From Candidatus Omnitrophota bacterium (GTDB lineage Bacteria > Omnitrophota > Gorgyraeia > 2-01-FULL-45-10), in assembly GCA_041663425.1 (NCBI GenBank), contig JBAYMS010000002.1, forward strand, positions 2,076-66,075: a DNA stretch of 64,000 bases, read 5' to 3'. Positions 1-64,000 of this stretch are shown piece by piece; within the stretch, counting starts at the first letter, position 1, and every line of letters starts with the position of its first letter. Position numbers and translations under genes: made by a program. Under the pieces are notes generated by a model. That model searched no databases. It was not told where the DNA came from and worked only from the letters and a program-made list of their open reading frames with translations.

Positions 1-188
1 ACAGGATGGAACTGCTCCCAAAAATGAAAGTCGACATAGTAGTGAACGATAAAGATGTGGATTCAATAATAAAAACTATAATAAAAGCCGCGAAAACCGG
101 AGAGGTAGGCGACGGGAAGATATTTATTTCGGATATACAGGATGCCGTACGCATACGGACAGGAGAGAAGGGCGAAACGGCTGTTTAA
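1..188 (+). CDS. Nitrogen regulatory protein P-II (GlnB/GlnK family), 5'-truncated by the window edge
   Basis: C-terminal 60 aa ...GDGKIFISDIQDAVRIRTGEKGETAV matches the canonical PII C-terminus (GDGKIFV...RIRTGE); the reading frame is open to the window start. Confidence 0.8.
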   Translation, partial: RMELLPKMKVDIVVNDKDVDSIIKTIIKAAKTGEVGDGKIFISDIQDAVRIRTGEKGETAV

Positions 189-197
189 AAAAAATAA

Positions 198-1640
198 GTG
201 GAGGTGTCCGTCGGTGGAGATAGCACCGGCGGACACAGCTTAATTTATATGCTCAATATAATATATTATGTGATTGGCATTATCATTACGGTATGGGCGT
301 CGTCTTTTCTGGGCCTTACAGCAAAGCAGCTAATAGCGATAGGCGGTTTTTCTTCCATATTTTTCGGCGCGATTTTTTTCTGGCGTCAGCGTCTCGTATT
401 TGCGTTTTTTGGCGTGGCTATGCTTTTAATGCTGGGCTTGCTTGACGTGCCACATGTGATTGAGTTCGCCGGCATTGATATCGTGCTTTTTCTGATAGCT
501 ATGATGATAGTGGTTGGGTTTTTAGAGGAAAAAGGATTTTTTGAGCATCTTGTAAATAAACTTATCAAGCTTGTGGGTATGAATGGGCATCTGCTCTTCA
601 TACTTTTAATGACATTGTCTTTTTTATCTGCAGCTCTGGTGGATGAAGTAACATCTATATTATTTATGTCCGCCGCAGTTCTGAATCTTACATCACGTTA
701 TAAGTTAAACCCTGTGCCTTTTATTATAATGATAGTGTTCGCGACGAACGTAGGTTCCAGTGCGACTGTGATAGGTAATCCTGTCGGGGTGATTATAGCA
801 CTTCGGAGCGGGCTTGGGTTTATGGAATTTTTGCGATGGGCGGCACCTGTTTCTCTCGTGGCTTTTGCCGTTACAGTAGGACTTTTCTACATATACTATT
901 CCAAATATATCAGTCAGTTTAATAAAGCTTTCCGTTCTCATAAAGAAGAAGTTGCTGCTAGAAATATTGTGCCGGAAAATACGGCTATGCCAAAAGATGC
1001 TGTTTTGGCCGGACTTCTTTTTGGTTGCATAATACTGGGGCTCGTTTTTCATGCCGGCATTGAACATTTTTTCAACCTCGAAAAAAATACAATGCTGCTT
1101 GGCAGTGCACTCTTGGGCGCGACTGGCGCTCTTGCTCTCAGTAAAGAAGAGGCGCGTAATTTAGTGGAAAAACGTATTGACTGGTGGACGCTTGCCTTTT
1201 TCCTGTTCCTTTTCGCGTCTGTAGGTACATTGAGTTACCAGGGCATAACAGGAGTGGTAGCTGACAAGATAATGAAAATTTCCGGGAACAATTTACCTAT
1301 GTTAGTAGGTATATTTGTATGGGCATCAGGAGCGCTCACTTCGGTTATAGATAATGTTCTTGCTGTATCTACTTTTGTTCCTATCGTTAAGGATATCGCG
1401 TCTGCCGGCGTTCCGGTATTTCCTCTATGGTGGGCGATATTATTCGGCTCCACAATACTCGGTAATCTAACAATAATAGGCAGTACTGCCAATATGGTGG
1501 CTGTAGGCGTTATGGAGAGGCGTAAATTGGGGCATATAAATTTTATGGAATGGTTAAAGGCCGGGGTAGTTGTGGCCATACCATCCCTTGTTGTTGCGCA
1601 CCTTTTAATTCTTGCACAGGTAAAATGGATGATCAAATAA
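198..1640 (+). CDS. ArsB/NhaD/CitMHS-superfamily ion permease (polytopic membrane protein)
   Basis: 480 aa, about 12 predicted TM helices with a central hydrophilic loop, typical of ArsB/NhaD-type anion/cation permeases; GTG start 10 nt after the PII stop, with an alternative in-frame ATG at 249. Confidence 0.55.
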   Translation: MEVSVGGDSTGGHSLIYMLNIIYYVIGIIITVWASSFLGLTAKQLIAIGGFSSIFFGAIFFWRQRLVFAFFGVAMLLMLGLLDVPHVIEFAGIDIVLFLIAMMIVVGFLEEKGFFEHLVNKLIKLVGMNGHLLFILLMTLSFLSAALVDEVTSILFMSAAVLNLTSRYKLNPVPFIIMIVFATNVGSSATVIGNPVGVIIALRSGLGFMEFLRWAAPVSLVAFAVTVGLFYIYYSKYISQFNKAFRSHKEEVAARNIVPENTAMPKDAVLAGLLFGCIILGLVFHAGIEHFFNLEKNTMLLGSALLGATGALALSKEEARNLVEKRIDWWTLAFFLFLFASVGTLSYQGITGVVADKIMKISGNNLPMLVGIFVWASGALTSVIDNVLAVSTFVPIVKDIASAGVPVFPLWWAILFGSTILGNLTIIGSTANMVAVGVMERRKLGHINFMEWLKAGVVVAIPSLVVAHLLILAQVKWMIK

Positions 1641-1643
1641 ATT

Positions 1644-2372
1644 ATGCCGGGGAATATATTAATCATAAAACATATGGAAATTGAGGGCGCAGGCACTATC
1701 GAGCGTTTTTTTCAGAATAGTAAGTGGCAGCTTGCGGTGCTCGATTTCACTGCTGGAGGTTTTCCGCCTGATGATTTGAGTGATATTAAAGCTATAATAT
1801 CTATGGGAGGCCCTATGAATGTTTACGAAGAAGCCGATTATCCTTTTTTGAGAGACGAAGACATATTTCTGAAAAAAGCTATTCAGGAAGAGGTCCCCAT
1901 CCTCGGAATCTGCTTAGGTGCTCAATTACTGGCAAAGGCCTGTGGTGCGAAAGTGAGAAAAGCTCCGAAGAAAGAGATGGGGTGGAGTAAAATAAATTTA
2001 ACGTATGATGGAGAAAGGGATCAGTTTTTTGCCGGCTTGCCCACAGAGTTAGAAGTGTTTCAATGGCATGAAGATACTTTCGATATTCCGAAAGGCGCGG
2101 TGAGCCTGGCTAATTCTGAATACTGTTGTAATCAGGCGTTCAGGTTCGGTAAAAATGCTTATGGATTGCAATTTCATATAGAAGTTACACCGGATATAAT
2201 TGGATCATGGATAAATGAATATGTTAAAGAAGAAAAAGAGCGCCATAGTATGAAGGACGTGTTGATAGAGGCATATAAAAAAAGAGAGGTATTTGAAAAA
2301 CAAGCTAATATGGTATATTTAAATTTTGCAAAGATCATTACAGGCTATGCGTGTGCCTTTTCAGGAAAGTAA
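1644..2372 (+). CDS. Class I glutamine amidotransferase-like protein (GATase1 domain)
   Basis: GICLGAQLLAKACGAKV nucleophile-elbow cysteine motif plus a downstream His/Glu-like segment (GLQFHIE); 242 aa. Confidence 0.7.
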   Translation: MPGNILIIKHMEIEGAGTIERFFQNSKWQLAVLDFTAGGFPPDDLSDIKAIISMGGPMNVYEEADYPFLRDEDIFLKKAIQEEVPILGICLGAQLLAKACGAKVRKAPKKEMGWSKINLTYDGERDQFFAGLPTELEVFQWHEDTFDIPKGAVSLANSEYCCNQAFRFGKNAYGLQFHIEVTPDIIGSWINEYVKEEKERHSMKDVLIEAYKKREVFEKQANMVYLNFAKIITGYACAFSGK

Positions 2373-2401
2373 TTGACAGGCATAATCGTGAATGGTATAT
2401 G
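2373..2401 (+). promoter_or_regulatory. Putative sigma70 promoter (TTGACA-17-TATATG) driving the riboswitch leader
   Basis: TTGACA at 2373-2378, 17-nt spacer, TATATG at 2396-2401. Confidence 0.3.
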
Positions 2402-2411
2402 TAATATATAA

Positions 2412-2520
2412 CTTTGGCAGGGAATTCGGTGAGAACCCGAAACTGTACCCGCAACTGTATGCAGGCATGTAATGTGACCTGTGAGTCAGAACGCGAAGTC
2501 CTCCGGGAATAGAGGTGCTA
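2412..2520 (+). promoter_or_regulatory. Cobalamin (B12) riboswitch-like leader
   Basis: GGGAAttcGGTGagAAcCCgaaaCtGtaCCCGCAACTGTA matches the conserved Cbl-riboswitch core (GGGAA..GGUG.AA..CC...CCCGCAACUGUA); a downstream GAGTCAGAA...CCTCC is a B12-box-like element; it sits 5' of nrdDG, a known Cbl-riboswitch regulon. Confidence 0.6.
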
Positions 2521-2548
2521 AAATAGTCTTAACAAGAAAGATTATTTG

Positions 2549-2584
2549 ACCCAATCTCTATAGAAGAGGTTGGGTTTTTTTATT
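2549..2584 (+). terminator. Intrinsic terminator hairpin (probable riboswitch expression platform)
   Basis: ACCCAATCTC-tatagaa-GAGGTTGGGT followed by TTTTTTTATTTT. Confidence 0.5.
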
Positions 2585-2642
2585 TTATGCGGCCTTAAAC
2601 AGCGTATGCGTATATGGGAGTAAATAAAAAGGAGGTTGATAA

Positions 2643-3395
2643 ATGTCACAAGTAAAGTTACATGTAAAGTTATTGGATTTTTCACAAAACGCTTTGTCTA
2701 TAATCTATGCAGCCTGCCGGCAATGTTATTCATCGGCTTTTGCCGGGCAGATATTTACTGAAGGTTTTAAAGACTCAGCTAAACAGGAAGAATTTGTCAG
2801 GCAGGTTGTTTCCTCGGGGCATGAAAGCCCGCTTGAGCATGTAAAATTTACCTTTGCTATCGAAGGAGTATCGAGAGCTCTTACGCATCAGCTTGTAAGG
2901 CATAGGGTAGCTTCGTATTCTCAGCAGAGCCAGAGGTATGTAAAAGAGACCGCTTTCGATTATATTATTCCGCCTTCTATAGAATCCGACGAAGAGATGA
3001 GACAGGAGTATGTTGGCGCTATGCGGAAAATCCAGGATAGTTATAACAACCTGCTGAAAATGTTTGAGAAAAAAGGAAGGAAGGGTGAGGCCGCAAACCA
3101 GGATACTCGGTTTGTCTTGCCGCAAGCGGTAGAGACAAAGATAGTCGTGACTATGAACTGCAGGGAATTAAAACATTTCTTTGAGGAACGCTGCTGCACC
3201 CGTGCGCAATGGGAGATTAGATCTCTGGCGGAGGAGATGCTCACGATATGCAAGAAGGAGCTGCCCGCTGTGTTTGATAATTCGGGCGCAAAATGCGTCG
3301 GATTGGGTTATTGTCCGGAAGGCGCAAAATTTACATGTAAAAAATATCCATTAAAAGAAGAAGCTCTTGGAGGTAAGTATGCCGATACTCGCTGA
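2643..3395 (+). CDS. thyX: Flavin-dependent thymidylate synthase ThyX
   Basis: ThyX signature RHRxxSxxxxSxRY (HQLVRHRVASYSQQSQRYV); 250 aa; AAAGGAGG RBS 7 nt upstream. Confidence 0.85.
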   Translation: MSQVKLHVKLLDFSQNALSIIYAACRQCYSSAFAGQIFTEGFKDSAKQEEFVRQVVSSGHESPLEHVKFTFAIEGVSRALTHQLVRHRVASYSQQSQRYVKETAFDYIIPPSIESDEEMRQEYVGAMRKIQDSYNNLLKMFEKKGRKGEAANQDTRFVLPQAVETKIVVTMNCRELKHFFEERCCTRAQWEIRSLAEEMLTICKKELPAVFDNSGAKCVGLGYCPEGAKFTCKKYPLKEEALGGKYADTR

Positions 3396-5487
3396 AAATA
3401 TGTTTAAGAAAATAGTAAAAAGGGACGGCTCTGAAGAAGAATTTGATTCCGGGAAGATTGTAAATGCTATAAATAAAGCAGGAATTGCAGCGGGTGAGTT
3501 TGGCATTGAGACTGCTGAAAAGCTGGCGGACAAGGTTTTAAATACAGCTTTTCAGTTTGCCGTTAACGATAATCCGTCGGTCGAGGTAATACAGGATATT
3601 GTGGAAGAAGTGCTTATAGCTTCACCATATAAAAAAGCCGCTAAGGCGTTTATTTTATACAGGGATGAACATGCCCGGATACGGGAAATTACATCGAAGT
3701 TTAATGTTAATCTTGTAGATCAATATATCAATAATATGGATTGGCAGGTAAAAGAGAACAGTAATATGGGATTTTCCCTACAGGGGCTTAATAATTATCT
3801 TTCTTCGGAAGTGAGTAAGATATACTGGCTTAACAAAATTTATACCAGCAATATTAAGGAAGCCCATTTAAGCGGAGATTTTCATATTCACGATCTCGGT
3901 ATTTTAAGTGCATATTGCGTAGGTTGGGATCTCCAGGATTTGCTTGTTACCGGATTTAAAGGTGTGAGGGGTAAGTCGGAAGCGAAACCGGCAAAACATC
4001 TGCGGACTGCGTTAGGGCAGATAGTGAATTTTTTCTATACGCTTCAGGGGGAGGCAGCAGGCGCTCAGGCCTTTTCGAATTTTGATACATTATTGGCTCC
4101 GTTCATATATTACGATAATTTAGATTACAAAGCCGTAAAGCAGGCGCTTCAGGAATTTCTCTTTAACGTGAATGTTCCTACGCGCGTAGGGTTTCAGACG
4201 CCTTTTACGAATATTACATTAGACCTGACAGTTCCTTCGTATTTTAAAGATCAGGGTGTGATAATAGGCGGTGAAGCGCAGTCCCGGACATATAAAGAGT
4301 TTGCGAAAGAAATGGATATGTTTAACAGGGCGTTTCTTGAAGTGATGTTGGCCGGTGACGCGAAAGGCCGGGTATTTACTTTTCCAATCCCTACCTACAA
4401 CATATCGAAAGATTTTGATTGGGACAATCCTAACCTGTCTCTCTTGTGGGAAGTGACCGCTAAGTACGGCATACCTTATTTTGCGAACTTTGTTAACTCT
4501 GATATGAATCCCGAAGACGCCCGCAGTATGTGCTGTCGTTTGCGTATAGATAACCGTGAGTTGCGCAAGCGCGGAGGGGGATTGTTCGGTTCTTCACCGT
4601 TAACAGGTTCGATAGGTGTGGTGACAATAAATATGCCCCGCCTCGGTTATCTGTCCAAAAGCGAAGATGAATTTTTCGCCCGGCTGGATCGGCTTATGCG
4701 CATGGCGAAAGCAAGCCTAAGGATTAAAAGGAAAGTGCTGGAGCAATTGACGGCGAACGACCTTTATCCGTACGTTAAATTCTACCTTAGAAATGTCCAC
4801 CAGCGTTTTGGCGAATATTGGAAAAATCATTTTTCAACAATAGGCCTTACGGGTATGAATGAGGCCTGCCTCAATTTTTTAGGTGAAGATATAGGCTCGC
4901 GCCGTGGTAAAGAGTTTGCCTTAAAAGTTATGGATTTTATGAGGGATAAACTTGTTGAATTTCAAAAAGAAACGGGGGACAATTACAATCTTGAAGCTAC
5001 ACCTGCCGAAGGCACGTCGTATAGGCTTGCCAAACTCGATAAAGAAAGATATCCGGGCATCATAGACGCTAATAATCTTAAAACGGATATTAAGAAAACG
5101 TCATTTTACACGAACTCAACCCAGCTTCCGGTAAACTATACAGACGATCTTTTTAAATTACTAGATCTGCAGGATGAGCTTCAGACAAAATATACCGGCG
5201 GAACAGTCCAGCATCTTTTTATCGGCGAAAGGATAAGCGATACGGATGCGCTTAAAAGCCTGATTAAGAAAATATGTACAAAATTTCATCTGCCGTATTT
5301 TTCGATTACACCGACCTTCAGCGTTTGCCCATCCTGCGGCTATATGGCCGGCGAAGTGCAGATATGCCCTACCTGCAAAAGTGTGTGCGAAGTGTATTCG
5401 AGGGTCGTGGGGTATCTACGCCCGGTAGTCCAATGGAACGACGGTAAACAGGCAGAATTCAGTATGAGGAAGACGTTGAAAATATGA
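3367..5487 (+). CDS. nrdD: Anaerobic ribonucleoside-triphosphate reductase (class III RNR)
   Basis: 706 aa; C-terminal glycyl-radical region and CPSCG...CPTC zinc ribbon; overlaps thyX by 29 nt and is followed by its activase. Confidence 0.9.
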   Translation: MEVSMPILAENMFKKIVKRDGSEEEFDSGKIVNAINKAGIAAGEFGIETAEKLADKVLNTAFQFAVNDNPSVEVIQDIVEEVLIASPYKKAAKAFILYRDEHARIREITSKFNVNLVDQYINNMDWQVKENSNMGFSLQGLNNYLSSEVSKIYWLNKIYTSNIKEAHLSGDFHIHDLGILSAYCVGWDLQDLLVTGFKGVRGKSEAKPAKHLRTALGQIVNFFYTLQGEAAGAQAFSNFDTLLAPFIYYDNLDYKAVKQALQEFLFNVNVPTRVGFQTPFTNITLDLTVPSYFKDQGVIIGGEAQSRTYKEFAKEMDMFNRAFLEVMLAGDAKGRVFTFPIPTYNISKDFDWDNPNLSLLWEVTAKYGIPYFANFVNSDMNPEDARSMCCRLRIDNRELRKRGGGLFGSSPLTGSIGVVTINMPRLGYLSKSEDEFFARLDRLMRMAKASLRIKRKVLEQLTANDLYPYVKFYLRNVHQRFGEYWKNHFSTIGLTGMNEACLNFLGEDIGSRRGKEFALKVMDFMRDKLVEFQKETGDNYNLEATPAEGTSYRLAKLDKERYPGIIDANNLKTDIKKTSFYTNSTQLPVNYTDDLFKLLDLQDELQTKYTGGTVQHLFIGERISDTDALKSLIKKICTKFHLPYFSITPTFSVCPSCGYMAGEVQICPTCKSVCEVYSRVVGYLRPVVQWNDGKQAEFSMRKTLKI

Positions 5488-6086
5488 AAATAGGAGGTTT
5501 GCAGAAACTTTCGCTTATAGACTATCCGGGAAAGACGTGCGCGGTGATATTCACTCAAGGATGTAATTTCCGGTGTAGTTATTGCCATAATCCAGAACTT
5601 GTCTATCCGGAACTTTTTGCCGAGCCGATTTCCTTTGAACATACGTATGAATTCCTTAAAGCGAAATCTGGGTTATTGGATGGAGTCGTTTTTTCCGGAG
5701 GAGAGCCGACTCTGCACGGAGATCTTATTGAAAGAATCAGAGATATCCGTTCTTTAGGATATGCCGTTAAACTTGATACAAATGGAAGCAACCCTGACGT
5801 TTTGTCTGAGGTATTGCCTTGTCTTGATTATGTTGCTATGGATATTAAGGCTCCTATGGGGAATAAATATACGAGTATTTGCGGTATGTCTGTCGATGAT
5901 TATGATATACGTGTGAGCATGCTTTTAATAAAGGCATCAGGAATTCAGCATGAGTTCAGGACGACGTTTGACAGAAAATTATTGGAAAATACAGATATTG
6001 CAAAGATTAAGAGTTTGGCAGGCGGCTCAAAATTTAATTTGCAAGAATGTTTAAGTCTAAAAAAATATCCGGGCCATACGACCTGA
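5484..6086 (+). CDS. nrdG: Anaerobic RNR activating protein (radical SAM)
   Basis: CNFRCSYCHNPE radical-SAM CxxxCxxC motif; 200 aa; start overlaps the nrdD stop by 4 nt. Confidence 0.85.
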   Translation: MKIGGLQKLSLIDYPGKTCAVIFTQGCNFRCSYCHNPELVYPELFAEPISFEHTYEFLKAKSGLLDGVVFSGGEPTLHGDLIERIRDIRSLGYAVKLDTNGSNPDVLSEVLPCLDYVAMDIKAPMGNKYTSICGMSVDDYDIRVSMLLIKASGIQHEFRTTFDRKLLENTDIAKIKSLAGGSKFNLQECLSLKKYPGHTT

Positions 6087-6202
6087 AATTTTATGCCAAT
6101 AGTTCCCTGTAAGTATTTCAAAAAGTCAGTTAATTCTATATTGTCTTTATTTTATTTATGCTAGACTAAATTATATCTCAAAGTTTCAGTATAAAATTTT
6201 TA

Positions 6203-6233
6203 TGCTTGGCACTAAAAAGCCGAGCATTTTTTA
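6203..6233 (+). terminator. Putative intrinsic terminator after nrdG
   Basis: TGCTTGGC-actaaaaa-GCCGAGCA hairpin (one G-U pair) followed by TTTTTTATT. Confidence 0.4.
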
Positions 6234-6262
6234 TTAATAAGCAAATTTAAAAAGGATGAAAT

Positions 6263-9200
6263 GTGTCAAAAAGAAAAGTATTTTTAAGCATTACCGCATG
6301 CATACTTGTTTCGGTTTTTTCTTTTAATACCTGTTGCTATGGGTTGGCGACAGCGCCTGCTTCACAAAACTCTATTGTTAGAAGAGAAGTTCTCGCTGCT
6401 CTTGAACGAACTAATATAAGGATCGCCAAGTCGGCTGAGGAGCTGAGGCTTCTGTCGGCAAATGACGATGCAGCGGCGCTTTTGCTGTCGTCCGGTAAAA
6501 AGCTTATATCCGGTAATATTTTCGATAACGATTTAAAGCTTCTGCGGGCCATATGGCACGAAGAGATTGAAGCGATACTGCAGATCATGGCTAAAGAAGA
6601 CAGAAGTAAATACCAGGGCATGAAAGAACTGGTTTTAAATTATTTCCCTCCGGTAAAAAATAATAAGCTACCCGTAGAATTATATGTAAATCATAACATT
6701 GCTCTCGCTTTCGAATGGATGTTAATGGAGTATGCCGGGATACCAATAGATAATGAAATATCTCCCGAGGAAGAAGGATTCCTTAAGGCAATAAGGCCGA
6801 TAATAATGTCTAATAAGACCAGCTATTTCACATCCGAATTCTGGGATCCGGGTTTACGACGCGAGAAAATAAGAAGAGCAATCAATGACGGGATGGTGTT
6901 TTATCAGACGGCTGACAGCAGGGGTGATGAAAAACAGATAAAGCATTTTTTTACTCTCAGAGATGCTTTATTGGGCCAACTTTCGGCTGCGGCAGGGATA
7001 GCCTTTGATGCTGGTATAAATATGGATCCTGCCAAGCGCACAGATTGGATAAAAAGGGTTATAAAATGTTCTGCCTCAGTGCCTGCGGATAGTTATCTCA
7101 GGGGGCAATTTCTGTTCTATTTAGCATCAGGTATTGTAAAGCACGCCGATATTTTGCAAAACCCGGAAGAGCTGCTGCGCGAAACAATAAAAGCCGCAGG
7201 CGCTTCGACAAGTTACTACAGCAGGGATGACGTGTTATACAGAATAGCGCTATATGCATGCGAACAAAAAAGATTTGTCGAGGAAGCCCTGATGGCAGTA
7301 GGTCTGACTGGTAACGAGCATGACATATCTTTATACGAAAAGAGCAAGGTGCCGGTAAAAATTTTCATACAGCCGTATTGTTATGGTGATCTGGAAAACC
7401 GTATAAAGAAAATATTAACAGATACTTTGCATGAAGCCGATGAATCTGAATATACAGCTTATGCTGTATACGCTATAAGTTCTATTGGGTCGGTTATGGC
7501 TGAGAGAAAAGAGCTTGTAGAAGAAGCGCAGGGTGCTTTTAAACTAGCTGTCAAGAAAGCAAACTTGTCGAAGGGCTCTGAAAGAGTTATGCTGCTTGGT
7601 CATATTGCGTCTATTATGTATAGCTATGAGGAATTAAGGAGATCAGGGCGGGGGTTGTTTGATTTTGCAGTATCTGAAGCGCACAAAATTAAAGACGCGA
7701 ATGAAAGAGAGGTAGGCCTCTCCTACTTAGCCTATTATATGGCTAAGCATAAAGATCTTATAGGTGAGGCCGAGTCAATAGCGGTGTCGCTTAAGAGCAA
7801 AACGTGGCATGACAGTGCGTTGGAAAAAATTATCTTAGAAATGGTTGAAAATAAGGATTTGATAGATCGGGCTATTGCGCTGGCGAATTCTATCGAGGAT
7901 ATTGATAGTAGGGAATCTAAATTGGCTATTATTGCATCAAGGATAGCTGAGGATGCAGAATTTATAAATAAAGCTATAGCCATAGTCAAATCGATAAACA
8001 GGGGAATTTTCAGCCGGAACGGTGCAGTAAGTAAAATTATACCGAATGCGCTACAAGATAGAAGTTCGATTTTTGAAGTAATGGAGTTGATAAAATTAAT
8101 TAGAGATGATGATGCTAAGAAAGTTGAGGCGTTAAGGCATTTCGCAACTGCGGTAGCCGGGTATTCAGATTTAATAGCAGAAGAGAAGGCATTGCTCAGA
8201 GCTGCTGCAGAAATAGCTGATTCAATGAGTGATAACATCTCAAGCGCTAAAGCTATTACCTATATTGCCTCAGGCATGGCGCAACAAAAAAACCTTGAGA
8301 ATGAGGCTAAGGTGTTATTTGATAAAGCATTTAGCAAGGCGCAGTTAATAGAAGGTCCGTGGTTTAAGGCTCCAGTCCTGCGTGTAATTGCTTCGGAAAT
8401 GGTTAAGCATGCTTATCTCCGGGATCAGGCAGAGGCAGTGCTTATGATGGCAATAGACAGCGCCGATTCGGGCAGGGAAATAGATGGTCGTGAGGATTTG
8501 GGTGAAAATGCGGAATCGAGGAGCGTCGCTCTATATGAAATTGGTTTTAAAATGGCAGATTTTTTAAAAGATGAAGGAGCGGATCGTATACAGGGATTTT
8601 TAGAAGATGCAACCCAAGGCGCAATAAGCACAAATGGCGGGGTCCGCGCTGCGGACAAATTTAAACGAAGAATAAGAAAGAAGATGGATGAGCTGAATGG
8701 TGAGCCCGGATATCTTGCGACCGAAATAGCGGGGATTGCCTCAAAGATGGCTAAGGCAGGATTGGTTTCTGAGGCGCGTGTTGAGTTTGAGCATGCAATA
8801 GATATAGTCAGGAAGAATGCGGAAGATCTTGAGCGAAGCTATAGAAGTGAAGGTAGAAAGATAGATTGGCTGGATACGGGCGATGATGAATTCCTGGAAG
8901 AGAATAATCCATGGAGGTTGTTGAATGAAATCGCTGTAAAAATGGGAAGGTGCGAGGCTTTCAAAGAAGAAGCGATTGAGCTGGCAAGAACTATCGACGA
9001 TCCTTTCCAAAGGAAAATTGCATTAAAAATGTTGGGCGAAAGAGGTCTTGTTGAAGCAGATAAGCTGGACATAGCGTATGATACGAACTTTACTACTATT
9101 CTCACAATGGATCTTGCCTATGCTCAGTTTCAGGACGACAGGGTTTACGAAATAAAATATGATAAATCAAGGCTGTCTCTTTCTCAGGTTGCAATCATTG

Positions 9201-9661
9201 AGGCATATGTAAAATTGCTGCAGGCTAGAACCTCGGGCCAGGACAATGTGAGGCTGAGGCCTTTTTCAAGCGAACAGGGCTCCGCGGAGTCTCTTATAGC
9301 TGTTTATTGTACCGGTAAGAATTTTAAAGGAGAAGGTCATGTTGACGTATCAATACCGGATGGCGATTTAAAAGATTACTTATTAAGAATTACAGGCATG
9401 GTGAATATCGCCGTCGCATCATCCAATATACCAGATGATTTATCAAGAGAAGATATCGATAAATACAGGCCCATACTTAGCTACATAAACAATCAGTATA
9501 AAGCAATACTGGGTGAATCTCTAGCTATCCCTGAGTCTCCTGAGGATATTTTAAAAGTTATAAGAAGGATCGTGCTAGGGTTGCCTAAATCATTGCGTTC
9601 CGATTTCAGCCATATAGAGGAATATAATAGGCTTGCCAAACAAGCCCTCGCCGCAGCATAA
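6263..9661 (+). CDS. Large secreted alpha-helical repeat protein (HEAT/TPR-like degenerate repeats), function unknown
   Basis: 1132 aa; N-terminal signal peptide (MSKRKVFLSITACILVSVFSF); a repeated unit of about 35-40 aa rich in A/I/K/E (e.g. SKLAIIASRIAEDAEFINKAIAIVKSI, PGYLATEIAGIASKMAKAGLVSEARVEF); no catalytic motif recognised. Confidence 0.6.
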   Translation: MSKRKVFLSITACILVSVFSFNTCCYGLATAPASQNSIVRREVLAALERTNIRIAKSAEELRLLSANDDAAALLLSSGKKLISGNIFDNDLKLLRAIWHEEIEAILQIMAKEDRSKYQGMKELVLNYFPPVKNNKLPVELYVNHNIALAFEWMLMEYAGIPIDNEISPEEEGFLKAIRPIIMSNKTSYFTSEFWDPGLRREKIRRAINDGMVFYQTADSRGDEKQIKHFFTLRDALLGQLSAAAGIAFDAGINMDPAKRTDWIKRVIKCSASVPADSYLRGQFLFYLASGIVKHADILQNPEELLRETIKAAGASTSYYSRDDVLYRIALYACEQKRFVEEALMAVGLTGNEHDISLYEKSKVPVKIFIQPYCYGDLENRIKKILTDTLHEADESEYTAYAVYAISSIGSVMAERKELVEEAQGAFKLAVKKANLSKGSERVMLLGHIASIMYSYEELRRSGRGLFDFAVSEAHKIKDANEREVGLSYLAYYMAKHKDLIGEAESIAVSLKSKTWHDSALEKIILEMVENKDLIDRAIALANSIEDIDSRESKLAIIASRIAEDAEFINKAIAIVKSINRGIFSRNGAVSKIIPNALQDRSSIFEVMELIKLIRDDDAKKVEALRHFATAVAGYSDLIAEEKALLRAAAEIADSMSDNISSAKAITYIASGMAQQKNLENEAKVLFDKAFSKAQLIEGPWFKAPVLRVIASEMVKHAYLRDQAEAVLMMAIDSADSGREIDGREDLGENAESRSVALYEIGFKMADFLKDEGADRIQGFLEDATQGAISTNGGVRAADKFKRRIRKKMDELNGEPGYLATEIAGIASKMAKAGLVSEARVEFEHAIDIVRKNAEDLERSYRSEGRKIDWLDTGDDEFLEENNPWRLLNEIAVKMGRCEAFKEEAIELARTIDDPFQRKIALKMLGERGLVEADKLDIAYDTNFTTILTMDLAYAQFQDDRVYEIKYDKSRLSLSQVAIIEAYVKLLQARTSGQDNVRLRPFSSEQGSAESLIAVYCTGKNFKGEGHVDVSIPDGDLKDYLLRITGMVNIAVASSNIPDDLSREDIDKYRPILSYINNQYKAILGESLAIPESPEDILKVIRRIVLGLPKSLRSDFSHIEEYNRLAKQALAAA

Positions 9662-9690
9662 TAGGCTATTTTTAAAAAGCCCGAATTTTC

Positions 9691-9719
9691 TTGATAATCC
9701 ATATATTCAGACCTATAAT
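9691..9719 (+). promoter_or_regulatory. Near-consensus sigma70 promoter upstream of guaB
   Basis: TTGATA (9691-9696), 17-nt spacer, TATAAT (9714-9719). Confidence 0.4.
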
Positions 9720-9796
9720 ATCTACTTATAGGAACATATAGGTTTCCAGTAGTGGCATATTAGACGGGTCCTTAGTTTCTAAAATTTGGAAGGCTT

Positions 9797-11314
9797 ATGA
9801 GACAAGAAAAAAGAAAATTTGTTGCTAAACGTGATGCTTTTTTTAAAAAGATCAGTGATCAGGGCATTGCCCTTACTTATGACGATGTGCGGTTGACGAC
9901 CGGATATTCTGCAACTTTACCGGATAGCGTTAATGTCGAATCGAAGTTCTCGAGAAATGTAGGGCTAAAGATCCCTGTCGTCAGTGCAGCCATGGATACT
10001 GTAACTGAGGCCGAAATGGCGATCGAGATCGCTAAGCTCGGCGGTATTGGGGTTATCCATAAGAACTTCAGTGCGCAGGAGCAGGCTTCCCAAGTTGCTA
10101 AAGTTAAATTTCATCTCAATGGACTGATAGAAAAGCCGATATGTTTTGATGAGAATGTTTTAATCGGCGAGATACTTGCATATAAAAAAGAACGGGATTT
10201 TACTTTTCATTCCTTCCTGATCACCGACAGCAAAAATCGTCTGGTTGGAATATTAACCAAGAACGATTTTGATTTCTGCGAAGATCACTCCCTGAGCGCA
10301 AAACAGATAATGACAAAGAAAGTTATTGCCGGTAACCCGGGTATTGGTTTGCGTGAAGCATACCGGGTCATGAAAGAAAGTAAGAAGAAAGTGCTTCCGC
10401 TGATAGATAAGGATGGGAAGATCGTCGGCTTGTATACCTTCAGCGATGTTAAACGAATTCTGTTCGGCGATTCTAAGTCTTTCAATGTTGATAAAAGCGG
10501 CCGTTTAAGGGTAGCCGCCGCTGTTGGGGTGTATGACGATGCTCTGGAGCGCGTGGAAAAACTTATCAGTGAAAAAATTGATCTGGTGGTAATTGATACT
10601 GCACACGGTGATTCCAAAGGCGTCATTGATACCCTTAAACTGCTTAAGAAACAATATGATATCGATGTCTTGGTAGGGAATATTTCTGAACCTGAATCCG
10701 CCCAGCGGCTATGCAGGGCAGGTGCCGATGGGCTGAAAGTCGGGCAGGGCCCGGGATCTATCTGCACTACCCGCGTTATCGCAGGTATTGGCAAACCGCA
10801 GGTCAGTGCGATTTATGAATGTGCTAAAGTGGCCTCGAAATTTGGCGTTCCTGTTTGCGCAGACGGGGGGCTGAAGTTTTCAGGCGATATTCCTATCGCC
10901 ATTGGCGCAGGGGCGCACTCAGTAATGATGGGCAATATGCTTGCTGGTACTAAAGAAAGCCCAGGCGAATTCAGATTTCATCAGGGAGTGCAGTATAAGG
11001 TGTATCGCGGCATGGGATCATTGGGTGCTATGGAAAGCAATAAAGGTTCCCGCGAACGGTATAATCAGGGTAAAAGTGACCTGGTGCCCGAAGGCATGGA
11101 AGGTATGGTGCCATATAAAGGACCCCTTAAAGAAGTTATCTCTCAATATGTTGGCGGCTTAAGGCGCGGGATGGGCTACGTAGGCGCAAAGAATATTGAA
11201 GAATTGCGGACTATTGCGCAGTTCGTGAGGATTACGGAATCGGGCAAAGCAGAGTCGCATCCGCACGATATAATTATAACGCGAGAAGCGCCGAACTATC
11301 AGGAACGGCCATAA
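9797..11314 (+). CDS. guaB: Inosine-5'-monophosphate dehydrogenase with CBS pair
   Basis: Catalytic loop [27 protein letters not shown] region; 505 aa. Confidence 0.9.
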
Positions 11315-11347
11315 TAAATATCTATATAAACAGGGTAATTGCTACTA

Positions 11348-14035
11348 CTATTCATTTGTCGGATGGGTTTTAATCTGGAAAACTAAAGTATCTTTCGGTT
11401 TGACAGAAACGGAAAGAATCGCGCGAGATTTGTAGATAGTAAGATAACGGTTAGTGTTAGTTGTACGCTCTAAAGCATTTAGGATATCCGCAGTAATTCC
11501 TAACCTCGGTAAATCAAACGTAATAAGGCCTTTCTGAGTAACGTCAGTATCATTTCTTAAAGTATAGTAAAGGCTTGTGTCGGCATAGCCATAGCGTTCT
11601 AGTTTTATAGAAGGGTTTGAAATTGTGGCATACGGGATTGGCTCCCAGCCGGCCTTTGCAATATCTTTTATAATCGGAATATATTTTTTGAAAAGATTGC
11701 GGTCGCGCTCATAAAGTAGCTGGCCATTCTCATCGACACAGGACCAGTATTGAGTAGGTATAATTGTGTCTGTTGAATCGACAGCTGTTGATGCAGCGCT
11801 GGAAATGGCAGGGAAAATTCCGTAGAACATCGAAGTTTTCATATAGGATTCTATTTCTTCTGAAGGGATTATTGACGAACGCCATCTGCAAGTCAATAGC
11901 GTGGAATTAGGTTTTTGATAGCTTAGAGTCCGCCTTAAAGACAGCTTCCAGTCAGATTCAGCCTCCGGCACCTCACTTCCCAGGACGTCAAGACGATGTG
12001 CGTAAAATATATAGGCAAAAGGGGTGATGTTGCCCATCAAAAGTTTTGGCTCAGCCAAACTATGGAAATCATCAGAAACCTTTTTTATATATTCATATTG
12101 AGAGAAAATTCCCAAAATGACAGGTTTTTTATCGGAGTAATTAAAAACTAAGGGATATTCAGCGAATTCCCAATGTTCCTGCCTGCGATTTTCAAGCTGC
12201 CCCCACAGATAATCCGTGACCGAATCGAGAAAAATCCCATCCAGGTGAGGCTTCGTTTGTTCACCGCGATCGCCATTAGTTTCAAAACCGGGATTTTGTA
12301 TGAGATTATCTGATGAGCCTTTTTCAATAAGGCTGACGTCATCAAACCACACTGTCCCGTTTCCGTTATATATTCTCCCATAGATAAGAACTTTAGTTGT
12401 GGAAGGATTTGTGGTGAATGTTTTGCTGCACAAAGTCCATTCCGAATTTATAGTTGCAGGATATATAATATAGTGACACTTGTTTTCTCCGTTTGCATCT
12501 AATTCAAATAAGTGTAATGCCAGAGTGTCTGGCTTTGATGAGCTTCCCTGTGTTTTTATATATCCGGAAAAAGTATATTCTTTGTCAGCCGATACATTGA
12601 TATAGGCGCTTTTCCATGAACCGGATATTGCCGTTGCGCCGCTGGGTATGCCGATCTTTGCGGAATACGAACCAGAGTGCGACGCAGTATTATCCCTGGA
12701 GCATTCTTCTGAATCGAACTTCCAGTTATCTATAAAACCTCCCGCTGCATTGTCGCGATACAAGTATTCTTGCTGACTTATATCGTATCTATTTGGTCCG
12801 GGGATATGCGGACTAGGGTTTGTGGGAAAATTCTGGTAATATCCGTTCCAATAATGCCAGAAATAATCAGGTAGGGTATTTAGGTGCATATCCCCATCCG
12901 TATTGTAAGGAGCAGACTTATCAACAGCCCGTGCCACATCGCCGATAGTGATTCCAGGTATTTTTTTCCAAAAAGTTTCTTCATTCCCCATATCGTTGGT
13001 TAAATCGTCCTTTTTTGTAGCATAAGATGGCTCTTCACTTTCACCATACCATCTCCACCAGCCCCACGGTTCGTTATAAGCAAAAGAATATATGTCATGT
13101 AGGCTATTAAACTGAAGATCTGTTCCTGCCGGATCAAACGCAAATCCGAATTCTTCAACGTGCGGGATGTTAATAACTTTGTTGTCCTGAACCATCCATA
13201 AGCCTTCGTTTGTTACCCGTTTTTTGAAATAGTCGGGGTATATTTTGTAGTATTTTTTAACAGCGCCTCTAAATCCCCAGCTTGGTTCATCATTTTTGTA
13301 GATAATAAATTTAAAAGATGCGTGCCCCGCTTTTAATAGCTTAGTAGTTTGGCTAGATAAAGCAAGATCGTATTGAATAGCATAACCGGTGGAGGTGCTA
13401 TAACTGGTCCTGTAAATTCTTGGCTCATCCATTGGTACGGCGATGGCAATACCCCTGTCCTCAGTGCTTATAGAAGAAAAGGGGTATATGTTTTGGGCTG
13501 CCGTCGAGCCTATTTTATGATTATATTTATAAGTATTGTTATCGTTAATATTTATAGAAGATCTTATATAATATCCCCACTTCCAGCCTTTGGCATTTAT
13601 TGGCAGGGAAAATGTTAACTGTAAAGCCCTGTCGTCATTTCTTAAATTCTGGATGTCGCCGGTTATTTCTATATAATTATTGTGAGGTATATAGTTAAAA
13701 ACAAAACTTAGGTCGGATTTCCAGGCTTTCTGGGTTATAGAGTTATCTTGATTTTGATATACATTGCCATAAAGAGGGGTGGAATAACTGCTGTCGTCAG
13801 ACATGTCTTTAACGGAGAATATGCCTGTTAAGTCTTTTATTTTTAATGTGGGAAGGGGAGATGCGTTAAGCCTTACCTCGGAAATTTTAGAACCGTTAAA
13901 GTGAAGGGATAATCCATCGGCGGAAGATACTTCATATTCGGGGGGTTCCTCTGCAAGAAGTAGAATACCCCAGCCCTGGACAACTGATAAGAAAAGAGTT
14001 AAGATAAAAATTGCTATTATTCGCATGGATTTCAC
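11348..14035 (-). CDS. Large secreted protein with CBM4/9-like carbohydrate-binding modules (putative glycan-active enzyme/binding protein)
   Basis: 895 aa; signal peptide MKSMRIIAIFILTLFLSVVQG; W/Y-rich; the segment from NWKFDSEE... to ...GTVWFDDVSLIE resembles the CBM4/9 (NGGFE...W.DD.S) beta-sandwich pattern; a second NPGFETNGD start follows. Confidence 0.55.
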   Translation of the reverse strand: MKSMRIIAIFILTLFLSVVQGWGILLLAEEPPEYEVSSADGLSLHFNGSKISEVRLNASPLPTLKIKDLTGIFSVKDMSDDSSYSTPLYGNVYQNQDNSITQKAWKSDLSFVFNYIPHNNYIEITGDIQNLRNDDRALQLTFSLPINAKGWKWGYYIRSSININDNNTYKYNHKIGSTAAQNIYPFSSISTEDRGIAIAVPMDEPRIYRTSYSTSTGYAIQYDLALSSQTTKLLKAGHASFKFIIYKNDEPSWGFRGAVKKYYKIYPDYFKKRVTNEGLWMVQDNKVINIPHVEEFGFAFDPAGTDLQFNSLHDIYSFAYNEPWGWWRWYGESEEPSYATKKDDLTNDMGNEETFWKKIPGITIGDVARAVDKSAPYNTDGDMHLNTLPDYFWHYWNGYYQNFPTNPSPHIPGPNRYDISQQEYLYRDNAAGGFIDNWKFDSEECSRDNTASHSGSYSAKIGIPSGATAISGSWKSAYINVSADKEYTFSGYIKTQGSSSKPDTLALHLFELDANGENKCHYIIYPATINSEWTLCSKTFTTNPSTTKVLIYGRIYNGNGTVWFDDVSLIEKGSSDNLIQNPGFETNGDRGEQTKPHLDGIFLDSVTDYLWGQLENRRQEHWEFAEYPLVFNYSDKKPVILGIFSQYEYIKKVSDDFHSLAEPKLLMGNITPFAYIFYAHRLDVLGSEVPEAESDWKLSLRRTLSYQKPNSTLLTCRWRSSIIPSEEIESYMKTSMFYGIFPAISSAASTAVDSTDTIIPTQYWSCVDENGQLLYERDRNLFKKYIPIIKDIAKAGWEPIPYATISNPSIKLERYGYADTSLYYTLRNDTDVTQKGLITFDLPRLGITADILNALERTTNTNRYLTIYKSRAILSVSVKPKDTLVFQIKTHPTNE

Positions 14036-14355
14036 TCGCTTCTTTTATCATAGCTGTTTTTAGCAGGTTAATAGAAACTCGATAAAAGGTATAAAAAGTG
14101 AAGAAAACAATATATATAATAGCAAACTTTATCATTATCTAACATTATACCATACAATAGTTAGATTGTCAATGCCTTGAAAAAATAACCATTGTAATAG
14201 AATATATATAAGTGCAATAAAAAAAGTTGATAGTTTAAAAAAATGTGTTAAACTTATATTATATGACAAATAAAAGGAGGTCATTGGTTAGAGTCTTACT
14301 CTCTTCATAGGAGCATCTAGTTCGCAAAGGACGAAGTGCCGGTCATTTTACAACT

Positions 14356-15822
14356 ATGATAAAGGAGGGTAATATGTTATTTAAGAATAAAGTTCTGATA
14401 ATAGGATACGGATCAGTTGCGCGCTGCGTTCTACCCATTCTTCTTAAACATGTTTCAATACCTTGCAAAAATATCACAGTAATTGATTTTACGGATAAGC
14501 GAAAAGAGCTTTCATGCTGGATCAGGCGTGGCGTGAATTTTTCGCAGGCAAAGATCACCCCCATCAATATCTCCCAGATTCTCTCGGAGCATGTCTCTCC
14601 CGGCGGCATGATAATCGACTTGTCGTGGAATATAGATTGTATTGAAATACTTAACTGGTGCCATGATAATAAAGTTTTATATATCAATACATCGGTCGAG
14701 CAGTGGGATCCTTATGCAGATATTCATAGTAAAAACCCTTTTCAGAAGTCCCTTTACTACCGTCAGAAAGAGATACAGAAGATGACGTCCCGGTGGAAAA
14801 GCCCTGCCACAACGGCGGTATTGGATCATGGGGCTAATCCCGGGCTTATTTCGCATTTTACAAAGAAGGGTCTGGCTGATATAGCGCAAAAATTACTTAA
14901 CGAGAATAATCTTTTACCTAAAATGAAGCGTAAGATCAGAGAATGCCTTAAAGCGAAAATATTTTCCCATTTAGCAAGAGAACTGGGCGTTAAGGTTATA
15001 CATATAAGTGAGCACGATACGCAGATCACAGATAGACCCAAAAAATATAATGAGTTTGTAGGAACGTGGAGCATCGAAGGTTTGCGCGAGGAGGGGATAG
15101 CCCCTGCAGAAATGGGGTGGGGGACTCATGAAACAGAGATCCCATTGTTCTCGACATTCCCACCTTCAAATAGTAAGAGCCAGATATTTTTATCGCAGAT
15201 GGGAATGAACACGTGGGTCCGGTCATGGGTTCCCAATGAAGAAATAATCGGGATGGTGATACGCCATGCGGAAGCTATAAGTATCTCCGATCATCTGACG
15301 GTCAGGGAAAAAGGGAAAGTAGTTTATTGCCCTACGGTGCATTATGCGTATATGCCCTGCAATGAAACGATAGCATCTCTTTATGAGCTTAGATGCAGGA
15401 ATTATGATCTTCAGAAGAAGCTTAGGATCATGAACGACGAGATTACTGAAGGCGATGATATCCTGGGAGCCCTGATCATGGGGCATAGGTATAGCTCCTG
15501 GTGGACGGGTAGTGTGCTCAACATACATGAGTCGCGCAAACTTGTCCCGCATCAGAATGCGACGACTATACAGGTAGCTATAGGTGCGGTATCGGCAATC
15601 GTATGGATGCTGGAAAACCCGCAAAAAGGGGTATGTATGCCGGACGATCTTCCGTATGAATATATCCTGGACATAGCGAAACCATATCTGGGGCAGCTCG
15701 TATCAGTGCCGTCGGACTGGACGCCGCTTAAAAATTATCAGATATTTTTTAAGGAGAATCCTAATCTGTGCCTTGATAAGAAGAACGTCTGGTCATTTAA
15801 TAATTTCTTGTTCTGTGATTAG
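14356..15822 (+). CDS. Saccharopine-dehydrogenase-family NAD-binding protein, homospermidine-synthase-like
   Basis: N-terminal Rossmann KVLIIGYGSVARCVLPILLKH; 488 aa, matching the HSS size class; no closer assignment is possible from sequence alone. Confidence 0.5.
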   Translation: MIKEGNMLFKNKVLIIGYGSVARCVLPILLKHVSIPCKNITVIDFTDKRKELSCWIRRGVNFSQAKITPINISQILSEHVSPGGMIIDLSWNIDCIEILNWCHDNKVLYINTSVEQWDPYADIHSKNPFQKSLYYRQKEIQKMTSRWKSPATTAVLDHGANPGLISHFTKKGLADIAQKLLNENNLLPKMKRKIRECLKAKIFSHLARELGVKVIHISEHDTQITDRPKKYNEFVGTWSIEGLREEGIAPAEMGWGTHETEIPLFSTFPPSNSKSQIFLSQMGMNTWVRSWVPNEEIIGMVIRHAEAISISDHLTVREKGKVVYCPTVHYAYMPCNETIASLYELRCRNYDLQKKLRIMNDEITEGDDILGALIMGHRYSSWWTGSVLNIHESRKLVPHQNATTIQVAIGAVSAIVWMLENPQKGVCMPDDLPYEYILDIAKPYLGQLVSVPSDWTPLKNYQIFFKENPNLCLDKKNVWSFNNFLFCD

Positions 15823-15868
15823 TGAAGAGCTCTTGCAAAATTAAAAAATGAATGATATAGTTGTGATA

Positions 15869-15882
15869 TGAATATAAATTCA
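15869..15882. promoter_or_regulatory. Palindromic operator-like site TGAAT-N4-ATTCA upstream of the tetR-family gene
   Basis: TGAATATAAATTCA; the same TGAAT-N4-ATTCA architecture recurs at 16629-16642. Confidence 0.35.
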
Positions 15883-15914
15883 TATACTGAAAAAAATTCA
15901 GACGGAGGAGCTAT

Positions 15915-16532
15915 ATGGTTATGATGGATAGGAAGGAAAGGGATAAACAGTTGCGCAAGGCAGATATTCTGAGAGCGGCCGAGAACGTATTTGCATCCAA
16001 AGGGTATCACGAAGCTACAATACAGGATATTGCCAAACAAGCCCAGTATGGCACCGGCACAGTTTATCTTTATTTTAAAGATAAGAATGCTCTTTATTTT
16101 TCCCTTCTCGAAGAAAAAATTCAAAGTCTTATAAATAACGCAAAAGAGAAGACGGAGCAGGCAAAGGATGCTAAAAAGAAGCTTGAGATCTTTATCCGGG
16201 AAAGCCTGGTTTTCTTTGAGCAGAATCAGAGTTTCTTCCGTATATATATGCTGGAAAAAAATAGCATTCAGCTAATAGTCAGTAAAAAAGTTACAGAATC
16301 CTTCAGTGTGCTAGAACATGCCACGGAATATGTTGAAAAGCTTATCAAGCATGCGCAGGAGGAGAACGTTATTAAGAAAAATTACAGCCCTTCAGAATTG
16401 GCCGACATACTGGCTTCTATCATGGGCTCTATGATCTTAAACTGGACGAAATCGGATCTGAGAAAAGTAGGCAGCCTGAAAGATAAGACCGGTTTTATTT
16501 TTGATATGTTTTTGAATGGCGCAGGGAAGTAG
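15915..16532 (+). CDS. TetR/AcrR family transcriptional regulator
   Basis: N-terminal HTH ILRAAENVFASKGYHEATIQDIAKQAQYGTGTVYLYFKDK; 205 aa. Confidence 0.85.
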   Translation: MVMMDRKERDKQLRKADILRAAENVFASKGYHEATIQDIAKQAQYGTGTVYLYFKDKNALYFSLLEEKIQSLINNAKEKTEQAKDAKKKLEIFIRESLVFFEQNQSFFRIYMLEKNSIQLIVSKKVTESFSVLEHATEYVEKLIKHAQEENVIKKNYSPSELADILASIMGSMILNWTKSDLRKVGSLKDKTGFIFDMFLNGAGK

Positions 16533-16592
16533 AGCCTTAAAACTATCATTTACCTCGCGTTATAATCCCGCAAAAATAAAGTCAAAATAATA

Positions 16593-16642
16593 TTGACAAC
16601 ACTCTAAGTGAATGGTATGATTTATTTATGAATTACAATTCA
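16593..16642 (+). promoter_or_regulatory. Sigma70 promoter (TTGACA-17-TATGAT) with an overlapping TGAATTACAATTCA palindrome upstream of the efflux operon
   Basis: TTGACA 16593-16598, TATGAT 16616-16621, palindrome 16629-16642 immediately downstream of the -10. Confidence 0.4.
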
Positions 16643-16688
16643 AATAATGATTAAAAATTCAAACAAATTGCGGTAAAGGAGCAGGGCT

Positions 16689-18038
16689 ATGTCGTTTTGG
16701 AAAAAAGTGTTATTAAATTTTATTGTTTTTGTAGTTAGCTTTCCGCTATGTGTTTATGGCGCGGAGGCTGCCGCCAGTGTTGGAGAAAAGGGTGGAAGGC
16801 TGCTTACCATACCGGAGGGAATCTCAATTGTGCTTAAAGACAGCCGTCTGATAAAGATAGAGACATTCGGCAAGGATATGTCATTCGATGACACTCTTAT
16901 CGCACTGTCTCCTCTATTGCCGCATCTGAGCGCTAATATAGGTAAGACATATCAGCGATACACTCCTACGATGATGTTCGGCAGTATGGCTGTACCTATG
17001 GGCGACCAGAATCCGGTATCGGGCGGTATCGATATCTATCAGACCCTTTTTGATTTTGGCAGGAGTATTTCAAATTATAAAGCATCTACTGAAATGCTCA
17101 ATGCCCGCAAAGCGAGCGTAGAAAGTGTAAAGCGGACGGTAACTCTGGAATTCGTGGTTTCTTATTTTGACCTATTAGAGACAGAGAAGATGATAGATGT
17201 CGCAAAGAAAGAAGTGGACAGTCTTACCTCTTATCTTAATGATATGCAGCATCTCTATGAGCAGGGCGTTATAGTAGAGAACGATCTTTTGCCGGCAAAA
17301 GTAAAGCTTGCAGATGCCAGACAGAAACTTATAGCTTCAGGCAACAGGAGGGAAATAGTTGCGGCCGGAATAAATACTATGCTTACCATGCCGCTTACGG
17401 AGGACGTAACTACCAGGGATGTTAACACGCAGATGCCGGCGCTGCCTGAGCTGACTGATGCCTGGAGCTCTGCTGAGGCTAAAAGGCCGGAGATATTATT
17501 TTTTAATAAGCAGATAAAATCTTCCGCTTTAAGGGAACAGGCCAGAACAGTCCAGAATCTTCCGACGGTTTTTGTCGACGGAGGATATGCGTATACACAG
17601 AATCAATACATGGTTCATGAGGACAATGCGTATGTTAAGTTTGGCGCGAAGATGGATCTGTATGACGGCGGCGCGACTGGTGCAGAGATTATGAAAGAGC
17701 GCTCTCTGAATAAGCAGCTTCAGGAGCAGAGAAATAAAATAGTAGAAGATATCCGCTACGAAGTTAAGCGCAGTTTCTTAGGGCTGAAAGATGCTATTGA
17801 AAAATTGGAGGTAGCGAAGGGTGCTCTCCGGCAGGCTGAGGAGAATCTGCGGTTTTATCGTGTTAAATATAATAACGGTGTTGCTACCTCAACAGATGTT
17901 CTTGAAGCCATTAACCTTCAGACAAAAGCCGAGACCAATTATTATAGCGCGGAGTATGAGCTAAAACGTTGTTATGCGAAGCTTGTGTATTCAATGGGGG
18001 ACGATTTAGTGTCAATTTACAATGAAACGGAGAAATAA
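16689..18038 (+). CDS. TolC-like outer membrane efflux protein
   Basis: 449 aa; signal peptide; two-repeat coiled-coil/beta-barrel OEP architecture; first gene of the efflux operon. Confidence 0.8.
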   Translation: MSFWKKVLLNFIVFVVSFPLCVYGAEAAASVGEKGGRLLTIPEGISIVLKDSRLIKIETFGKDMSFDDTLIALSPLLPHLSANIGKTYQRYTPTMMFGSMAVPMGDQNPVSGGIDIYQTLFDFGRSISNYKASTEMLNARKASVESVKRTVTLEFVVSYFDLLETEKMIDVAKKEVDSLTSYLNDMQHLYEQGVIVENDLLPAKVKLADARQKLIASGNRREIVAAGINTMLTMPLTEDVTTRDVNTQMPALPELTDAWSSAEAKRPEILFFNKQIKSSALREQARTVQNLPTVFVDGGYAYTQNQYMVHEDNAYVKFGAKMDLYDGGATGAEIMKERSLNKQLQEQRNKIVEDIRYEVKRSFLGLKDAIEKLEVAKGALRQAEENLRFYRVKYNNGVATSTDVLEAINLQTKAETNYYSAEYELKRCYAKLVYSMGDDLVSIYNETEK

Positions 18039-18040
18039 TC

Positions 18041-18898
18041 ATGGCACATAAAAAAAATAAGAAAATGGTCGGGGTCGCTGCCGTTACAACATTGATCTGC
18101 GGTATATTTTTAGCACGTTACATGATCAGCAATTTTGGATGCGTTAGCACGGATGACGCTTATGTTGAGGGCAGGATACATGCCATAGCTTCAAAGATAC
18201 CCGGGACCGTTAAGCTTGTTAACGTTACGGACAATCAAATTGTTAAAGAGGGCGATGTTCTTATCGAGATTGATCCGGTTGATTACGAGCTGAAAGCCGC
18301 AGAAGCTAAAGCCGGTTTGGAAATAAGAAAGGCGGCGCTTGAACAGGCGGGACGCGATAAAGACCGTGCGGAAGTTCTTTATAACGAAAAAGTGTTTCCA
18401 AAAGAACGTTATGAGAACGCACTCACTGCATTTAATCTGGCAAAGGCCCAGACCGATACTGCCGAGGCACAGTTTAATATTGCCCAAAAAAATCTGGAGT
18501 ATACGAAGATATATGCTCCCTCAGACGGGCACATAACCAAGAAATCGGTTGAGACAGGCAACCAGATACAGCCGACACAGGCTCTTATGGCTGTTGTTCC
18601 GAATGATATGTGGGTAGTGGCTAATTTTAAAGAGACGGAATTGGCCGATATGCGTCCCGGGCAGATTGTGGAAATCAAGATAGATAGTTATCCGGGAAAA
18701 ATATTTGAGGGTCACGTGGATAGCGTCCAGCGTGGAACCGGAGCTAAGTTCAGCATGTTTCCTCCCGAGAACGCTTCGGGCAATTTTGTGAAAGTCGTCC
18801 AGCGCATACCTGTTAAGATCATGTTTGATAAAGGCCAGGATGAAAAATATCCGCTGAGCATAGGGATGTCTGCCGTTCCAAAAGTTAAGGTGCGTTAA
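18041..18898 (+). CDS. HlyD/EmrA-type membrane fusion protein
   Basis: N-terminal TM anchor, lipoyl/beta-barrel motifs (VEGRIHAIASKIPGTVKLVNV, DGHITKK); 285 aa. Confidence 0.8.
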   Translation: MAHKKNKKMVGVAAVTTLICGIFLARYMISNFGCVSTDDAYVEGRIHAIASKIPGTVKLVNVTDNQIVKEGDVLIEIDPVDYELKAAEAKAGLEIRKAALEQAGRDKDRAEVLYNEKVFPKERYENALTAFNLAKAQTDTAEAQFNIAQKNLEYTKIYAPSDGHITKKSVETGNQIQPTQALMAVVPNDMWVVANFKETELADMRPGQIVEIKIDSYPGKIFEGHVDSVQRGTGAKFSMFPPENASGNFVKVVQRIPVKIMFDKGQDEKYPLSIGMSAVPKVKVR

Positions 18899-20439
18899 TG
18901 CAAAAAGAAGCAGTTGCCGGCAGTGTTGAAACTCACTGGCGTCCTTCGCATAATCCGTGGTTAATTTGCGCTGCGGTTATGCTGGCGACTACCATAGAAG
19001 TTTTGGATACCACTATTACAAACGTTGCCATGCCTAATATCGCGGGGAACCTGGCGGTAACTACTCATGAAGCGACCTGGGTATTAACAAGCTACCTTGT
19101 CGCGAACGCGATAATTTTACCTGCCGCAGCATGGTTTAGCGGATTTTTCGGGAGAAAACGTTTTCTTATCAGCTGTATTGTTTTATTTACCATCGCATCT
19201 TTGCTGTGCGGCTTTGCAAACAGTCTTGGCTTTTTGCTTTTGGCCAGAGTATTTCAGGGGTTGGGCGGCGGAGCGCTGATGCCTATATCGCAGGCGATAC
19301 TTTTCGAAAGTTTTCCTAAAGAAAAACACGGTGTCGCGATGGCAGTTTTTGCGGTAGGTGTTATTGTAGCTCCTATATTGGGCCCTATCATAGGAGGATG
19401 GCTTACTGATAATTATTCCTGGCGATGGGTATTTTTTATTAATCTACCTATAGGGATAATAGCTGTCCTGATGGCAAAGGCATTTATAGAGGATCCGCCA
19501 TATATTAAGAAAGAAAAGTCCATGATCGATTACATCGGATTTGGGCTTATGGCAGTAGGCTTGGGCTCGCTGCAGATCGTGTTGGATAAAGGGCAGGAAG
19601 TGGATTGGTTTCAATCTGCCTGGCTTTGCAAGATGGCCATTCTTACCTGCATTTCTCTTATAGCGTTTATTTTTTGGGAATTGCGGGTAAAGCATCCCGT
19701 GGTTAACCTCCGTATATTAAAAGATAGAAATTTTTGTGCTGGATTGATAGCGGCAATGCTTATAGGTGCGTCTATGTATGGCATTATGACTTTGATGCCG
19801 TTATTTTATCAGACACTTCTTGGCTATTCCGCTTACTTGAGCGGGATAGCATCCGCTTCTCTTGGAATAGGAGCGTTCGCTTCAGCTATAGCTGTTGGTA
19901 TACTAACCAAGCGTATTGATAGCCGGATTTTCTTTGTTCTGGGGTTATTAATATTAGGTGCGGCATGTTTCTATATGGCCGGTATTAATTTGCAGATCGC
20001 AATTTTTAGCATGTTAATACCTCTTATTGCCATAGGGTTTGGAATAAGTACGGCTTTCGTTCCGTTGTCGTTGCTCGCCGTCGGGCACCTTGCAAATAAA
20101 GATATGGGTAATGGTTCGGGACTTTTTAATCTCATGAGAAATATAGGAGGAAGTATAGGCATCGCTATGACGACGACGATGCTTTCGCGTATGTCGCAGG
20201 TGCATCAGACATTTCTGGTCGGGCATCTTACGCCATACGATCAGGTATATAGGCAGACATCCCAGTCTATGGGCAAAGGAATAGGGGACGGTTTAGTATA
20301 TAGGGGGTTATTGCAGCAGTCTGCCTTGCTCGCATATGTAGATAGTTTCTATCTATTCAGTATTATGGCCATTTTATGCATACTTACAGTATTTCTTTTC
20401 CGAAAAGTAAAAGTCGATGGAGCGATCGCGGTTCATTAA
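18898..20439 (+). CDS. MFS drug:H+ antiporter, DHA2 (EmrB/QacA) family, 14 TMS
   Basis: 513 aa; MFS motif GRKRFLI, 14 predicted TM helices; translationally coupled to the MFP gene. Confidence 0.85.
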   Translation: MQKEAVAGSVETHWRPSHNPWLICAAVMLATTIEVLDTTITNVAMPNIAGNLAVTTHEATWVLTSYLVANAIILPAAAWFSGFFGRKRFLISCIVLFTIASLLCGFANSLGFLLLARVFQGLGGGALMPISQAILFESFPKEKHGVAMAVFAVGVIVAPILGPIIGGWLTDNYSWRWVFFINLPIGIIAVLMAKAFIEDPPYIKKEKSMIDYIGFGLMAVGLGSLQIVLDKGQEVDWFQSAWLCKMAILTCISLIAFIFWELRVKHPVVNLRILKDRNFCAGLIAAMLIGASMYGIMTLMPLFYQTLLGYSAYLSGIASASLGIGAFASAIAVGILTKRIDSRIFFVLGLLILGAACFYMAGINLQIAIFSMLIPLIAIGFGISTAFVPLSLLAVGHLANKDMGNGSGLFNLMRNIGGSIGIAMTTTMLSRMSQVHQTFLVGHLTPYDQVYRQTSQSMGKGIGDGLVYRGLLQQSALLAYVDSFYLFSIMAILCILTVFLFRKVKVDGAIAVH

Positions 20440-20475
20440 TACAAGAAAGTATTTCGCGGTGGCAGTAAAAAATAG

Positions 20476-21678
20476 ATGAATATGCCGAAAAAAATATTTT
20501 GTCTGATAGTTTTTATGCTCCTTATTTCCGGATGCGCGATCGCGCGCCATGCAGTTCCGCCTGATTTATTAAACAATACCTGTGTTTTAGGCATGCGGGA
20601 TATCCGGGCATTTGGAGGCGTTCCGAGCGATTCTTTTAAGAGTGATGTTCTGAGTTTGCTGGAGTATGAAAAGAAGGAGGGGCTTTCGTTTTTTGATACC
20701 GGCCTCAGGCGCGTCTATCCTGTGCTCGCTATCTCCGGCGGATCGGCCAATGGAGCATATGGTGCCGGCTTGCTTAGCGGATGGTCAAAAGAAGGCTCCC
20801 GGCCTGAATTTAAAATTGTTACCGGTATAAGTACCGGAGCTATAATAGCGCCATATGCTTTCTTGGGAAGTAATTATGATGACAAATTAAAAGAGTTTTA
20901 TTCGAAGTATTCAACAAAAGATCTTGTGGAGTTAAGTCTATCTAATAATTCACTTGGAAGCGTTAAGCCGCTAAAACGGTTGATAGAGAAATATGCCGAC
21001 AAACAGTTGCTAGTAAAAATAGCCGCAGAATATAAAAAGGGGCGCAGGCTTTATGTAGGCACTACCAACTTGGATGCCCAGAGGCTGGTGATATGGGACA
21101 TGGGCAAGATCGCTTCCATAGGAGATGATAAAGCGCTGGATCTATTCCGAAAGATAATACTTGCGTCTGCGTCTATTCCCGTAGCTTTTCCTCCTGTTTA
21201 TTTTAATGTGGAAGTTGACGGCAAGGTTTATGACGAAATGCATGTTGATGGAGGAACGACAAAACAGGTATTTTTTATTTACGATGTTCTTCAGGGAGTT
21301 GATAATGCTTTTAAGGGAAACGGCATTGATGTTTCAAAAATAAAATATAGTATTTATATTATCAGGAACGGTTATGTAGACCCGATATGGAAAGAAGTGC
21401 CGGATAGTTTATCAGCGATTGCCGAACGCAGTATCGATACAATGACAAATGCCCAAGGGGCCGGAGATCTGTATCAATTGTATGTATTCGCCAAGGCTAG
21501 TAAAGGTGATTTTAATTTGGCAAGTATTCCGACCGCTAATGTTTATAGTTCCAAAGAAATATTTGATGCTTCCATGATGTGCAAGCTTTTTGATCTTGGT
21601 TTTGAACAGGCTAGTCGCGGCTACCCATGGAAAAAAATACCACCCGGAATGGGGAAAGATTTGATTAATAATAAATGA
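20476..21678 (+). CDS. Patatin-like phospholipase lipoprotein
   Basis: Lipobox LLISGCA; oxyanion GGSANGAYGAG; nucleophile elbow GISTGA (GxSxG); 400 aa. Confidence 0.75.
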   Translation: MNMPKKIFCLIVFMLLISGCAIARHAVPPDLLNNTCVLGMRDIRAFGGVPSDSFKSDVLSLLEYEKKEGLSFFDTGLRRVYPVLAISGGSANGAYGAGLLSGWSKEGSRPEFKIVTGISTGAIIAPYAFLGSNYDDKLKEFYSKYSTKDLVELSLSNNSLGSVKPLKRLIEKYADKQLLVKIAAEYKKGRRLYVGTTNLDAQRLVIWDMGKIASIGDDKALDLFRKIILASASIPVAFPPVYFNVEVDGKVYDEMHVDGGTTKQVFFIYDVLQGVDNAFKGNGIDVSKIKYSIYIIRNGYVDPIWKEVPDSLSAIAERSIDTMTNAQGAGDLYQLYVFAKASKGDFNLASIPTANVYSSKEIFDASMMCKLFDLGFEQASRGYPWKKIPPGMGKDLINNK

Positions 21679-21717
21679 TTCATTAGTTCCAGTGAAGTTC
21701 GATATGGAGGGATGATT

Positions 21718-21810
21718 ATGGCGAGTAAGAAAACATGGACAATCTGGATATCGATAATTTTATTTTATGTAATATCTGTCGTTATAGCGTTTTTCAGCCA
21801 TAAAAAATAG
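21718..21810 (+). CDS. Possible 30-aa single-TM peptide ([30 protein letters not shown])
   Basis: GGAGGG RBS 6 nt upstream; hydrophobic core; sits between the patatin gene and lpxD; not in the ORF track because it is under 60 aa. Confidence 0.25.
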
Positions 21811-21820
21811 AGGGCAACTT

Positions 21821-22807
21821 ATGAATATAAGAGAACTGGCAAGGTTAGTAGGCGGGGCTATAGAAGGTGATAGCGATATTGACATAATAGGGGTAAGCGG
21901 CATAGAAACCGCTAAGTCGGGCGATATGGCGTTCGCGCTTAGCGAAGAAAGGCTGGCAGGCGCCGAGAAAAGCAAGGCCTCCTGTATATTGACAGATAAA
22001 ACCATAAGAAAATCTACAAAAACTCTTATACGGGTAAAAAACCCTAAACTATCTTTTCTTATTAGCAGCAATATATTAAATGTCCCACAGGTCCGGGAAT
22101 CATTTGTGCACTCGGCAGCTACGGTATCTGATAAAGCATGTCTCGGGGAAAACGTCTGGATCGACTCTGGCGTTAGAATAGAAGAGGGCGTGGTGATCGG
22201 AGATCATGTGATCGTAGAGTCTAACTCCGTGATAAAGAAAAATTGTGAGCTGGGTTCGTATTGTCATATCTATCCAAACGTTACATTATACGAAAATACA
22301 AAGCTACAAAAAAATGTGATCTTACATAGCGGCGTTGTGATCGGCTCAGACGGATTTGGTTATGTAAAAGATAATGGTAAGATATATAAATTTCCACAGC
22401 TTGGCAAAGTTATAATAGAAGACGACGTTGAGATCGGAGCTAATACAACCATAGATAGGGGATCCTTGAGCGATACTGTGATCGGCTCAGGCACGAAGAT
22501 TGACAACTTATGCCAAATCGCCCATAATGTAAAAATAGGGAATAATATGCTGATGGCTGCGCAATGCGGTATTTCCGGCAGCACAACTATAGGAAGCGAT
22601 GTGACGATGGGCGGGCAGGCAGGTGTAGTCGATAATGTTACGATAGGCGACAATGTAATTATAGGTGCTAAAAGCGCGGTTATAGGCAATGTAAAAAGTG
22701 ATTCAGTCCTCTGGGGCATCCCAGCCAGACCGATCGCTCAAACGAAAAGGCAGATGGCTGTTTTGTCATGGTTAGCTAAAAATTTTAAAAAAATTAAAAC
22801 GCATTAA
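21821..22807 (+). CDS. lpxD: UDP-3-O-acylglucosamine N-acyltransferase
   Basis: 328 aa; left-handed beta-helix hexapeptide repeats; N-terminal IRELA...IIGVSGIE LpxD domain. Confidence 0.85.
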
Positions 22808-22820
22808 GAAAGAAGGGTAT

Positions 22821-22958
22821 ATGAAAAACGCAATATTACTTATATTATTGTTTGTAATCTGTGCAGCGTTTGCCGGCTGCGGAGAAACAGTCTCCGGCGT
22901 CGGAAAAGACGTTAACAGAATGGGTAAAGGTGTAAATACATTTTTCTTCCGCGAATAG
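22821..22958 (+). CDS. Entericidin EcnA/B-family small lipoprotein (45 aa)
   Basis: MKNAILLILLFVICAAFAGCGETVSGVGKDVNRMGKGVNTFFFRE; lipobox plus C-G-x-T-V-S-G-V-G-K-D-V as in EcnB (CNTTRGVGEDI); RBS GAAGGG; absent from the ORF track (under 60 aa). Confidence 0.55.
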   Translation: MKNAILLILLFVICAAFAGCGETVSGVGKDVNRMGKGVNTFFFRE

Positions 22959-23098
22959 TAATTACCGCTAATGGTTAGAATTTGTTTGTTTACTCAGGTT
23001 ATTTCGCTATAATAGAAGCATGTGTAAATAGAGAATCTCTCTTTATGCGGCATGAGAGATATTTTAACCATAATAAATCTAAAACAGAAGAGAATCGT

Positions 23099-24055
23099 AT
23101 GAACATGAAAAACTTTTTACGGCAGTTTGTGCCGTTGGTTACTCTGGCGTTATTCTTATCGACTTCTTCACTCGCAATAGCCAGCGAAGAAAGTAAGCAA
23201 AAGCAGAGAGAGGAATTACAGAAGAGTTTTGAATGGTGGCCTACCGATGCTCAGCCTGCTCCGGTGAAAGACGAGAAGCGCGGAGGGTACTGGTGGTGGC
23301 CTACAACGCCCGGCAAGATTAAGCCCTGGGGAAACCGGGGATATGTCTATGTGTACAAGATTATTTATGACTATAAAGCAGAAGAACTTCCTCCGCCAAA
23401 ACCGCAGGAGTTAAGGCAGTCTTTGCTTATCAGGAAAATAATTAAAAATGTTAAGATCTATTTCGATTACAATAAATCCGATCTGCGTGATGACGCTGCC
23501 AGTATTTTAGAGAACGCGGTAAGCATGCTGAACAAAAATCCGGAAACATCTATTTTAATAACCGGCAATTGTGATATCCGCGGTTCTGAGACATATAACG
23601 ATAAGCTCGGTAAGCAGCGCGCCGCATCTGTGAAAAATTTCATGTCCAATAATGGTATACCCGAAGAGAGGATCAAGATCATAAGCCGCGGCAAGCTGGA
23701 CGCAGTGGCTCCGGTTGCCGATCTCGTAGGTATGCAGAAAGACAGAAATGCCCAGTTTGTTATAGCCGTGGTAGAAGAGGCAATGCTTCCTGCTCCTGAG
23801 GCAGAGAAAATAGAACAGGCGAAGCCGATAGAGGAAGGTAAATACCTGGTCGAAGAGCAGCAGCAGGTTGTCTCCGAGGTAAAGGTATCTCAGAAAGAAT
23901 ATATTATCCAGAAAGACGACTCACTCTGGAAGATAGCTAAAAAAGAGATGGGCAGCGGAAATCGCTGGAAATATCTGTATGAATTAAATAAAGACAGGAT
24001 CAAGGATCCTAATAAACTAAAAGCAGGCCAGAAGATCATTATACCTGTTGAATAG
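23099..24055 (+). CDS. OmpA-family peptidoglycan-binding protein with C-terminal LysM domain
   Basis: Start chosen at MNMKNFLRQFVPLVTLALF (signal peptide); OmpA_C motif (TGNCDIRGSETYNDKLGKQRAASV); LysM (YIIQKDDSLWKIAKKEMGSGNRWKYLYELN...AGQKIIIPV). Confidence 0.8.
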   Translation: MNMKNFLRQFVPLVTLALFLSTSSLAIASEESKQKQREELQKSFEWWPTDAQPAPVKDEKRGGYWWWPTTPGKIKPWGNRGYVYVYKIIYDYKAEELPPPKPQELRQSLLIRKIIKNVKIYFDYNKSDLRDDAASILENAVSMLNKNPETSILITGNCDIRGSETYNDKLGKQRAASVKNFMSNNGIPEERIKIISRGKLDAVAPVADLVGMQKDRNAQFVIAVVEEAMLPAPEAEKIEQAKPIEEGKYLVEEQQQVVSEVKVSQKEYIIQKDDSLWKIAKKEMGSGNRWKYLYELNKDRIKDPNKLKAGQKIIIPVE

Positions 24056-24070
24056 TGCGGCTGATCTAAT

Positions 24071-24110
24071 AAAAAAACGAAGCGCCAAATAATGGCGCTT
24101 CGTTTTTTTA
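24071..24110. terminator. Bidirectional intrinsic terminator
   Basis: AAAAAAA-ACGAAGCGCC-aaataat-GGCGCTTCGT-TTTTTTTA: a perfect 10-bp stem flanked by A and T tracts, located between convergent genes. Confidence 0.6.
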
Positions 24111-24123
24111 TTTCCGTTATATT

Positions 24124-24282
24124 TTAACGGCCGCTATCTTTGCGCTTAGAGAAACAATCCTTACAATATACCGGACGATCTTCTCTGGGCTTGAAAGGGA
24201 CTTCGCATTCTTTCTTACATTCTGCGCAAGTCGCTTTGTGCATTTCCCGCGGGCCACTGCTGAATCCGCCTTGATAACCCAT
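24124..24282 (-). CDS. Small CxxC...CxxC zinc-ribbon protein (52 aa)
   Basis: MGYQGGFSSGPREMHKATCAECKKECEVPFKPREDRPVYCKDCFSKRKDSGR; two CxxC pairs 17 residues apart; ends at the bidirectional terminator. Confidence 0.45.
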   Translation of the reverse strand: MGYQGGFSSGPREMHKATCAECKKECEVPFKPREDRPVYCKDCFSKRKDSGR

Positions 24283-24283
24283 G

Positions 24284-24466
24284 CTACTCCTCCTTTGTTG
24301 CTTCTACGACCGGCGAAACTGCCGTATCGTTATTCACCGCTTGAACAGGGACCTCCCCTGCAAGCGCGTTCTTCTTATCTAATTTACGCTGCATCTTTTC
24401 TTCTTTTTTCTTTTTCTTTGCCTGTTCTCTTTTGAATTTTTGATATGAATAATTATCTCTGGCCAT
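24284..24466 (-). CDS. Small lysine-rich basic protein (60 aa), unknown function
   Basis: AAAGGAGG RBS 7 nt upstream of the ATG ([32 protein letters not shown]...); its stop lies 1 nt before the zinc-ribbon ATG in a different frame. Confidence 0.4.
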
Positions 24467-25457
24467 TAGAGCCTCCTTTTTTGGACTTCTTGGCAAGCCT
24501 TGACAGGACGGCCATCTGCCTTTTGGCGTGAGCTATAGGCCTTGCAGGAATACCCCAGATTACTGATCCGCTTTTTACATTGCCTATAACCGCGCTTTTA
24601 GCACCTATGGTTACATTGTCACCGATCGTTACGTTGTCGACTATGCCCGCTTGCCCTCCCATTGTGACATTATTGCCTACAGTAGTGCTGCCTGATATGC
24701 CGCACTGCGCCGCCATCAGGAAATTTTTTCCTATCTTGACGTTGTGGGCGATCTGGCATAAGTTGTCGATCTTCGTGCCCGAGCCGATGATGGTATCTCC
24801 TAAAGACCCCCTGTCTATGGTGGTGTTTGATCCGATTTCTACATCATCTTCGACAATAACTCTGCCAAGCTGTGGGAATTTATATATCTTACCATTGTCT
24901 TTTACATAACCAAATCCGTCTGAGCCGATCACAACGCCGCTATGTAAGATCACATTTTTTTGTAGTTTTGTATTTTCATAAAGCGTTACATTGGGGTAGA
25001 TATGGCAGAAGGAGCCTATGGAGCAGTTCTTCTTTACCACGGAATTGGATTCTATTATCACATGGTCTCCCAGCTCTGCGCCTTCCTCTATAGTGACATT
25101 TGGCCCTATCCATACGTTTTTTCCTATATTAGCAGAATCTGAAACCGTAGCCATGGGGTGTATGAACGATTCCCTGTCTTTCGGTGCATTAAACGTGTTG
25201 TATATAATAAGGAAGGAGAGTTTCGGGTTGGTTACTCTTATGAGAGTTTTGGATGATTTCCTTATGGTTTTATTCGTCAATACGCATGAAGCGCTGCTTC
25301 TTTCGGCTCCTGCAAGCTTGTCTTCATCCATCGCAAATGTGAGATCGCCTGATTTAGCTTTTTCTATGCCGCTTAATCCGATGATGTCGATATTATCGTT
25401 GCCTTCTACAAAACCTTCTATAAGCTGTGCCAGTTCTCGTATTTTCATAATCTCCAC
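24453..25457 (-). CDS. lpxD: UDP-3-O-acylglucosamine N-acyltransferase, second inverted paralog
   Basis: 334 aa, about 80% aa identity to the + strand lpxD; the central part is nearly identical at nucleotide level; basic C-terminal tail [12 protein letters not shown]. Confidence 0.85.
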
Positions 25458-25741
25458 AACACCTTTCTTGCGCTGATAGATTATCTATGGAGAATTTGCC
25501 GGATCCTTCACAGGGGGTTTCGGAATTATTTTACGCAGGTGACGCAGCAGTGGCCGGCTTGTTTAAGGCGAGGTGCCGGTGAACGTTACAGTATGTCGAG
25601 AAATTATATATACTGAGTTGACGTTTACAGCTGGTGAGCCTGCAGAATCTGCGTTTTTTGTTGGATTTAACCACTTTTGCCATATATCAGTATATCACGT
25701 ATGGGCGTATTAAGATACATATTTAAAATCTTATTTTTTTC

Positions 25742-25769
25742 TTGATTTTTTGCAGGTAAGTGGTATAAT
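25742..25769 (+). promoter_or_regulatory. Putative sigma70 promoter (TTGATT-16-TATAAT) for the Ehr-type operon
   Basis: TTGATT followed by a 16-nt spacer and TATAAT; it is followed at about 25838-25890 by a stem-loop (AACCTTTATTGG...CCAAGAAAGGTT) and a T tract before the RBS. Confidence 0.35.
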
Positions 25770-25904
25770 AACATCTCAACAATGTTATACTGGTGCCGAG
25801 TTTGAAGGTGGGTCTGGAATTAAAGAAAAGAGAAACCTTTATTGGACTGATAATGTCAGCCAAGAAAGGTTTTTTTATTTTTTTATAGGAGCTCTTAGAT
25901 CTAA

Positions 25905-27701
25905 ATGCTGAACTTTTTACCGAAACAACTTTTCATGATCGATCCGCTTGCGATATTTTTTCTTATCGTTATAGGCCTCGTGTGCATTCCATCGGCAATA
26001 TTTTCGATAGGGTATATGCAGGGCGAGAGTGCTAAGAAAAAAGTGATCGGATGGTCACTTCTCGTGATATTTACCATGTCCATGTGTATGGTAGTGACTT
26101 CAGGCAATCTTCTCTCGTTCCTTATATTCTGGGAAATTATGTCCCTAGCCTCTTATTTCCTGGTAGTTTTCGATTTTAAGCATGAAAAAGCTGTGCGCGC
26201 CGGCACCATCTACCTTATCATGACGCATATAGGAACGGCCTGCATCATGGCCGCGTTCTTTATGCTGTATAATTGCGCGGGCTCATTCGATTTTAATGTA
26301 TTAAAACAGGCCGTTACTTCATTGCCTCCCCAGGTTGCAAATATAGTATTTTTACTGTTGTTCGTAGGCTTTGCCACAAAGGCCGGCGTAGTTCCTATGC
26401 ATGTCTGGCTTCCTTACGCTCATCCGGAAGCCCCCAGTCATATTTCAAGTATAATGTCGGGTGTTATGATAAAGATCGCGATATACGGTATGATACGATT
26501 TTTTATAACGCTATTGGGTCCCGGCCCGGCATGGTGGGGTGTCCTTATTATGGGATTCGGGATGATCTCCTGCCTAGTCGGCGTGATATATGCCCTCATG
26601 GATCAGAAGCTTAAAAAATTGCTCGCTTATTCGAGCGTCGAGAATATAGGTATAATACTTCTCGGTGTGGGGGCTGCGATGTTCTTCGGATCTATCGGCA
26701 TAGCTGCCGTTGCCGTGCTAAGTCTATGTGCCGGACTTTACCACATCGTAAATCATGCGCTCTTCAAAGGGCTGCTATTCCTTTGCGCGGGAAGCGTGCT
26801 TAAAACGACCCTTTTGCATGACATGGAGAAGATGGGCGGGCTCATTAAAGCCATGCCCGCAACCGGATTGCTATTTTTAGTCGGCGCTATGGGTATTTCT
26901 GCGCTGCCTCCATTTAATGGCTTTGTCAGTGAATGGCTTACGTTCCAAGCTTTCTTTTCCGGCGTATTGCAGTCTCAGGGTGGTGTGAAATTTTTCATGG
27001 TCCTGTCCGCAGCTGTGCTCGCATTGACGAGCGGGCTTGCGGCTGCATGTTTTGTCAAAGCGTTCGGCATTGCTTTTCTCGCCATGCCGCGAAGTGCACG
27101 CGCTAAGGAAGCTAAGGAAGCCAGCCTGTCTATGAGGGCGGGTATGGCTATACTGGCAGCGGGGGTTGTTTTATTCGGCATAGGTGCAGGTTTTATAGCG
27201 CCGCTTATATTCAATGTCGCGCGCGGTGTATTCAGCGCAGAAAGCATACAGGGATCTTTCTATTTTGTGTCAATCCTGCCTCCGGCCATCGCGATATTAA
27301 TGCTTGCGATGGGAGGCTTGATTTTTCTGTGGTTCAAATTCGGCCTGCGCACAAAACAGACTAGCTATAATACATGGGATTGTGGATATTACAACCTCAA
27401 CAGCCGCAATGAATATACCGGCACTGCTTTTTCAAAACCTTTCAGGATAGCCTTCAGCTTTTTTCTTCTGCCTTACCGTAAAAGTGAAAAGATAAGGGAC
27501 TCATTTTATCATGTGCGCAAATTTACTTATGAGACGCATACCACAATGGTGTTTAAGAACTATTTTTATCAGCCGTTGACACGCTTTGTTTACTCGACGG
27601 CATCAAAGATGAAAAAACTGCAGCCAGGAAGTATTCACCTGTATATTTTTTACATTTTTATTACCCTGGCAATTTTACTGGCAGTCACGGCGGCATTTTA
27701 A
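25905..27701 (+). CDS. Ehr/Hyf-type complex, NuoL/HyfB-like antiporter-like membrane subunit
   Basis: 598 aa; Mrp-antiporter-like motif WLPYAHPEAPSHISSIMSGVMIKIAIYGMIRF. Confidence 0.8.
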   Translation: MLNFLPKQLFMIDPLAIFFLIVIGLVCIPSAIFSIGYMQGESAKKKVIGWSLLVIFTMSMCMVVTSGNLLSFLIFWEIMSLASYFLVVFDFKHEKAVRAGTIYLIMTHIGTACIMAAFFMLYNCAGSFDFNVLKQAVTSLPPQVANIVFLLLFVGFATKAGVVPMHVWLPYAHPEAPSHISSIMSGVMIKIAIYGMIRFFITLLGPGPAWWGVLIMGFGMISCLVGVIYALMDQKLKKLLAYSSVENIGIILLGVGAAMFFGSIGIAAVAVLSLCAGLYHIVNHALFKGLLFLCAGSVLKTTLLHDMEKMGGLIKAMPATGLLFLVGAMGISALPPFNGFVSEWLTFQAFFSGVLQSQGGVKFFMVLSAAVLALTSGLAAACFVKAFGIAFLAMPRSARAKEAKEASLSMRAGMAILAAGVVLFGIGAGFIAPLIFNVARGVFSAESIQGSFYFVSILPPAIAILMLAMGGLIFLWFKFGLRTKQTSYNTWDCGYYNLNSRNEYTGTAFSKPFRIAFSFFLLPYRKSEKIRDSFYHVRKFTYETHTTMVFKNYFYQPLTRFVYSTASKMKKLQPGSIHLYIFYIFITLAILLAVTAAF

Positions 27702-27704
27702 ATT

Positions 27705-28589
27705 ATGATAAAATTAAACGATATGATAATGGTAGTGGTGGAAGGGCTGCTGCTTATACTCATAGCCCCTCTTATAAGCGGGGTCATAAGGAAAATAAAG
27801 AATGTATTTCGTATGCGTAAAGGGCAGAGCGTGCTGCAGCCTTACTATAATATCCGGAAGCTTTTTTTAAAGGATGAGGTTATCTCAAAGAATGTTTCAT
27901 GGATATTTTACGCAGCGCCAGTTATAGTTTTTGCCGGAAGCGTAACAGCTCTTCTCATGGTCGTCGCGATAAATCCGAGGGCCATCACAGAAAATACAGC
28001 AGCTTTATTCATAGCCGTATTTTTCGTTCTGGGGATCGGCCGTTTCTTTTTAGCGCTTGCCGGGCTCGACGCCGGCTCTTCGTTTGGAGGCATGGGCTCG
28101 TCGCGGGAAATGTTCATCTCAAGTTTTGTCGAACCTGCTATTTTTATAACGGTATTTGTTTTGTGTATGGGCGGGGGAGGGGTTTACAGGGTCTCTGCGC
28201 TTCTGGCGGGAGCCGCTCTTTTTATGGCAGTGATCGCTGAGACTTCACGTGTCCCGGTGGACAACCAGGAGACGCATCTCGAATTGACCATGATACACGA
28301 AGCAATGGTCCTTGAATATTCCGGGAGATCTCTGGCGCTCATAGAATTGGCTTCTCATATAAAGCAGATAGCGCTTTTTACAGTACTTTCATGGTACCTC
28401 TTTCCATATACGATAATGGGAATGAGTGGATATCTGTCGTTCCCTGTAAAGATAGCAGCTATTTGTCTGGCGGTCGCAGTGGTCGAGATATCGGTAGCCA
28501 AAATGAGGTTATTCAGGGCGGTAGATTTTTTAAGCTTTTCTTTTTTCATAGCGATTGTTGCTTCGATCGCAGCTATATTGGGGTTATAA
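27705..28589 (+). CDS. NuoH/HycD-like membrane subunit
   Basis: 294 aa; conserved EAMVLEYSGRSLAL (E..EYSG) NuoH/HycD signature. Confidence 0.8.
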   Translation: MIKLNDMIMVVVEGLLLILIAPLISGVIRKIKNVFRMRKGQSVLQPYYNIRKLFLKDEVISKNVSWIFYAAPVIVFAGSVTALLMVVAINPRAITENTAALFIAVFFVLGIGRFFLALAGLDAGSSFGGMGSSREMFISSFVEPAIFITVFVLCMGGGGVYRVSALLAGAALFMAVIAETSRVPVDNQETHLELTMIHEAMVLEYSGRSLALIELASHIKQIALFTVLSWYLFPYTIMGMSGYLSFPVKIAAICLAVAVVEISVAKMRLFRAVDFLSFSFFIAIVASIAAILGL

Positions 28590-28592
28590 ATT

Positions 28593-29231
28593 ATGATACT
28601 CAGTTTCTTATTAAGCGGTTTTCTTATCGTAACATTTCTTCTGGTGGTAGCCAAAAGAATTACCGCGCTTGTCCGCGCCTTCAGGATGCAGTCGGTATTC
28701 CTTTTTCTGTATACGCTTTATATGGCGCTCAATCAGCGTCATTTTGAGTTATTTATTGTATGCGGACTGGTCTTTGTTCTTAAAGCTGTGATCATACCAT
28801 TTGTCCTTCTGCGTATTACGCGCCGGATAAACGTGGAAGAAGATCTGGGGCTTCTGATAAATCCGCAGGTATCGCTCGTTATAGCGCTTGCCTTCGTATA
28901 TCTTTCATATCTATTTGCGCATAATGCCATGGGGCTTAAAAATCTAGCGGAATCCGCGGCCTTCATAGCCTCGATCACTACCGTGTGCATAGGTTTCTTC
29001 ATTATGGCCAGCCGGATGAAAGCGCTCAGCCAGATAGTGGGGCTTCTAGTTATGGAAAACGGTATATTTCTTGCAGCTGCATCGATAGCGGGAGGGATGC
29101 CGTTTTTCGTAGAAATAGCGTTATTCTTCGACGTCTTTGTATTTGTTATCATTGTCGAGGTTTTTGTGTATAAGGTAAACAGGCTTTTTACGCATATCGA
29201 TACATCTAAGATGCAGTCACTTAAAGGATAA
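28593..29231 (+). CDS. HyfE-like (NuoK-related) small membrane subunit
   Basis: 212 aa, about 6 TM helices; position and size match HyfE/MbhG-type subunits. Confidence 0.6.
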   Translation: MILSFLLSGFLIVTFLLVVAKRITALVRAFRMQSVFLFLYTLYMALNQRHFELFIVCGLVFVLKAVIIPFVLLRITRRINVEEDLGLLINPQVSLVIALAFVYLSYLFAHNAMGLKNLAESAAFIASITTVCIGFFIMASRMKALSQIVGLLVMENGIFLAAASIAGGMPFFVEIALFFDVFVFVIIVEVFVYKVNRLFTHIDTSKMQSLKG

Positions 29232-29233
29232 TA

Positions 29234-30697
29234 ATGTTAATAGCGCTGATAATTTTAATACCGGTTTTTTTGACGATAGCTTCACTATTCATCAGGAAGG
29301 TGAAGCCGGCCGGGATGGTCAACGTATTCGGTTACGCGGCGGTTCTGGCAGTATCTGTTCTGCTATTAAGGGATTTCGTCGCCAAAGGAAATGCGCCCAT
29401 AAATTTGTGGGGATGGTTTTATGTTGATGCGCTCAGCGTATTTTTCCTGCTGACCACCGCTGTGGTTAGTTTTGCGGCGAGCGTGTATTCGATAGGGTAT
29501 ATAAACTTCGAGGTAGAAGAGGGGAAAATATCTGTCCGCAAAGCATGCGCTTATTTCCAATTATTTAATTTATTTTCTCTCGCAATGGTTATGGTGCCCC
29601 TTCTTAGCAACCTGCCGCTGGTCTGGATAGCTATCGAAATGACGACGCTCATCTCAGCTTTCCTTGTGGGATTCCACAATGTAAAGGAATCGATCGAGGC
29701 GGCCTGGAAATATATAATTATTTGTTCAGTTGGCATAACCTTTGCGCTTTTAGGAATAATATTTTTCTATTACACTTCATCGAAAGATGCGGGCGTGAGC
29801 AGCATGGAATGGCTTAGTATGTTCTCCGGCTCCGGCGCGTTTAATCCAAAAGTTGTGAGGCTTGCTCTTGTCTTCATATTTGTAGGATACGGAACAAAAG
29901 CAGGGCTTGCGCCGATGCATAACTGGCTTCCCGATGCGCACAGCCAGGCACTTTCTCCTATAAGCGGACTCTTATCCGGCGTGCTTATAAAAATATCTTT
30001 GTATGCCATATTACGTTTTGTGATGCTGGCAAATCTCTCAGTCGGTTACGCATACAGCGCGAAACTTTTTATACTTTTTGGTTTGGTCTCGATCGCTATC
30101 GCCGGAGCCTTTATACTTGTCCAGAAGGACCTTAAAAGATTATTTGCTTATTCAAGCGTTGAGAACATAGGGCTTATATCTTTAGGTTTTGGGTTCGGGC
30201 CTTTCGGTGGTATAGTCGCCGGACTTCTTCAGGCGTTTAACCACGCTGTAACCAAGGCGCTTATGTTCTTCTGCGCCGGAGAAGCTGTGAGAGTTTATAA
30301 AACCAACAATATGAACCAGATGCAGGGCATGATAAAGGTGATGCCGTTTACAGGTACGGCGATGTTTCTCGGGCTCTTTGCGCTCGTCGGGATGCCGCCT
30401 TTCTCTATATTTATAAGTAAGGTGGCGATATTCATAGCCGCATTCCAGGGAAAACACTATTTTGCCGCTTCGGTCATGTTCATCTTTATAGCGCTTGCTT
30501 TTGCGGGGCTGCTCTATCATATAAGCAGAATAATTTTAAGGAATAAGCCTCAGGCTATGCCCGTCCAGAAAGAACCTTTAAGTGCAAAAATAGCTTTTAT
30601 ATTTTTAGGAGTTTTCATATTAGGATTCGGGTTAGCGATACCTCGGGTGTTTTTTGAATTGCTTTTAAATTGTCAGCAGCTTATTTTGGGTAAATAG
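29234..30697 (+). CDS. NuoN/HyfF-like antiporter-like membrane subunit
   Basis: 487 aa; WLPDAHSQALSPISGLLSGVLIKISLYAILRF motif. Confidence 0.8.
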   Translation: MLIALIILIPVFLTIASLFIRKVKPAGMVNVFGYAAVLAVSVLLLRDFVAKGNAPINLWGWFYVDALSVFFLLTTAVVSFAASVYSIGYINFEVEEGKISVRKACAYFQLFNLFSLAMVMVPLLSNLPLVWIAIEMTTLISAFLVGFHNVKESIEAAWKYIIICSVGITFALLGIIFFYYTSSKDAGVSSMEWLSMFSGSGAFNPKVVRLALVFIFVGYGTKAGLAPMHNWLPDAHSQALSPISGLLSGVLIKISLYAILRFVMLANLSVGYAYSAKLFILFGLVSIAIAGAFILVQKDLKRLFAYSSVENIGLISLGFGFGPFGGIVAGLLQAFNHAVTKALMFFCAGEAVRVYKTNNMNQMQGMIKVMPFTGTAMFLGLFALVGMPPFSIFISKVAIFIAAFQGKHYFAASVMFIFIALAFAGLLYHISRIILRNKPQAMPVQKEPLSAKIAFIFLGVFILGFGLAIPRVFFELLLNCQQLILGK

Positions 30698-32281
30698 ATG
30701 AATAATTCTGAGTATATAAAAAACATTTTAAATTCTGAAAATATCGAAGCGCTTAATTTGTCCATGGCGTATGAGGATGAGTTATATATAAAAGCATCCG
30801 GAGCGGATTTTGGCAGAATATGTAAGGCGCTGCACAAACGCCTTGATTCTCCGGTAATGACATTTTTCGCTGAGGATATGCGCCTGACATCAGGCGTATT
30901 CGTATTGACATGTGTTTTTCTAAGCATTCAGAGCCGTTCCTGGATATTTATCCAGCAGGATATTCCGCAGGACGATCCTAAATTTACTTCGCTCGCAAAA
31001 GATATTTATTCCGCCAGTCTTTTCGAGCGGGAGATGCGGGAAATGTTCGGCATAAAGCCCGAAGGCAATCCTGATGCCAGAAGCCTCAGACTTCATGATG
31101 AGGTATGGCCGAAAGGATACTATCCGCTGCGTAAAGATTTTGTTCCCCCGAAGGAGAAACCTGACGGGAGCGCGCAATATCAGTTTAAACGCGTAGACGG
31201 CGAAGGGATATTTGAAGTTCCGGTCGGGCCAGTCCACGCGGGCATTATCGGCCCTGGCCATTTCAGGTTCAGTGTGGCAGGTGAGCCCATTGTAAATTTA
31301 GAGACACGTCTTGGCTGGACACACAGAGGTGTGGAGAAAATTCTCGAAGGCAAAGGGCTTGATGAAGCCGTAAATATAGCAGAATGCATAAGCGGTGATA
31401 CCGCGTTTGGCTACAGCCTTGCCTTTTGCAAAAGTGCGGAAAAGATACTCAGTATAGAAGTCCCCGTCAGGGCACAGCTCCTACGCGTCATGTTTTTAGA
31501 AATGGAACGGCTATATAATCATGCAAATGACATGGGCGGTATCGCCCTGGATGTCGGTTTCAGCTTTCCGGCGCAGTTTGCGAGCCTGATCAAGGAAGCT
31601 ATCCTGCGGCTTAATGAGGATCTGACCGCCTCGCGATATCTTAAAGGTGTAAATGCAGTCGGCGGGGTGAAGAAAAATATAAGCAGGGAGAAACTTAAAA
31701 TCGTTCCCGAGCTTCTTGAAAAAATAGAAAAAGATCTTCTCGCTATGGAGGATATGCTATTTTCGAGCATATCTTTTATGGACCGTTCTGATGCCACGGG
31801 AATTTTACGGACAAAGACGGCGCGCGACCTTGGCATAACCGGAGTTGCGGCACGCGCGAGCGGCATAGGGCTGGACGTGAGAAAAGTTTTTGCGGATATT
31901 TATAATAAATTTTCTTTTACGATGCCGAAAGAACATGCAGGCGATGTAACCGCCCGCCTTAAGATCCGGTGTTCTGAAGTTAAGGAATCGATATCGATAA
32001 TAAAACAATGTCTGGGCAGGTTAGATAACTGTGATTCACGAATCAGGGATATAGTTCCGGAAAGAGAAGGCGCGGCGCTGGGCTGTGTTGAAGCATGGCG
32101 TGGAGCGGTGCTTGTCTGGACCAGGCTGGATGTCAAAGGAAAGATCGTCAGATGTAAAATAACGGATCCTTCTTTCCATAACTGGGATGGGCTTTCTTTT
32201 GCGGTGCTGGGAAATATTATTCCAGATTTTCCGTTATGCAATAAAAGTTTCGACTTGTCATATTCGGGTAACGACCTATGA
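30698..32281 (+). CDS. Fused NuoC-NuoD / HycE-like 'large subunit' homologue lacking the NiFe-ligand cysteines
   Basis: 527 aa; GPVHAGIIGPGHFRF...WTHRGVEK core is present; the N-terminal RxCGxC position reads AECISGDTAFGY (both Cys replaced) and the C-terminal DPCxxC position reads DPSFHNWDG (no Cys). Confidence 0.8.
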   Translation: MNNSEYIKNILNSENIEALNLSMAYEDELYIKASGADFGRICKALHKRLDSPVMTFFAEDMRLTSGVFVLTCVFLSIQSRSWIFIQQDIPQDDPKFTSLAKDIYSASLFEREMREMFGIKPEGNPDARSLRLHDEVWPKGYYPLRKDFVPPKEKPDGSAQYQFKRVDGEGIFEVPVGPVHAGIIGPGHFRFSVAGEPIVNLETRLGWTHRGVEKILEGKGLDEAVNIAECISGDTAFGYSLAFCKSAEKILSIEVPVRAQLLRVMFLEMERLYNHANDMGGIALDVGFSFPAQFASLIKEAILRLNEDLTASRYLKGVNAVGGVKKNISREKLKIVPELLEKIEKDLLAMEDMLFSSISFMDRSDATGILRTKTARDLGITGVAARASGIGLDVRKVFADIYNKFSFTMPKEHAGDVTARLKIRCSEVKESISIIKQCLGRLDNCDSRIRDIVPEREGAALGCVEAWRGAVLVWTRLDVKGKIVRCKITDPSFHNWDGLSFAVLGNIIPDFPLCNKSFDLSYSGNDL

Positions 32282-32802
32282 GCTTTAATATAATTAAAAA
32301 CGGTATTAAAAAAGGCAGAGTTACTATAAAACTTGATCCGGCAGACGTTTTAGTGCCGCCGGAGATAGAAAAAATAGGGCATCAGCTCAGGAAAGCGGTC
32401 CATGCGAAGTTCGGCAGATCGTTCCATATCCGCGAAGTGGATACAGGCTCCTGCGGTGCCTGTGAGTCTGAAATAATTGCGTGTTCAAATCCATTGTATG
32501 ATATCCAGCGTTTCGGAATAGATTTCGTCGCTTCGCCGCGCCACGCGGACGCTCTTCTGGTTACGGGACCTGTTTCCAAAAATATGGAACTCGCGCTTAA
32601 AAAAACTTACGAAGCTATGCCCGAGCCTAAGCTTGTAATTACCCTCGGAGATTGCGCCAAAGGCGGCGGTTTATTCAAAAACTCTTATTATGCATGCTCC
32701 GGCGTGGAAAATGTCCTGCCTGTTATTCTGCACATCCCCGGTTGCCCTCCAAGCCCGCTGGCTATTATGAAAGCACTGCTGGCATTTCTGAAATCAGCAT
32801 AA
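32278..32802 (+). CDS. NuoB/HycG-like [4Fe-4S] small subunit
   Basis: 174 aa; four Cys (GSCGACESE, GDCAKGGG, IPGCPP) consistent with a proximal cluster site. Confidence 0.8.
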   Translation: MSFNIIKNGIKKGRVTIKLDPADVLVPPEIEKIGHQLRKAVHAKFGRSFHIREVDTGSCGACESEIIACSNPLYDIQRFGIDFVASPRHADALLVTGPVSKNMELALKKTYEAMPEPKLVITLGDCAKGGGLFKNSYYACSGVENVLPVILHIPGCPPSPLAIMKALLAFLKSA

Positions 32803-32854
32803 TCTGACAAAAATAGTTTGTTTCTGCATGCAATTCCTATATAATGAATGACAA

Positions 32855-33634
32855 ATGCCTATTTCACATGCGTTAATATTAGGAATTATTCAGGGGCTGA
32901 CCGAAGTTTTCCCTATATCGAGCTCAGCACACCTTACTCTTATTCCATGGTTTTTGAAATGGAATTATCAGGGGTTGTCTTTTGATGTGGCGCTTCATGT
33001 GGGAACGGCGCTGGCATTAGTCGTGTATTTTTTTAAGGACTGGATAAAAATAATCTCATCCGCTTTTACAAAAGACAAAACCAAAAAAAATAACATACTC
33101 TGGTATATGGTCCTGGCGACAATACCCGGCGCATTGATCGGTCTGATCTTTGAGGATGCGGCGGAAACCTATTTTCGCGCCCCTCTCTTAATGGCAGCTA
33201 CTTTGATCGTCTTTGCGATAATCCTCTGGCTTGCCGATCATTTAGGCAGAAAAGATAAAGAGATGGATGCGATGGATCTTAAGACGGCGGTTATCATAGG
33301 TTTTGCGCAGGCTCTGGCGATAATTCCGGGGGTGTCGCGTTCGGGTATAACAATTACAGCAGGGCTGGCCAAGGGATTTTCCCGCCGTTCCGCTGCCAGA
33401 TTTTCGTTTTTACTGGCGACACCGATCATTGTTGCGGCCGGTGTATTAAAGCTTCCCAAACTTCATGCTTCAGATCTGACCGCAGCATTCTGGATAGGTG
33501 TGTTAGCGTCGGCAGTAAGCGGATATCTGGGAGTAAAGTTTTTGCTTAATTTTGTAAGAAAATCCAGCCTCAATATATTTGTATGGTATCGCATAGCGGT
33601 GGCATTTATTATTATAGCTGTGTTTTTTAAATAA
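32855..33634 (+). CDS. uppP: Undecaprenyl-diphosphate phosphatase
   Basis: BacA/UppP motifs ILGIIQGLTEVFPISSSAHL and PGVSRSG; 259 aa. Confidence 0.85.
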   Translation: MPISHALILGIIQGLTEVFPISSSAHLTLIPWFLKWNYQGLSFDVALHVGTALALVVYFFKDWIKIISSAFTKDKTKKNNILWYMVLATIPGALIGLIFEDAAETYFRAPLLMAATLIVFAIILWLADHLGRKDKEMDAMDLKTAVIIGFAQALAIIPGVSRSGITITAGLAKGFSRRSAARFSFLLATPIIVAAGVLKLPKLHASDLTAAFWIGVLASAVSGYLGVKFLLNFVRKSSLNIFVWYRIAVAFIIIAVFFK

Positions 33635-33652
33635 ATTAAAGGAGTTCTGCGC

Positions 33653-34294
33653 GTGGAATTTATTAAAAGTTTACTCGATCTCGCAATCCATTTTGATAAG
33701 CACCTGAATGCGATGATCCAGAGCTTCGGGGGCTGGTCCTATCTGGTGCTTTTCGTGATCATTTTCGCAGAAACGGGCCTGGTCGTTACGCCGTTCCTCC
33801 CGGGAGATTCGATGATATTTGCCGTAGGGACATTCGCCGCAATGGGATCGCTGGACGTAGCGTGGCTTTTTGCAGTGCTTGTGAGCGCCGCGATCATCGG
33901 AGACAGCGTAAATTATGCGATCGGAAAATTTATCGGCGAAAAGGCTTTTCACATGAAGAATTCCAAAATATTTAAAAAAGAATACCTCGACAAGACCCAT
34001 AAATTTTATGAAAAATACGGCGGCAAAACTATAATACTGGCGAGATTCGTCCCGATAGTGCGGACGTTTGCGCCGTTCGTCGCCGGCGTAGGCATTATGA
34101 GTTATAGAAAATTCTTTGCCTATAATATTATCGGCGGTATTTTGTGGGTAGCAGTATTCCTCTACGGCGGATATTTTTTCGGTAACATGCCAGTCATAAA
34201 AAATAATTTTTCGATAGCGATATTCGCGGTAATAATACTCTCTATATTACCCATAGGGGTCGAATATTGGAAACACAAAAGAACGAAAAAATAG
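33653..34294 (+). CDS. DedA/SNARE-associated family membrane protein
   Basis: VTPFLPGDSMIFAVG and IARFVPIVRTFAPFVAG DedA signatures; 213 aa. Confidence 0.8.
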   Translation: MEFIKSLLDLAIHFDKHLNAMIQSFGGWSYLVLFVIIFAETGLVVTPFLPGDSMIFAVGTFAAMGSLDVAWLFAVLVSAAIIGDSVNYAIGKFIGEKAFHMKNSKIFKKEYLDKTHKFYEKYGGKTIILARFVPIVRTFAPFVAGVGIMSYRKFFAYNIIGGILWVAVFLYGGYFFGNMPVIKNNFSIAIFAVIILSILPIGVEYWKHKRTKK

Positions 34295-35757
34295 TTTTTC
34301 CGGAAGATCTTAAAGAGCAATTTAAAGATCTTGTGAATTCGCGCTGCGGATTATATTTTAAAGACTACGACCTGAAAGACCTCGAGTTCGCCCTGACAAA
34401 CCGCATAAAAGAACTCGGCCTTGATTCAGCGCATGCTTATTACAACATACTGACATTATCCGAAAAGAAAGAGGATGAATTCAGGGAACTTCTCAATCTT
34501 CTCACCGTAAAGCATACCTACTTTTTCAGGAATGAGCCGCAGTTCAAAGTCCTGAAAGAAAAAATACTCCCTGATCTGATGTCTCGCAAGAAGACTATTC
34601 GTATATGGAGCGCTGGCTGCGCTACCGGCGAAGAGCCGTATTCCATTGCCATGATAATAAAAGATATGTTATCCGCCTATGAAGGATGCAGCGTCGAGAT
34701 AGTTGCTACCGATGTGTCTACGAAAGCCATTGAGAATGCGCAGCGCGGTATTTATGGTGCAAATTCTATGAGGCTCGTTGATGATGAGCATAGAAAAAAG
34801 TATTTTACCGAAGAACACAATCCGTCGCTTGGCCTAAGATATGCGATAAAAGACGCGATAAAAAATATGGTAAATTTCGCATATTTCAATCTGATGGAAA
34901 ATACGTATCCCGGAGATTTCGATATAATCTTCTGCCGTAACGTCGTTATATATTTCGAACTTAGCACTACCATTTCCGTAATGAATAAATTTGCTGATAG
35001 TCTTAAGGAGGATGGGTATCTGTTTATAGGTTATTCAGAGAGCCTTCAGTTCATATCCGACAAATTTAAGATGGAAAGCCGGGAGGATGCTATTTTTTAT
35101 ACGAAGGCCGGGGATGTCAGGATCTCGTCGTGTGTCGCAGGCTACAAAGGGCCGAAGCCGCGGAAAATGGAAAGCATTATCGAGGAAATCTCCGAAGCTG
35201 AGGTTGAGGCCGGTTCGCAGGAAAAATGGGCTAAAGTAATAACATCGGCTAAGCTTAAAGATATCCTTGTGCAGGCGATCGAAGCTATGTTTTTAAAGAA
35301 ATATCAGGAAGTGCTGAGCCTCGCAGAAGCCGGCCGCCTTATTGATGGGGATGCCGTAGAGTTTTATTATCTGGCCGCCGAGGTCAATTTAAATCAGGGT
35401 CATTTCGCCGATGCTAAAAAGAATCTCGATATAATCCTGGAAAAGAATGCTCTCTTCGCTCCCGCTTACTATCTTTTCGGGTCGCTATTCATAGAAGAGG
35501 GCAGGGCTGAGGATGCGGAAAAGAGTTTCAGGAAGGCTTTATACCTTGATGGCAAGTTCTTGCTGGCACATTTTGGGATAGCCAATATTTACAGGGATTT
35601 AGGCAGGATACACGATGCTATACGCGCATACAGAAATACCCTTAATATTTTGTCAAAATGTAAATCATATGATATAATTGCATACAGTGGCGGTTTTAAC
35701 GCAACGACTCTTGCAAGTGTCTGTAGGAATAACTTGGAGCGTTTAAAAACGGCGTAG
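34267..35757 (+). CDS. cheR: CheR-type chemoreceptor methyltransferase with C-terminal TPR repeats
   Basis: CheR SAM-binding IRIWSAGCATGEEPYSIAMI...CRNVVIYF; TPR-like repeats in the last 150 aa; 496 aa. Confidence 0.8.
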   Translation: METQKNEKIVFPEDLKEQFKDLVNSRCGLYFKDYDLKDLEFALTNRIKELGLDSAHAYYNILTLSEKKEDEFRELLNLLTVKHTYFFRNEPQFKVLKEKILPDLMSRKKTIRIWSAGCATGEEPYSIAMIIKDMLSAYEGCSVEIVATDVSTKAIENAQRGIYGANSMRLVDDEHRKKYFTEEHNPSLGLRYAIKDAIKNMVNFAYFNLMENTYPGDFDIIFCRNVVIYFELSTTISVMNKFADSLKEDGYLFIGYSESLQFISDKFKMESREDAIFYTKAGDVRISSCVAGYKGPKPRKMESIIEEISEAEVEAGSQEKWAKVITSAKLKDILVQAIEAMFLKKYQEVLSLAEAGRLIDGDAVEFYYLAAEVNLNQGHFADAKKNLDIILEKNALFAPAYYLFGSLFIEEGRAEDAEKSFRKALYLDGKFLLAHFGIANIYRDLGRIHDAIRAYRNTLNILSKCKSYDIIAYSGGFNATTLASVCRNNLERLKTA

Positions 35758-35779
35758 CATCCTTAAATCAAGGAGCCTA

Positions 35780-36244
35780 GTGCACTTACTGACATTCCTT
35801 TTGGCGGAGAAGGAATACGCTGTTGACGTTGACAGCGTCCGCGAAGTAAGGCGTATAAAAACTATCATACCCATACCGAAGACTTTAGACTTCGTTGAAG
35901 GTGTCGTAAGTCTTCGCGGCAATGTCATTCCCATAATAAATTTACGCAAAAAGCTCGGCCTTCCCGGCCTGCAAAAATCAAATCTCAACAGAGTCCTGAT
36001 GGTGGAATTGAATGACCATATTATCGGCATTGCTGTCGATAATGTTATTGGGGTTGTGTCTGTTGATGGATTAAATATCGAATCTCCCGACGAACTTCTT
36101 AAAGATGCCGCATATCTTAAAGGTGTTGCTAAATCCGGTCACCGTCTTATCCTGATAATAGATATTATGAGCTTATTGTCGGGCGAAGAGACTCTGGGGA
36201 TTTCTGATATACACAAAAAGGTTGAGATCCGAAAGAAGGCCTGA
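35780..36244 (+). CDS. cheW: CheW coupling protein
   Basis: 154 aa CheW-like domain (EYAVDVDSVREV...LRGNVIPIINL). Confidence 0.8.
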   Translation: MHLLTFLLAEKEYAVDVDSVREVRRIKTIIPIPKTLDFVEGVVSLRGNVIPIINLRKKLGLPGLQKSNLNRVLMVELNDHIIGIAVDNVIGVVSVDGLNIESPDELLKDAAYLKGVAKSGHRLILIIDIMSLLSGEETLGISDIHKKVEIRKKA

Positions 36245-36249
36245 AATTT

Positions 36250-36768
36250 ATGGATGAGCAGGATAAAGTAATAATAGAGGTCAGCGAAGAAGAATTTGAG
36301 GCCATGAGAGAGGTGAAGAAGACCGTCAGAGTGCTTTCTTTCTCTCTGGGCAGTGAGCATTATTGTATTGATATAACTGATGCCAAGGAGGTTTTCCGGC
36401 CTTCCGCCATTACCAAGGTGCCGAATGCCCCGGCTTTCATTTTCGGGATCACCAATATTCACGGTGAAATAATACCTTTGATAGATATACGGTATTTTCT
36501 GGGCTTAGCCTCAAAGGAAGGGCTTGGCTCAACAAAGGTTATAGTTACTGATGTTATGGCAAGCCATGTAGGTGTTGTTGTCGATGAAGTTAATGAGGCC
36601 ATTGACATCGAGGAGGATTCGATACAGCCGCCGCTTGCTACTATCAAAGGCTCGCTTGCTGTTTTTACAAAAGGCCAGGTCCAGATCGGGAACGATATAA
36701 TAGTTTTGTTGGATCTGAAAAAAATACTGAATTGCAAAGAAATGGAGAACTTAAAAAAAGGAGTATGA
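36250..36768 (+). CDS. cheW: CheW-like coupling protein (second copy)
   Basis: 172 aa; acidic N-terminal tail plus CheW domain ([12 protein letters not shown]...[11 protein letters not shown]). Confidence 0.75.
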
Positions 36769-36769
36769 G

Positions 36770-38650
36770 ATGGAGACCGCAGGACAAGTCAGGATTAGCA
36801 TAAAGACTAAGTTGATTGTTATCTTTTTAGCCATAGCGCTTATACCGCTTGCGATTACAGGCTACATAGGGTATTCATCGGCTAAGGCGGCCCTGGAGAA
36901 AAGTTCCTTTGAAAGCCTGAAAGCTATATCGGCCGCTAAGGAAGAATCTCTTATAAGATATATCAGGACTAAAGTAAAGGTCACAAAAGGTTTTGCGAGT
37001 GATATTTATATACGCGAAACGCTTGAAAAGATAGAGCAAGGTGGTCCAGACGCTTTAAGACTTGCGGGTGAACTCACAAAATATCTTGCCGAAGAAAAAG
37101 AACCTGTTGATGGCGATATAGACGTAACGCATGTAATCAATACGGATGGCAAAATAATAGCGTCCACAATAGCTGCGCGCATAGGCGAAGATGCTTCCCA
37201 GACAGATTATTTTACTGAAGGTAAAAAGGGGCTGTATATCAAAGATGCGTATCTTTCTACCGATAACGGTAAAGAGTCTTTCTCTGTTGCCATTCCCCTG
37301 AAAAAGAGAGATGGTGGCCAGATTGTGGGCGTGCTGGTCAACCGTTATCAAACAACGGAACTTAACAAAATACTTTCCGACAGGGAGGGTATGGGCGAGA
37401 CGGGAGAGACTTATATAGTTAATAAAGATAGTTATATGATCACCGCTTCAAAATTTATAAAAGATGCATTTCTTAAACAGAAGGTTGACACCGATCCTGT
37501 CAAATTATACCAATCCGACAAACAGACTATGTCGGGTGTTTATAAAGATTATCGTGGCCATGTAACCTTAGGTGCTTCACATGGAGCTATTTTTGACAAA
37601 GAGTTTGGTCTTGGATGGGTGGTCTTGGCAGAGATAGATGTAAATGAGGCGTTTGGCCCGGTAGCGAAGCTGCGAAGCATGATACTTTTAATGATACTGC
37701 TTGTTGCAATCACTATTACTTTTGTGGCTATCGTTATATCAGAGACTATGGTCAGACCAATAATTACATTGACTCAAGCAGCTAATAAAGCGGCTGGAGG
37801 CGATCTTACGGTAGCTATGTCGATAAAAAGTAATGATGAGATAGGGGTGCTGGCGAATAGCTTCAACATGATGGTCAGGAATTTAAGCGAAATATTATCA
37901 AAAGCTAAAGAAGCTGTCGGCCAGGTGACTTCCGGTTCAACCGAGATACTGTCTGCGAGCCAACAGCAGGCTTCCAGCGCACGCGAACAGTCGTCGGCTA
38001 TAAATGAAACCACTTCTGCGGCTGCAGAGTTGTCAAAATCAGCTGAGCAGATAGGTGATAGTATAAAACAGGTTTCTCAGTCCGCTATTCATGCTTTGGC
38101 GGGCATGAGCAAGATTAAAGATGCTATAGGCAAGACGAGCGACAAGATAACCTCCTTGAGTGAAAAATCTCAGCAGATAGGCAAGATCACGGAGCTTATA
38201 AATGATGTTGCCGATCAGACAAATCTTCTTGCCGTTAACGCTGCTATAGAAGCGGCAAGGGCAGGTGAACACGGGCGGGGATTTACAGTGGTTGCGGATG
38301 AGATACGCAAACTCGCCGACTCGACTTCTAAATCGACCAAAGACATTACTGCTCTGATCGAGATCATCCAGCACGAGATGTCAAATGCGATAATGGCAAT
38401 GGAGCAAAGCATAATAAGTGTGAATGAGGAAGTTGCGTTATCCCAGGAATCGGCGGATAGCGCTAAAGAGATAGCGATGGGGGCCGCGCAGCAGGTGGCT
38501 GGTTCAAGACAGATCGCAGAGGCCATGACGAGCATAAACGAGGCTATGAAACAGATCTCTGAGGGTGCCAGCCAGGCTCAGGCAGCCGCCAAGCAGCTGA
38601 ATCTTTTAGCCAGCGAGGTCAGAGCGATCACCATTAAATTTAAGGTATAA
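36770..38650 (+). CDS. Methyl-accepting chemotaxis protein with periplasmic Cache-like sensor and HAMP
   Basis: 626 aa; TM1, periplasmic domain of about 270 aa, TM2, HAMP, MCP signalling domain ([31 protein letters not shown]). Confidence 0.85.
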
Positions 38651-38657
38651 AACTTAG

Positions 38658-40757
38658 ATGGTATTTGATAGGTCAAAATTTATCGGGCAATTTAAAGCGG
38701 AAACGCATGAGCATCTCCAGAACCTGACGAACGGACTTCTGAAGCTTGAAAAAATCCCTTCTGATCAGAAGCTGCTGGAAGCCATGATGCGCGAAGCTCA
38801 TACCATTAAAGGTTCGGCGACTATGATGGGGTATAACCGCATTGCTGACATAGCGCATGGCATGGAAGACGGCCTGGAGAAAGCGCTTAAAGGAAAGGCT
38901 GCGTTAAAGAAGAAGCATTTTGATATTCTGCTTAAATGCGTGGACGCGATAGCGCCTCTTCTTGAGGATAAGATAACCTGGGAAGATAAGGGTGTGGCTA
39001 AACCGTATCCTGATAGTCTTTGTGAGGACATGGCGGCCGCGTTTTCTGAAAAAGACGACGCTGCTGAAAAAGCCGTAGACAAGCAAAAGACCGAGCAGGC
39101 AACGCCTCCAATATTTAAGCTTAGCGAAGAAAGCATGCGGGTAGACATAAATAAGCTCGACAACCTTATGAACCTTGCCGGTGAGCTGACTGTCTCGAAG
39201 GTTCGGCTCAATGAACTTATCAGGAACCTTACAAATAAAGTTGAATCCTGCGTTTCGGATGCAGGCGTGAATACCCTTATTAAGGAATTAAATAAGGCAG
39301 ATGATAATATATCGCTGGTAGCATCCAATATCCAGGACGAGGTAATGAAGGTCAGGATGGTGCCGGTCTCTTATCTGTTTAATCTTTTTCCACGCGCTAT
39401 GAGGGAGTTGTCCAATGAGTCGGGTAAGGATGTTGATATAAGTATAGAGGGTGAAGATACGCATATAGATAAAGCGATCATAGATGAGATGAAAGATCCT
39501 ATTATGCATATACTGAGAAACTCCATCGACCATGGGATAGAATCCTCGGATGAGCGGGTGAATAAAAATAAACCGCGCGAAGGTAAGATAGGGCTTAAAG
39601 CTTATCAGGTGGGTGGCCAGGTAGTGATTGAAGTGTCGGATGACGGTAGGGGTATTGATCCTGCTAAGGTGAAAGAAATAATCGCAGCAAATAAACTTAT
39701 CGATAAAGATAAACTGGACAATATGACAGATGATCAAATATGCCAGCTTATATTTTTACCCGGTTTTACAACTAAGGGTTATGCGACCGAAATATCCGGA
39801 CGGGGGGTCGGACTAGATGTTGTCCGTGATAGGGTGATAAAACTTAAGGGGTCTGTAGAGGTAGCATCATGCCGCGATATCGGAACTAAAGTCATGATGA
39901 AGCTGCCGCTTACGCTCGCTATCACTGAATGTCTTCTTGTCGGCTCCGGAAGCGATAGATTTGCCATGCCTATAGATTCTGTCGTCGAGACGATACGTAT
40001 TGAGCTTGGACAGATAAAAAGCGTAGAGACTCGGGAAGCTATTACGGTCAGGGGCCAGATAATGCCCCTTGTAAGGCTGTCCGATATATTTAATCTTCCT
40101 GCAAAAGGTATTGTGGAGCGTAAATATTCCTCTGTTGTGGTAGTGCAGGTCCTGGAAAAGAGAGCAGCTCTTATGGTGGATGCCCTGTTAGGGCGTCTTG
40201 ATATAGTACGTAAGGCCTTAGGCGACCCTCTTAAAAATATAAAATATATCTCAGGCGCAACTGTTCTTGGAGATGGTAAAGTCGTCCTCATACTTGATAT
40301 TCCATCGATCATCGATTCGTTCGAGTCGGGTGCTGCTGTAAAGCGGCCTTTCGCGCCTCAAAAGAAATCCGAACAGTCTGAAAAGAAGAGACGGAAGACG
40401 ATACTTCTGGCGGAGGATGCTATGACTACAGCGATGCTTGAGAAGAGTATTCTGGAATCATCAGGATTTTCTGTGGTTATAGCAAAGGATGGACAGGAGG
40501 CTATAGAAAAAGCCATGCAGGAAAAATTTGACCTTATAATTACCGACGTGTTAATGCCGCGAATGGACGGGTTTGAGCTAACAGCCGCGCTTCGAAAGGA
40601 GAAAGTTTATAAAGATGCGCCTATTATAATAGTAACTACGCGGGAGAGCGATGCGGATAAGAGGCGCGGACTTGAAGCTGGGGCCGATGCTTATATATTA
40701 AAGAGCGAATTTACTTCAGAAGGTTTGCTGGATACTATCGAAAGACTGATAGGCTGA
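38658..40757 (+). CDS. cheA: CheA histidine kinase with C-terminal receiver domain (CheA-REC hybrid)
   Basis: Hpt (HTIKGSATMMG), dimerisation, HATPase (GRGVGLDVV), CheW-like domain, then REC (TILLAEDAMTTAM...ITDVLMPRMDG); 699 aa. Confidence 0.9.
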   Translation: MVFDRSKFIGQFKAETHEHLQNLTNGLLKLEKIPSDQKLLEAMMREAHTIKGSATMMGYNRIADIAHGMEDGLEKALKGKAALKKKHFDILLKCVDAIAPLLEDKITWEDKGVAKPYPDSLCEDMAAAFSEKDDAAEKAVDKQKTEQATPPIFKLSEESMRVDINKLDNLMNLAGELTVSKVRLNELIRNLTNKVESCVSDAGVNTLIKELNKADDNISLVASNIQDEVMKVRMVPVSYLFNLFPRAMRELSNESGKDVDISIEGEDTHIDKAIIDEMKDPIMHILRNSIDHGIESSDERVNKNKPREGKIGLKAYQVGGQVVIEVSDDGRGIDPAKVKEIIAANKLIDKDKLDNMTDDQICQLIFLPGFTTKGYATEISGRGVGLDVVRDRVIKLKGSVEVASCRDIGTKVMMKLPLTLAITECLLVGSGSDRFAMPIDSVVETIRIELGQIKSVETREAITVRGQIMPLVRLSDIFNLPAKGIVERKYSSVVVVQVLEKRAALMVDALLGRLDIVRKALGDPLKNIKYISGATVLGDGKVVLILDIPSIIDSFESGAAVKRPFAPQKKSEQSEKKRRKTILLAEDAMTTAMLEKSILESSGFSVVIAKDGQEAIEKAMQEKFDLIITDVLMPRMDGFELTAALRKEKVYKDAPIIIVTTRESDADKRRGLEAGADAYILKSEFTSEGLLDTIERLIG

Positions 40758-40779
40758 AAACTTACGAGAGGGGTAGTCT

Positions 40780-41151
40780 ATGGCAAAAAAAGTGCTTTTA
40801 GTAGAGGATAGTCCGTTAGACGCGGCCATGATAAAAGATATGATGTCAGAAGACGGGTTTGAGATGTATGTAGCTAACACAGTAAAAGAAGGATACGAAA
40901 AGGCTGTTCAGGTAAAGCCCGATCTGATATTGTTGGACCTGCTTTTGCCCGATGGTAATGGATTTGACCTGTGCGCGCGCATAAGAAAAGAAAGCGGTCT
41001 TGGCAATAATGTCCTGATAGTTATTGTAAGTATAAAAAGCGACAGGCAGGATATTGAAAAGGCATTTGAGTCTGGTGCTGACGATTATGTAATAAAGCCG
41101 CCCGCGCCCGAATTCCTTCTAAAAAAAATAAGACTATACATGCATCCGTAA
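40780..41151 (+). CDS. cheY: CheY-like single-domain response regulator
   Basis: 123 aa REC (KVLLVEDSP...LILLDLLLPDGNG). Confidence 0.8.
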   Translation: MAKKVLLVEDSPLDAAMIKDMMSEDGFEMYVANTVKEGYEKAVQVKPDLILLDLLLPDGNGFDLCARIRKESGLGNNVLIVIVSIKSDRQDIEKAFESGADDYVIKPPAPEFLLKKIRLYMHP

Positions 41152-41160
41152 CGGAGAGAA

Positions 41161-42168
41161 ATGGGATCAGAAAAGATACGTGTTTTGATAGTTGATGATT
41201 CAGCTCTTATGAGGGAGGCCCTTCGTGTCATACTTGAAGAAGATCCTTCTGTAGAAGTTATAGGCATAGCAAAAGATGGGCGGGAAGGCGTAGAGAAAGC
41301 ACTCGCCCTAAAACCAAACGTTATTACCATGGATCTTAAAATGCCGGTAATGACGGGTCTTGAGGCTATTGAGAAGATAATGGAAGAGATGCCTATTCCT
41401 ATTGTAGTAGTGAGCAGCATGGATACGAGCGTTGTTGTGAAAGCACTTTCTATAGGTGCGATGGATTTTGTAGCTGTAAGCAATGATATAGATACTATTG
41501 CTAAAGAGCTTATAGATAAAGTAAAAATAGCGTCGAGAGTTAAGGCTATCAGGCGTTTTAAAGTTAAGCCGTATCGCGCAACATCAGAGCGTATTACGCG
41601 GGGTAAAGTGTCGAAGATAATAGTTGTGGGAGTGTCGACAGGCGGTCCGCAGGCGCTTCAGGAGATGCTTTCTAAGATTCCGGAAGATTTCTGTGCCGGG
41701 ATCCTGATAGTCCAGCATATGTCCAAAGGGTTCATAGAGGGTCTTGCCGAATGGCTCAACGCATCTTCCTCTCTGGATGTGAGAGTAGCGAAAGCAGGTG
41801 ACGAACTGAAACAGGGTTTAGCGCTCCTGGCTCCGGATGATTATAATATGTGCATAGGCAGAGATGGCGTAATAGTATTGAAAGAAAATATGCTGAAAAC
41901 GGCGACGCATATTCCTTCAATAGATGCTACCATGAAGTCTGCGGCAGAAAGTTATAGAGAAAATGCTGTCGGTGTTATCATGACGGGCATGGGCCGTGAT
42001 GGAGTAGATGGGATCAGGGCCATTAAAGGAGCTGGAGGCACGACTATAGCGCAGGATCAAAATTCATCAGTGATATTCGGCATGAATAAAATGGCTATAG
42101 AAACAGGATGTGTGGACCGCATTGTCTCTATTTCCGAGATGGCAAAGGTGATAGCGGGGGTTGTGTGA
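41161..42168 (+). CDS. cheB: Chemotaxis methylesterase CheB (REC + CheB_methylest)
   Basis: 335 aa; IRVLIVDDSALMR REC; catalytic domain GVSTGGPQAL...ILIVQHM...GMGRDG. Confidence 0.9.
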   Translation: MGSEKIRVLIVDDSALMREALRVILEEDPSVEVIGIAKDGREGVEKALALKPNVITMDLKMPVMTGLEAIEKIMEEMPIPIVVVSSMDTSVVVKALSIGAMDFVAVSNDIDTIAKELIDKVKIASRVKAIRRFKVKPYRATSERITRGKVSKIIVVGVSTGGPQALQEMLSKIPEDFCAGILIVQHMSKGFIEGLAEWLNASSSLDVRVAKAGDELKQGLALLAPDDYNMCIGRDGVIVLKENMLKTATHIPSIDATMKSAAESYRENAVGVIMTGMGRDGVDGIRAIKGAGGTTIAQDQNSSVIFGMNKMAIETGCVDRIVSISEMAKVIAGVV

Positions 42169-42193
42169 AAGGCCGCAAAAATAAAGGTATAAT

Positions 42194-45100
42194 ATGATAG
42201 CTGTTTATTTCGCTTATGGTTTAGCTTTTATATTGATGGGCATAATAATAGCGTTTATGCCGAAGCGAAGCGATTTCCTCGATCTCGGTGATCATCTTTG
42301 GCTCGTCGCAGCCTTTGGTTTTATCCATGGCACGAACGAATGGATAGAGATGTTCATTTTAATGGGCATGCCTTTTGATATAAACACCCTTAAGCTTTTA
42401 AATAATGTTTCCCTGCCGATATCGTATCTCTTCTTAGTATTGTTTGGAAGCATAATCCTATGCCGTGAAAAATCCAAATTTTGTATCTTGCGGTATGCCT
42501 GGGCCGTTTCTATCTTATGCTGGTCTCTAACCTATGTTTTCAGCAAGGATTTTCTGATAGCAGGAATAGCCGCGCGATATTTTATATGCGTTCCAGGCAC
42601 CTTAATGAGTGCGATAGCTATATTTGTGTGTGCCAGAAGAATCGAAAAAGATAACGATGCTCCCAATACAGTATTCTATGGCGCTGTTTTAGCTGTCATG
42701 GGTTTCGTTTTGTACGGTATCTTGAGCGGTATGGTTGTTCCGGACGCGAAGTTTTTACCCGCCTGCTATATTAATTACTCAAATTTTTTACGTGTTTTCG
42801 GGCTTCCGGTTCAGGTTCTCAGGATGTTTGTAGCCATGATAATATCTATCGGCGTTTTCGGGATGGCGGGCCTGTTTTCCAGAAGCGGCAAAATCATTAA
42901 ATTCAGGGGAGGTATAAGGCGGAAGATATCTCTGATGGTTTCCGGCACAGCCTTGTTTTTAATGACAATAGGTATTGCGGTCGGGTATTCAGGCAGTATC
43001 GGGCTATTTCGTGAAACGGTAGTACGGACGCAGGGGGATATAGCTGGCCTTGCGGCTATTGCGACATCTGAACTTCTAAATAAGGAAATAAAACAGGTAG
43101 AAGGGGCCAATACCCGGCCATTATGGATACGCGCCATCGCTAAAGAAAATGAAAAATATTCCGGTATTAAGAGTGAAGCGATTGAAAGCTACATGATGGA
43201 CATGGACAAAAAATGGATTCCGGCGGCGAAAGACGATTCCCTGATAACGAAATATACGGATAATGAAGTTGGAAATGCTATGAAGTCCGTTGTATCTGAA
43301 AGTACTAATACAAAAGAGGTTTTTATTACAGATATGTTCGGAGGTCTTGTTGCCGCCTCTGATAAAACCTCTGATTTTTATCAGGCAGATGAGACCTGGT
43401 GGCAAAAAACATTTAATAATGGTATCGGGCAGTTCTATATAAGTAGTCCAGAACTTGACGAATCCACCGGTAGTTTGTCTGTAAGTTTTAATACGCCAAT
43501 GAGGAATGCTTCCGGAGAGGTGATAGGTGTATGTAAATTTGTAGAGGACTTAAGCGCGTTCTTTTCCCCTATAGGTAGTTTTAAAATAGGGCGTACCGGC
43601 CAGATTGCGCTGGTCGATGATAAAGGCAGGATAATTTTTTATGCTGATGCAAAACCGCTCAGCTTAATGATATGTTCTGAGGCTGATGTGAAGAAATTAT
43701 TTTTGGCCGGGAAGCGCCACATTGTCTCGAGCACAACGCCGTTTGTTAAAGGCAGCGCATTCCTTGTCTACGCCAATGTTACACATCCCCTTCTTTCAAA
43801 GATAGGGATCGACTGGAAGCTGGTAGTCGTGCAGGATGCTGAAGAGGTCTTTGCGCCTGTCTTTGTCCTTGTTTTTCAAGCCATCGTGGTATTACTGGTT
43901 TTGTTGTGTTTGATATTTCCATTGGGCTATATTCTGGGTAAAAGGTTTGTCCGTCCAATAGCAGAGCTTCGTAAGGGGACAGAGATTATAGCTAAAGGTA
44001 ACCTTGACTATCGGGCAGATGTAAAGAGTAGTGATGAGATAGGTGAACTTGCTGACTCATTTAATTTCATGGCGGCAAATCTTAAAAAGATCACAGCTTC
44101 GCGCGATGAGCTTAACAGGGAAATTGCTGAGAGGCAGAGGGTTGAAGAAGAAGTAGAAAAACTGGCTATGATAGTAAAGACTGCCGAGGATGCTATATAT
44201 AGCACAGTTGACGGAATAGTGGTTGCGTGGAACCGCGGAGCTGAAAAAATATATGGTTATTCAGAATCCGAGATCAAGGGTAAGCACGTTTCTATACTTG
44301 CCCCCGCCGGTAGAAAATATGAGGTTTCTGACGCTCTAGAAAGGATTAAAAGGGGAGAGCGAGTTGAGCGTTTCGAGACGATTCGTATAAGAAAAGACGG
44401 ACGTCCTATATATGTATCTCTCAGCGTTTCTCCATTTTATGATAAAAATGGTAAGGTAGTAGGCGCTTCATCTATCGCAAGCGATATTACCCGCCAGAAA
44501 AAGATCGAAGAAGCGCTGAAGGCGAGCGAGGTAAAATATAAAGTTATCTATGATTCATCCGCCGATGCTATTATGACGCTTACTAAAAATGGACGGTTTT
44601 TTTCTGCAAATCCTTCCGCGGTTAAGATGTTCGGATGCAGGGATGAAGCAGAGCTGGTTAATAATGACGTCTCCGGGTTTTCGCCGGAATACCAACCTGA
44701 CGGCACAAGGTCGGATCAAAAGTCCGAGGAGATGGTAAGGGCTGCTATTGACAAAGGGTCTAATTCTTTTGAGTGGACGCACCGACGTATGGACGGGACT
44801 ATTTTTTACGCCACGGTGCTATTGACCAAGATGGAATTGCAGGGCGCTGAAATGCTGCAGGCCACCGTCAGGGATATTACGGAAAAGAAAAAGATAGAAG
44901 AGGCTTTGCGGACAAGCGAGGAAAATTACCGTACTCTTGTGGAAAATGTCAATCTCGGAGTTTTCAGGGCCACCGGTGGTGCCCATGGACGTTTTATCAG
45001 AGCAAATTTTGCCGTGGCCAAATTGCTTGGTTATGATTCACTGGAGGAGCTTTCTACAATACCGGTATCTTCCCATTATGCCAATCCGGTGGAAAGGGCG

Positions 45101-46345
45101 CTTTTTGTAAAAGACCTGTCTGTAGAAAAATCTATAAAGGGCCGGGAAATTGTTCTTAAACGAAAAGATGGGTCAACTTTCTGGGTGTCTGTGAATGCCG
45201 TTGCTCATTTTGACGCAAATGGCAATATTGAATGGATAGACACTATCGTCGAAGACATTACTGAGCGCAAACATGCTCAGGAGCAGCTTAAGGATGCAGC
45301 TGAAGAATGGCAGAGAACGTTTGACTCTATGTCGGATGTTATTTTTATCATGGATACGAATTCTACGATAATAAAGGTGAATAAGACCTTCACTGAGAAG
45401 TTTGGTGAAAAGCTCGGCAATGTTATCGGTAAGAAATGTTATGAAGTTATGCATAAGGGATCTGCTCATTGGCCTTCATGTCCTTTGGCGGCGACGCAAA
45501 GTACCGGAAAATCGAAAACAGAAGAGGTTGATGATCCGAATATCGGCATACCTCTTTTAGTTACAACATCACCTCTTCTTGACGCAAAAGGTAAGATGAC
45601 AGGAGTCGTGCATGTGGCCAAGGACATAACAGAACTCAAGAAGGCCGAAAAAGAAATAGCTGCGGCGATGGACATGAAAGAGCAGTTTATCTCAATAGCT
45701 TCTCACGAATTACGCGCACCGATGGCTATTATAAAAGAGAGTGTAGAGATTATAAATGATGAGTTGGCGGGTAAAGTCGCCGCACCCATAAGGAAGATAA
45801 TCGATGTTGCGAAGCGGAATGTTGAAAGGCTGGTGCGACTTAGCAATGATATACTTGATCTTCAGAAATTAGAAGCAGGCAAAGTTGACTTCGATATGCA
45901 GGTGCAGGATATCAACGAAGTTATAAAGGAAGTCGCGGCAGGCGTGTCAGTATTGATCAAAGATAAAGGGCTGGAATTTTCCTTATCTCTTTCTGATGAT
46001 ATCCCGGCTATCAAATTTGACAAAGATAAGATCGTGCAGGTGCTTACGAATCTTATTAACAATGCATTGAAATTTACTGATAGAGGCGGGATTAAAATTA
46101 CCAGTGCCAGAGAAGCAGGCGGTGTCGTAGTAAGTATAATTGATACAGGTCCCGGTATAAAAAAAGAGGACATGGCTAAGCTTTTCCAGAAATTTCAGCA
46201 GGTGGGCTCAGCAAGCGAGAGGAAGGGTGGAACGGGCTTGGGGCTCGCTATCTGTAAAGAAATAATTGAGCGTCATAATGGAAGGATTTGGACCGAATCT
46301 GAGCTAGGGGCATGGACAAAGTTCAGCTTTTTCCTACCATCCTAA
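42194..46345 (+). CDS. Large membrane-anchored multi-PAS sensor histidine kinase (polytopic N-domain, Cache-like, HAMP, 4-5 PAS, HisKA, HATPase)
   Basis: 1383 aa; about 6 N-terminal TM helices; periplasmic Cache-like module; HAMP; repeated PAS modules; HisKA H-box SIASHELRAPM; HATPase GGTGLGLAICKEI. Confidence 0.85.
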   Translation: MIAVYFAYGLAFILMGIIIAFMPKRSDFLDLGDHLWLVAAFGFIHGTNEWIEMFILMGMPFDINTLKLLNNVSLPISYLFLVLFGSIILCREKSKFCILRYAWAVSILCWSLTYVFSKDFLIAGIAARYFICVPGTLMSAIAIFVCARRIEKDNDAPNTVFYGAVLAVMGFVLYGILSGMVVPDAKFLPACYINYSNFLRVFGLPVQVLRMFVAMIISIGVFGMAGLFSRSGKIIKFRGGIRRKISLMVSGTALFLMTIGIAVGYSGSIGLFRETVVRTQGDIAGLAAIATSELLNKEIKQVEGANTRPLWIRAIAKENEKYSGIKSEAIESYMMDMDKKWIPAAKDDSLITKYTDNEVGNAMKSVVSESTNTKEVFITDMFGGLVAASDKTSDFYQADETWWQKTFNNGIGQFYISSPELDESTGSLSVSFNTPMRNASGEVIGVCKFVEDLSAFFSPIGSFKIGRTGQIALVDDKGRIIFYADAKPLSLMICSEADVKKLFLAGKRHIVSSTTPFVKGSAFLVYANVTHPLLSKIGIDWKLVVVQDAEEVFAPVFVLVFQAIVVLLVLLCLIFPLGYILGKRFVRPIAELRKGTEIIAKGNLDYRADVKSSDEIGELADSFNFMAANLKKITASRDELNREIAERQRVEEEVEKLAMIVKTAEDAIYSTVDGIVVAWNRGAEKIYGYSESEIKGKHVSILAPAGRKYEVSDALERIKRGERVERFETIRIRKDGRPIYVSLSVSPFYDKNGKVVGASSIASDITRQKKIEEALKASEVKYKVIYDSSADAIMTLTKNGRFFSANPSAVKMFGCRDEAELVNNDVSGFSPEYQPDGTRSDQKSEEMVRAAIDKGSNSFEWTHRRMDGTIFYATVLLTKMELQGAEMLQATVRDITEKKKIEEALRTSEENYRTLVENVNLGVFRATGGAHGRFIRANFAVAKLLGYDSLEELSTIPVSSHYANPVERALFVKDLSVEKSIKGREIVLKRKDGSTFWVSVNAVAHFDANGNIEWIDTIVEDITERKHAQEQLKDAAEEWQRTFDSMSDVIFIMDTNSTIIKVNKTFTEKFGEKLGNVIGKKCYEVMHKGSAHWPSCPLAATQSTGKSKTEEVDDPNIGIPLLVTTSPLLDAKGKMTGVVHVAKDITELKKAEKEIAAAMDMKEQFISIASHELRAPMAIIKESVEIINDELAGKVAAPIRKIIDVAKRNVERLVRLSNDILDLQKLEAGKVDFDMQVQDINEVIKEVAAGVSVLIKDKGLEFSLSLSDDIPAIKFDKDKIVQVLTNLINNALKFTDRGGIKITSAREAGGVVVSIIDTGPGIKKEDMAKLFQKFQQVGSASERKGGTGLGLAICKEIIERHNGRIWTESELGAWTKFSFFLPS

Positions 46346-46373
46346 TATACATATATATATTATATGTAATATT

Positions 46374-46402
46374 TTGACTAACTATATGTTATAGGGTATA
46401 CT
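46374..46402 (+). promoter_or_regulatory. Putative sigma70 promoter (TTGACT-17-TATACT) for the orphan HK core
   Basis: TTGACT 46374-46379, TATACT 46397-46402, ATG at 46411. Confidence 0.35.
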
Positions 46403-46410
46403 TAACACTA

Positions 46411-47181
46411 ATGGTCTTATTAAAAAAACTTTTTATGAGCCTATGGGCAAAAGGAAACACTAAAAGCTGTAAGCCTGAAGAAGTCGACAGGCTTAAGAAG
46501 GAATTTTTGTCTTTGGCCTCTCACGAGCTTAGGACCCCCCTGGCGACTATAAAGAACGCTGTATCGCTCATCTCCGACGAGTCCAGCGGTCCTCTGAATG
46601 AAACTCAGCGTAAATTCCTGACTATAACCAACCGCAATGTTGATAAGTTAGCTATTATTATAAATGATTTCTTTCTATTGTCAGACCTTGAATCCGGCTG
46701 TGTGGAATTATTGAGATCCGAAATAGACCTTAACGAAACGATAGAAAATGCTATTGATGTATTCTCAGATCTGGCAAAGTCTAACGATGTAGCTATATAT
46801 TTTGAACCTGACAGGACTATCAAACGTCTCATTGCGGATCGCCAGAAGATAATGCATGTCCTTACAAATCTCATTTCTAACGCTATAAAGTTCAGCCGTA
46901 ATGGCGGAACGGTTACGATTACCATTTCATGGCATAATACAGATAAAAATTTCATTGAGGTAAAGATAAAAGATACAGGTATAGGTATAGATAGAAAAGA
47001 CTTTGATAAGCTTTTCCATAGCTTCCAACAGATCGACAGCACTCTGACTAGAAGATTTACAGGCAGCGGGCTGGGCCTGGCGATATGTAAGCGCATAATA
47101 GAGCTGCACAGAGGCAAGATATGGGTTGAATCTGAGTCGGGCAAAGGGAGTGTGTTTAATTTTATTCTGCCTATAAAATAA
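46411..47181 (+). CDS. Sensor-less histidine kinase core (HisKA + HATPase_c only)
   Basis: 256 aa; H-box SLASHELRTPL; G-boxes GSGLGLAICKRI; no TM or sensor domain. Confidence 0.75.
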   Translation: MVLLKKLFMSLWAKGNTKSCKPEEVDRLKKEFLSLASHELRTPLATIKNAVSLISDESSGPLNETQRKFLTITNRNVDKLAIIINDFFLLSDLESGCVELLRSEIDLNETIENAIDVFSDLAKSNDVAIYFEPDRTIKRLIADRQKIMHVLTNLISNAIKFSRNGGTVTITISWHNTDKNFIEVKIKDTGIGIDRKDFDKLFHSFQQIDSTLTRRFTGSGLGLAICKRIIELHRGKIWVESESGKGSVFNFILPIK

Positions 47182-47585
47182 TGAAAGGTTTTATGGAAAC
47201 TATCACTATTCTGCTTGTGGATGATGAACCGGATTTTCTCGAGATCATGAGCGCTGTTATAAGAGGATGGAGTTATAATGTTATTACAGCTTCGGGAGGG
47301 GCGGAAGCTATCGGAATAATGAAGGTTAAAAAGCCTGATATAGTTATACTCGATTATATAATGCCTGATATGGATGGTATAGCGGTGCTTAAAGAGATGC
47401 GTAAGACGGATAAGAATACGCCCGTTATAATGTTCACTGCGCACCCTAATATGAAGGTAATAAAAGGAACGGAAAAATTGAGCATAAGCGCTTTCATACC
47501 TAAGCTGAGCACTTATTCTGATGTTTCATCGTCGCTGAGATCTACGATAGAAATGATCATTAAAAGCTTGCATAAGAAGGAGTAA
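47181..47585 (+). CDS. Single-domain response regulator (REC only)
   Basis: 134 aa; ILLVDDEPD...IVILDYIMPDMDG. Confidence 0.75.
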   Translation: MKGFMETITILLVDDEPDFLEIMSAVIRGWSYNVITASGGAEAIGIMKVKKPDIVILDYIMPDMDGIAVLKEMRKTDKNTPVIMFTAHPNMKVIKGTEKLSISAFIPKLSTYSDVSSSLRSTIEMIIKSLHKKE

Positions 47586-47591
47586 TTCTTA

Positions 47592-47969
47592 ATGGAAAAG
47601 AAGAAAATACTTTTAGTTGATGACGAGCGGGATCTTGTTGAGACGATGATCTATCAGCTGGAAGCATTCGGATATCAGGTTATCACGGCTTATGATGGGG
47701 CTGAGGGTCTGGAGAAGGCTAAGACGGAAAAGCCGGATCTTATCATTCTCGACCTTATGCTTCCTAAAATGGATGGATATAAAGTCTGCGGCCTTTTAAA
47801 AAAAGACACCAGGTATTCAAGGATCCCGGTGATACTTTTCACTGCCAGGGCTCAGGAATCGGACATGAAATTGGGCGAAGAGGTTGGTGCTGATGCATAT
47901 ATAGTTAAGCCTTTTGAATCTAAAATGCTGCTTAGTAAGATCGAAAGCCTTTTGAAATCAGGGAGTTAA
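47592..47969 (+). CDS. Single-domain response regulator (REC only)
   Basis: 125 aa; ILLVDDERD...LIILDLMLPKMDG...TAR. Confidence 0.8.
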   Translation: MEKKKILLVDDERDLVETMIYQLEAFGYQVITAYDGAEGLEKAKTEKPDLIILDLMLPKMDGYKVCGLLKKDTRYSRIPVILFTARAQESDMKLGEEVGADAYIVKPFESKMLLSKIESLLKSGS

Positions 47970-47975
47970 ATAGCG

Positions 47976-49673
47976 ATGGTAAAGGTAAGGAAATCGCTGG
48001 GCGAGAGCCTTGTGGAAGAAGGGGTTATAACGGCTGAACAGCTTAAGCAGGCGCAGGCCGAAGAGAAAAGTACAGGCCAGCGTCTTCGGAAAGCTTTGGT
48101 TAAGTTGGGGTTCATTGCCGAAGATGACCTCGTATCATTTTTAAGCGATAAACTTAATGTGCCGCGCATAGAGCTTAATAATTATCTGATAGATCAAAAG
48201 GTAATAGAGCTTGTTCCCGAAGAGCTTGCGCGAAAGTATGAGCTGATACCTGTGCTCAAGATCGGCAATAGACTTACCTGCGCAATGGTTGATCCATGGA
48301 ATGTGTTTGCCTTAGACGAGATACGCTCCAAGACGGGGCTTATTATAGAGCCTTCAGTAGCTACTGAAGCAGAAATAAAAAAAGCTATTAACGAAATTTA
48401 TGGTGCAAAGCAGGGAACGATAGAAGAGCTGATAAAGTCGATAGATGAAGAAAAAATCACAGAAGCTACCGGCGGTAAAGAGCTGAATGTTAAGAAATTG
48501 CAGGGCATAGTAGAAGAGCCAACCGTTATAAAGCTGGTCAATCTTCTGATCATGCAGGCGGTAAAAGAGGGTGCGAGCGATATTCATATCGAGCCCGAAG
48601 AAAACACTCTCAGGATCAGGTTCAGGGTAGATGGTATTTTGCATGAAATAAGCGCTCCGCCCAAGCACCTCCAGTCCGCTATAATATCGAGGATCAAGAT
48701 AATGGCGTCTCTCGACATCTCTGAGCGCCGCATTCCGCAGGATGGCAGATTCACGATAAATACAGGAGGCAAACAGATAGATGCGCGTGTGTCGTGTGTC
48801 CCGACCATCTATGGTGAAAATGTGGTGCTTCGTCTGCTGAATACAGCCAGCGCTTTATTAACTCTTGAGGAGCTGGGCTTCTCCACGAATATACTTGAAA
48901 AATATAACCACCTTATCTATAAGCCGCACGGGATCATACTTGTCACAGGGCCTACCGGCAGTGGAAAGACGACGACGCTTTACGCTTCTTTGGATAAGAT
49001 AAACAGTCCGGAAAAAAATATCATAACGATAGAGGATCCCGTAGAATATAAGCTCCCCGGGGTGCGCCAGATACAGGTGGATACTAAGGTGAACCTTACA
49101 TTTGCCAACGGGCTGCGGTCTATTCTTCGCCAGGATCCGGATATTGTAATGGTGGGAGAAATACGTGATATTGAGACCGCTGAAATAGCTATCCAGGCCG
49201 CGCTTACCGGGCACCTTGTTTTTTCGACGCTTCATACAAATGATGCGCCGGGAGCTATCACTCGTCTCATAGATATGGGCATGGAGCCGTTTCTTGTTTC
49301 CTCTTCGGTTATTGCCGTAATAGCCCAAAGACTGGTGCGTAAAATATGTCCCAGATGCAAAGAGCAGTATACGCCTACAAAAACAGAGCTTAAGGATATA
49401 GGATTGGAAAGCTCGGGTAAGGTGAGTTTCTATAAAGGAAAAGGCTGCCCTGATTGTATGAATACCGGATATAAAGGAAGGATAAGTATATACGAAATGA
49501 TGCTTCCGGACGATAAGATCCGCGATGCTATTATATCTAAGACTGCGACAAGCGAAATAAAGAAGCGGGCGATAGAGGGTGGGATGATCACGCTTATGCA
49601 GGATGGTATAGAAAAAGTCGAAGCGGGAATTACCACGATAGAAGAAGTGTTAAGGGTGACTCAGGAGGATTAA
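47976..49673 (+). CDS. Type II secretion / type IV pilus assembly ATPase (GspE/PilB family) with N-terminal T2SSE_N domain
   Basis: 565 aa; Walker A GPTGSGKTTT; tetracysteine CPRC...CPDC; N-terminal GSPII_E_N-like domain. Confidence 0.9.
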   Translation: MVKVRKSLGESLVEEGVITAEQLKQAQAEEKSTGQRLRKALVKLGFIAEDDLVSFLSDKLNVPRIELNNYLIDQKVIELVPEELARKYELIPVLKIGNRLTCAMVDPWNVFALDEIRSKTGLIIEPSVATEAEIKKAINEIYGAKQGTIEELIKSIDEEKITEATGGKELNVKKLQGIVEEPTVIKLVNLLIMQAVKEGASDIHIEPEENTLRIRFRVDGILHEISAPPKHLQSAIISRIKIMASLDISERRIPQDGRFTINTGGKQIDARVSCVPTIYGENVVLRLLNTASALLTLEELGFSTNILEKYNHLIYKPHGIILVTGPTGSGKTTTLYASLDKINSPEKNIITIEDPVEYKLPGVRQIQVDTKVNLTFANGLRSILRQDPDIVMVGEIRDIETAEIAIQAALTGHLVFSTLHTNDAPGAITRLIDMGMEPFLVSSSVIAVIAQRLVRKICPRCKEQYTPTKTELKDIGLESSGKVSFYKGKGCPDCMNTGYKGRISIYEMMLPDDKIRDAIISKTATSEIKKRAIEGGMITLMQDGIEKVEAGITTIEEVLRVTQED

Positions 49674-50884
49674 TGGCGTTATACATGTACAGGGCTCGAG
49701 ATGGTGCCGGCAAGATAGTCAAGGGCACAATGGATGCCGCTACAAAGACTGAGCTTATTGATAAGCTTCAGAAGATGGGCTATATGGCGACCAATGTTAA
49801 AGAGACCTCTAGCGCTGAAATGACGTCAATATTTGATAGATTTCAAAGGATACGATCAGACGATATGCTTATGTTCTATATCCAGTTGTCAAATATGATA
49901 ACTGCAGGCATAACCATATTGATGAGCTTGTCTACGCTTGGGAAGCAGGCTGAGAACAAGGCCCTGAAACAGGCCATAGGCAGTGTTTCAAGGCAAGTTG
50001 AGTCAGGTTCGAGCCTTTCGCAGGCATTTGCTACACAGCCGCGCATCTTCAGCAAATTATTTGTAAATATGATAAAGGCAGGTGAGGCCAGCGGCAATCT
50101 AGACGCCGTTCTCATGAGATATGCTACATTCTTCGAGAATCAGGAAGATCTTAAGCAGAAGATAAGAGGGGCGCTTTTTTATCCCATAATACTCTTGTGT
50201 GCAGGTATTGCCGTAACCCTATTAATAGTTACCTTTGTAATCCCCCAGTTTGCCGAGATATATCTTAAAGCAGGTATAAAGCTGCCTTTGCCGACGCTGA
50301 TAGTGTATAACGCAGGCCTCTTCATTAAAAATTTTTGGTATGTGATCATTATCTGCATAATTGCTGTTTTGGTTGGGTTGAAATTTTATTTCGCCACAGT
50401 TAAGGGGCAGACATTTTACGACAGGATGAAGCTCAGCCTGCCGATAATAGGACCCTTATACCGTAAGGTAGCAATGGCAAGATTCGCACGGACTCTTGCC
50501 ACTCTTTTAGGCAGCGGTGTGCCGATACTGCAGTCGCTTGACATAGTTAAAGATATCGTCGGCAATGTGATCCTGGCCGCTGCTATTACAAATATCAGAG
50601 GATATGTAGAGAAGGGCGAGCGCATGTCCGAGCCTATGAGGATAAGCGGGGAGTTTCCTCCTGACATAGTGCAGATGGTGTCGGTCGGAGAAGAGACGGG
50701 CAATATGGACGGTATGCTTAATAAGACCGCAGATTTTTACGATATGACGGTAGGCTATGCCGTAAAAAAGCTGACGACCGTTATAGAGCCGTTATTTCTT
50801 GTAGTGTTGGGAGTTATGGTAGGATTTATTATGGCATCTATGTTGATGCCGATTTTTGACATGGTGAAGACGTTAAAGCATTAA
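49673..50884 (+). CDS. GspF/PilC platform protein
   Basis: 403 aa; two T2SSF repeats; 3 TM helices. Confidence 0.85.
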   Translation: MALYMYRARDGAGKIVKGTMDAATKTELIDKLQKMGYMATNVKETSSAEMTSIFDRFQRIRSDDMLMFYIQLSNMITAGITILMSLSTLGKQAENKALKQAIGSVSRQVESGSSLSQAFATQPRIFSKLFVNMIKAGEASGNLDAVLMRYATFFENQEDLKQKIRGALFYPIILLCAGIAVTLLIVTFVIPQFAEIYLKAGIKLPLPTLIVYNAGLFIKNFWYVIIICIIAVLVGLKFYFATVKGQTFYDRMKLSLPIIGPLYRKVAMARFARTLATLLGSGVPILQSLDIVKDIVGNVILAAAITNIRGYVEKGERMSEPMRISGEFPPDIVQMVSVGEETGNMDGMLNKTADFYDMTVGYAVKKLTTVIEPLFLVVLGVMVGFIMASMLMPIFDMVKTLKH

Positions 50885-50955
50885 AATCCTTCGGCTTGGC
50901 TCAGGATTTTGTCCCGAACATGGCCGGGGATAAAATGAAGAAAGGGGGATGTAAG

Positions 50956-51390
50956 ATGTTTAAGAAAAAAGGTTTTACGATTATAGAGCTGTTGATAGTA
51001 ATAGCAGTAATAGGCATACTTGTTGGGATAGCGCTTCCGCGGTTTCGAGGTATGCAGGATGAGGGTAACATAGCCAAAGCTAAAGCTGAGCTGAAGACAC
51101 TCCAGACGGCCATAGAGAGCTATTATTCTCATAATAGCAATGTTTATCCGACGGCGCTTGCAAATATGACAACGGCTACTCCGCAAATAATAGCCGTAGT
51201 GCCTAATGACCCGTTTAACGGGACTACCGCTTATGGATACAACCATACCGGTAATTATTACGCAATTTACTCTGTAGGGCCGGCCAATGATGGAACGGCT
51301 ACTGTAGATTCTGACGGAGCTATAACTGAGACCGACGGGGCAAGTTGTATCTATGTTACGAACGGGACGAGCATTGATGCCCAGCCGTAA
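50956..51390 (+). CDS. Major pseudopilin/pilin (GspG/PilA-like, prepilin N-methylation motif)
   Basis: Start at MFKKKGFTIIELLIVIAVIGIL (G-F-T-x-x-E) after an AAAGGGGGATG RBS; 144 aa; one Cys. Confidence 0.75.
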   Translation: MFKKKGFTIIELLIVIAVIGILVGIALPRFRGMQDEGNIAKAKAELKTLQTAIESYYSHNSNVYPTALANMTTATPQIIAVVPNDPFNGTTAYGYNHTGNYYAIYSVGPANDGTATVDSDGAITETDGASCIYVTNGTSIDAQP

Positions 51391-51752
51391 TGATTGAGAA
51401 GAAAGGTTTTACACTGCTCGAAGTTCTTCTGGCGGTTGTTTTTCTGGCAGCCGGCTCGATCTTTCTTTTGCAGGCGATCGGCTCAGGTCTTTTTGCCGGC
51501 AATATTAATGAGACGGAAATAGTCGCTATAAATTTAGCCCAGGAGAAAATGGAGTTTGTGCGGAATACCGCTTATGCCAGCATTGCCAGTGAGGCGAGAG
51601 CTGACGTAAGCGGTTTTCCTGCATATCAGCGTGAAGTAGTGGTCACCGATGCGACTTTGCAGCACAATATTAAAAAAGTAGTTGTGAAGGTCTATTATAC
51701 TATAAAAAATACCGAGCTTAATAAATCCCTGACAACCTATGTTGCGATCTGA
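51390..51752 (+). CDS. Minor pseudopilin (GspI/PilV-like)
   Basis: KKGFTLLEVLLAVVFLAAGS prepilin leader; 120 aa. Confidence 0.65.
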   Translation: MIEKKGFTLLEVLLAVVFLAAGSIFLLQAIGSGLFAGNINETEIVAINLAQEKMEFVRNTAYASIASEARADVSGFPAYQREVVVTDATLQHNIKKVVVKVYYTIKNTELNKSLTTYVAI

Positions 51753-52254
51753 TAAAAATAAAATCGGATTAACATTGATCGAGTTGATAATTGCACTGCT
51801 TCTCGTTTCGTTTGTTCTGGTTGCGGTGTGGTCGGTCTATAGCGCAGGCTCTAAGGTGTTTTATGGACAAGAGACGCGGGGAGGTGTAGTGCCTGAGGTT
51901 GAGCGTGCTCTGTATGAATTTGGAAGCGATTTACGCCGGGCTGCATCTGTTACGGATGCGCAGAAAACATCGCTTACTTTTACGTCGGGTGCCAGTTCCA
52001 GCGGTAAAAATGAAACGATGAAATATGTGTGGGATGACATTTCCAGCCATTCCTTAAACAAGATATCTACGGTGACGAAACCTGTAGTCCATTCTGTTTC
52101 GGACCTTATATTTACTTATTATGATTCAAACAACAACCTTCTTTCTTCTCCCGTGACACCCTCAGATGTGCGGGTGGTTGTTATCACTATGACGGTTACG
52201 ACTAAAAACGAAAGTTTTAAGATCCAAAATGCTGCCCGTATCAGGTGCCTTTGA
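51739..52254 (+). CDS. Minor pseudopilin (GspJ/PilW-like)
   Basis: IGLTLIELIIALLLVSFVLVAVW prepilin-type N-terminus; 171 aa. Confidence 0.6.
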   Translation: MLRSDKNKIGLTLIELIIALLLVSFVLVAVWSVYSAGSKVFYGQETRGGVVPEVERALYEFGSDLRRAASVTDAQKTSLTFTSGASSSGKNETMKYVWDDISSHSLNKISTVTKPVVHSVSDLIFTYYDSNNNLLSSPVTPSDVRVVVITMTVTTKNESFKIQNAARIRCL

Positions 52255-53692
52255 TATGAATAATAAACGCGGATTCATACTGCTTCTTACCTTTGTATTG
52301 ATGGTGGTGCTGACTTTTCTGGTCGGAGCACTGATGTATATGGTCAATGCTTCTACAAAAGATGCGATATATCAAATTGAAGACTATGGGATGCTGAACG
52401 TAGCGGATGCAGGTGTGCAATACGTGAATAAGATGCTAGACGACGGTAATTTTTATCATCAAAACCTGAAGGCAGATTTGAGAGGAGCTACAGCTAGCGG
52501 CACAGCGTCGCATACAAGCAGGATGTGTTATGTGGATGGCAGCTATTCGACAGTGGCTAACAATACAGCGATCCTTCAGGGATTTGATTCTAATTATGCT
52601 GGTATAAGTATTGATGCTGTTTATATTGTTGCGAAGGCAGGCCGGCAGACGGGAGGTTCAGGAGCAACGCTTCAGGTGTCTTACTCTATTAATGGAGTAA
52701 CGGGAGCTACTAAATTGACCCAGGCTTTGCCTAATTCCACTAATTTAGTGGAATATACCAAGTACGTTTCGGGCTTAACGTGGTCTGATATTCTTAATGG
52801 TAATTTTACTCTTACCGCCACTCGCACGGCAGGGAACAGAAATATTTATCTGGACGCTCTTTATCTGCGCGTGCGATATTCTGCGCATAGCCCAGAGGTA
52901 AATTTTTCGGATTCATTTAGTTCTGTAGGATTTTTTACCGGGACAATGTCGTCGGAGGATAGAAAGGTTCATCTTAACACCGCGTCTCAGAGCCTGTTAT
53001 CTTATCTTATGCAAGAGCTGGGGATATCCAGCTCTGCAGCCAATACGCTTGCGGACAATATAATTACTTACAGAACTGTAAAACCTTTTGATTCTGTAGA
53101 GGAATTGCAGCAGGTTGAAGGCATGACTACGACGAATTACAACCTGATGCATGATTATGTCACAGTTTATACATTTATAAATCCATACGTCCAGAGAACA
53201 ACGGGAGCCCGCGCGCCTATAAATATAAATGCAGCCTCTTTACAAGTTCTCAAGGCTGTATTCGATCCTTTGGGGCTCGGCACCGGCGATGCGGCTAGTT
53301 TAGCCAACGATATAGTAAATTCCAGGCCTACTTATTTTACCTGTTTTTATTCGGCGGATTCAACGGTAACGACCGATTTTTATGACTTTGTAAGAGCGAG
53401 AACTTACCTTACTGCAGCGGAGCAGAATAAAGTGCTCGATAATGCGGACGCATCTTTGATTGTGCCTGTGTCGGGAGCTGCCGCTTTTAATTGTGCGACC
53501 ACAGAATTTTCGTATGGGACAAGCGTTTTTGAAATAAATCTCTTGTCTTACGCGCCTTCAAGCCCGCGTATGATTCGTATACAAGAAATGCTGGGGGGCG
53601 ACAAGAACCGTAAGCTTACGACCTACTACGGCGATCCGGCCCCGGCCGGATATAGAAGAGAGACTTTCGAGGTCGAAGAGTTTTTTATGTAA
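52229..53692 (+). CDS. GspK/PilX-like large minor pseudopilin
   Basis: 487 aa; N-terminal KRGFILLLTFVLMVVLTFLV lacks Glu+5 (GspK hallmark); HhH-like segments (SAANTLADNIITYR, GDAASLANDIVNSR). Confidence 0.55.
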   Translation: MLPVSGAFDMNNKRGFILLLTFVLMVVLTFLVGALMYMVNASTKDAIYQIEDYGMLNVADAGVQYVNKMLDDGNFYHQNLKADLRGATASGTASHTSRMCYVDGSYSTVANNTAILQGFDSNYAGISIDAVYIVAKAGRQTGGSGATLQVSYSINGVTGATKLTQALPNSTNLVEYTKYVSGLTWSDILNGNFTLTATRTAGNRNIYLDALYLRVRYSAHSPEVNFSDSFSSVGFFTGTMSSEDRKVHLNTASQSLLSYLMQELGISSSAANTLADNIITYRTVKPFDSVEELQQVEGMTTTNYNLMHDYVTVYTFINPYVQRTTGARAPININAASLQVLKAVFDPLGLGTGDAASLANDIVNSRPTYFTCFYSADSTVTTDFYDFVRARTYLTAAEQNKVLDNADASLIVPVSGAAAFNCATTEFSYGTSVFEINLLSYAPSSPRMIRIQEMLGGDKNRKLTTYYGDPAPAGYRRETFEVEEFFM

Positions 53693-53711
53693 AATATGGT
53701 ATACTACACTT

Positions 53712-55310
53712 ATGGATTTTAAAACTATATTTAAAAAAGAATATGTGGTGGGCCTAGACATAGGATCTTCATCTGTGAAGACGGCTGTATTCATTGAGAA
53801 AGAGGACGGGCCTTTCCTTTTGAGGTCTGAACTTAAAGAGATCAAAAGAACGAATGACCCGGCTTCTGATGAAGCAGGGCTGGCCGTGGCCCTGCGGTTC
53901 CTGTTCAGGGATATCGATACTAAAAAATCGGTCGTAATTGCCAGCGTCAATTGCACCAACACCGCCGTAAAAAAGATAACAACACCTTATATGCCGAAGT
54001 CTGAGCTGCGCGAAGGCATAAGGCTGCAGGCAAAAAGTTACTTTCCTTTTCCTATTGATGAATCCATGCTTGATTTTGAGATCACTGGTGATATTGTGGA
54101 TAAAGGGACCAGGAAGTATGAGATCCTGGTCGCCGCTTGCCCTATAGACACTACGAAAAAATATTTATCCGCTCTGAGCAATGCCGGGATCAAACCTTCG
54201 TCAGTTATCTCATCCTCCTATGCTCTTTGTAAAGTGGCCGAGATGGTGAATAAAGAGGAAGGTTATACTAATTGTCTTATAGATATAGGACAGACGCATA
54301 CTGAGCTTGTAATATTAAAAGGTAAGCAGCTTATGTTTACGCGCAAGATACCGGTTTCAGGAAGCGATTTCACGAGCGCAATGACTGGCGCCGTTATTAC
54401 CGATAAGGGCAAAGCGCAGCTTACATTCGATGAAGCCGAGAAGATAAAATGCAGCGCAGGTATTTTATCCGGTGCGGAAACTGCGGGACCAGATGCTAAA
54501 ATTTCTGTGTCGCAGATATCTGCTATGCTGCGCGCCCCTGAGGAAAATTTTACGAGTGAGGTAGAGAGGTGCATAGATTATTACAGGGAAGATTCGGCCG
54601 GCGGTAAAGTCGATTCTATAATTTTGTTTGGCGGAGGCGCGGCGCTTAATGGGCTGACTAAGATATTGTCGGAAGAGCTTGGTATAGATGTCAGGCTTGG
54701 CGATTCTTTTCACGGTATTAAAGCCTCGAAAGAAGTGCTCGAATCTGGAAGCCGTCTTTCTCACAGACTCAATCTGGCTATTGGGGCAGCTTTCAGTAAA
54801 GCAGAAGGTATAAACCTTCTCCCATCTGAAATAAAAGATGAAAAAAAGATATTGATAAAGAGAAGTACTCTTGAGGCGGCAGGGACAGCTGTTCTGCTGA
54901 TCCTCGTATTGCTTTATGCCGGAATGACCATAAAGCTGACCAACTTCCAGAAGAGGATATCCGCGGCAAGGATGGAATTGTCGACCCTTGAGCCGCAAAT
55001 TAAAAAAGCTAAAACAGTCCTTTTGGGCAACCAAATACTTTCGAACGAACCTCAATGGGAAGACGTATTCGTGGAACTATCCAATCTCATGCCTGACAAT
55101 ATACACCTTACCGGTTTTCATATGAAGGACGATATGATAACGTTGAGAGGCGTTGTCGCGGCGCAGGACGGGGAGCAGGTTCTTTCGGATTTCATACTTA
55201 CTCTTGAGAGCGGCCTATTCGATAGGGTGCGGCTTGTTAATACTAAAAAGATAGGTGAGGACGGCGGGACTGAATTTGAGCTTAACTGCCGGGTAGATTA
55301 TGAAAAATAG
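53712..55310 (+). CDS. GspL-like / PilM-PilN fusion assembly protein
   Basis: 532 aa; N-terminal actin-like PilM fold (VGLDIGSSSVKTAVF), one TM (AAGTAVLLILVLLYAGMTI), PilN-like periplasmic C-terminus. Confidence 0.7.
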   Translation: MDFKTIFKKEYVVGLDIGSSSVKTAVFIEKEDGPFLLRSELKEIKRTNDPASDEAGLAVALRFLFRDIDTKKSVVIASVNCTNTAVKKITTPYMPKSELREGIRLQAKSYFPFPIDESMLDFEITGDIVDKGTRKYEILVAACPIDTTKKYLSALSNAGIKPSSVISSSYALCKVAEMVNKEEGYTNCLIDIGQTHTELVILKGKQLMFTRKIPVSGSDFTSAMTGAVITDKGKAQLTFDEAEKIKCSAGILSGAETAGPDAKISVSQISAMLRAPEENFTSEVERCIDYYREDSAGGKVDSIILFGGGAALNGLTKILSEELGIDVRLGDSFHGIKASKEVLESGSRLSHRLNLAIGAAFSKAEGINLLPSEIKDEKKILIKRSTLEAAGTAVLLILVLLYAGMTIKLTNFQKRISAARMELSTLEPQIKKAKTVLLGNQILSNEPQWEDVFVELSNLMPDNIHLTGFHMKDDMITLRGVVAAQDGEQVLSDFILTLESGLFDRVRLVNTKKIGEDGGTEFELNCRVDYEK

Positions 55311-55809
55311 AAATATTATAATTGCGGCTATGGTAGTTTTTTCTTTGTTTTTAATATACATAATTCTCTATAGGCCGTTAATAAAGAAGCTAAAGATGAA
55401 ATCTGCTGAATATGCCGCGATCGAAAATAAAATCAATTCAGCGCAGCGCCTTATCAATTCTTCAAAGGCGATGAAGAGCGATATTGTAATGATCACTGAA
55501 AAAGAGGTTTCGCTGGCTATTGATGAATTGACTAAACACGGCAAGAGTCTTGGCGTAGAATTCCGTGCTATCAAACCCAGAGAGATTATAAAATCGGATC
55601 CTGTAAATCAGTATAAGATGCTGCCTGTTGATATAGAGATAGAGGCTTCGGACAAGCAATTGGCCGATTTTTTAGGATCTTTAGATGAGCTGAAGAAGAG
55701 CTTAATAAAAATATATAGTCTTGATATAAAAGCGGATGACATGAACAAGGCAATGTTAAAAGCGAAAGTAGTTATAGGTATATATTTTTCATCGGAAAGC
55801 GGTGCTTAA
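55300..55809 (+). CDS. GspM/PilO-like inner-membrane assembly protein
   Basis: 169 aa; N-terminal TM plus coiled-coil; position after the PilMN-like gene. Confidence 0.5.
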   Translation: MKNRNIIIAAMVVFSLFLIYIILYRPLIKKLKMKSAEYAAIENKINSAQRLINSSKAMKSDIVMITEKEVSLAIDELTKHGKSLGVEFRAIKPREIIKSDPVNQYKMLPVDIEIEASDKQLADFLGSLDELKKSLIKIYSLDIKADDMNKAMLKAKVVIGIYFSSESGA

Positions 55810-56262
55810 ATGGATCTGCGGCAAATAGCTCAAAATAAAAAGGCTGTTATTCTTATAGCGCTGGTTAGTCTGGCGCTATTAAGCCTTCTTTATGGTATTT
55901 TCTCCAGGCCTGGCCGCCGGAATACCGCTCCGGTAAGAAGCATTGTAACTGCTTTTAATAAAAATAAAGTTTCTGCATTGCCGGAATCTTCAACTCCGGC
56001 ATTTAGGCGTGCTAAGCGGACGCAGTTCCGGTCGTGGAAGAGGAGCCCGTTCGTTCCTAAGGGTGTGCCCGGAACTCCGTACTCTAAATTTGCCCTTAAT
56101 GGCATACTGGCGAGCGGTAAAGAATTGAAGGCTATGATCGGTGATGCGATAGTCGGGAAGGGTGATAAAATAAATGCGAATACAACGGTGGTTGAAGTAA
56201 TGAAAGACAAAGTCATCCTTAACGATGGGACTAAAAATTTTGAATTGAAGCTAGAGCAGTGA
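55810..56262 (+). CDS. GspC/PilP-like protein
   Basis: 150 aa; N-terminal TM; C-terminal beta-domain pattern (GDAIVGKGDKINANTTVVEVMKDKVILNDGTKNFELKL). Confidence 0.4.
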   Translation: MDLRQIAQNKKAVILIALVSLALLSLLYGIFSRPGRRNTAPVRSIVTAFNKNKVSALPESSTPAFRRAKRTQFRSWKRSPFVPKGVPGTPYSKFALNGILASGKELKAMIGDAIVGKGDKINANTTVVEVMKDKVILNDGTKNFELKLEQ

Positions 56263-56271
56263 CCTTCAGCT

Positions 56272-56676
56272 CTATTCGATAGTAAAGGTAAGTGATTTTA
56301 TAGGATAATTTTCCGCAGTCAGTTCTACCTTATATTGGCCTACAGGTAATGTTTTTCCTTCCGGAGCAGATAATGTTACGCTTCCTGCGCCTGATTTTTT
56401 CGGGATAGTGAAGGCATAGTCCAGAATATGGATATCGTCGGTAACGTAATGCCACTTTGCGACTAACTTAGTATTTACCGTGGCTTTCTTCCACTGGAAC
56501 CAGCAGACTACCCTGGATGTATCTTTTGGGAATTTATCTGTTACCTGAACCGGCATGAGTTTTTCGTCCACAGCGGTTACTATCTTAGCATCGGTTATTT
56601 GTATATATCTTGTGCCGGGTAAAGAACATGCGGATAGCGTAAATATGAGGGTAATACATACGACGAAATTTTTCAT
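56272..56676 (-). CDS. Hypothetical lipoprotein
   Basis: Lipobox LIFTLSACS; 134 aa; no recognised domain. Confidence 0.5.
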   Translation of the reverse strand: MKNFVVCITLIFTLSACSLPGTRYIQITDAKIVTAVDEKLMPVQVTDKFPKDTSRVVCWFQWKKATVNTKLVAKWHYVTDDIHILDYAFTIPKKSGAGSVTLSAPEGKTLPVGQYKVELTAENYPIKSLTFTIE

Positions 56677-56790
56677 AGAAGATCTCCTAACGTCATTAAA
56701 TATATATTACATTCTAAAATATGTCAATAGATAAGGCGAAAAAACAATTTAGTATGCAAAAACGGAGCCTGTGGTATAATCAGGTTAATC

Positions 56791-57261
56791 ATGGACGCTT
56801 TAAAAAAGAAAGTATATTTTTCCTCTGGTGTTTTGATCGCGATAGCAGGTATTATATTTATAGAAGGCTCATTTGCCGTTACTGTGAAGCTTTTTGGTGT
56901 TGTCAAAGCAACCTTTATAAGAATGTTATTCACAATACCTTTGTCATGGTTTGCTATTTTTTTATTTGCAAATGCCAATGTGAGTATCAGGGTACGAAAG
57001 TGGATTACGAAGAAACAGGAGTCTCTTTCCCGTCGAGCACAGCTGGCTATTGAAGGCGGGAAATTTTTCATAATAGTCAACACTGCTATATTTTTAGGTC
57101 CTATTCTTGCATCTATTCTTATGCTTATGGTGGGCATTCAGGGTAGAAGAGTCTATTTTTATGCGGTTTTGTGCGCCTTGCTATCCGCCTGGATCTGGAG
57201 CTGCTTTTATGGCGGTGTATGCTGGGGATTTACGAAGGTATTAGCTTTTTGGGCTAAATAA
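56791..57261 (+). CDS. Hypothetical membrane protein (4 TM helices)
   Basis: 156 aa hydrophobic ORF; a TGGTATAAT extended -10 ends 5 nt upstream of the ATG (possible leaderless mRNA); an alternative overlapping frame (56721..57053) is less plausible. Confidence 0.4.
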   Translation: MDALKKKVYFSSGVLIAIAGIIFIEGSFAVTVKLFGVVKATFIRMLFTIPLSWFAIFLFANANVSIRVRKWITKKQESLSRRAQLAIEGGKFFIIVNTAIFLGPILASILMLMVGIQGRRVYFYAVLCALLSAWIWSCFYGGVCWGFTKVLAFWAK

Positions 57262-57275
57262 GATCATTTTTATAC

Positions 57276-57352
57276 GCGCCTGTAGCTCAACTGGATAGAG
57301 TGAGTGGCTTCGAACCACTAGGTCGCAGGTTCGACTCCTGCCAGGCGCGCCA
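57276..57352 (+). tRNA. tRNA-Arg (anticodon TCG)
   Basis: 77 nt; acceptor GCGCCTG/CAGGCGC; anticodon stem AGTGG/CCACT; loop CTTCGAA; T-loop TTCGACT; encoded CCA. Confidence 0.85.
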
Positions 57353-57471
57353 TTTTTAGTCAGTGACGTTTGGGAGTCGAAGACAAATTTGCGCTGACGA
57401 ATAGGAAGAAAAGGCCTCCGGCCGACAGCAAATTTGGCTGGTCCGAAGTTCCGCTATGCGGAACGAAGGAC

Positions 57472-57500
57472 CGACTCCTGCCAGGCGCGCCATTTTTAGT
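57472..57500 (+). repeat. Exact 29-nt direct repeat of the tRNA-Arg 3' end (CGACTCCTGCCAGGCGCGCCATTTTTAGT)
   Basis: Identical to 57332-57360; it lacks the rest of the tRNA, so it resembles an attL/attR-type partial tRNA duplication. Confidence 0.6.
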
Positions 57501-57629
57501 TTTAAGCGTTGAATGAATAAACGGCATATAATATAATGTTTTTGGGTAAGGTGGTAGAAGTCCCTCGTTGCTGGGATAATGCTACAGCACTCGGCACAAA
57601 ATATTTAAACTCTGACGATATAGGCTGAA

Positions 57630-57714
57630 ATAAACTTTTGCGGGCGTGGCGGAATTGGCAGACGCGCACGGCTTAGGACCGTGTGCCGTAAGGCTTGGGG
57701 GTTCAAGTCCCTCC
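57630..57714 (+). tRNA. tRNA-Leu (anticodon TAG)
   Basis: 85 nt; long variable arm; anticodon loop CTTAGGA; acceptor GCGGGCG/CGCCCGC; encoded CCA. Confidence 0.85.
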
Positions 57715-57844
57715 GCCCGCACCAACTATATTGGCACAAGCTAATAATGATAATTCGTCTTGCGCTTCTCAAGCGTTTGATAAGGCATGTTCTCAATCCA
57801 GTTGTTTTATCAATGATTTATTAAATCAGATAACTAACTATTTT

Positions 57845-57896
57845 AAAATTTACAAGGCAATATTTCATATTGTTTAAAGCTTGTAAATTTAATTAA
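57845..57896. promoter_or_regulatory. Perfect 10-11-bp inverted repeat AAATTTACAAG...CTTGTAAATTT with a 30-nt spacer in an AT-rich upstream region
   Basis: Direct reading of the sequence; it sits about 130 bp upstream of the 58025 gene. Confidence 0.3.
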
Positions 57897-58024
57897 GACA
57901 TAAAAAAGCAAGCTTTTTACTATTGACTTTCCTTTTTCCTCAGGTAAACTTGAAATAGCTTCACGAAATGAAGTATTTGTTTTTGGAACTTATTAAACTA
58001 GTGTAAAAAGTAAAAAGGGAGGAG

Positions 58025-58534
58025 GTGAAAATAATGAAAACAAAAAGCTTAGTTATTTTTTTAGTAGTAGTATTTATGTGTGCAGGACCAGCGTTGGCGG
58101 CGGTGTCTCAATTCGAGCTGGATGTATTGCCTGCTAGTACCGTTTTCGAGAGTGGAAGTCCGATAGTGATTGATGTCGGAGTGAGAAATTTAACAGATGC
58201 CGATACATCCTATTTAGTGCGCTCCCAAAGCGGAACGTATCCTACTAAGTATACTTCTTCCTATGCAGTTCAGGTTGAATATAGTTTGTATGATACCGAT
58301 CTGAAGCGTTACGTGATAGCTACTACGAGAGTAAATGCTGAAGGACTTTGCGTATACGGGAAATCCAGAGTTTCGCTGCAAAGTCTGGAGCTGGATAGTC
58401 TTGCCAACGGCTTGGCGCGTGGTCACTACAAACTTACCATTGCGCTTAGGTTAAAAAGCACTGGCTTGAGTATTCCCTCGGATATTAAGCTGTTAGCAGG
58501 TATGGTTTACACGAAGAGTATCACAGTTATTTAA
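58025..58534 (+). CDS. Secreted hypothetical protein
   Basis: AAGGGAGGAGG RBS; signal peptide SLVIFLVVVFMCAGPALA; 169 aa; beta-rich; no known motif. Confidence 0.55.
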   Translation: MKIMKTKSLVIFLVVVFMCAGPALAAVSQFELDVLPASTVFESGSPIVIDVGVRNLTDADTSYLVRSQSGTYPTKYTSSYAVQVEYSLYDTDLKRYVIATTRVNAEGLCVYGKSRVSLQSLELDSLANGLARGHYKLTIALRLKSTGLSIPSDIKLLAGMVYTKSITVI

Positions 58535-58601
58535 TGGCGATGGCAGAATACGCAACATGGCGATCAAAGTTCCGTGATAAAAATTTTGATCGTTTTGTAA
58601 A

Positions 58602-58637
58602 AGAAACTTCCTTATAAAAAAGGAAGTTTCTTTTTAT
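58602..58637 (+). terminator. Intrinsic terminator
   Basis: AGAAACTTCCTT-ataaaaa-AGGAAGTTTCT followed by TTTTATTT. Confidence 0.55.
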
Positions 58638-58711
58638 TTGCAAAAATTCACAAACCATGGTATAAAATTACCACATACTAAAATGCAATATAGCAATAAA
58701 GTATTTATGAC

Positions 58712-58787
58712 GCCCGCATAGCTCAATTGGCAGAGCAGGACACTCTTAATGTCAAGGTTCCAAGTTCGATTCTTGGTGCGGGCACCA
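58712..58787 (+). tRNA. tRNA-Lys (anticodon CTT)
   Basis: 76 nt; acceptor GCCCGCA/TGCGGGC; anticodon loop CTCTTAA; T-loop TTCGATT; CCA encoded. Confidence 0.85.
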
Positions 58788-58800
58788 GTAAAAAAATAAC

Positions 58801-58875
58801 GCGGCGGTAATTCAGTGGTAGAATGCGACCTTGCCAAGGTCGATGTCGTGGGTTCGAACCCCATCCGCCGCTCCA
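58801..58875 (+). tRNA. tRNA-Gly (anticodon GCC)
   Basis: 75 nt; acceptor GCGGCGG/CCGCCGC; anticodon loop TTGCCAA; T-loop TTCGAAC; CCA encoded. Confidence 0.85.
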
Positions 58876-58976
58876 TTTTATTTGAATTAGAGTAGTCAGA
58901 TGGTCTACGTGTCATACTGGCACGATCAATCCATCCGCCGTTTCATTGTTGACGCTAGCACCAAAAGGAGACTCGT

Positions 58977-59441
58977 ATGAAGATCATGGATTTTCTAAAC
59001 AAGAAGGCGATAACAGCCAACTTAAAAGCTTCAGATAAAGAAGGCGTGATAAGAGAGATGGTCGATCTTCTTGCTAAAGCCGACGAAATTAAGAACAAAG
59101 AAGAACTTACCAAAGCGTTGCTTACCAGAGAATCTTTAGGCTCGACCGGTATAGGCCAGGGGATAGGTATACCTCATGCTAAATCATCTAATTCCAAAAA
59201 TCTTGTGGCCGCATTCGGATTGTCCCAGAAGGGCGTAAATTTTGATTCTCTCGATGGAGAACCAGTTTACATATTCTTCCTTCTTATAGCACCGGAAGAA
59301 TCAGCCGGACCCCACCTGAAAGCGCTCGCCAGAATATCCCGTATGTTGAAAGATAAATACTTCAGAGAAATGCTGAAAAAATCTAAAGACGAAAAAGAGA
59401 TACTTCACATAATTCAGGAAGAAGATTCTAAGAAGTATTAA
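58977..59441 (+). CDS. ptsN: PTS IIA-Ntr-type regulatory protein (EIIA fructose/mannitol family)
   Basis: 154 aa; phosphorylation-site motif GIGIPHAKS. Confidence 0.8.
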   Translation: MKIMDFLNKKAITANLKASDKEGVIREMVDLLAKADEIKNKEELTKALLTRESLGSTGIGQGIGIPHAKSSNSKNLVAAFGLSQKGVNFDSLDGEPVYIFFLLIAPEESAGPHLKALARISRMLKDKYFREMLKKSKDEKEILHIIQEEDSKKY

Positions 59442-59457
59442 ACAAGGCGAGTTTAAA

Positions 59458-60699
59458 GTGAAAATTTTAAAAGCTTTTAAGTGGCTTTACCCTGGCATGT
59501 GGGTAAAGCGCTGGATATTGCTTACGGTATTTGGTGTTATCCTTATATCTATGGGATTCGTGATGGTGCTTTTGGAGCAGCACACGAAGAATAAAACTTT
59601 TGCCGGCATTATAATAATTCTGGGCGTACTTGCGGTAATAACCGGTATAAAACGTATAATTAAATCGCTCGTTGCGGTATTTTTACCGCAAAGTGAAGAC
59701 GAGCTTGTAGATAAAGTTTATAAGAAGAGGGTGCTTGAAAAAGGGCCTAAGATAGTAGTAGTAGGCGGCGGCACCGGACTTTCAACTCTTCTGAGAGGTT
59801 TAAAAGAATATACTAGCAATATAACGGCCATTGTTACTGTGGCCGATGACGGAGGATCTTCTGGACGGCTAAGAAAAGAGTTTGACGTTCTGCCTCCAGG
59901 CGATATACGTAACTGTCTTGTAGCGCTTGCTGATGCCGAACCTCTCGTAGGGAAACTGTTCCAGTACAGATTCGATGAAGGCACTGAGCTGGCGGGCCAC
60001 AATTTCGGCAACCTTTTTATCACTGCTCTTTCGCAGGTTACAGGCGACTTCGACGCTGCCATAAAAGAATCCAGCAAAGTTCTCGCTATCAGAGGCAGGG
60101 TCCTGCCGTCAACACTTGACAAGGTCAATCTGGTGGCGGAGCATCCGGACGGCTCGGAGACTATAGGTGAAAGTTTAATACCGAAATCATCAAAGACCAT
60201 AAAGCGTATACATCTGCGTCCGGTAAATTGCAGGCCTACTGATGAGGCGCTGGATGCTATAAAGAAGGCCGATGTTATAGTTCTGGGCCCCGGTAGTTTG
60301 TATACCAGTATTATGCCGAACCTTATGGTCGGTAAGATATATCAGGAAGTGATCAATTCTAAGGCTATAAAAATTTATGTGTGTAATGTTATGACGCAGA
60401 AGGGCGAGACGGAAGATTATAAAGCAAGTGATCACCTTAAAGCTATAATAGACCACACAGCGCCGGGGATAGTGGATTATTGTGTTATAAATACGGCTAA
60501 GATAAGGCCGGATATGCTGGAAAAATATAAAGCCGAAGAAGCATATCCAGTCATCCCGGATGTGGAAAATCTTAAAAAATTAAAATGTAAAGTGATCGAA
60601 GCGCATATAGCTAAATCTGAAGGTTATGTAAGGCACGATCATGATAAAGTTTCGAAGATAATAGTTGACCTGGCCACAAGCCTTAAAAATACAAAGTAA
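59458..60699 (+). CDS. YvcK/CofD-like gluconeogenesis factor family protein (UPF0052) with N-terminal TM segment
   Basis: VVVGGGTGLSTLLRGLK...VADDGGSSGRLR signature; 413 aa. Confidence 0.8.
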   Translation: MKILKAFKWLYPGMWVKRWILLTVFGVILISMGFVMVLLEQHTKNKTFAGIIIILGVLAVITGIKRIIKSLVAVFLPQSEDELVDKVYKKRVLEKGPKIVVVGGGTGLSTLLRGLKEYTSNITAIVTVADDGGSSGRLRKEFDVLPPGDIRNCLVALADAEPLVGKLFQYRFDEGTELAGHNFGNLFITALSQVTGDFDAAIKESSKVLAIRGRVLPSTLDKVNLVAEHPDGSETIGESLIPKSSKTIKRIHLRPVNCRPTDEALDAIKKADVIVLGPGSLYTSIMPNLMVGKIYQEVINSKAIKIYVCNVMTQKGETEDYKASDHLKAIIDHTAPGIVDYCVINTAKIRPDMLEKYKAEEAYPVIPDVENLKKLKCKVIEAHIAKSEGYVRHDHDKVSKIIVDLATSLKNTK

Positions 60700-60702
60700 A
60701 TT

Positions 60703-60981
60703 ATGACAGTTGAAAAAGTAGTTACTATAAAAAATAAGCAAGGGTTGCATGCCAGGCCTGCCGCGCTGTTTGTGCAGATCGCGAATAAGTTTACCAGCGA
60801 GATCACTATCGTTAAGGGCAAGCAGAAGATAAACGGCAAATCTATAATGGGCATAATGATGCTGGCAGCCGCTGCGGGTTCCAAGATAACTATTATCGCG
60901 AATGGCGATGATGCAGATAAGGCTATGGCAGAGCTTGAAAAGTTGCTGCTCATCGACGACATCGATGAATTTGTAATATAA
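60703..60981 (+). CDS. ptsH: Phosphocarrier protein HPr
   Basis: 92 aa; active-site GLHARPA (His15) and SIMGIM. Confidence 0.85.
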   Translation: MTVEKVVTIKNKQGLHARPAALFVQIANKFTSEITIVKGKQKINGKSIMGIMMLAAAAGSKITIIANGDDADKAMAELEKLLLIDDIDEFVI

Positions 60982-61001
60982 AGAAGAAAGAGCTTCGTTA
61001 T

Positions 61002-62768
61002 ATGACAAAGAAAAAAGAGATAGTGCTTAAGGGTATTCCGGCCTCTCCGGGCATTACTACCGGTAAGGCCTTTTTGTATGGCCGGGAACAATATACGATC
61101 CCTCGCCGTACGATAACGGATCTGCAGATACAGACAGAGATCAAGCGTTTTAAAGACGCCCTCATCCAGACTAAAAACGAAATACAGGACATAAAAAAAC
61201 ATATCTCTGACGAGATGGGGGCAGAGCACGGCCAGATATTCAGCGCCCATCTGCTTGTAATCGATGACAGCATGCTTATCGAAGAGGTTATATCGAGACT
61301 TAAGAGAGAGCGGTTGTCGATAGAGTACATTTTCCAGGACGTTCTCAGGAGATATATAAAAGTATTTTCTGAGATGGATGATGAATATTTAAAAGAACGT
61401 ATCAGCGATGTTAACGATGTCGGCCGCAGGGTACTAAAAAATCTCATAGGCGCTAAGGAAGATGTACTAGCCAATCTTAAAGAGAAAGTCGTTGTTATTG
61501 CTTACGACCTTTCACCCTCCGATACAGCTACGATGCACAAGAAAAACGTTATCGCCTTCGCTACGGATATAGGAGGCAGGACGTCTCACACAGCCATCAT
61601 GGCAAAATCTCTCGAGATCCCGGCGGTAGTAGGACTTGAGAGCGCTACTAAAAGAGTTGAATCCGGCGACAGTATCATAATAGACGGCACTCACGGTGTT
61701 GTAATAATAAACCCCTCTCCTAACACTGCGAAAAAGTACGAAAAAGATAAAGTAAAGTTTGCCGAAGTAGAGAAGCATCTCCTTGAGCTGAAGAATCTGC
61801 CGTGCGTTACTCTAGACGGTAAAAATATAGAATTATCCGCGAATATCGAAGTTCCTGAAGATGTGCCTTCGGTAATAGCCCACGGAGCCTCGGGTATAGG
61901 ATTATACAGGACAGAGTATTTCTATATGAATAGAAAAGACCTGCCGCCCGAAGAAGACCAGTTCAAGGCATACTCCGCCGTGGTAAAGAAGATGAAGCCT
62001 CATCCGGTTATAGTAAGGACGCTCGATATAGGCGGAGATAAGTTTTTGTCGCAGCTTGAAGTCCCTCAGCAGATGAACCCGTTCCTTGGGTGGAGGGCTA
62101 TAAGATTTTGTCTGGCGAGACCTGACATATTTAAATCTCAGTTGAGAGCCATCCTTCGCGCTTCGGCTCATGGAAAACTTAAGGTCATGTATCCTATGAT
62201 ATCGGGCCTTGAAGAATTAAAACAGGCCAATGCCTTATTAAAGGAAGCCCAGGACGAGCTTAAGAATGAGGGTATTCCTTTCGATGAGGGAATGGAAGTA
62301 GGTGCTATGATAGAGGTGCCATCTGCTGCCATCACCAGTGATATACTTGCAAAAGAAGTGGACTTCTTTTCTATAGGGACAAACGATCTTATCCAGTATT
62401 CGCTGGCCGTTGACAGGGTTAATGAGAAGATAGCATATCTTTATGAACCTGCTCATCCGGCCGTGCTCCGCCTTATCAAAAGTGTTATTGAGAACGGTCA
62501 CAATGCCGGTGTGTGGGTAGGCATGTGCGGTGAAATGGCCGGAGACATAGTTATGACCATAATACTTCTCGGTCTGGGCCTGGATGAATTCAGCACCTCT
62601 CCGATAGCTATTCCGGAGATAAAGCGCATAATAAGATCTGTGACGCTTCGTCAGGCTAAAGAGATAGCCCAGGAGGCTATCAGTCTTCCCACAGGGAAAG
62701 AAGTTGAGAAGTTTGCGAAGAAAAAATTGATGGAAATAGTACCGGACCTTGCGATAGAAGTGGAATAG
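61002..62768 (+). CDS. ptsI: Phosphoenolpyruvate-protein phosphotransferase (Enzyme I)
   Basis: 588 aa; phospho-His domain GGRTSHTAIMAKSLEIPAVVG; PEP-utilising TIM barrel with catalytic Cys (GMCGEMAGD). Confidence 0.9.
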   Translation: MTKKKEIVLKGIPASPGITTGKAFLYGREQYTIPRRTITDLQIQTEIKRFKDALIQTKNEIQDIKKHISDEMGAEHGQIFSAHLLVIDDSMLIEEVISRLKRERLSIEYIFQDVLRRYIKVFSEMDDEYLKERISDVNDVGRRVLKNLIGAKEDVLANLKEKVVVIAYDLSPSDTATMHKKNVIAFATDIGGRTSHTAIMAKSLEIPAVVGLESATKRVESGDSIIIDGTHGVVIINPSPNTAKKYEKDKVKFAEVEKHLLELKNLPCVTLDGKNIELSANIEVPEDVPSVIAHGASGIGLYRTEYFYMNRKDLPPEEDQFKAYSAVVKKMKPHPVIVRTLDIGGDKFLSQLEVPQQMNPFLGWRAIRFCLARPDIFKSQLRAILRASAHGKLKVMYPMISGLEELKQANALLKEAQDELKNEGIPFDEGMEVGAMIEVPSAAITSDILAKEVDFFSIGTNDLIQYSLAVDRVNEKIAYLYEPAHPAVLRLIKSVIENGHNAGVWVGMCGEMAGDIVMTIILLGLGLDEFSTSPIAIPEIKRIIRSVTLRQAKEIAQEAISLPTGKEVEKFAKKKLMEIVPDLAIEVE

Positions 62769-62770
62769 AT

Positions 62771-63838
62771 ATGGCGTCGCTCGATGACCTGAAACTGGTA
62801 GAAAAGTACGACAAGTCAGACATGCTAGGAACGATCGAATTATTTCCGAGGCAATGCCTGGAAGCTAAGAGTATAGGATTGTCGTTCAACCTCCCTGAAG
62901 CCTACAGAATCCCTTATCGCAATATAATCTGTACCGGCCTTGGCGGCTCAGCTATCGGAGCCGATATTTTACGTTCCTATCTATGGAATAAGATAAAAAT
63001 ACCGTTATTTGTAAACAGGAATTACGTTCTACCCGCATTTGCAGATCAGGATACGTTGGTGGTCGTATGCAGTTATTCCGGTAATACGGAAGAAACTATA
63101 AATGCTTATCGTGACGCAAAGAAAAAAGGCGCCAAGGCGGTTATTGCAACGACAGGCGGTATTCTGCGAAAATTGGCGGAGAAAGACGGCGTTCCGGTTA
63201 TTCCTATACCAAAGGGGCTGCAGCCCAGATGCGCAATAGGCTACATGGCTATAACGGTTCTTATTCTGTTGTCTAAAATAGGCATTCTAAGCAGCAGTTT
63301 GCGGGAAATAGATGAAACGGTTGAAGTTCTCGATAATATCAGGCGTAAAAAGGCAGGGTTTGCCGTCCGCGAGAATAAGAATATTGCCAAAAAGATAGCC
63401 CGTGCGCTTTATGGAAAATATCCGGTTATATATGCAAGCCAGGATTATATGGATTGTGCGGTTACAAGGCTGCGTGGAGAGCTTTCTGAAAATGCCAAGA
63501 TCCTTTCTGCCGGAAATTCGTTTCCGGAGATGAATCACAATGAAATAGAAGGCTGGGATGGCGGCAAAAAAATATTCAGGGATTTTACCGCAGTAATTTT
63601 AAGAGATACTTTTGATCATCCTCAGATATCCAGAAGAATGGATATAACGGAAAAAATAATAAGCAGGGAAGGAGTCAGGGTAATAGAGGTTTATTCTGAA
63701 GGCCGGTCAAGGCTGGCCAGGATCTTTTCCCTCGTATATATCGGGGATTTTATAAGCTTGTATCTGGCAATACTGAACAGGACGGATCCGACGCCCGTAG
63801 AACGTATTTCGGAAATTAAAAAAAATCTAAAAAAATGA
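62771..63838 (+). CDS. Bifunctional phosphoglucose/phosphomannose isomerase-family SIS protein
   Basis: 355 aa; SIS motif IICTGLGGSAIGADIL...VCSYSGNTEET; stop/start coupled to ptsI. Confidence 0.65.
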   Translation: MASLDDLKLVEKYDKSDMLGTIELFPRQCLEAKSIGLSFNLPEAYRIPYRNIICTGLGGSAIGADILRSYLWNKIKIPLFVNRNYVLPAFADQDTLVVVCSYSGNTEETINAYRDAKKKGAKAVIATTGGILRKLAEKDGVPVIPIPKGLQPRCAIGYMAITVLILLSKIGILSSSLREIDETVEVLDNIRRKKAGFAVRENKNIAKKIARALYGKYPVIYASQDYMDCAVTRLRGELSENAKILSAGNSFPEMNHNEIEGWDGGKKIFRDFTAVILRDTFDHPQISRRMDITEKIISREGVRVIEVYSEGRSRLARIFSLVYIGDFISLYLAILNRTDPTPVERISEIKKNLKK

Positions 63839-63848
63839 GAGGTAAATA

Positions 63849-64000
63849 ATGACACTCGTAATCTTAGCAGCAGGTTATGCTGTAAGGCTTCAGCCATTAA
63901 CAACGAATACGTCTAAATCGCTTCTCCCAATAGGTAATAAGAAAATAATAGACAGGATACTTGAGAAGGTGCTGGGTGCGAAAGGCATCGGTTCAATATA
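63849..64000 (+). CDS. Sugar-phosphate nucleotidyltransferase (3'-truncated by the window edge)
   Basis: MTLVILAAGYAVRLQPLTTNTSKSLLPIGNK matches the (G)xGxR-type N-terminus of mannose-1-P guanylyl- and glucose-1-P thymidylyl-transferases. Confidence 0.6.
   Translation, partial: MTLVILAAGYAVRLQPLTTNTSKSLLPIGNKKIIDRILEKVLGAKGIGSI

Follow-up and report, generated by a model that had tools for sequence, protein, structure and literature searches.

Chemosensory pathways that act on something other than flagella offer the closest points of comparison for the locus described here. The Frz system of Myxococcus xanthus, which is of the ACF type, governs not flagella but motility that depends on type IV pili. 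It comprises a CheR with a TPR region (FrzF), a CheA fused to a receiver (FrzE), methylation adaptation, and single or tandem receiver outputs. Its receptor, FrzCD, is cytoplasmic, its output is the MglA/RomR polarity module, and the Frz genes are not beside pilB. The Wsp system of Pseudomonas, also ACF-type, combines an MCP, two CheW proteins, CheR-TPR (WspC), CheA-REC (WspE), and CheB (WspF) (PMC3447774), and its output is the REC-GGDEF cyclase WspR. In Pseudomonas aeruginosa, type IV pilus function is under the control of the Pil-Chp system (Tfp class), a Che-like pathway that includes homologues of CheR and CheB as well as PilG and PilH, two single-domain receivers that act antagonistically. 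There, ChpA carries many Hpt domains, PilK lacks a TPR region, the genes lie away from pilB, and cAMP and polar recruitment provide the output. Finally, receivers that bind the PilB extension motor directly and alter pilus activity are known from the Synechocystis Tax1/Pix system and from Xanthomonas EmvR and DrdR (PixG and PixH: bioRxiv 10.1101/2021.06.11.447907, PMC11181946; EmvR: PMC11973254; see also PMC13507683). EmvR is a single-domain regulator that lowers the ATPase activity of PilB (PMC11973254).

The locus that we compare with these systems belongs to a metagenome-assembled genome (MAG) of a tiny, uncultivated Candidatus Omnitrophota bacterium. Within the 64-kb stretch of DNA that was analysed (the window), 20 genes, all on the + strand, occupy 34267-56262, where the first coordinate is the start of a CheR ORF and the second the stop of the final filament gene; the spacings between neighbours are -26 to +71 nt. 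The ORF coordinates, gene content, and co-orientation given for this region by a first-pass annotation proved exact, and the domains were confirmed with Pfam and NCBIfam profiles. The cluster is co-directional and probably co-transcribed as a whole. Sites resembling promoters or terminators occur in it no more often than in shuffled sequence; promoter-like hexamers do occur directly upstream of HK1383, HK256, and the pilin gene, so internal promoters are possible. Comparative genomics resolves the cluster into a Che module, which runs from CheR-TPR to CheB and includes a dCache/PAS kinase (HK1383), and a filament module consisting of HK256, REC1, REC2, the ATPase, and the filament genes. Our preferred reading, to which we assign a probability of roughly 0.55 as a whole, is that two signalling-plus-machine modules have been united in one co-directional locus. 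An ACF-architecture Che pathway and classical kinases would pass phosphate to single-domain receivers, which in turn gate a PilB-like ATPase, and the machine would be a type IVa-pilus-like one with a GspK-like tip subunit.

The Che module opens with a 496-aa CheR methyltransferase (34267..35757; Pfam CheR 208 bits, CheR_N) whose C-terminal region matches several TPR families at residues 365-464. Its gene has a TTG start overlapping the end of an upstream DedA gene, and orthologues with 51-59% identity are the first gene of the Che operon in loci L083, L084, L086, L087, and L104. Two CheW proteins follow, of 154 aa (35780..36244; Pfam CheW 118.5 bits) and 172 aa (36250..36768; 112.1 bits), and then a transmembrane chemoreceptor (MCP; 36770..38650) with Pfam dCache_1, HAMP, and MCPsignal domains. 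The dCache_1 match reaches 59.1 bits against a cut-off of 45 when the periplasmic part (residues 35-300) is scanned alone, and the cytoplasmic part is of Tsr-like (36H) length, aligning without gaps to E. coli Tsr 219-510. The hybrid CheA (38658..40757; Pfam) contains one Hpt domain, dimerisation, HATPase, and CheW domains, and a C-terminal receiver; it lacks a P2 domain, as its linker of ~60 residues is too short for one, and NCBI has an identical protein from a Candidatus Omnitrophota MAG. A 123-aa CheY-like single-domain receiver (40780..41151; Response_reg 81 bits) separates CheA from the methylesterase CheB (41161..42168), which carries an N-terminal receiver (CheB_methylest 202 bits plus Response_reg; NCBIfam CheB 333.8 bits, cut-off 293). 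This CheY is 71% identical to the gene in the same position in L105.

A TPR-bearing CheR is a mark of ACF-type clusters, often with kinase-containing outputs (PMC3447774), and the CheA-REC architecture is tied to ACF/F3 (bioRxiv 10.1101/2022.05.07.491037). Together with the absence of auxiliary phosphatases and flagellar genes from the 64 kb, these features support a non-flagellar, methylation-dependent Che module of ACF-type architecture. The first-pass annotation had presented the same two features as hallmarks of systems such as Frz, Pix, and Chp. The non-flagellar (ACF) part of that statement stands; Pix and Chp must be dropped from it, since TPR-CheR marks Frz/Wsp-type systems, and a ChpA-type likeness is also contradicted by the single Hpt domain of CheA and the Tsr-like length of the MCP. 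We regard it as very improbable that the module is an ordinary flagellar chemotaxis system placed beside pilus genes by accident. Although the chemoreceptor's cytoplasmic length equals that of Tsr and a single-domain CheY is present, scanning every larger ORF of the window revealed no flagellar protein, CheZ, CheC, CheD, CheX, or CheV, in agreement with what had been claimed for CheZ, CheC, CheD, and the flagellar genes. CheR-TPR and CheA-REC are themselves non-flagellar hallmarks (cited above), P2 is missing, and flagella and chemotaxis go unmentioned in the main Omnitrophota genome surveys.

HK1383 (42194..46345) is a 1383-aa membrane sensor kinase in which an N-terminal multi-TM region, dCache_1, HAMP, and about 4 PAS domains precede HisKA and HATPase (Pfam). 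Its description as a multi-PAS kinase was thus right as far as it went, but its membrane location and the dCache_1 and HAMP domains ahead of the PAS repeats had been missed. An orthologue in L105 (50% identical over 313 aa) likewise follows the Che operon, and shorter dCache-HAMP kinases lie upstream of CheR in L084, L086, and L104. HK256 (46411..47181) is a 256-aa cytoplasmic kinase core with only HisKA and HATPase domains (Pfam), sensor-less as previously noted. After it come two stand-alone single-domain receivers, REC1 (134 aa; 47181..47585; Response_reg 88 bits) and REC2 (125 aa; 47592..47969; 95.6 bits), the latter ending 6 nt before the ATPase gene. In both, the phospho-acceptor Asp is intact, as are the acidic pocket and the conserved Thr and Lys. 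The cluster contains no gene for an Hpt protein or a DNA-binding regulator, nor does it include GGDEF, EAL, or HD-GYP genes. Where Wsp has a cyclase as its output, the locus has single-domain receivers beside a filament ATPase. Unlike Frz, it has a periplasmic dCache MCP, and its receivers abut the gene for the ATPase that is their proposed target.

The ATPase (47976..49673; T2SSE 476.6 bits) is of the PilB/GspE type with an N-terminal MshEN domain (76.6 bits), and its c-di-GMP motif scores 55.8 with NCBIfam (cut-off 38); the NCBIfam PilB score is 667 (cut-off 675.65). It is followed by a GspF/PilC platform protein (49673..50884; T2SSF 204 bits, two repeats; NCBIfam GspF 367.6 bits, cut-off 424) and by a major (pseudo)pilin of 144 aa (50956..51390; N_methyl and T2SSG) with the class III signal KKKG/FTIIE, cleaved after G. 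For the last of these, the mechanical ORF starts at 50896 and the gene call on an identical contig at 50956; its similarity to solved pilins and GspG is mainly via the N-terminal helix. Three minor pilins come next: one of 120 aa (51390..51752; G/FTLLE; N_methyl), weakly GspI/PilV-like (GspI 26.6 bits, below the cut-off of 44.35); one of 171 aa (51739..52254; G/LTLIE; N_methyl 24.1 bits); and a large GspK/PilX-like protein of 487 aa lacking Glu5 (52229..53692; HHH_3, T2SSK, T2SSK_1st), which scores 29.9 bits with NCBIfam GspK, far under the cut-off of 130, and for which a sequence search found no solved relative. A PilM-PilN fusion (53712..55310) joins an actin-like cytoplasmic domain (PilM_2 117.6 bits, whole profile; TIGR01175 pilM 147 bits, cut-off 133) through a TM segment to a periplasmic PilN domain (31.2 bits). 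A PilO-like protein (55300..55809; PilO 32 bits, cut-off 22) and a 150-aa PilP/GspC-like protein (55810..56262; weak T2SSC match) complete the cluster. In the latter, a disordered linker connects a TM helix at the N-terminus to a beta domain at the C-terminus, which AlphaFold2 modelled with pLDDT >90 at residues 95-148. The best Foldseek matches of this domain are PilP (3jc8_Pa, 2ivw), LspC, and the HR domains of GspC and PulC, with weak E-values of 0.025-1.1; against 3oss_C it gives TM 0.71 and rmsd 2.1 A over 59 columns. The earlier assignments of all these genes are borne out by profile matches, that of the last gene by fold. Immediately beyond it, a convergent gene (56272..56676, - strand) encodes a 134-aa lipoprotein (lipobox LSAC) that might be an accessory, although its membership is uncertain. 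It matched no Pfam family, its single-sequence structure model is unusable (pLDDT 49), and it occupies the same place and orientation after the filament clusters of L101 (65% identical) and L103 (63%).

An assembly ATPase, a polytopic platform, class III prepilin signals, a PilM/N/O alignment complex, a PilP/GspC-like protein, and a GspK/PilX-like tip subunit without Glu5 are features that the locus has in common with type IVa pili and type II secretion systems (T2SS). Relative to these it is a hybrid: its cores resemble PilB and PilM, its gene order and pseudopilins are T2SS-like, PilM and PilN are fused, and there are only three minor subunits. It is possible, though we consider it doubtful, that the machine is a T2SS and that the signalling genes gate secretion, in which case Omnitrophota might be exporting hydrolases or giant surface proteins for use on prey or host cells. 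The order E-F-G-I-J-K-L(PilM-N)-M(PilO)-C is that of a T2SS, the ATPase exceeds the NCBIfam cut-off for GspE (664.9 versus 630.25), and PGAP names it GspE. The T2SSG match of the pilin, the GspK-like subunit without Glu5, and the GspC-HR-like fold point the same way, and the giant genes of Omnitrophota have T2SS/pilus genes on their flanks (bioRxiv 10.64898/2026.06.07.730766). However, among solved structures the ATPase is closest to Geobacter and Myxococcus PilB (558-563 bits, versus 467 bits for GspE), and its N-terminus is of the PilB/MshE type. The solved relatives of the fusion protein are PilM of Thermus, Myxococcus, and Pseudomonas, matched full-length, with GspL not matched at all. Moreover, every pseudopilin match to Gsp models is under cut-off, and a phylum-wide Omnitrophota survey calls clusters of this kind type IVa pili (PMC10066038). 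As the first-pass annotation had stated for the first two, secretin, prepilin peptidase, and PilT are all absent from the larger ORFs of the window. The lack of PilT would suit a T2SS. None of the three lies in cis at any locus examined; that no secretin follows the GspC-like gene in any of them speaks against a T2SS. A type IVa-pilus-like machine remains our preferred identification, and we favour a role in adhering to, or twitching over, surfaces or host cells rather than one in secretion.

The position of REC2 bears on what the receivers might do. REC2-like receivers adjoin or lie near an ATPase gene in 35/48 copies that are at least 50% identical, versus 7/46 below 50%. The gene ends <200 nt upstream in 27/48 and 5/46 copies, respectively, and is further off but within 1.2 kb in 8/48 and 2/46. 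The pairing occurs in Omnitrophota, Planctomycetota-labelled bins, Elusimicrobia, KSB1, Deferribacteres, and others. Orthologues of REC2 with 65-77% identity, a conservation equal to that of the ATPase itself, stand immediately before the ATPase in L004-L014, L084, L086, L101, L103, and L104; REC1 orthologues (52-64% identity; clade 200/200 bootstraps) precede REC2 in L084, L086, L101, and L104. One might propose that REC1 and REC2 serve as sinks for phosphate or as intermediates in a phosphorelay, with the true output elsewhere, for example in pilin gene transcription. Multiple single-domain receivers in Che-like systems are often sinks, as proposed for PilH (review PMC11656802), and the number of receivers preceding the ATPase varies by locus from 1 to 4. 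We nevertheless find this improbable, because the cluster is devoid of Hpt proteins and DNA-binding regulators and because in phylum after phylum a REC2 orthologue occupies the slot just 3-30 nt ahead of the ATPase, which is typical of interacting partners. The precedents of EmvR, PixG, and PixH make receiver control of a PilB plausible, and direct binding of this kind is the mechanism that we propose for REC2. There are differences: PixG carries a PATAN domain and its system senses through a photoreceptor, and EmvR and DrdR are orphan genes away from pilB, whereas here the receiver-ATPase gene pair is conserved across phyla.

The first-pass annotation had further proposed that the region is a single supercluster in which the Che pathway controls the adjacent filament, and this is supported in part. 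A CheA clade consisting of the window, L105, L104, L106, L084, and L086 receives 488/500 bootstraps in a neighbour-joining tree, which, like the other trees, is built from a small number of MAG and metagenome-contig sequences. In all 5/5 members with enough downstream DNA, the Che operon leads, with only a few nt between genes, into 2-4 receivers and on to the ATPase and filament genes, although L084/L086 and L104/L106 are close pairs and the clade effectively holds three independent lineages. The continuity persists over three gene orders, in which the dCache kinase precedes CheR in some cases and follows CheB in others. By comparison, 0/7 CheA loci outside the clade lead into such genes; AsmA-like genes come next in 5/7. 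The proposal thus came through a comparison capable of overturning it, and, judged by gene neighbourhoods, the link between Che and filament genes is not due to chance.

The filament module can also stand by itself, and for this reason the supercluster, although co-oriented and tightly spaced, is divisible. The closest relatives of the ATPase are in L101 (82% identical), L102 (80%), L103 (78%), and L003 (78%), and no Che operon was found in the 10 kb upstream of it in the first three or in the only 1.9 kb available for L003, where the receiver is absent as well. The window ATPase pairs with that of L101 in 200/200 bootstraps. HK256 has an orthologue (60% identical) in the equivalent position of L101, and in L008, L013, L018, and L022 the receivers and ATPase are preceded by an HK256-like gene. 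As far as gene order can tell, HK256, REC1, and REC2 accompany the filament genes even in loci without Che. These observations suit the view, which we judge unlikely, that the two modules are mere neighbours. The ATPase would then be under HK256, and perhaps HK1383, alone via REC1/REC2, and Che, through CheY or the CheA receiver, would act on another target, such as the envelope or c-di-GMP functions hinted at by the AsmA/HD-GYP neighbours of sister operons. In its favour, the HK256-REC1-REC2-ATPase-filament unit is complete in Che-less L101, other Che-less clusters occur in L003, L005-L007, L010, L102, and L103, and sister Che operons at equal CheA identity (66-69%) adjoin AsmA-like and HD-GYP genes.

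The receiver closing most of the Che operons compared, RECa, is relevant to the same question. In favour of coupling, its nearest group is the REC2 clade (56% identity versus <=46% to others; 500/500 column resamplings), with which it has the motif LPK[MI]DGYKVC...TARA in common, but an exclusive RECa and REC2 clade appears in only 9/200 neighbour-joining bootstraps. RECa is also last in the sister operons, ahead of AsmA-like and HD-GYP genes, and membership of the REC2 family is therefore no proof that the ATPase is the target. Furthermore, RECa is absent from the window, which has a distinct CheY instead, grouped with two CheYs of L089 in a separate clade (196/200 bootstraps); this, too, would fit uncoupled modules. 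Against such a view stand the adjacency confined to the CheA clade, which survives rearrangement of the kinase, and the loci L084, L086, L104, and L106, where receivers alone separate CheB from the ATPase with gaps of a few nt. In addition, the Auribacterota locus L057, from an unrelated phylum, repeats the theme in the order CheA-CheB-CheW-REC-CheR(TPR)-ATPase-GspF.

On balance we prefer the coupled arrangement, which might operate as follows. The periplasmic dCache chemoreceptor and CheR-TPR/CheB adaptation would feed the hybrid CheA-REC, with one CheY present and HK1383 travelling with the Che module, and the filament module would bring its own input in the form of HK256 and the two receivers encoded directly before the ATPase. 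Phosphate would pass from CheA, HK1383, and/or HK256 to the single-domain receivers, and phosphorylated REC2, perhaps with REC1, would bind the assembly ATPase and alter its activity or recruitment. Filament extension would in this way be switched by chemical signals and reset through methylation-based adaptation, with c-di-GMP as a possible second input via the MshEN domain. That the arrangement is kept in one Omnitrophota lineage suggests that chemical cues may switch pilus activity in these bacteria.

All 20 genes that the first-pass annotation placed in this cluster are present on the plus strand at 34267-56262 (ORF coordinates), and Pfam and NCBIfam scans agree with the domain content proposed for them. 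Their order is CheR-TPR, CheW, CheW, MCP, CheA, CheY, CheB, a 1383-aa kinase (HK1383), a 256-aa sensor-less kinase core (HK256), two single-domain receivers (REC1 and REC2), the ATPase, T2SSF, the major pilin, two minor pilins, a GspK-like protein, a PilM-PilN fusion, PilO, and a 150-aa protein, with intergenic gaps of -26 to +71 nt. HK1383 is indeed a multi-PAS histidine kinase, as had been described, but that description overlooked its membrane-sensor nature, since dCache_1 and HAMP domains precede the PAS array. A promoter and terminator scan of the cluster gave matches no more often than in shuffled sequence and is uninformative on operon structure. An Rfam scan of the window found no regulatory RNA, only four downstream tRNAs. 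The best relatives among species-representative genomes are also Omnitrophota, and all the evidence discussed here is comparative and comes from MAGs and metagenome contigs, with bin labels that are not necessarily correct.

The flanks are unrelated to the cluster. Downstream are a convergent lipoprotein gene, four tRNAs, and PTS genes. Upstream, a complex-I/Mrp-like membrane module (25905-32802, plus strand) encodes two antiporter-type subunits, NuoH-like and NuoK-like subunits, and a 20-kDa subunit, along with a fused 30-kDa/49-kDa subunit that has a weak NiFe-hydrogenase match; it ends about 1.5 kb before the Che operon, with BacA and DedA genes between. Farther away, a 1132-aa ORF (6263-9661, plus strand) matches no Pfam family at E <= 0.001, and an 895-aa protein (11348-14035, minus strand) has a CBM_4_9 carbohydrate-binding module as its only recognised domain. 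Two LpxD-like hexapeptide acyltransferase paralogues (21821-22807, plus strand; 24453-25457, minus strand) flank an OmpA-LysM gene and, together with a TolC-like OEP gene at 16689-18038, show the envelope to be diderm and to contain lipid A.

Judged by its architecture, the Che module is ACF-like, a label that takes its class definitions from two secondary sources (PMC3447774; bioRxiv 10.1101/2022.05.07.491037). CheR carries TPR_8, TPR_2, TPR_16, and other matches at residues 365-464 (Pfam), and CheR-TPR clusters have been placed in the ACF class (PMC3447774). The hybrid CheA comprises Hpt, H-kinase_dim, HATPase_c, CheW, and Response_reg domains, and this fusion to a C-terminal receiver is tied to ACF/F3 (bioRxiv 10.1101/2022.05.07.491037). 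Its single Hpt spans residues 8-98, and the linker is too short to fit a P2 domain. The transmembrane MCP aligns to E. coli Tsr without gaps, and its periplasmic part, scanned separately, scores 59.1 bits as dCache_1 (cut-off 45). CheY has 123 aa. NCBIfam returned only generic family matches for CheA, CheB, CheR, and CheW. Many, though not all, ACF pathways have a multidomain response-regulator output. In the window, the output proteins consist of one receiver domain each, with classical kinases adjoining, and 20 CheR-TPR clusters with single-domain receivers have been listed (PMC3447774). Two related loci (L087 and L101) carry REC-HisKA-HATPase hybrids.

Both CheR-TPR and CheA-REC are common to this module, Frz, and Wsp (PMC3447774; bioRxiv 10.1101/2022.05.07.491037). 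Chp is unlike it, because the window CheA has a single Hpt and thus lacks the several Hpt-like domains of the ChpA-type kinase that marks the Tfp class. The Tfp class also features two CheY-like outputs, either single-domain or PATAN-REC; here, the ATPase gene follows a pair of single-domain receivers, the Che operon contributes CheY as a third, and none of the cluster receivers has a PATAN domain. Flagellar chemotaxis was also considered and was rejected as very unlikely. Scans across the 64-kb window bear out the earlier statement that CheZ, CheC, CheD, and flagellar genes are missing, CheX and CheV are absent as well, and the architectures of CheR and CheA are non-flagellar.

The filament genes combine features of type IV pili and of type II secretion systems (T2SS). 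The ATPase, which is named GspE by PGAP and PilB by JGI, scores 667 bits with the NCBIfam PilB model (cut-off 675.65) and 664.9 with GspE TIGR02533 (cut-off 630.25). Against solved structures, it scores 558-563 bits with Geobacter and Myxococcus PilB versus 467 bits with GspE, and its N-terminus is of the MshEN/PilB type. This region scores above the cut-off of the MshE-type c-di-GMP motif model (55.8 versus 38). By eye, however, several canonical MshEN residues differ: motif 1 opens with Ser in place of Arg, motif 2 has Arg in place of Gly, and both terminal Gln residues are missing. We therefore consider only that the ATPase may bind c-di-GMP. The platform protein is a full-length PilM with a fused PilN (pilM TIGR01175, 147 versus 133) and has no GspL match in Pfam, NCBIfam, or the PDB. 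The next gene matches PilO and only faintly GspM. PilN and PilO exceed their own Pfam cut-offs and T2SSF is present, while the PilC equivalog models are not reached (358 versus 700). The type IVa pilus core of PilB, PilC, PilM, PilN, and PilO is represented, with PilB just under its equivalog cut-off and with PilB and PilM as the PDB neighbours.

The pilins bear a weak likeness to GspG, GspI, and GspK. All fall below their NCBIfam cut-offs (GspG 56 versus 88.85, GspI 26.6 versus 44.35, GspK 29.9 versus 130), and the Pfam T2SSG and T2SSK families pass theirs. The major pilin has the signal G|FTIIE, the 487-aa GspK-like protein lacks Glu5 and matches no PDB sequence, and matches to solved pilins and GspG run mainly through the N-terminal helix. 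There are three minor subunits, not the four typical of a T2SS. For the predicted C-terminal beta domain (pLDDT >90) of the 150-aa product of the last gene, Foldseek ranks PilP and the HR domain of GspC/PulC highest, with high probability and weak E-values; this fold cannot separate PilP from GspC. The HR domain is the part of GspC/PulC that docks on the secretin, and a secretin is therefore expected. None is encoded in the window, as the first-pass annotation had noted also for the prepilin peptidase (ORF domain scans), or in the flanks of related loci, where PilQ, PilT, and PilD are likewise absent, as PilT is from the window; a secretin gene could lie at another site in the genome. We conclude from these matches that the cluster probably encodes a filament machine of the type IVa pilus kind, in which gene order and subunits resemble those of a T2SS. 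Che-gated type II secretion is a live alternative as the output, given the GspE match above cut-off and the T2SS-like pilins, and the PilM-PilN platform speaks for the pilus. By TXSScan, nearly all Omnitrophota have type IVa pili, in a survey that does not mention chemotaxis or flagella (PMC10066038).

Lipoprotein genes adjoin several of these machines. In the window, a convergent 134-aa lipoprotein (56272-56676, minus strand; lipobox LSAC) lies 9 nt past the last filament gene and matches no Pfam family. Its position and orientation are the same in L101 (65% identical) and L103 (63%), two loci with closely related ATPases, and its single-sequence model has a pLDDT of 49. It could be a pilotin-like accessory or a mere syntenic neighbour. 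Four other related loci (L005, L006, L007, and L010) have a 371-385-aa lipoprotein directly after the PilP-like gene on the same strand, followed by murI and queDCE.

To survey the filament side, we compared all 20 proteins by tblastn with 80 loci anchored on ATPase relatives. Omnitrophota and some Planctomycetia-labelled bins keep the order E-F-pilin-minor pilins-K-PilMN-PilO-C. The best-conserved neighbour of the ATPase gene is the one immediately upstream, which encodes a REC2-like receiver. When the ATPase shares at least 50% identity with that of the window, a REC2-like gene lies within 200 nt in 27/48 and within 1.2 kb in 8 more, so that the pair adjoins or lies nearby in 35 of the 48, across several phyla. 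The corresponding counts for copies below 50% identity are 5/46 and 2 more. One to three extra receivers and HK256-like or PAS kinases commonly precede the REC2-like gene. Four loci from bins labelled Cytophagia and Deferribacteres (L023, L026, L028, and L032) have tandem ATPase genes with a REC2-like receiver before each, and a third receiver and GspF after the tandem pair.

Among loci on long contigs, the closest ATPase relatives have no Che operon adjacent. In L101 (ATPase 82% identical), HK256 (60%), REC1 (64%), and REC2 (77%) orthologues precede the filament genes, with no Che gene in 10 kb. Upstream of the ATPase, L102 (80%) has receivers and a PAS-kinase-PilZ fusion, L103 (78%) has REC2 only, and L003 (78%) has no receiver. 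From these contexts, we assign HK256, REC1, and REC2 to a filament module that exists without an adjacent Che operon. Three unusual fusion genes near the L102 ATPase encode a 900-aa CheB-CheR-PAS protein (1-1447), a PAS-kinase-GGDEF protein (1460-3565), and the PAS-kinase-PilZ protein (7296-9266), and c-di-GMP-linked signalling proteins appear to replace the Che operon there. In a Candidatus Auribacterota MAG (L057), the genes run CheA-CheB-CheW-REC-CheR(TPR)-ATPase-GspF, with a full-length CheR-TPR homologue and an ATPase 47% identical to that of the window. This locus is an independent Che-ATPase junction in another phylum.

The arrangement of the Che-less loci gives real support to the view that the Che and filament modules are neighbours without coupling. 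From the Che side, we collected 13 CheA sequences with known context (a metagenome scan plus nine neighbourhood look-ups), with orthologues 59-71% identical. In four loci (L084, L086, L104, and L106), the Che operon continues, with gaps of a few nucleotides, as three or four receiver genes followed by the ATPase and filament genes. The Che order in these fused loci is CheR-TPR, CheW, CheW, dCache-MCP, CheA-REC, CheB, with the L106 contig beginning just before CheA; in the other three, a dCache kinase and one further receiver lie upstream of CheR. The closest CheA relative (L105; 71%) continues from CheA-CheY-CheB to a Che-terminal receiver and an HK1383 orthologue (50% identity over 313 aa), where the contig ends. 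In a neighbor-joining tree of the 13 CheA sequences, the window groups with L105, L104, L106, L084, and L086 in 488/500 bootstraps. All five members of this clade with enough downstream DNA are joined to a filament machine, which is a genomic association with type IV pilus genes such as marks the Tfp class, versus none of seven loci outside it.

Uncoupled neighbours would leave unexplained this 5/5 versus 0/7 contrast, which holds for a well-supported CheA clade in which gene orders have been rearranged. Given the CheA-anchored loci and the CheA tree, we dropped the idea of an accidental link that the Che-less ATPase relatives had raised. The sample is small and the trees are neighbor-joining, and because L084/L086 and L104/L106 are close pairs, the clade amounts to effectively three independent lineages, which show three arrangements of the accompanying kinase. 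The ATPase tree disagrees with the CheA tree, pairing the window with Che-less L101 in 200/200 bootstraps. Therefore, either some lineages have lost or relocated Che, or the junction arose on more than one occasion.

Another point in favor of uncoupled neighbours is that AsmA and HD-GYP genes adjoin sister Che operons. In five loci (L083, L097, L099, L100, and the P0003 locus), the operon ends CheB-receiver, an AsmA-like gene comes next, and a HAMP-HD-GYP gene is often present after it; two other loci (L087 and L098) have CheA contexts of other kinds. The receiver in the five sister operons is of the REC2 family, the AsmA/YhdP-like product has about 810 aa, and the HAMP-HD-GYP protein is a phosphodiesterase, which may reflect a further output of such Che pathways in Omnitrophota, related to the envelope or to c-di-GMP. 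Separately, three Che operons each contain an inserted small gene (L097 12170-12541, L098 12161-12511, and L100 7152-7502) that belongs to the 23S_rRNA_IVP family and matches bAvd weakly, at the CheA/CheB junction or between both CheW genes.

The receivers offer a possible bridge between the two modules. A tree of 78 single-domain receivers from related loci resolves five groups, with neighbor-joining bootstraps of 200/200 for the REC1 clade, 196/200 for CheY (window and L089), 183/200 for receivers upstream of CheR, 168/200 for the Che-terminal receivers (RECa), and 66/200 for the ATPase-adjacent REC2 clade. RECa shares 56% identity with the REC2 clade, compared with 46% for other ATPase-adjacent receivers and at most 37% for all further groups. 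In 500/500 column resamplings, the group nearest to RECa is REC2, and the two have in common a distinctive motif around the phospho-acceptor. An exclusive clade of RECa and REC2 is unsupported (9/200), and we retain only the nearest-group statement. The usual Che output receiver and the ATPase partner are therefore members of one family, and this relationship would fit a target common to both. RECa has been lost in the window and is still present in L105.

The best-supported reading is a mechanism of four steps, which starts from the gene content, intact phospho-acceptor sites, and two conserved adjacencies. Ligands would be sensed by the periplasmic dCache domains of the MCP and HK1383. CheA, with CheW, and the classical kinases HK1383 and HK256 would then phosphorylate the single-domain receivers, with adaptation provided by CheR-TPR and CheB. 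REC2, perhaps with REC1, would act on the PilB-like ATPase and so switch filament assembly. Finally, c-di-GMP might supply a further input through the MshEN domain. The phosphotransfer routes, the contact between REC2 and the ATPase, and the cellular output are what we infer from these data. Some receivers could instead be phosphate sinks, which is a poor fit with one orthologue holding the pre-ATPase position across phyla. Direct control of PilB by a receiver has precedents in EmvR of Xanthomonas oryzae (PMC11973254), DrdR (PMC13507683), and PixG/PixH of Synechocystis (bioRxiv 10.1101/2021.06.11.447907; PMC11181946).

Because Pil-Chp, Pix/Tax, Frz, and Che4 are well-known examples of type IV pili under chemosensory control, the kind of system described here is not new. 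What is new is the physical fusion of motor genes with a pathway of ACF architecture, the pairing of one receiver family with the ATPase in several phyla, and the setting. Omnitrophota are an uncultivated phylum of nanobacteria in which type IV pili are seen as key organelles of attachment and "symbiosis". Pili are thought to be central to a host-dependent life in this group, and their sensory control is undescribed in phylum-wide surveys (PMC10066038; bioRxiv 10.64898/2026.06.07.730766).

It is reasonable to speculate that Omnitrophota, which are ultra-small and possibly host-dependent or predatory bacteria, hold an undescribed subfamily of ACF-architecture chemosensory systems whose dedicated output is REC2-family receivers that dock on a PilB-like ATPase, the one driving a filament machine of hybrid T4P/T2SS type. 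Such cells would extend attachment filaments on chemical cues from surfaces or hosts, with methylation-based adaptation, and the receiver-ATPase pair would be an ancient cross-phylum control module onto which Che was grafted more than once (Omnitrophota and Auribacterota). We assign this joint claim, taken as a whole, a tentative probability of about 0.4. If true, direct wiring of a Che pathway to the pilus motor would provide a concrete, testable route for host or surface sensing. Receiver control of filament motors has so far been known from the isolated cases of PixG/PixH, EmvR, and DrdR, and the conserved receiver-ATPase pair points to a simple and widespread regulation of type IV filament motors, for which these gene pairs offer natural protein pairs for structural study.
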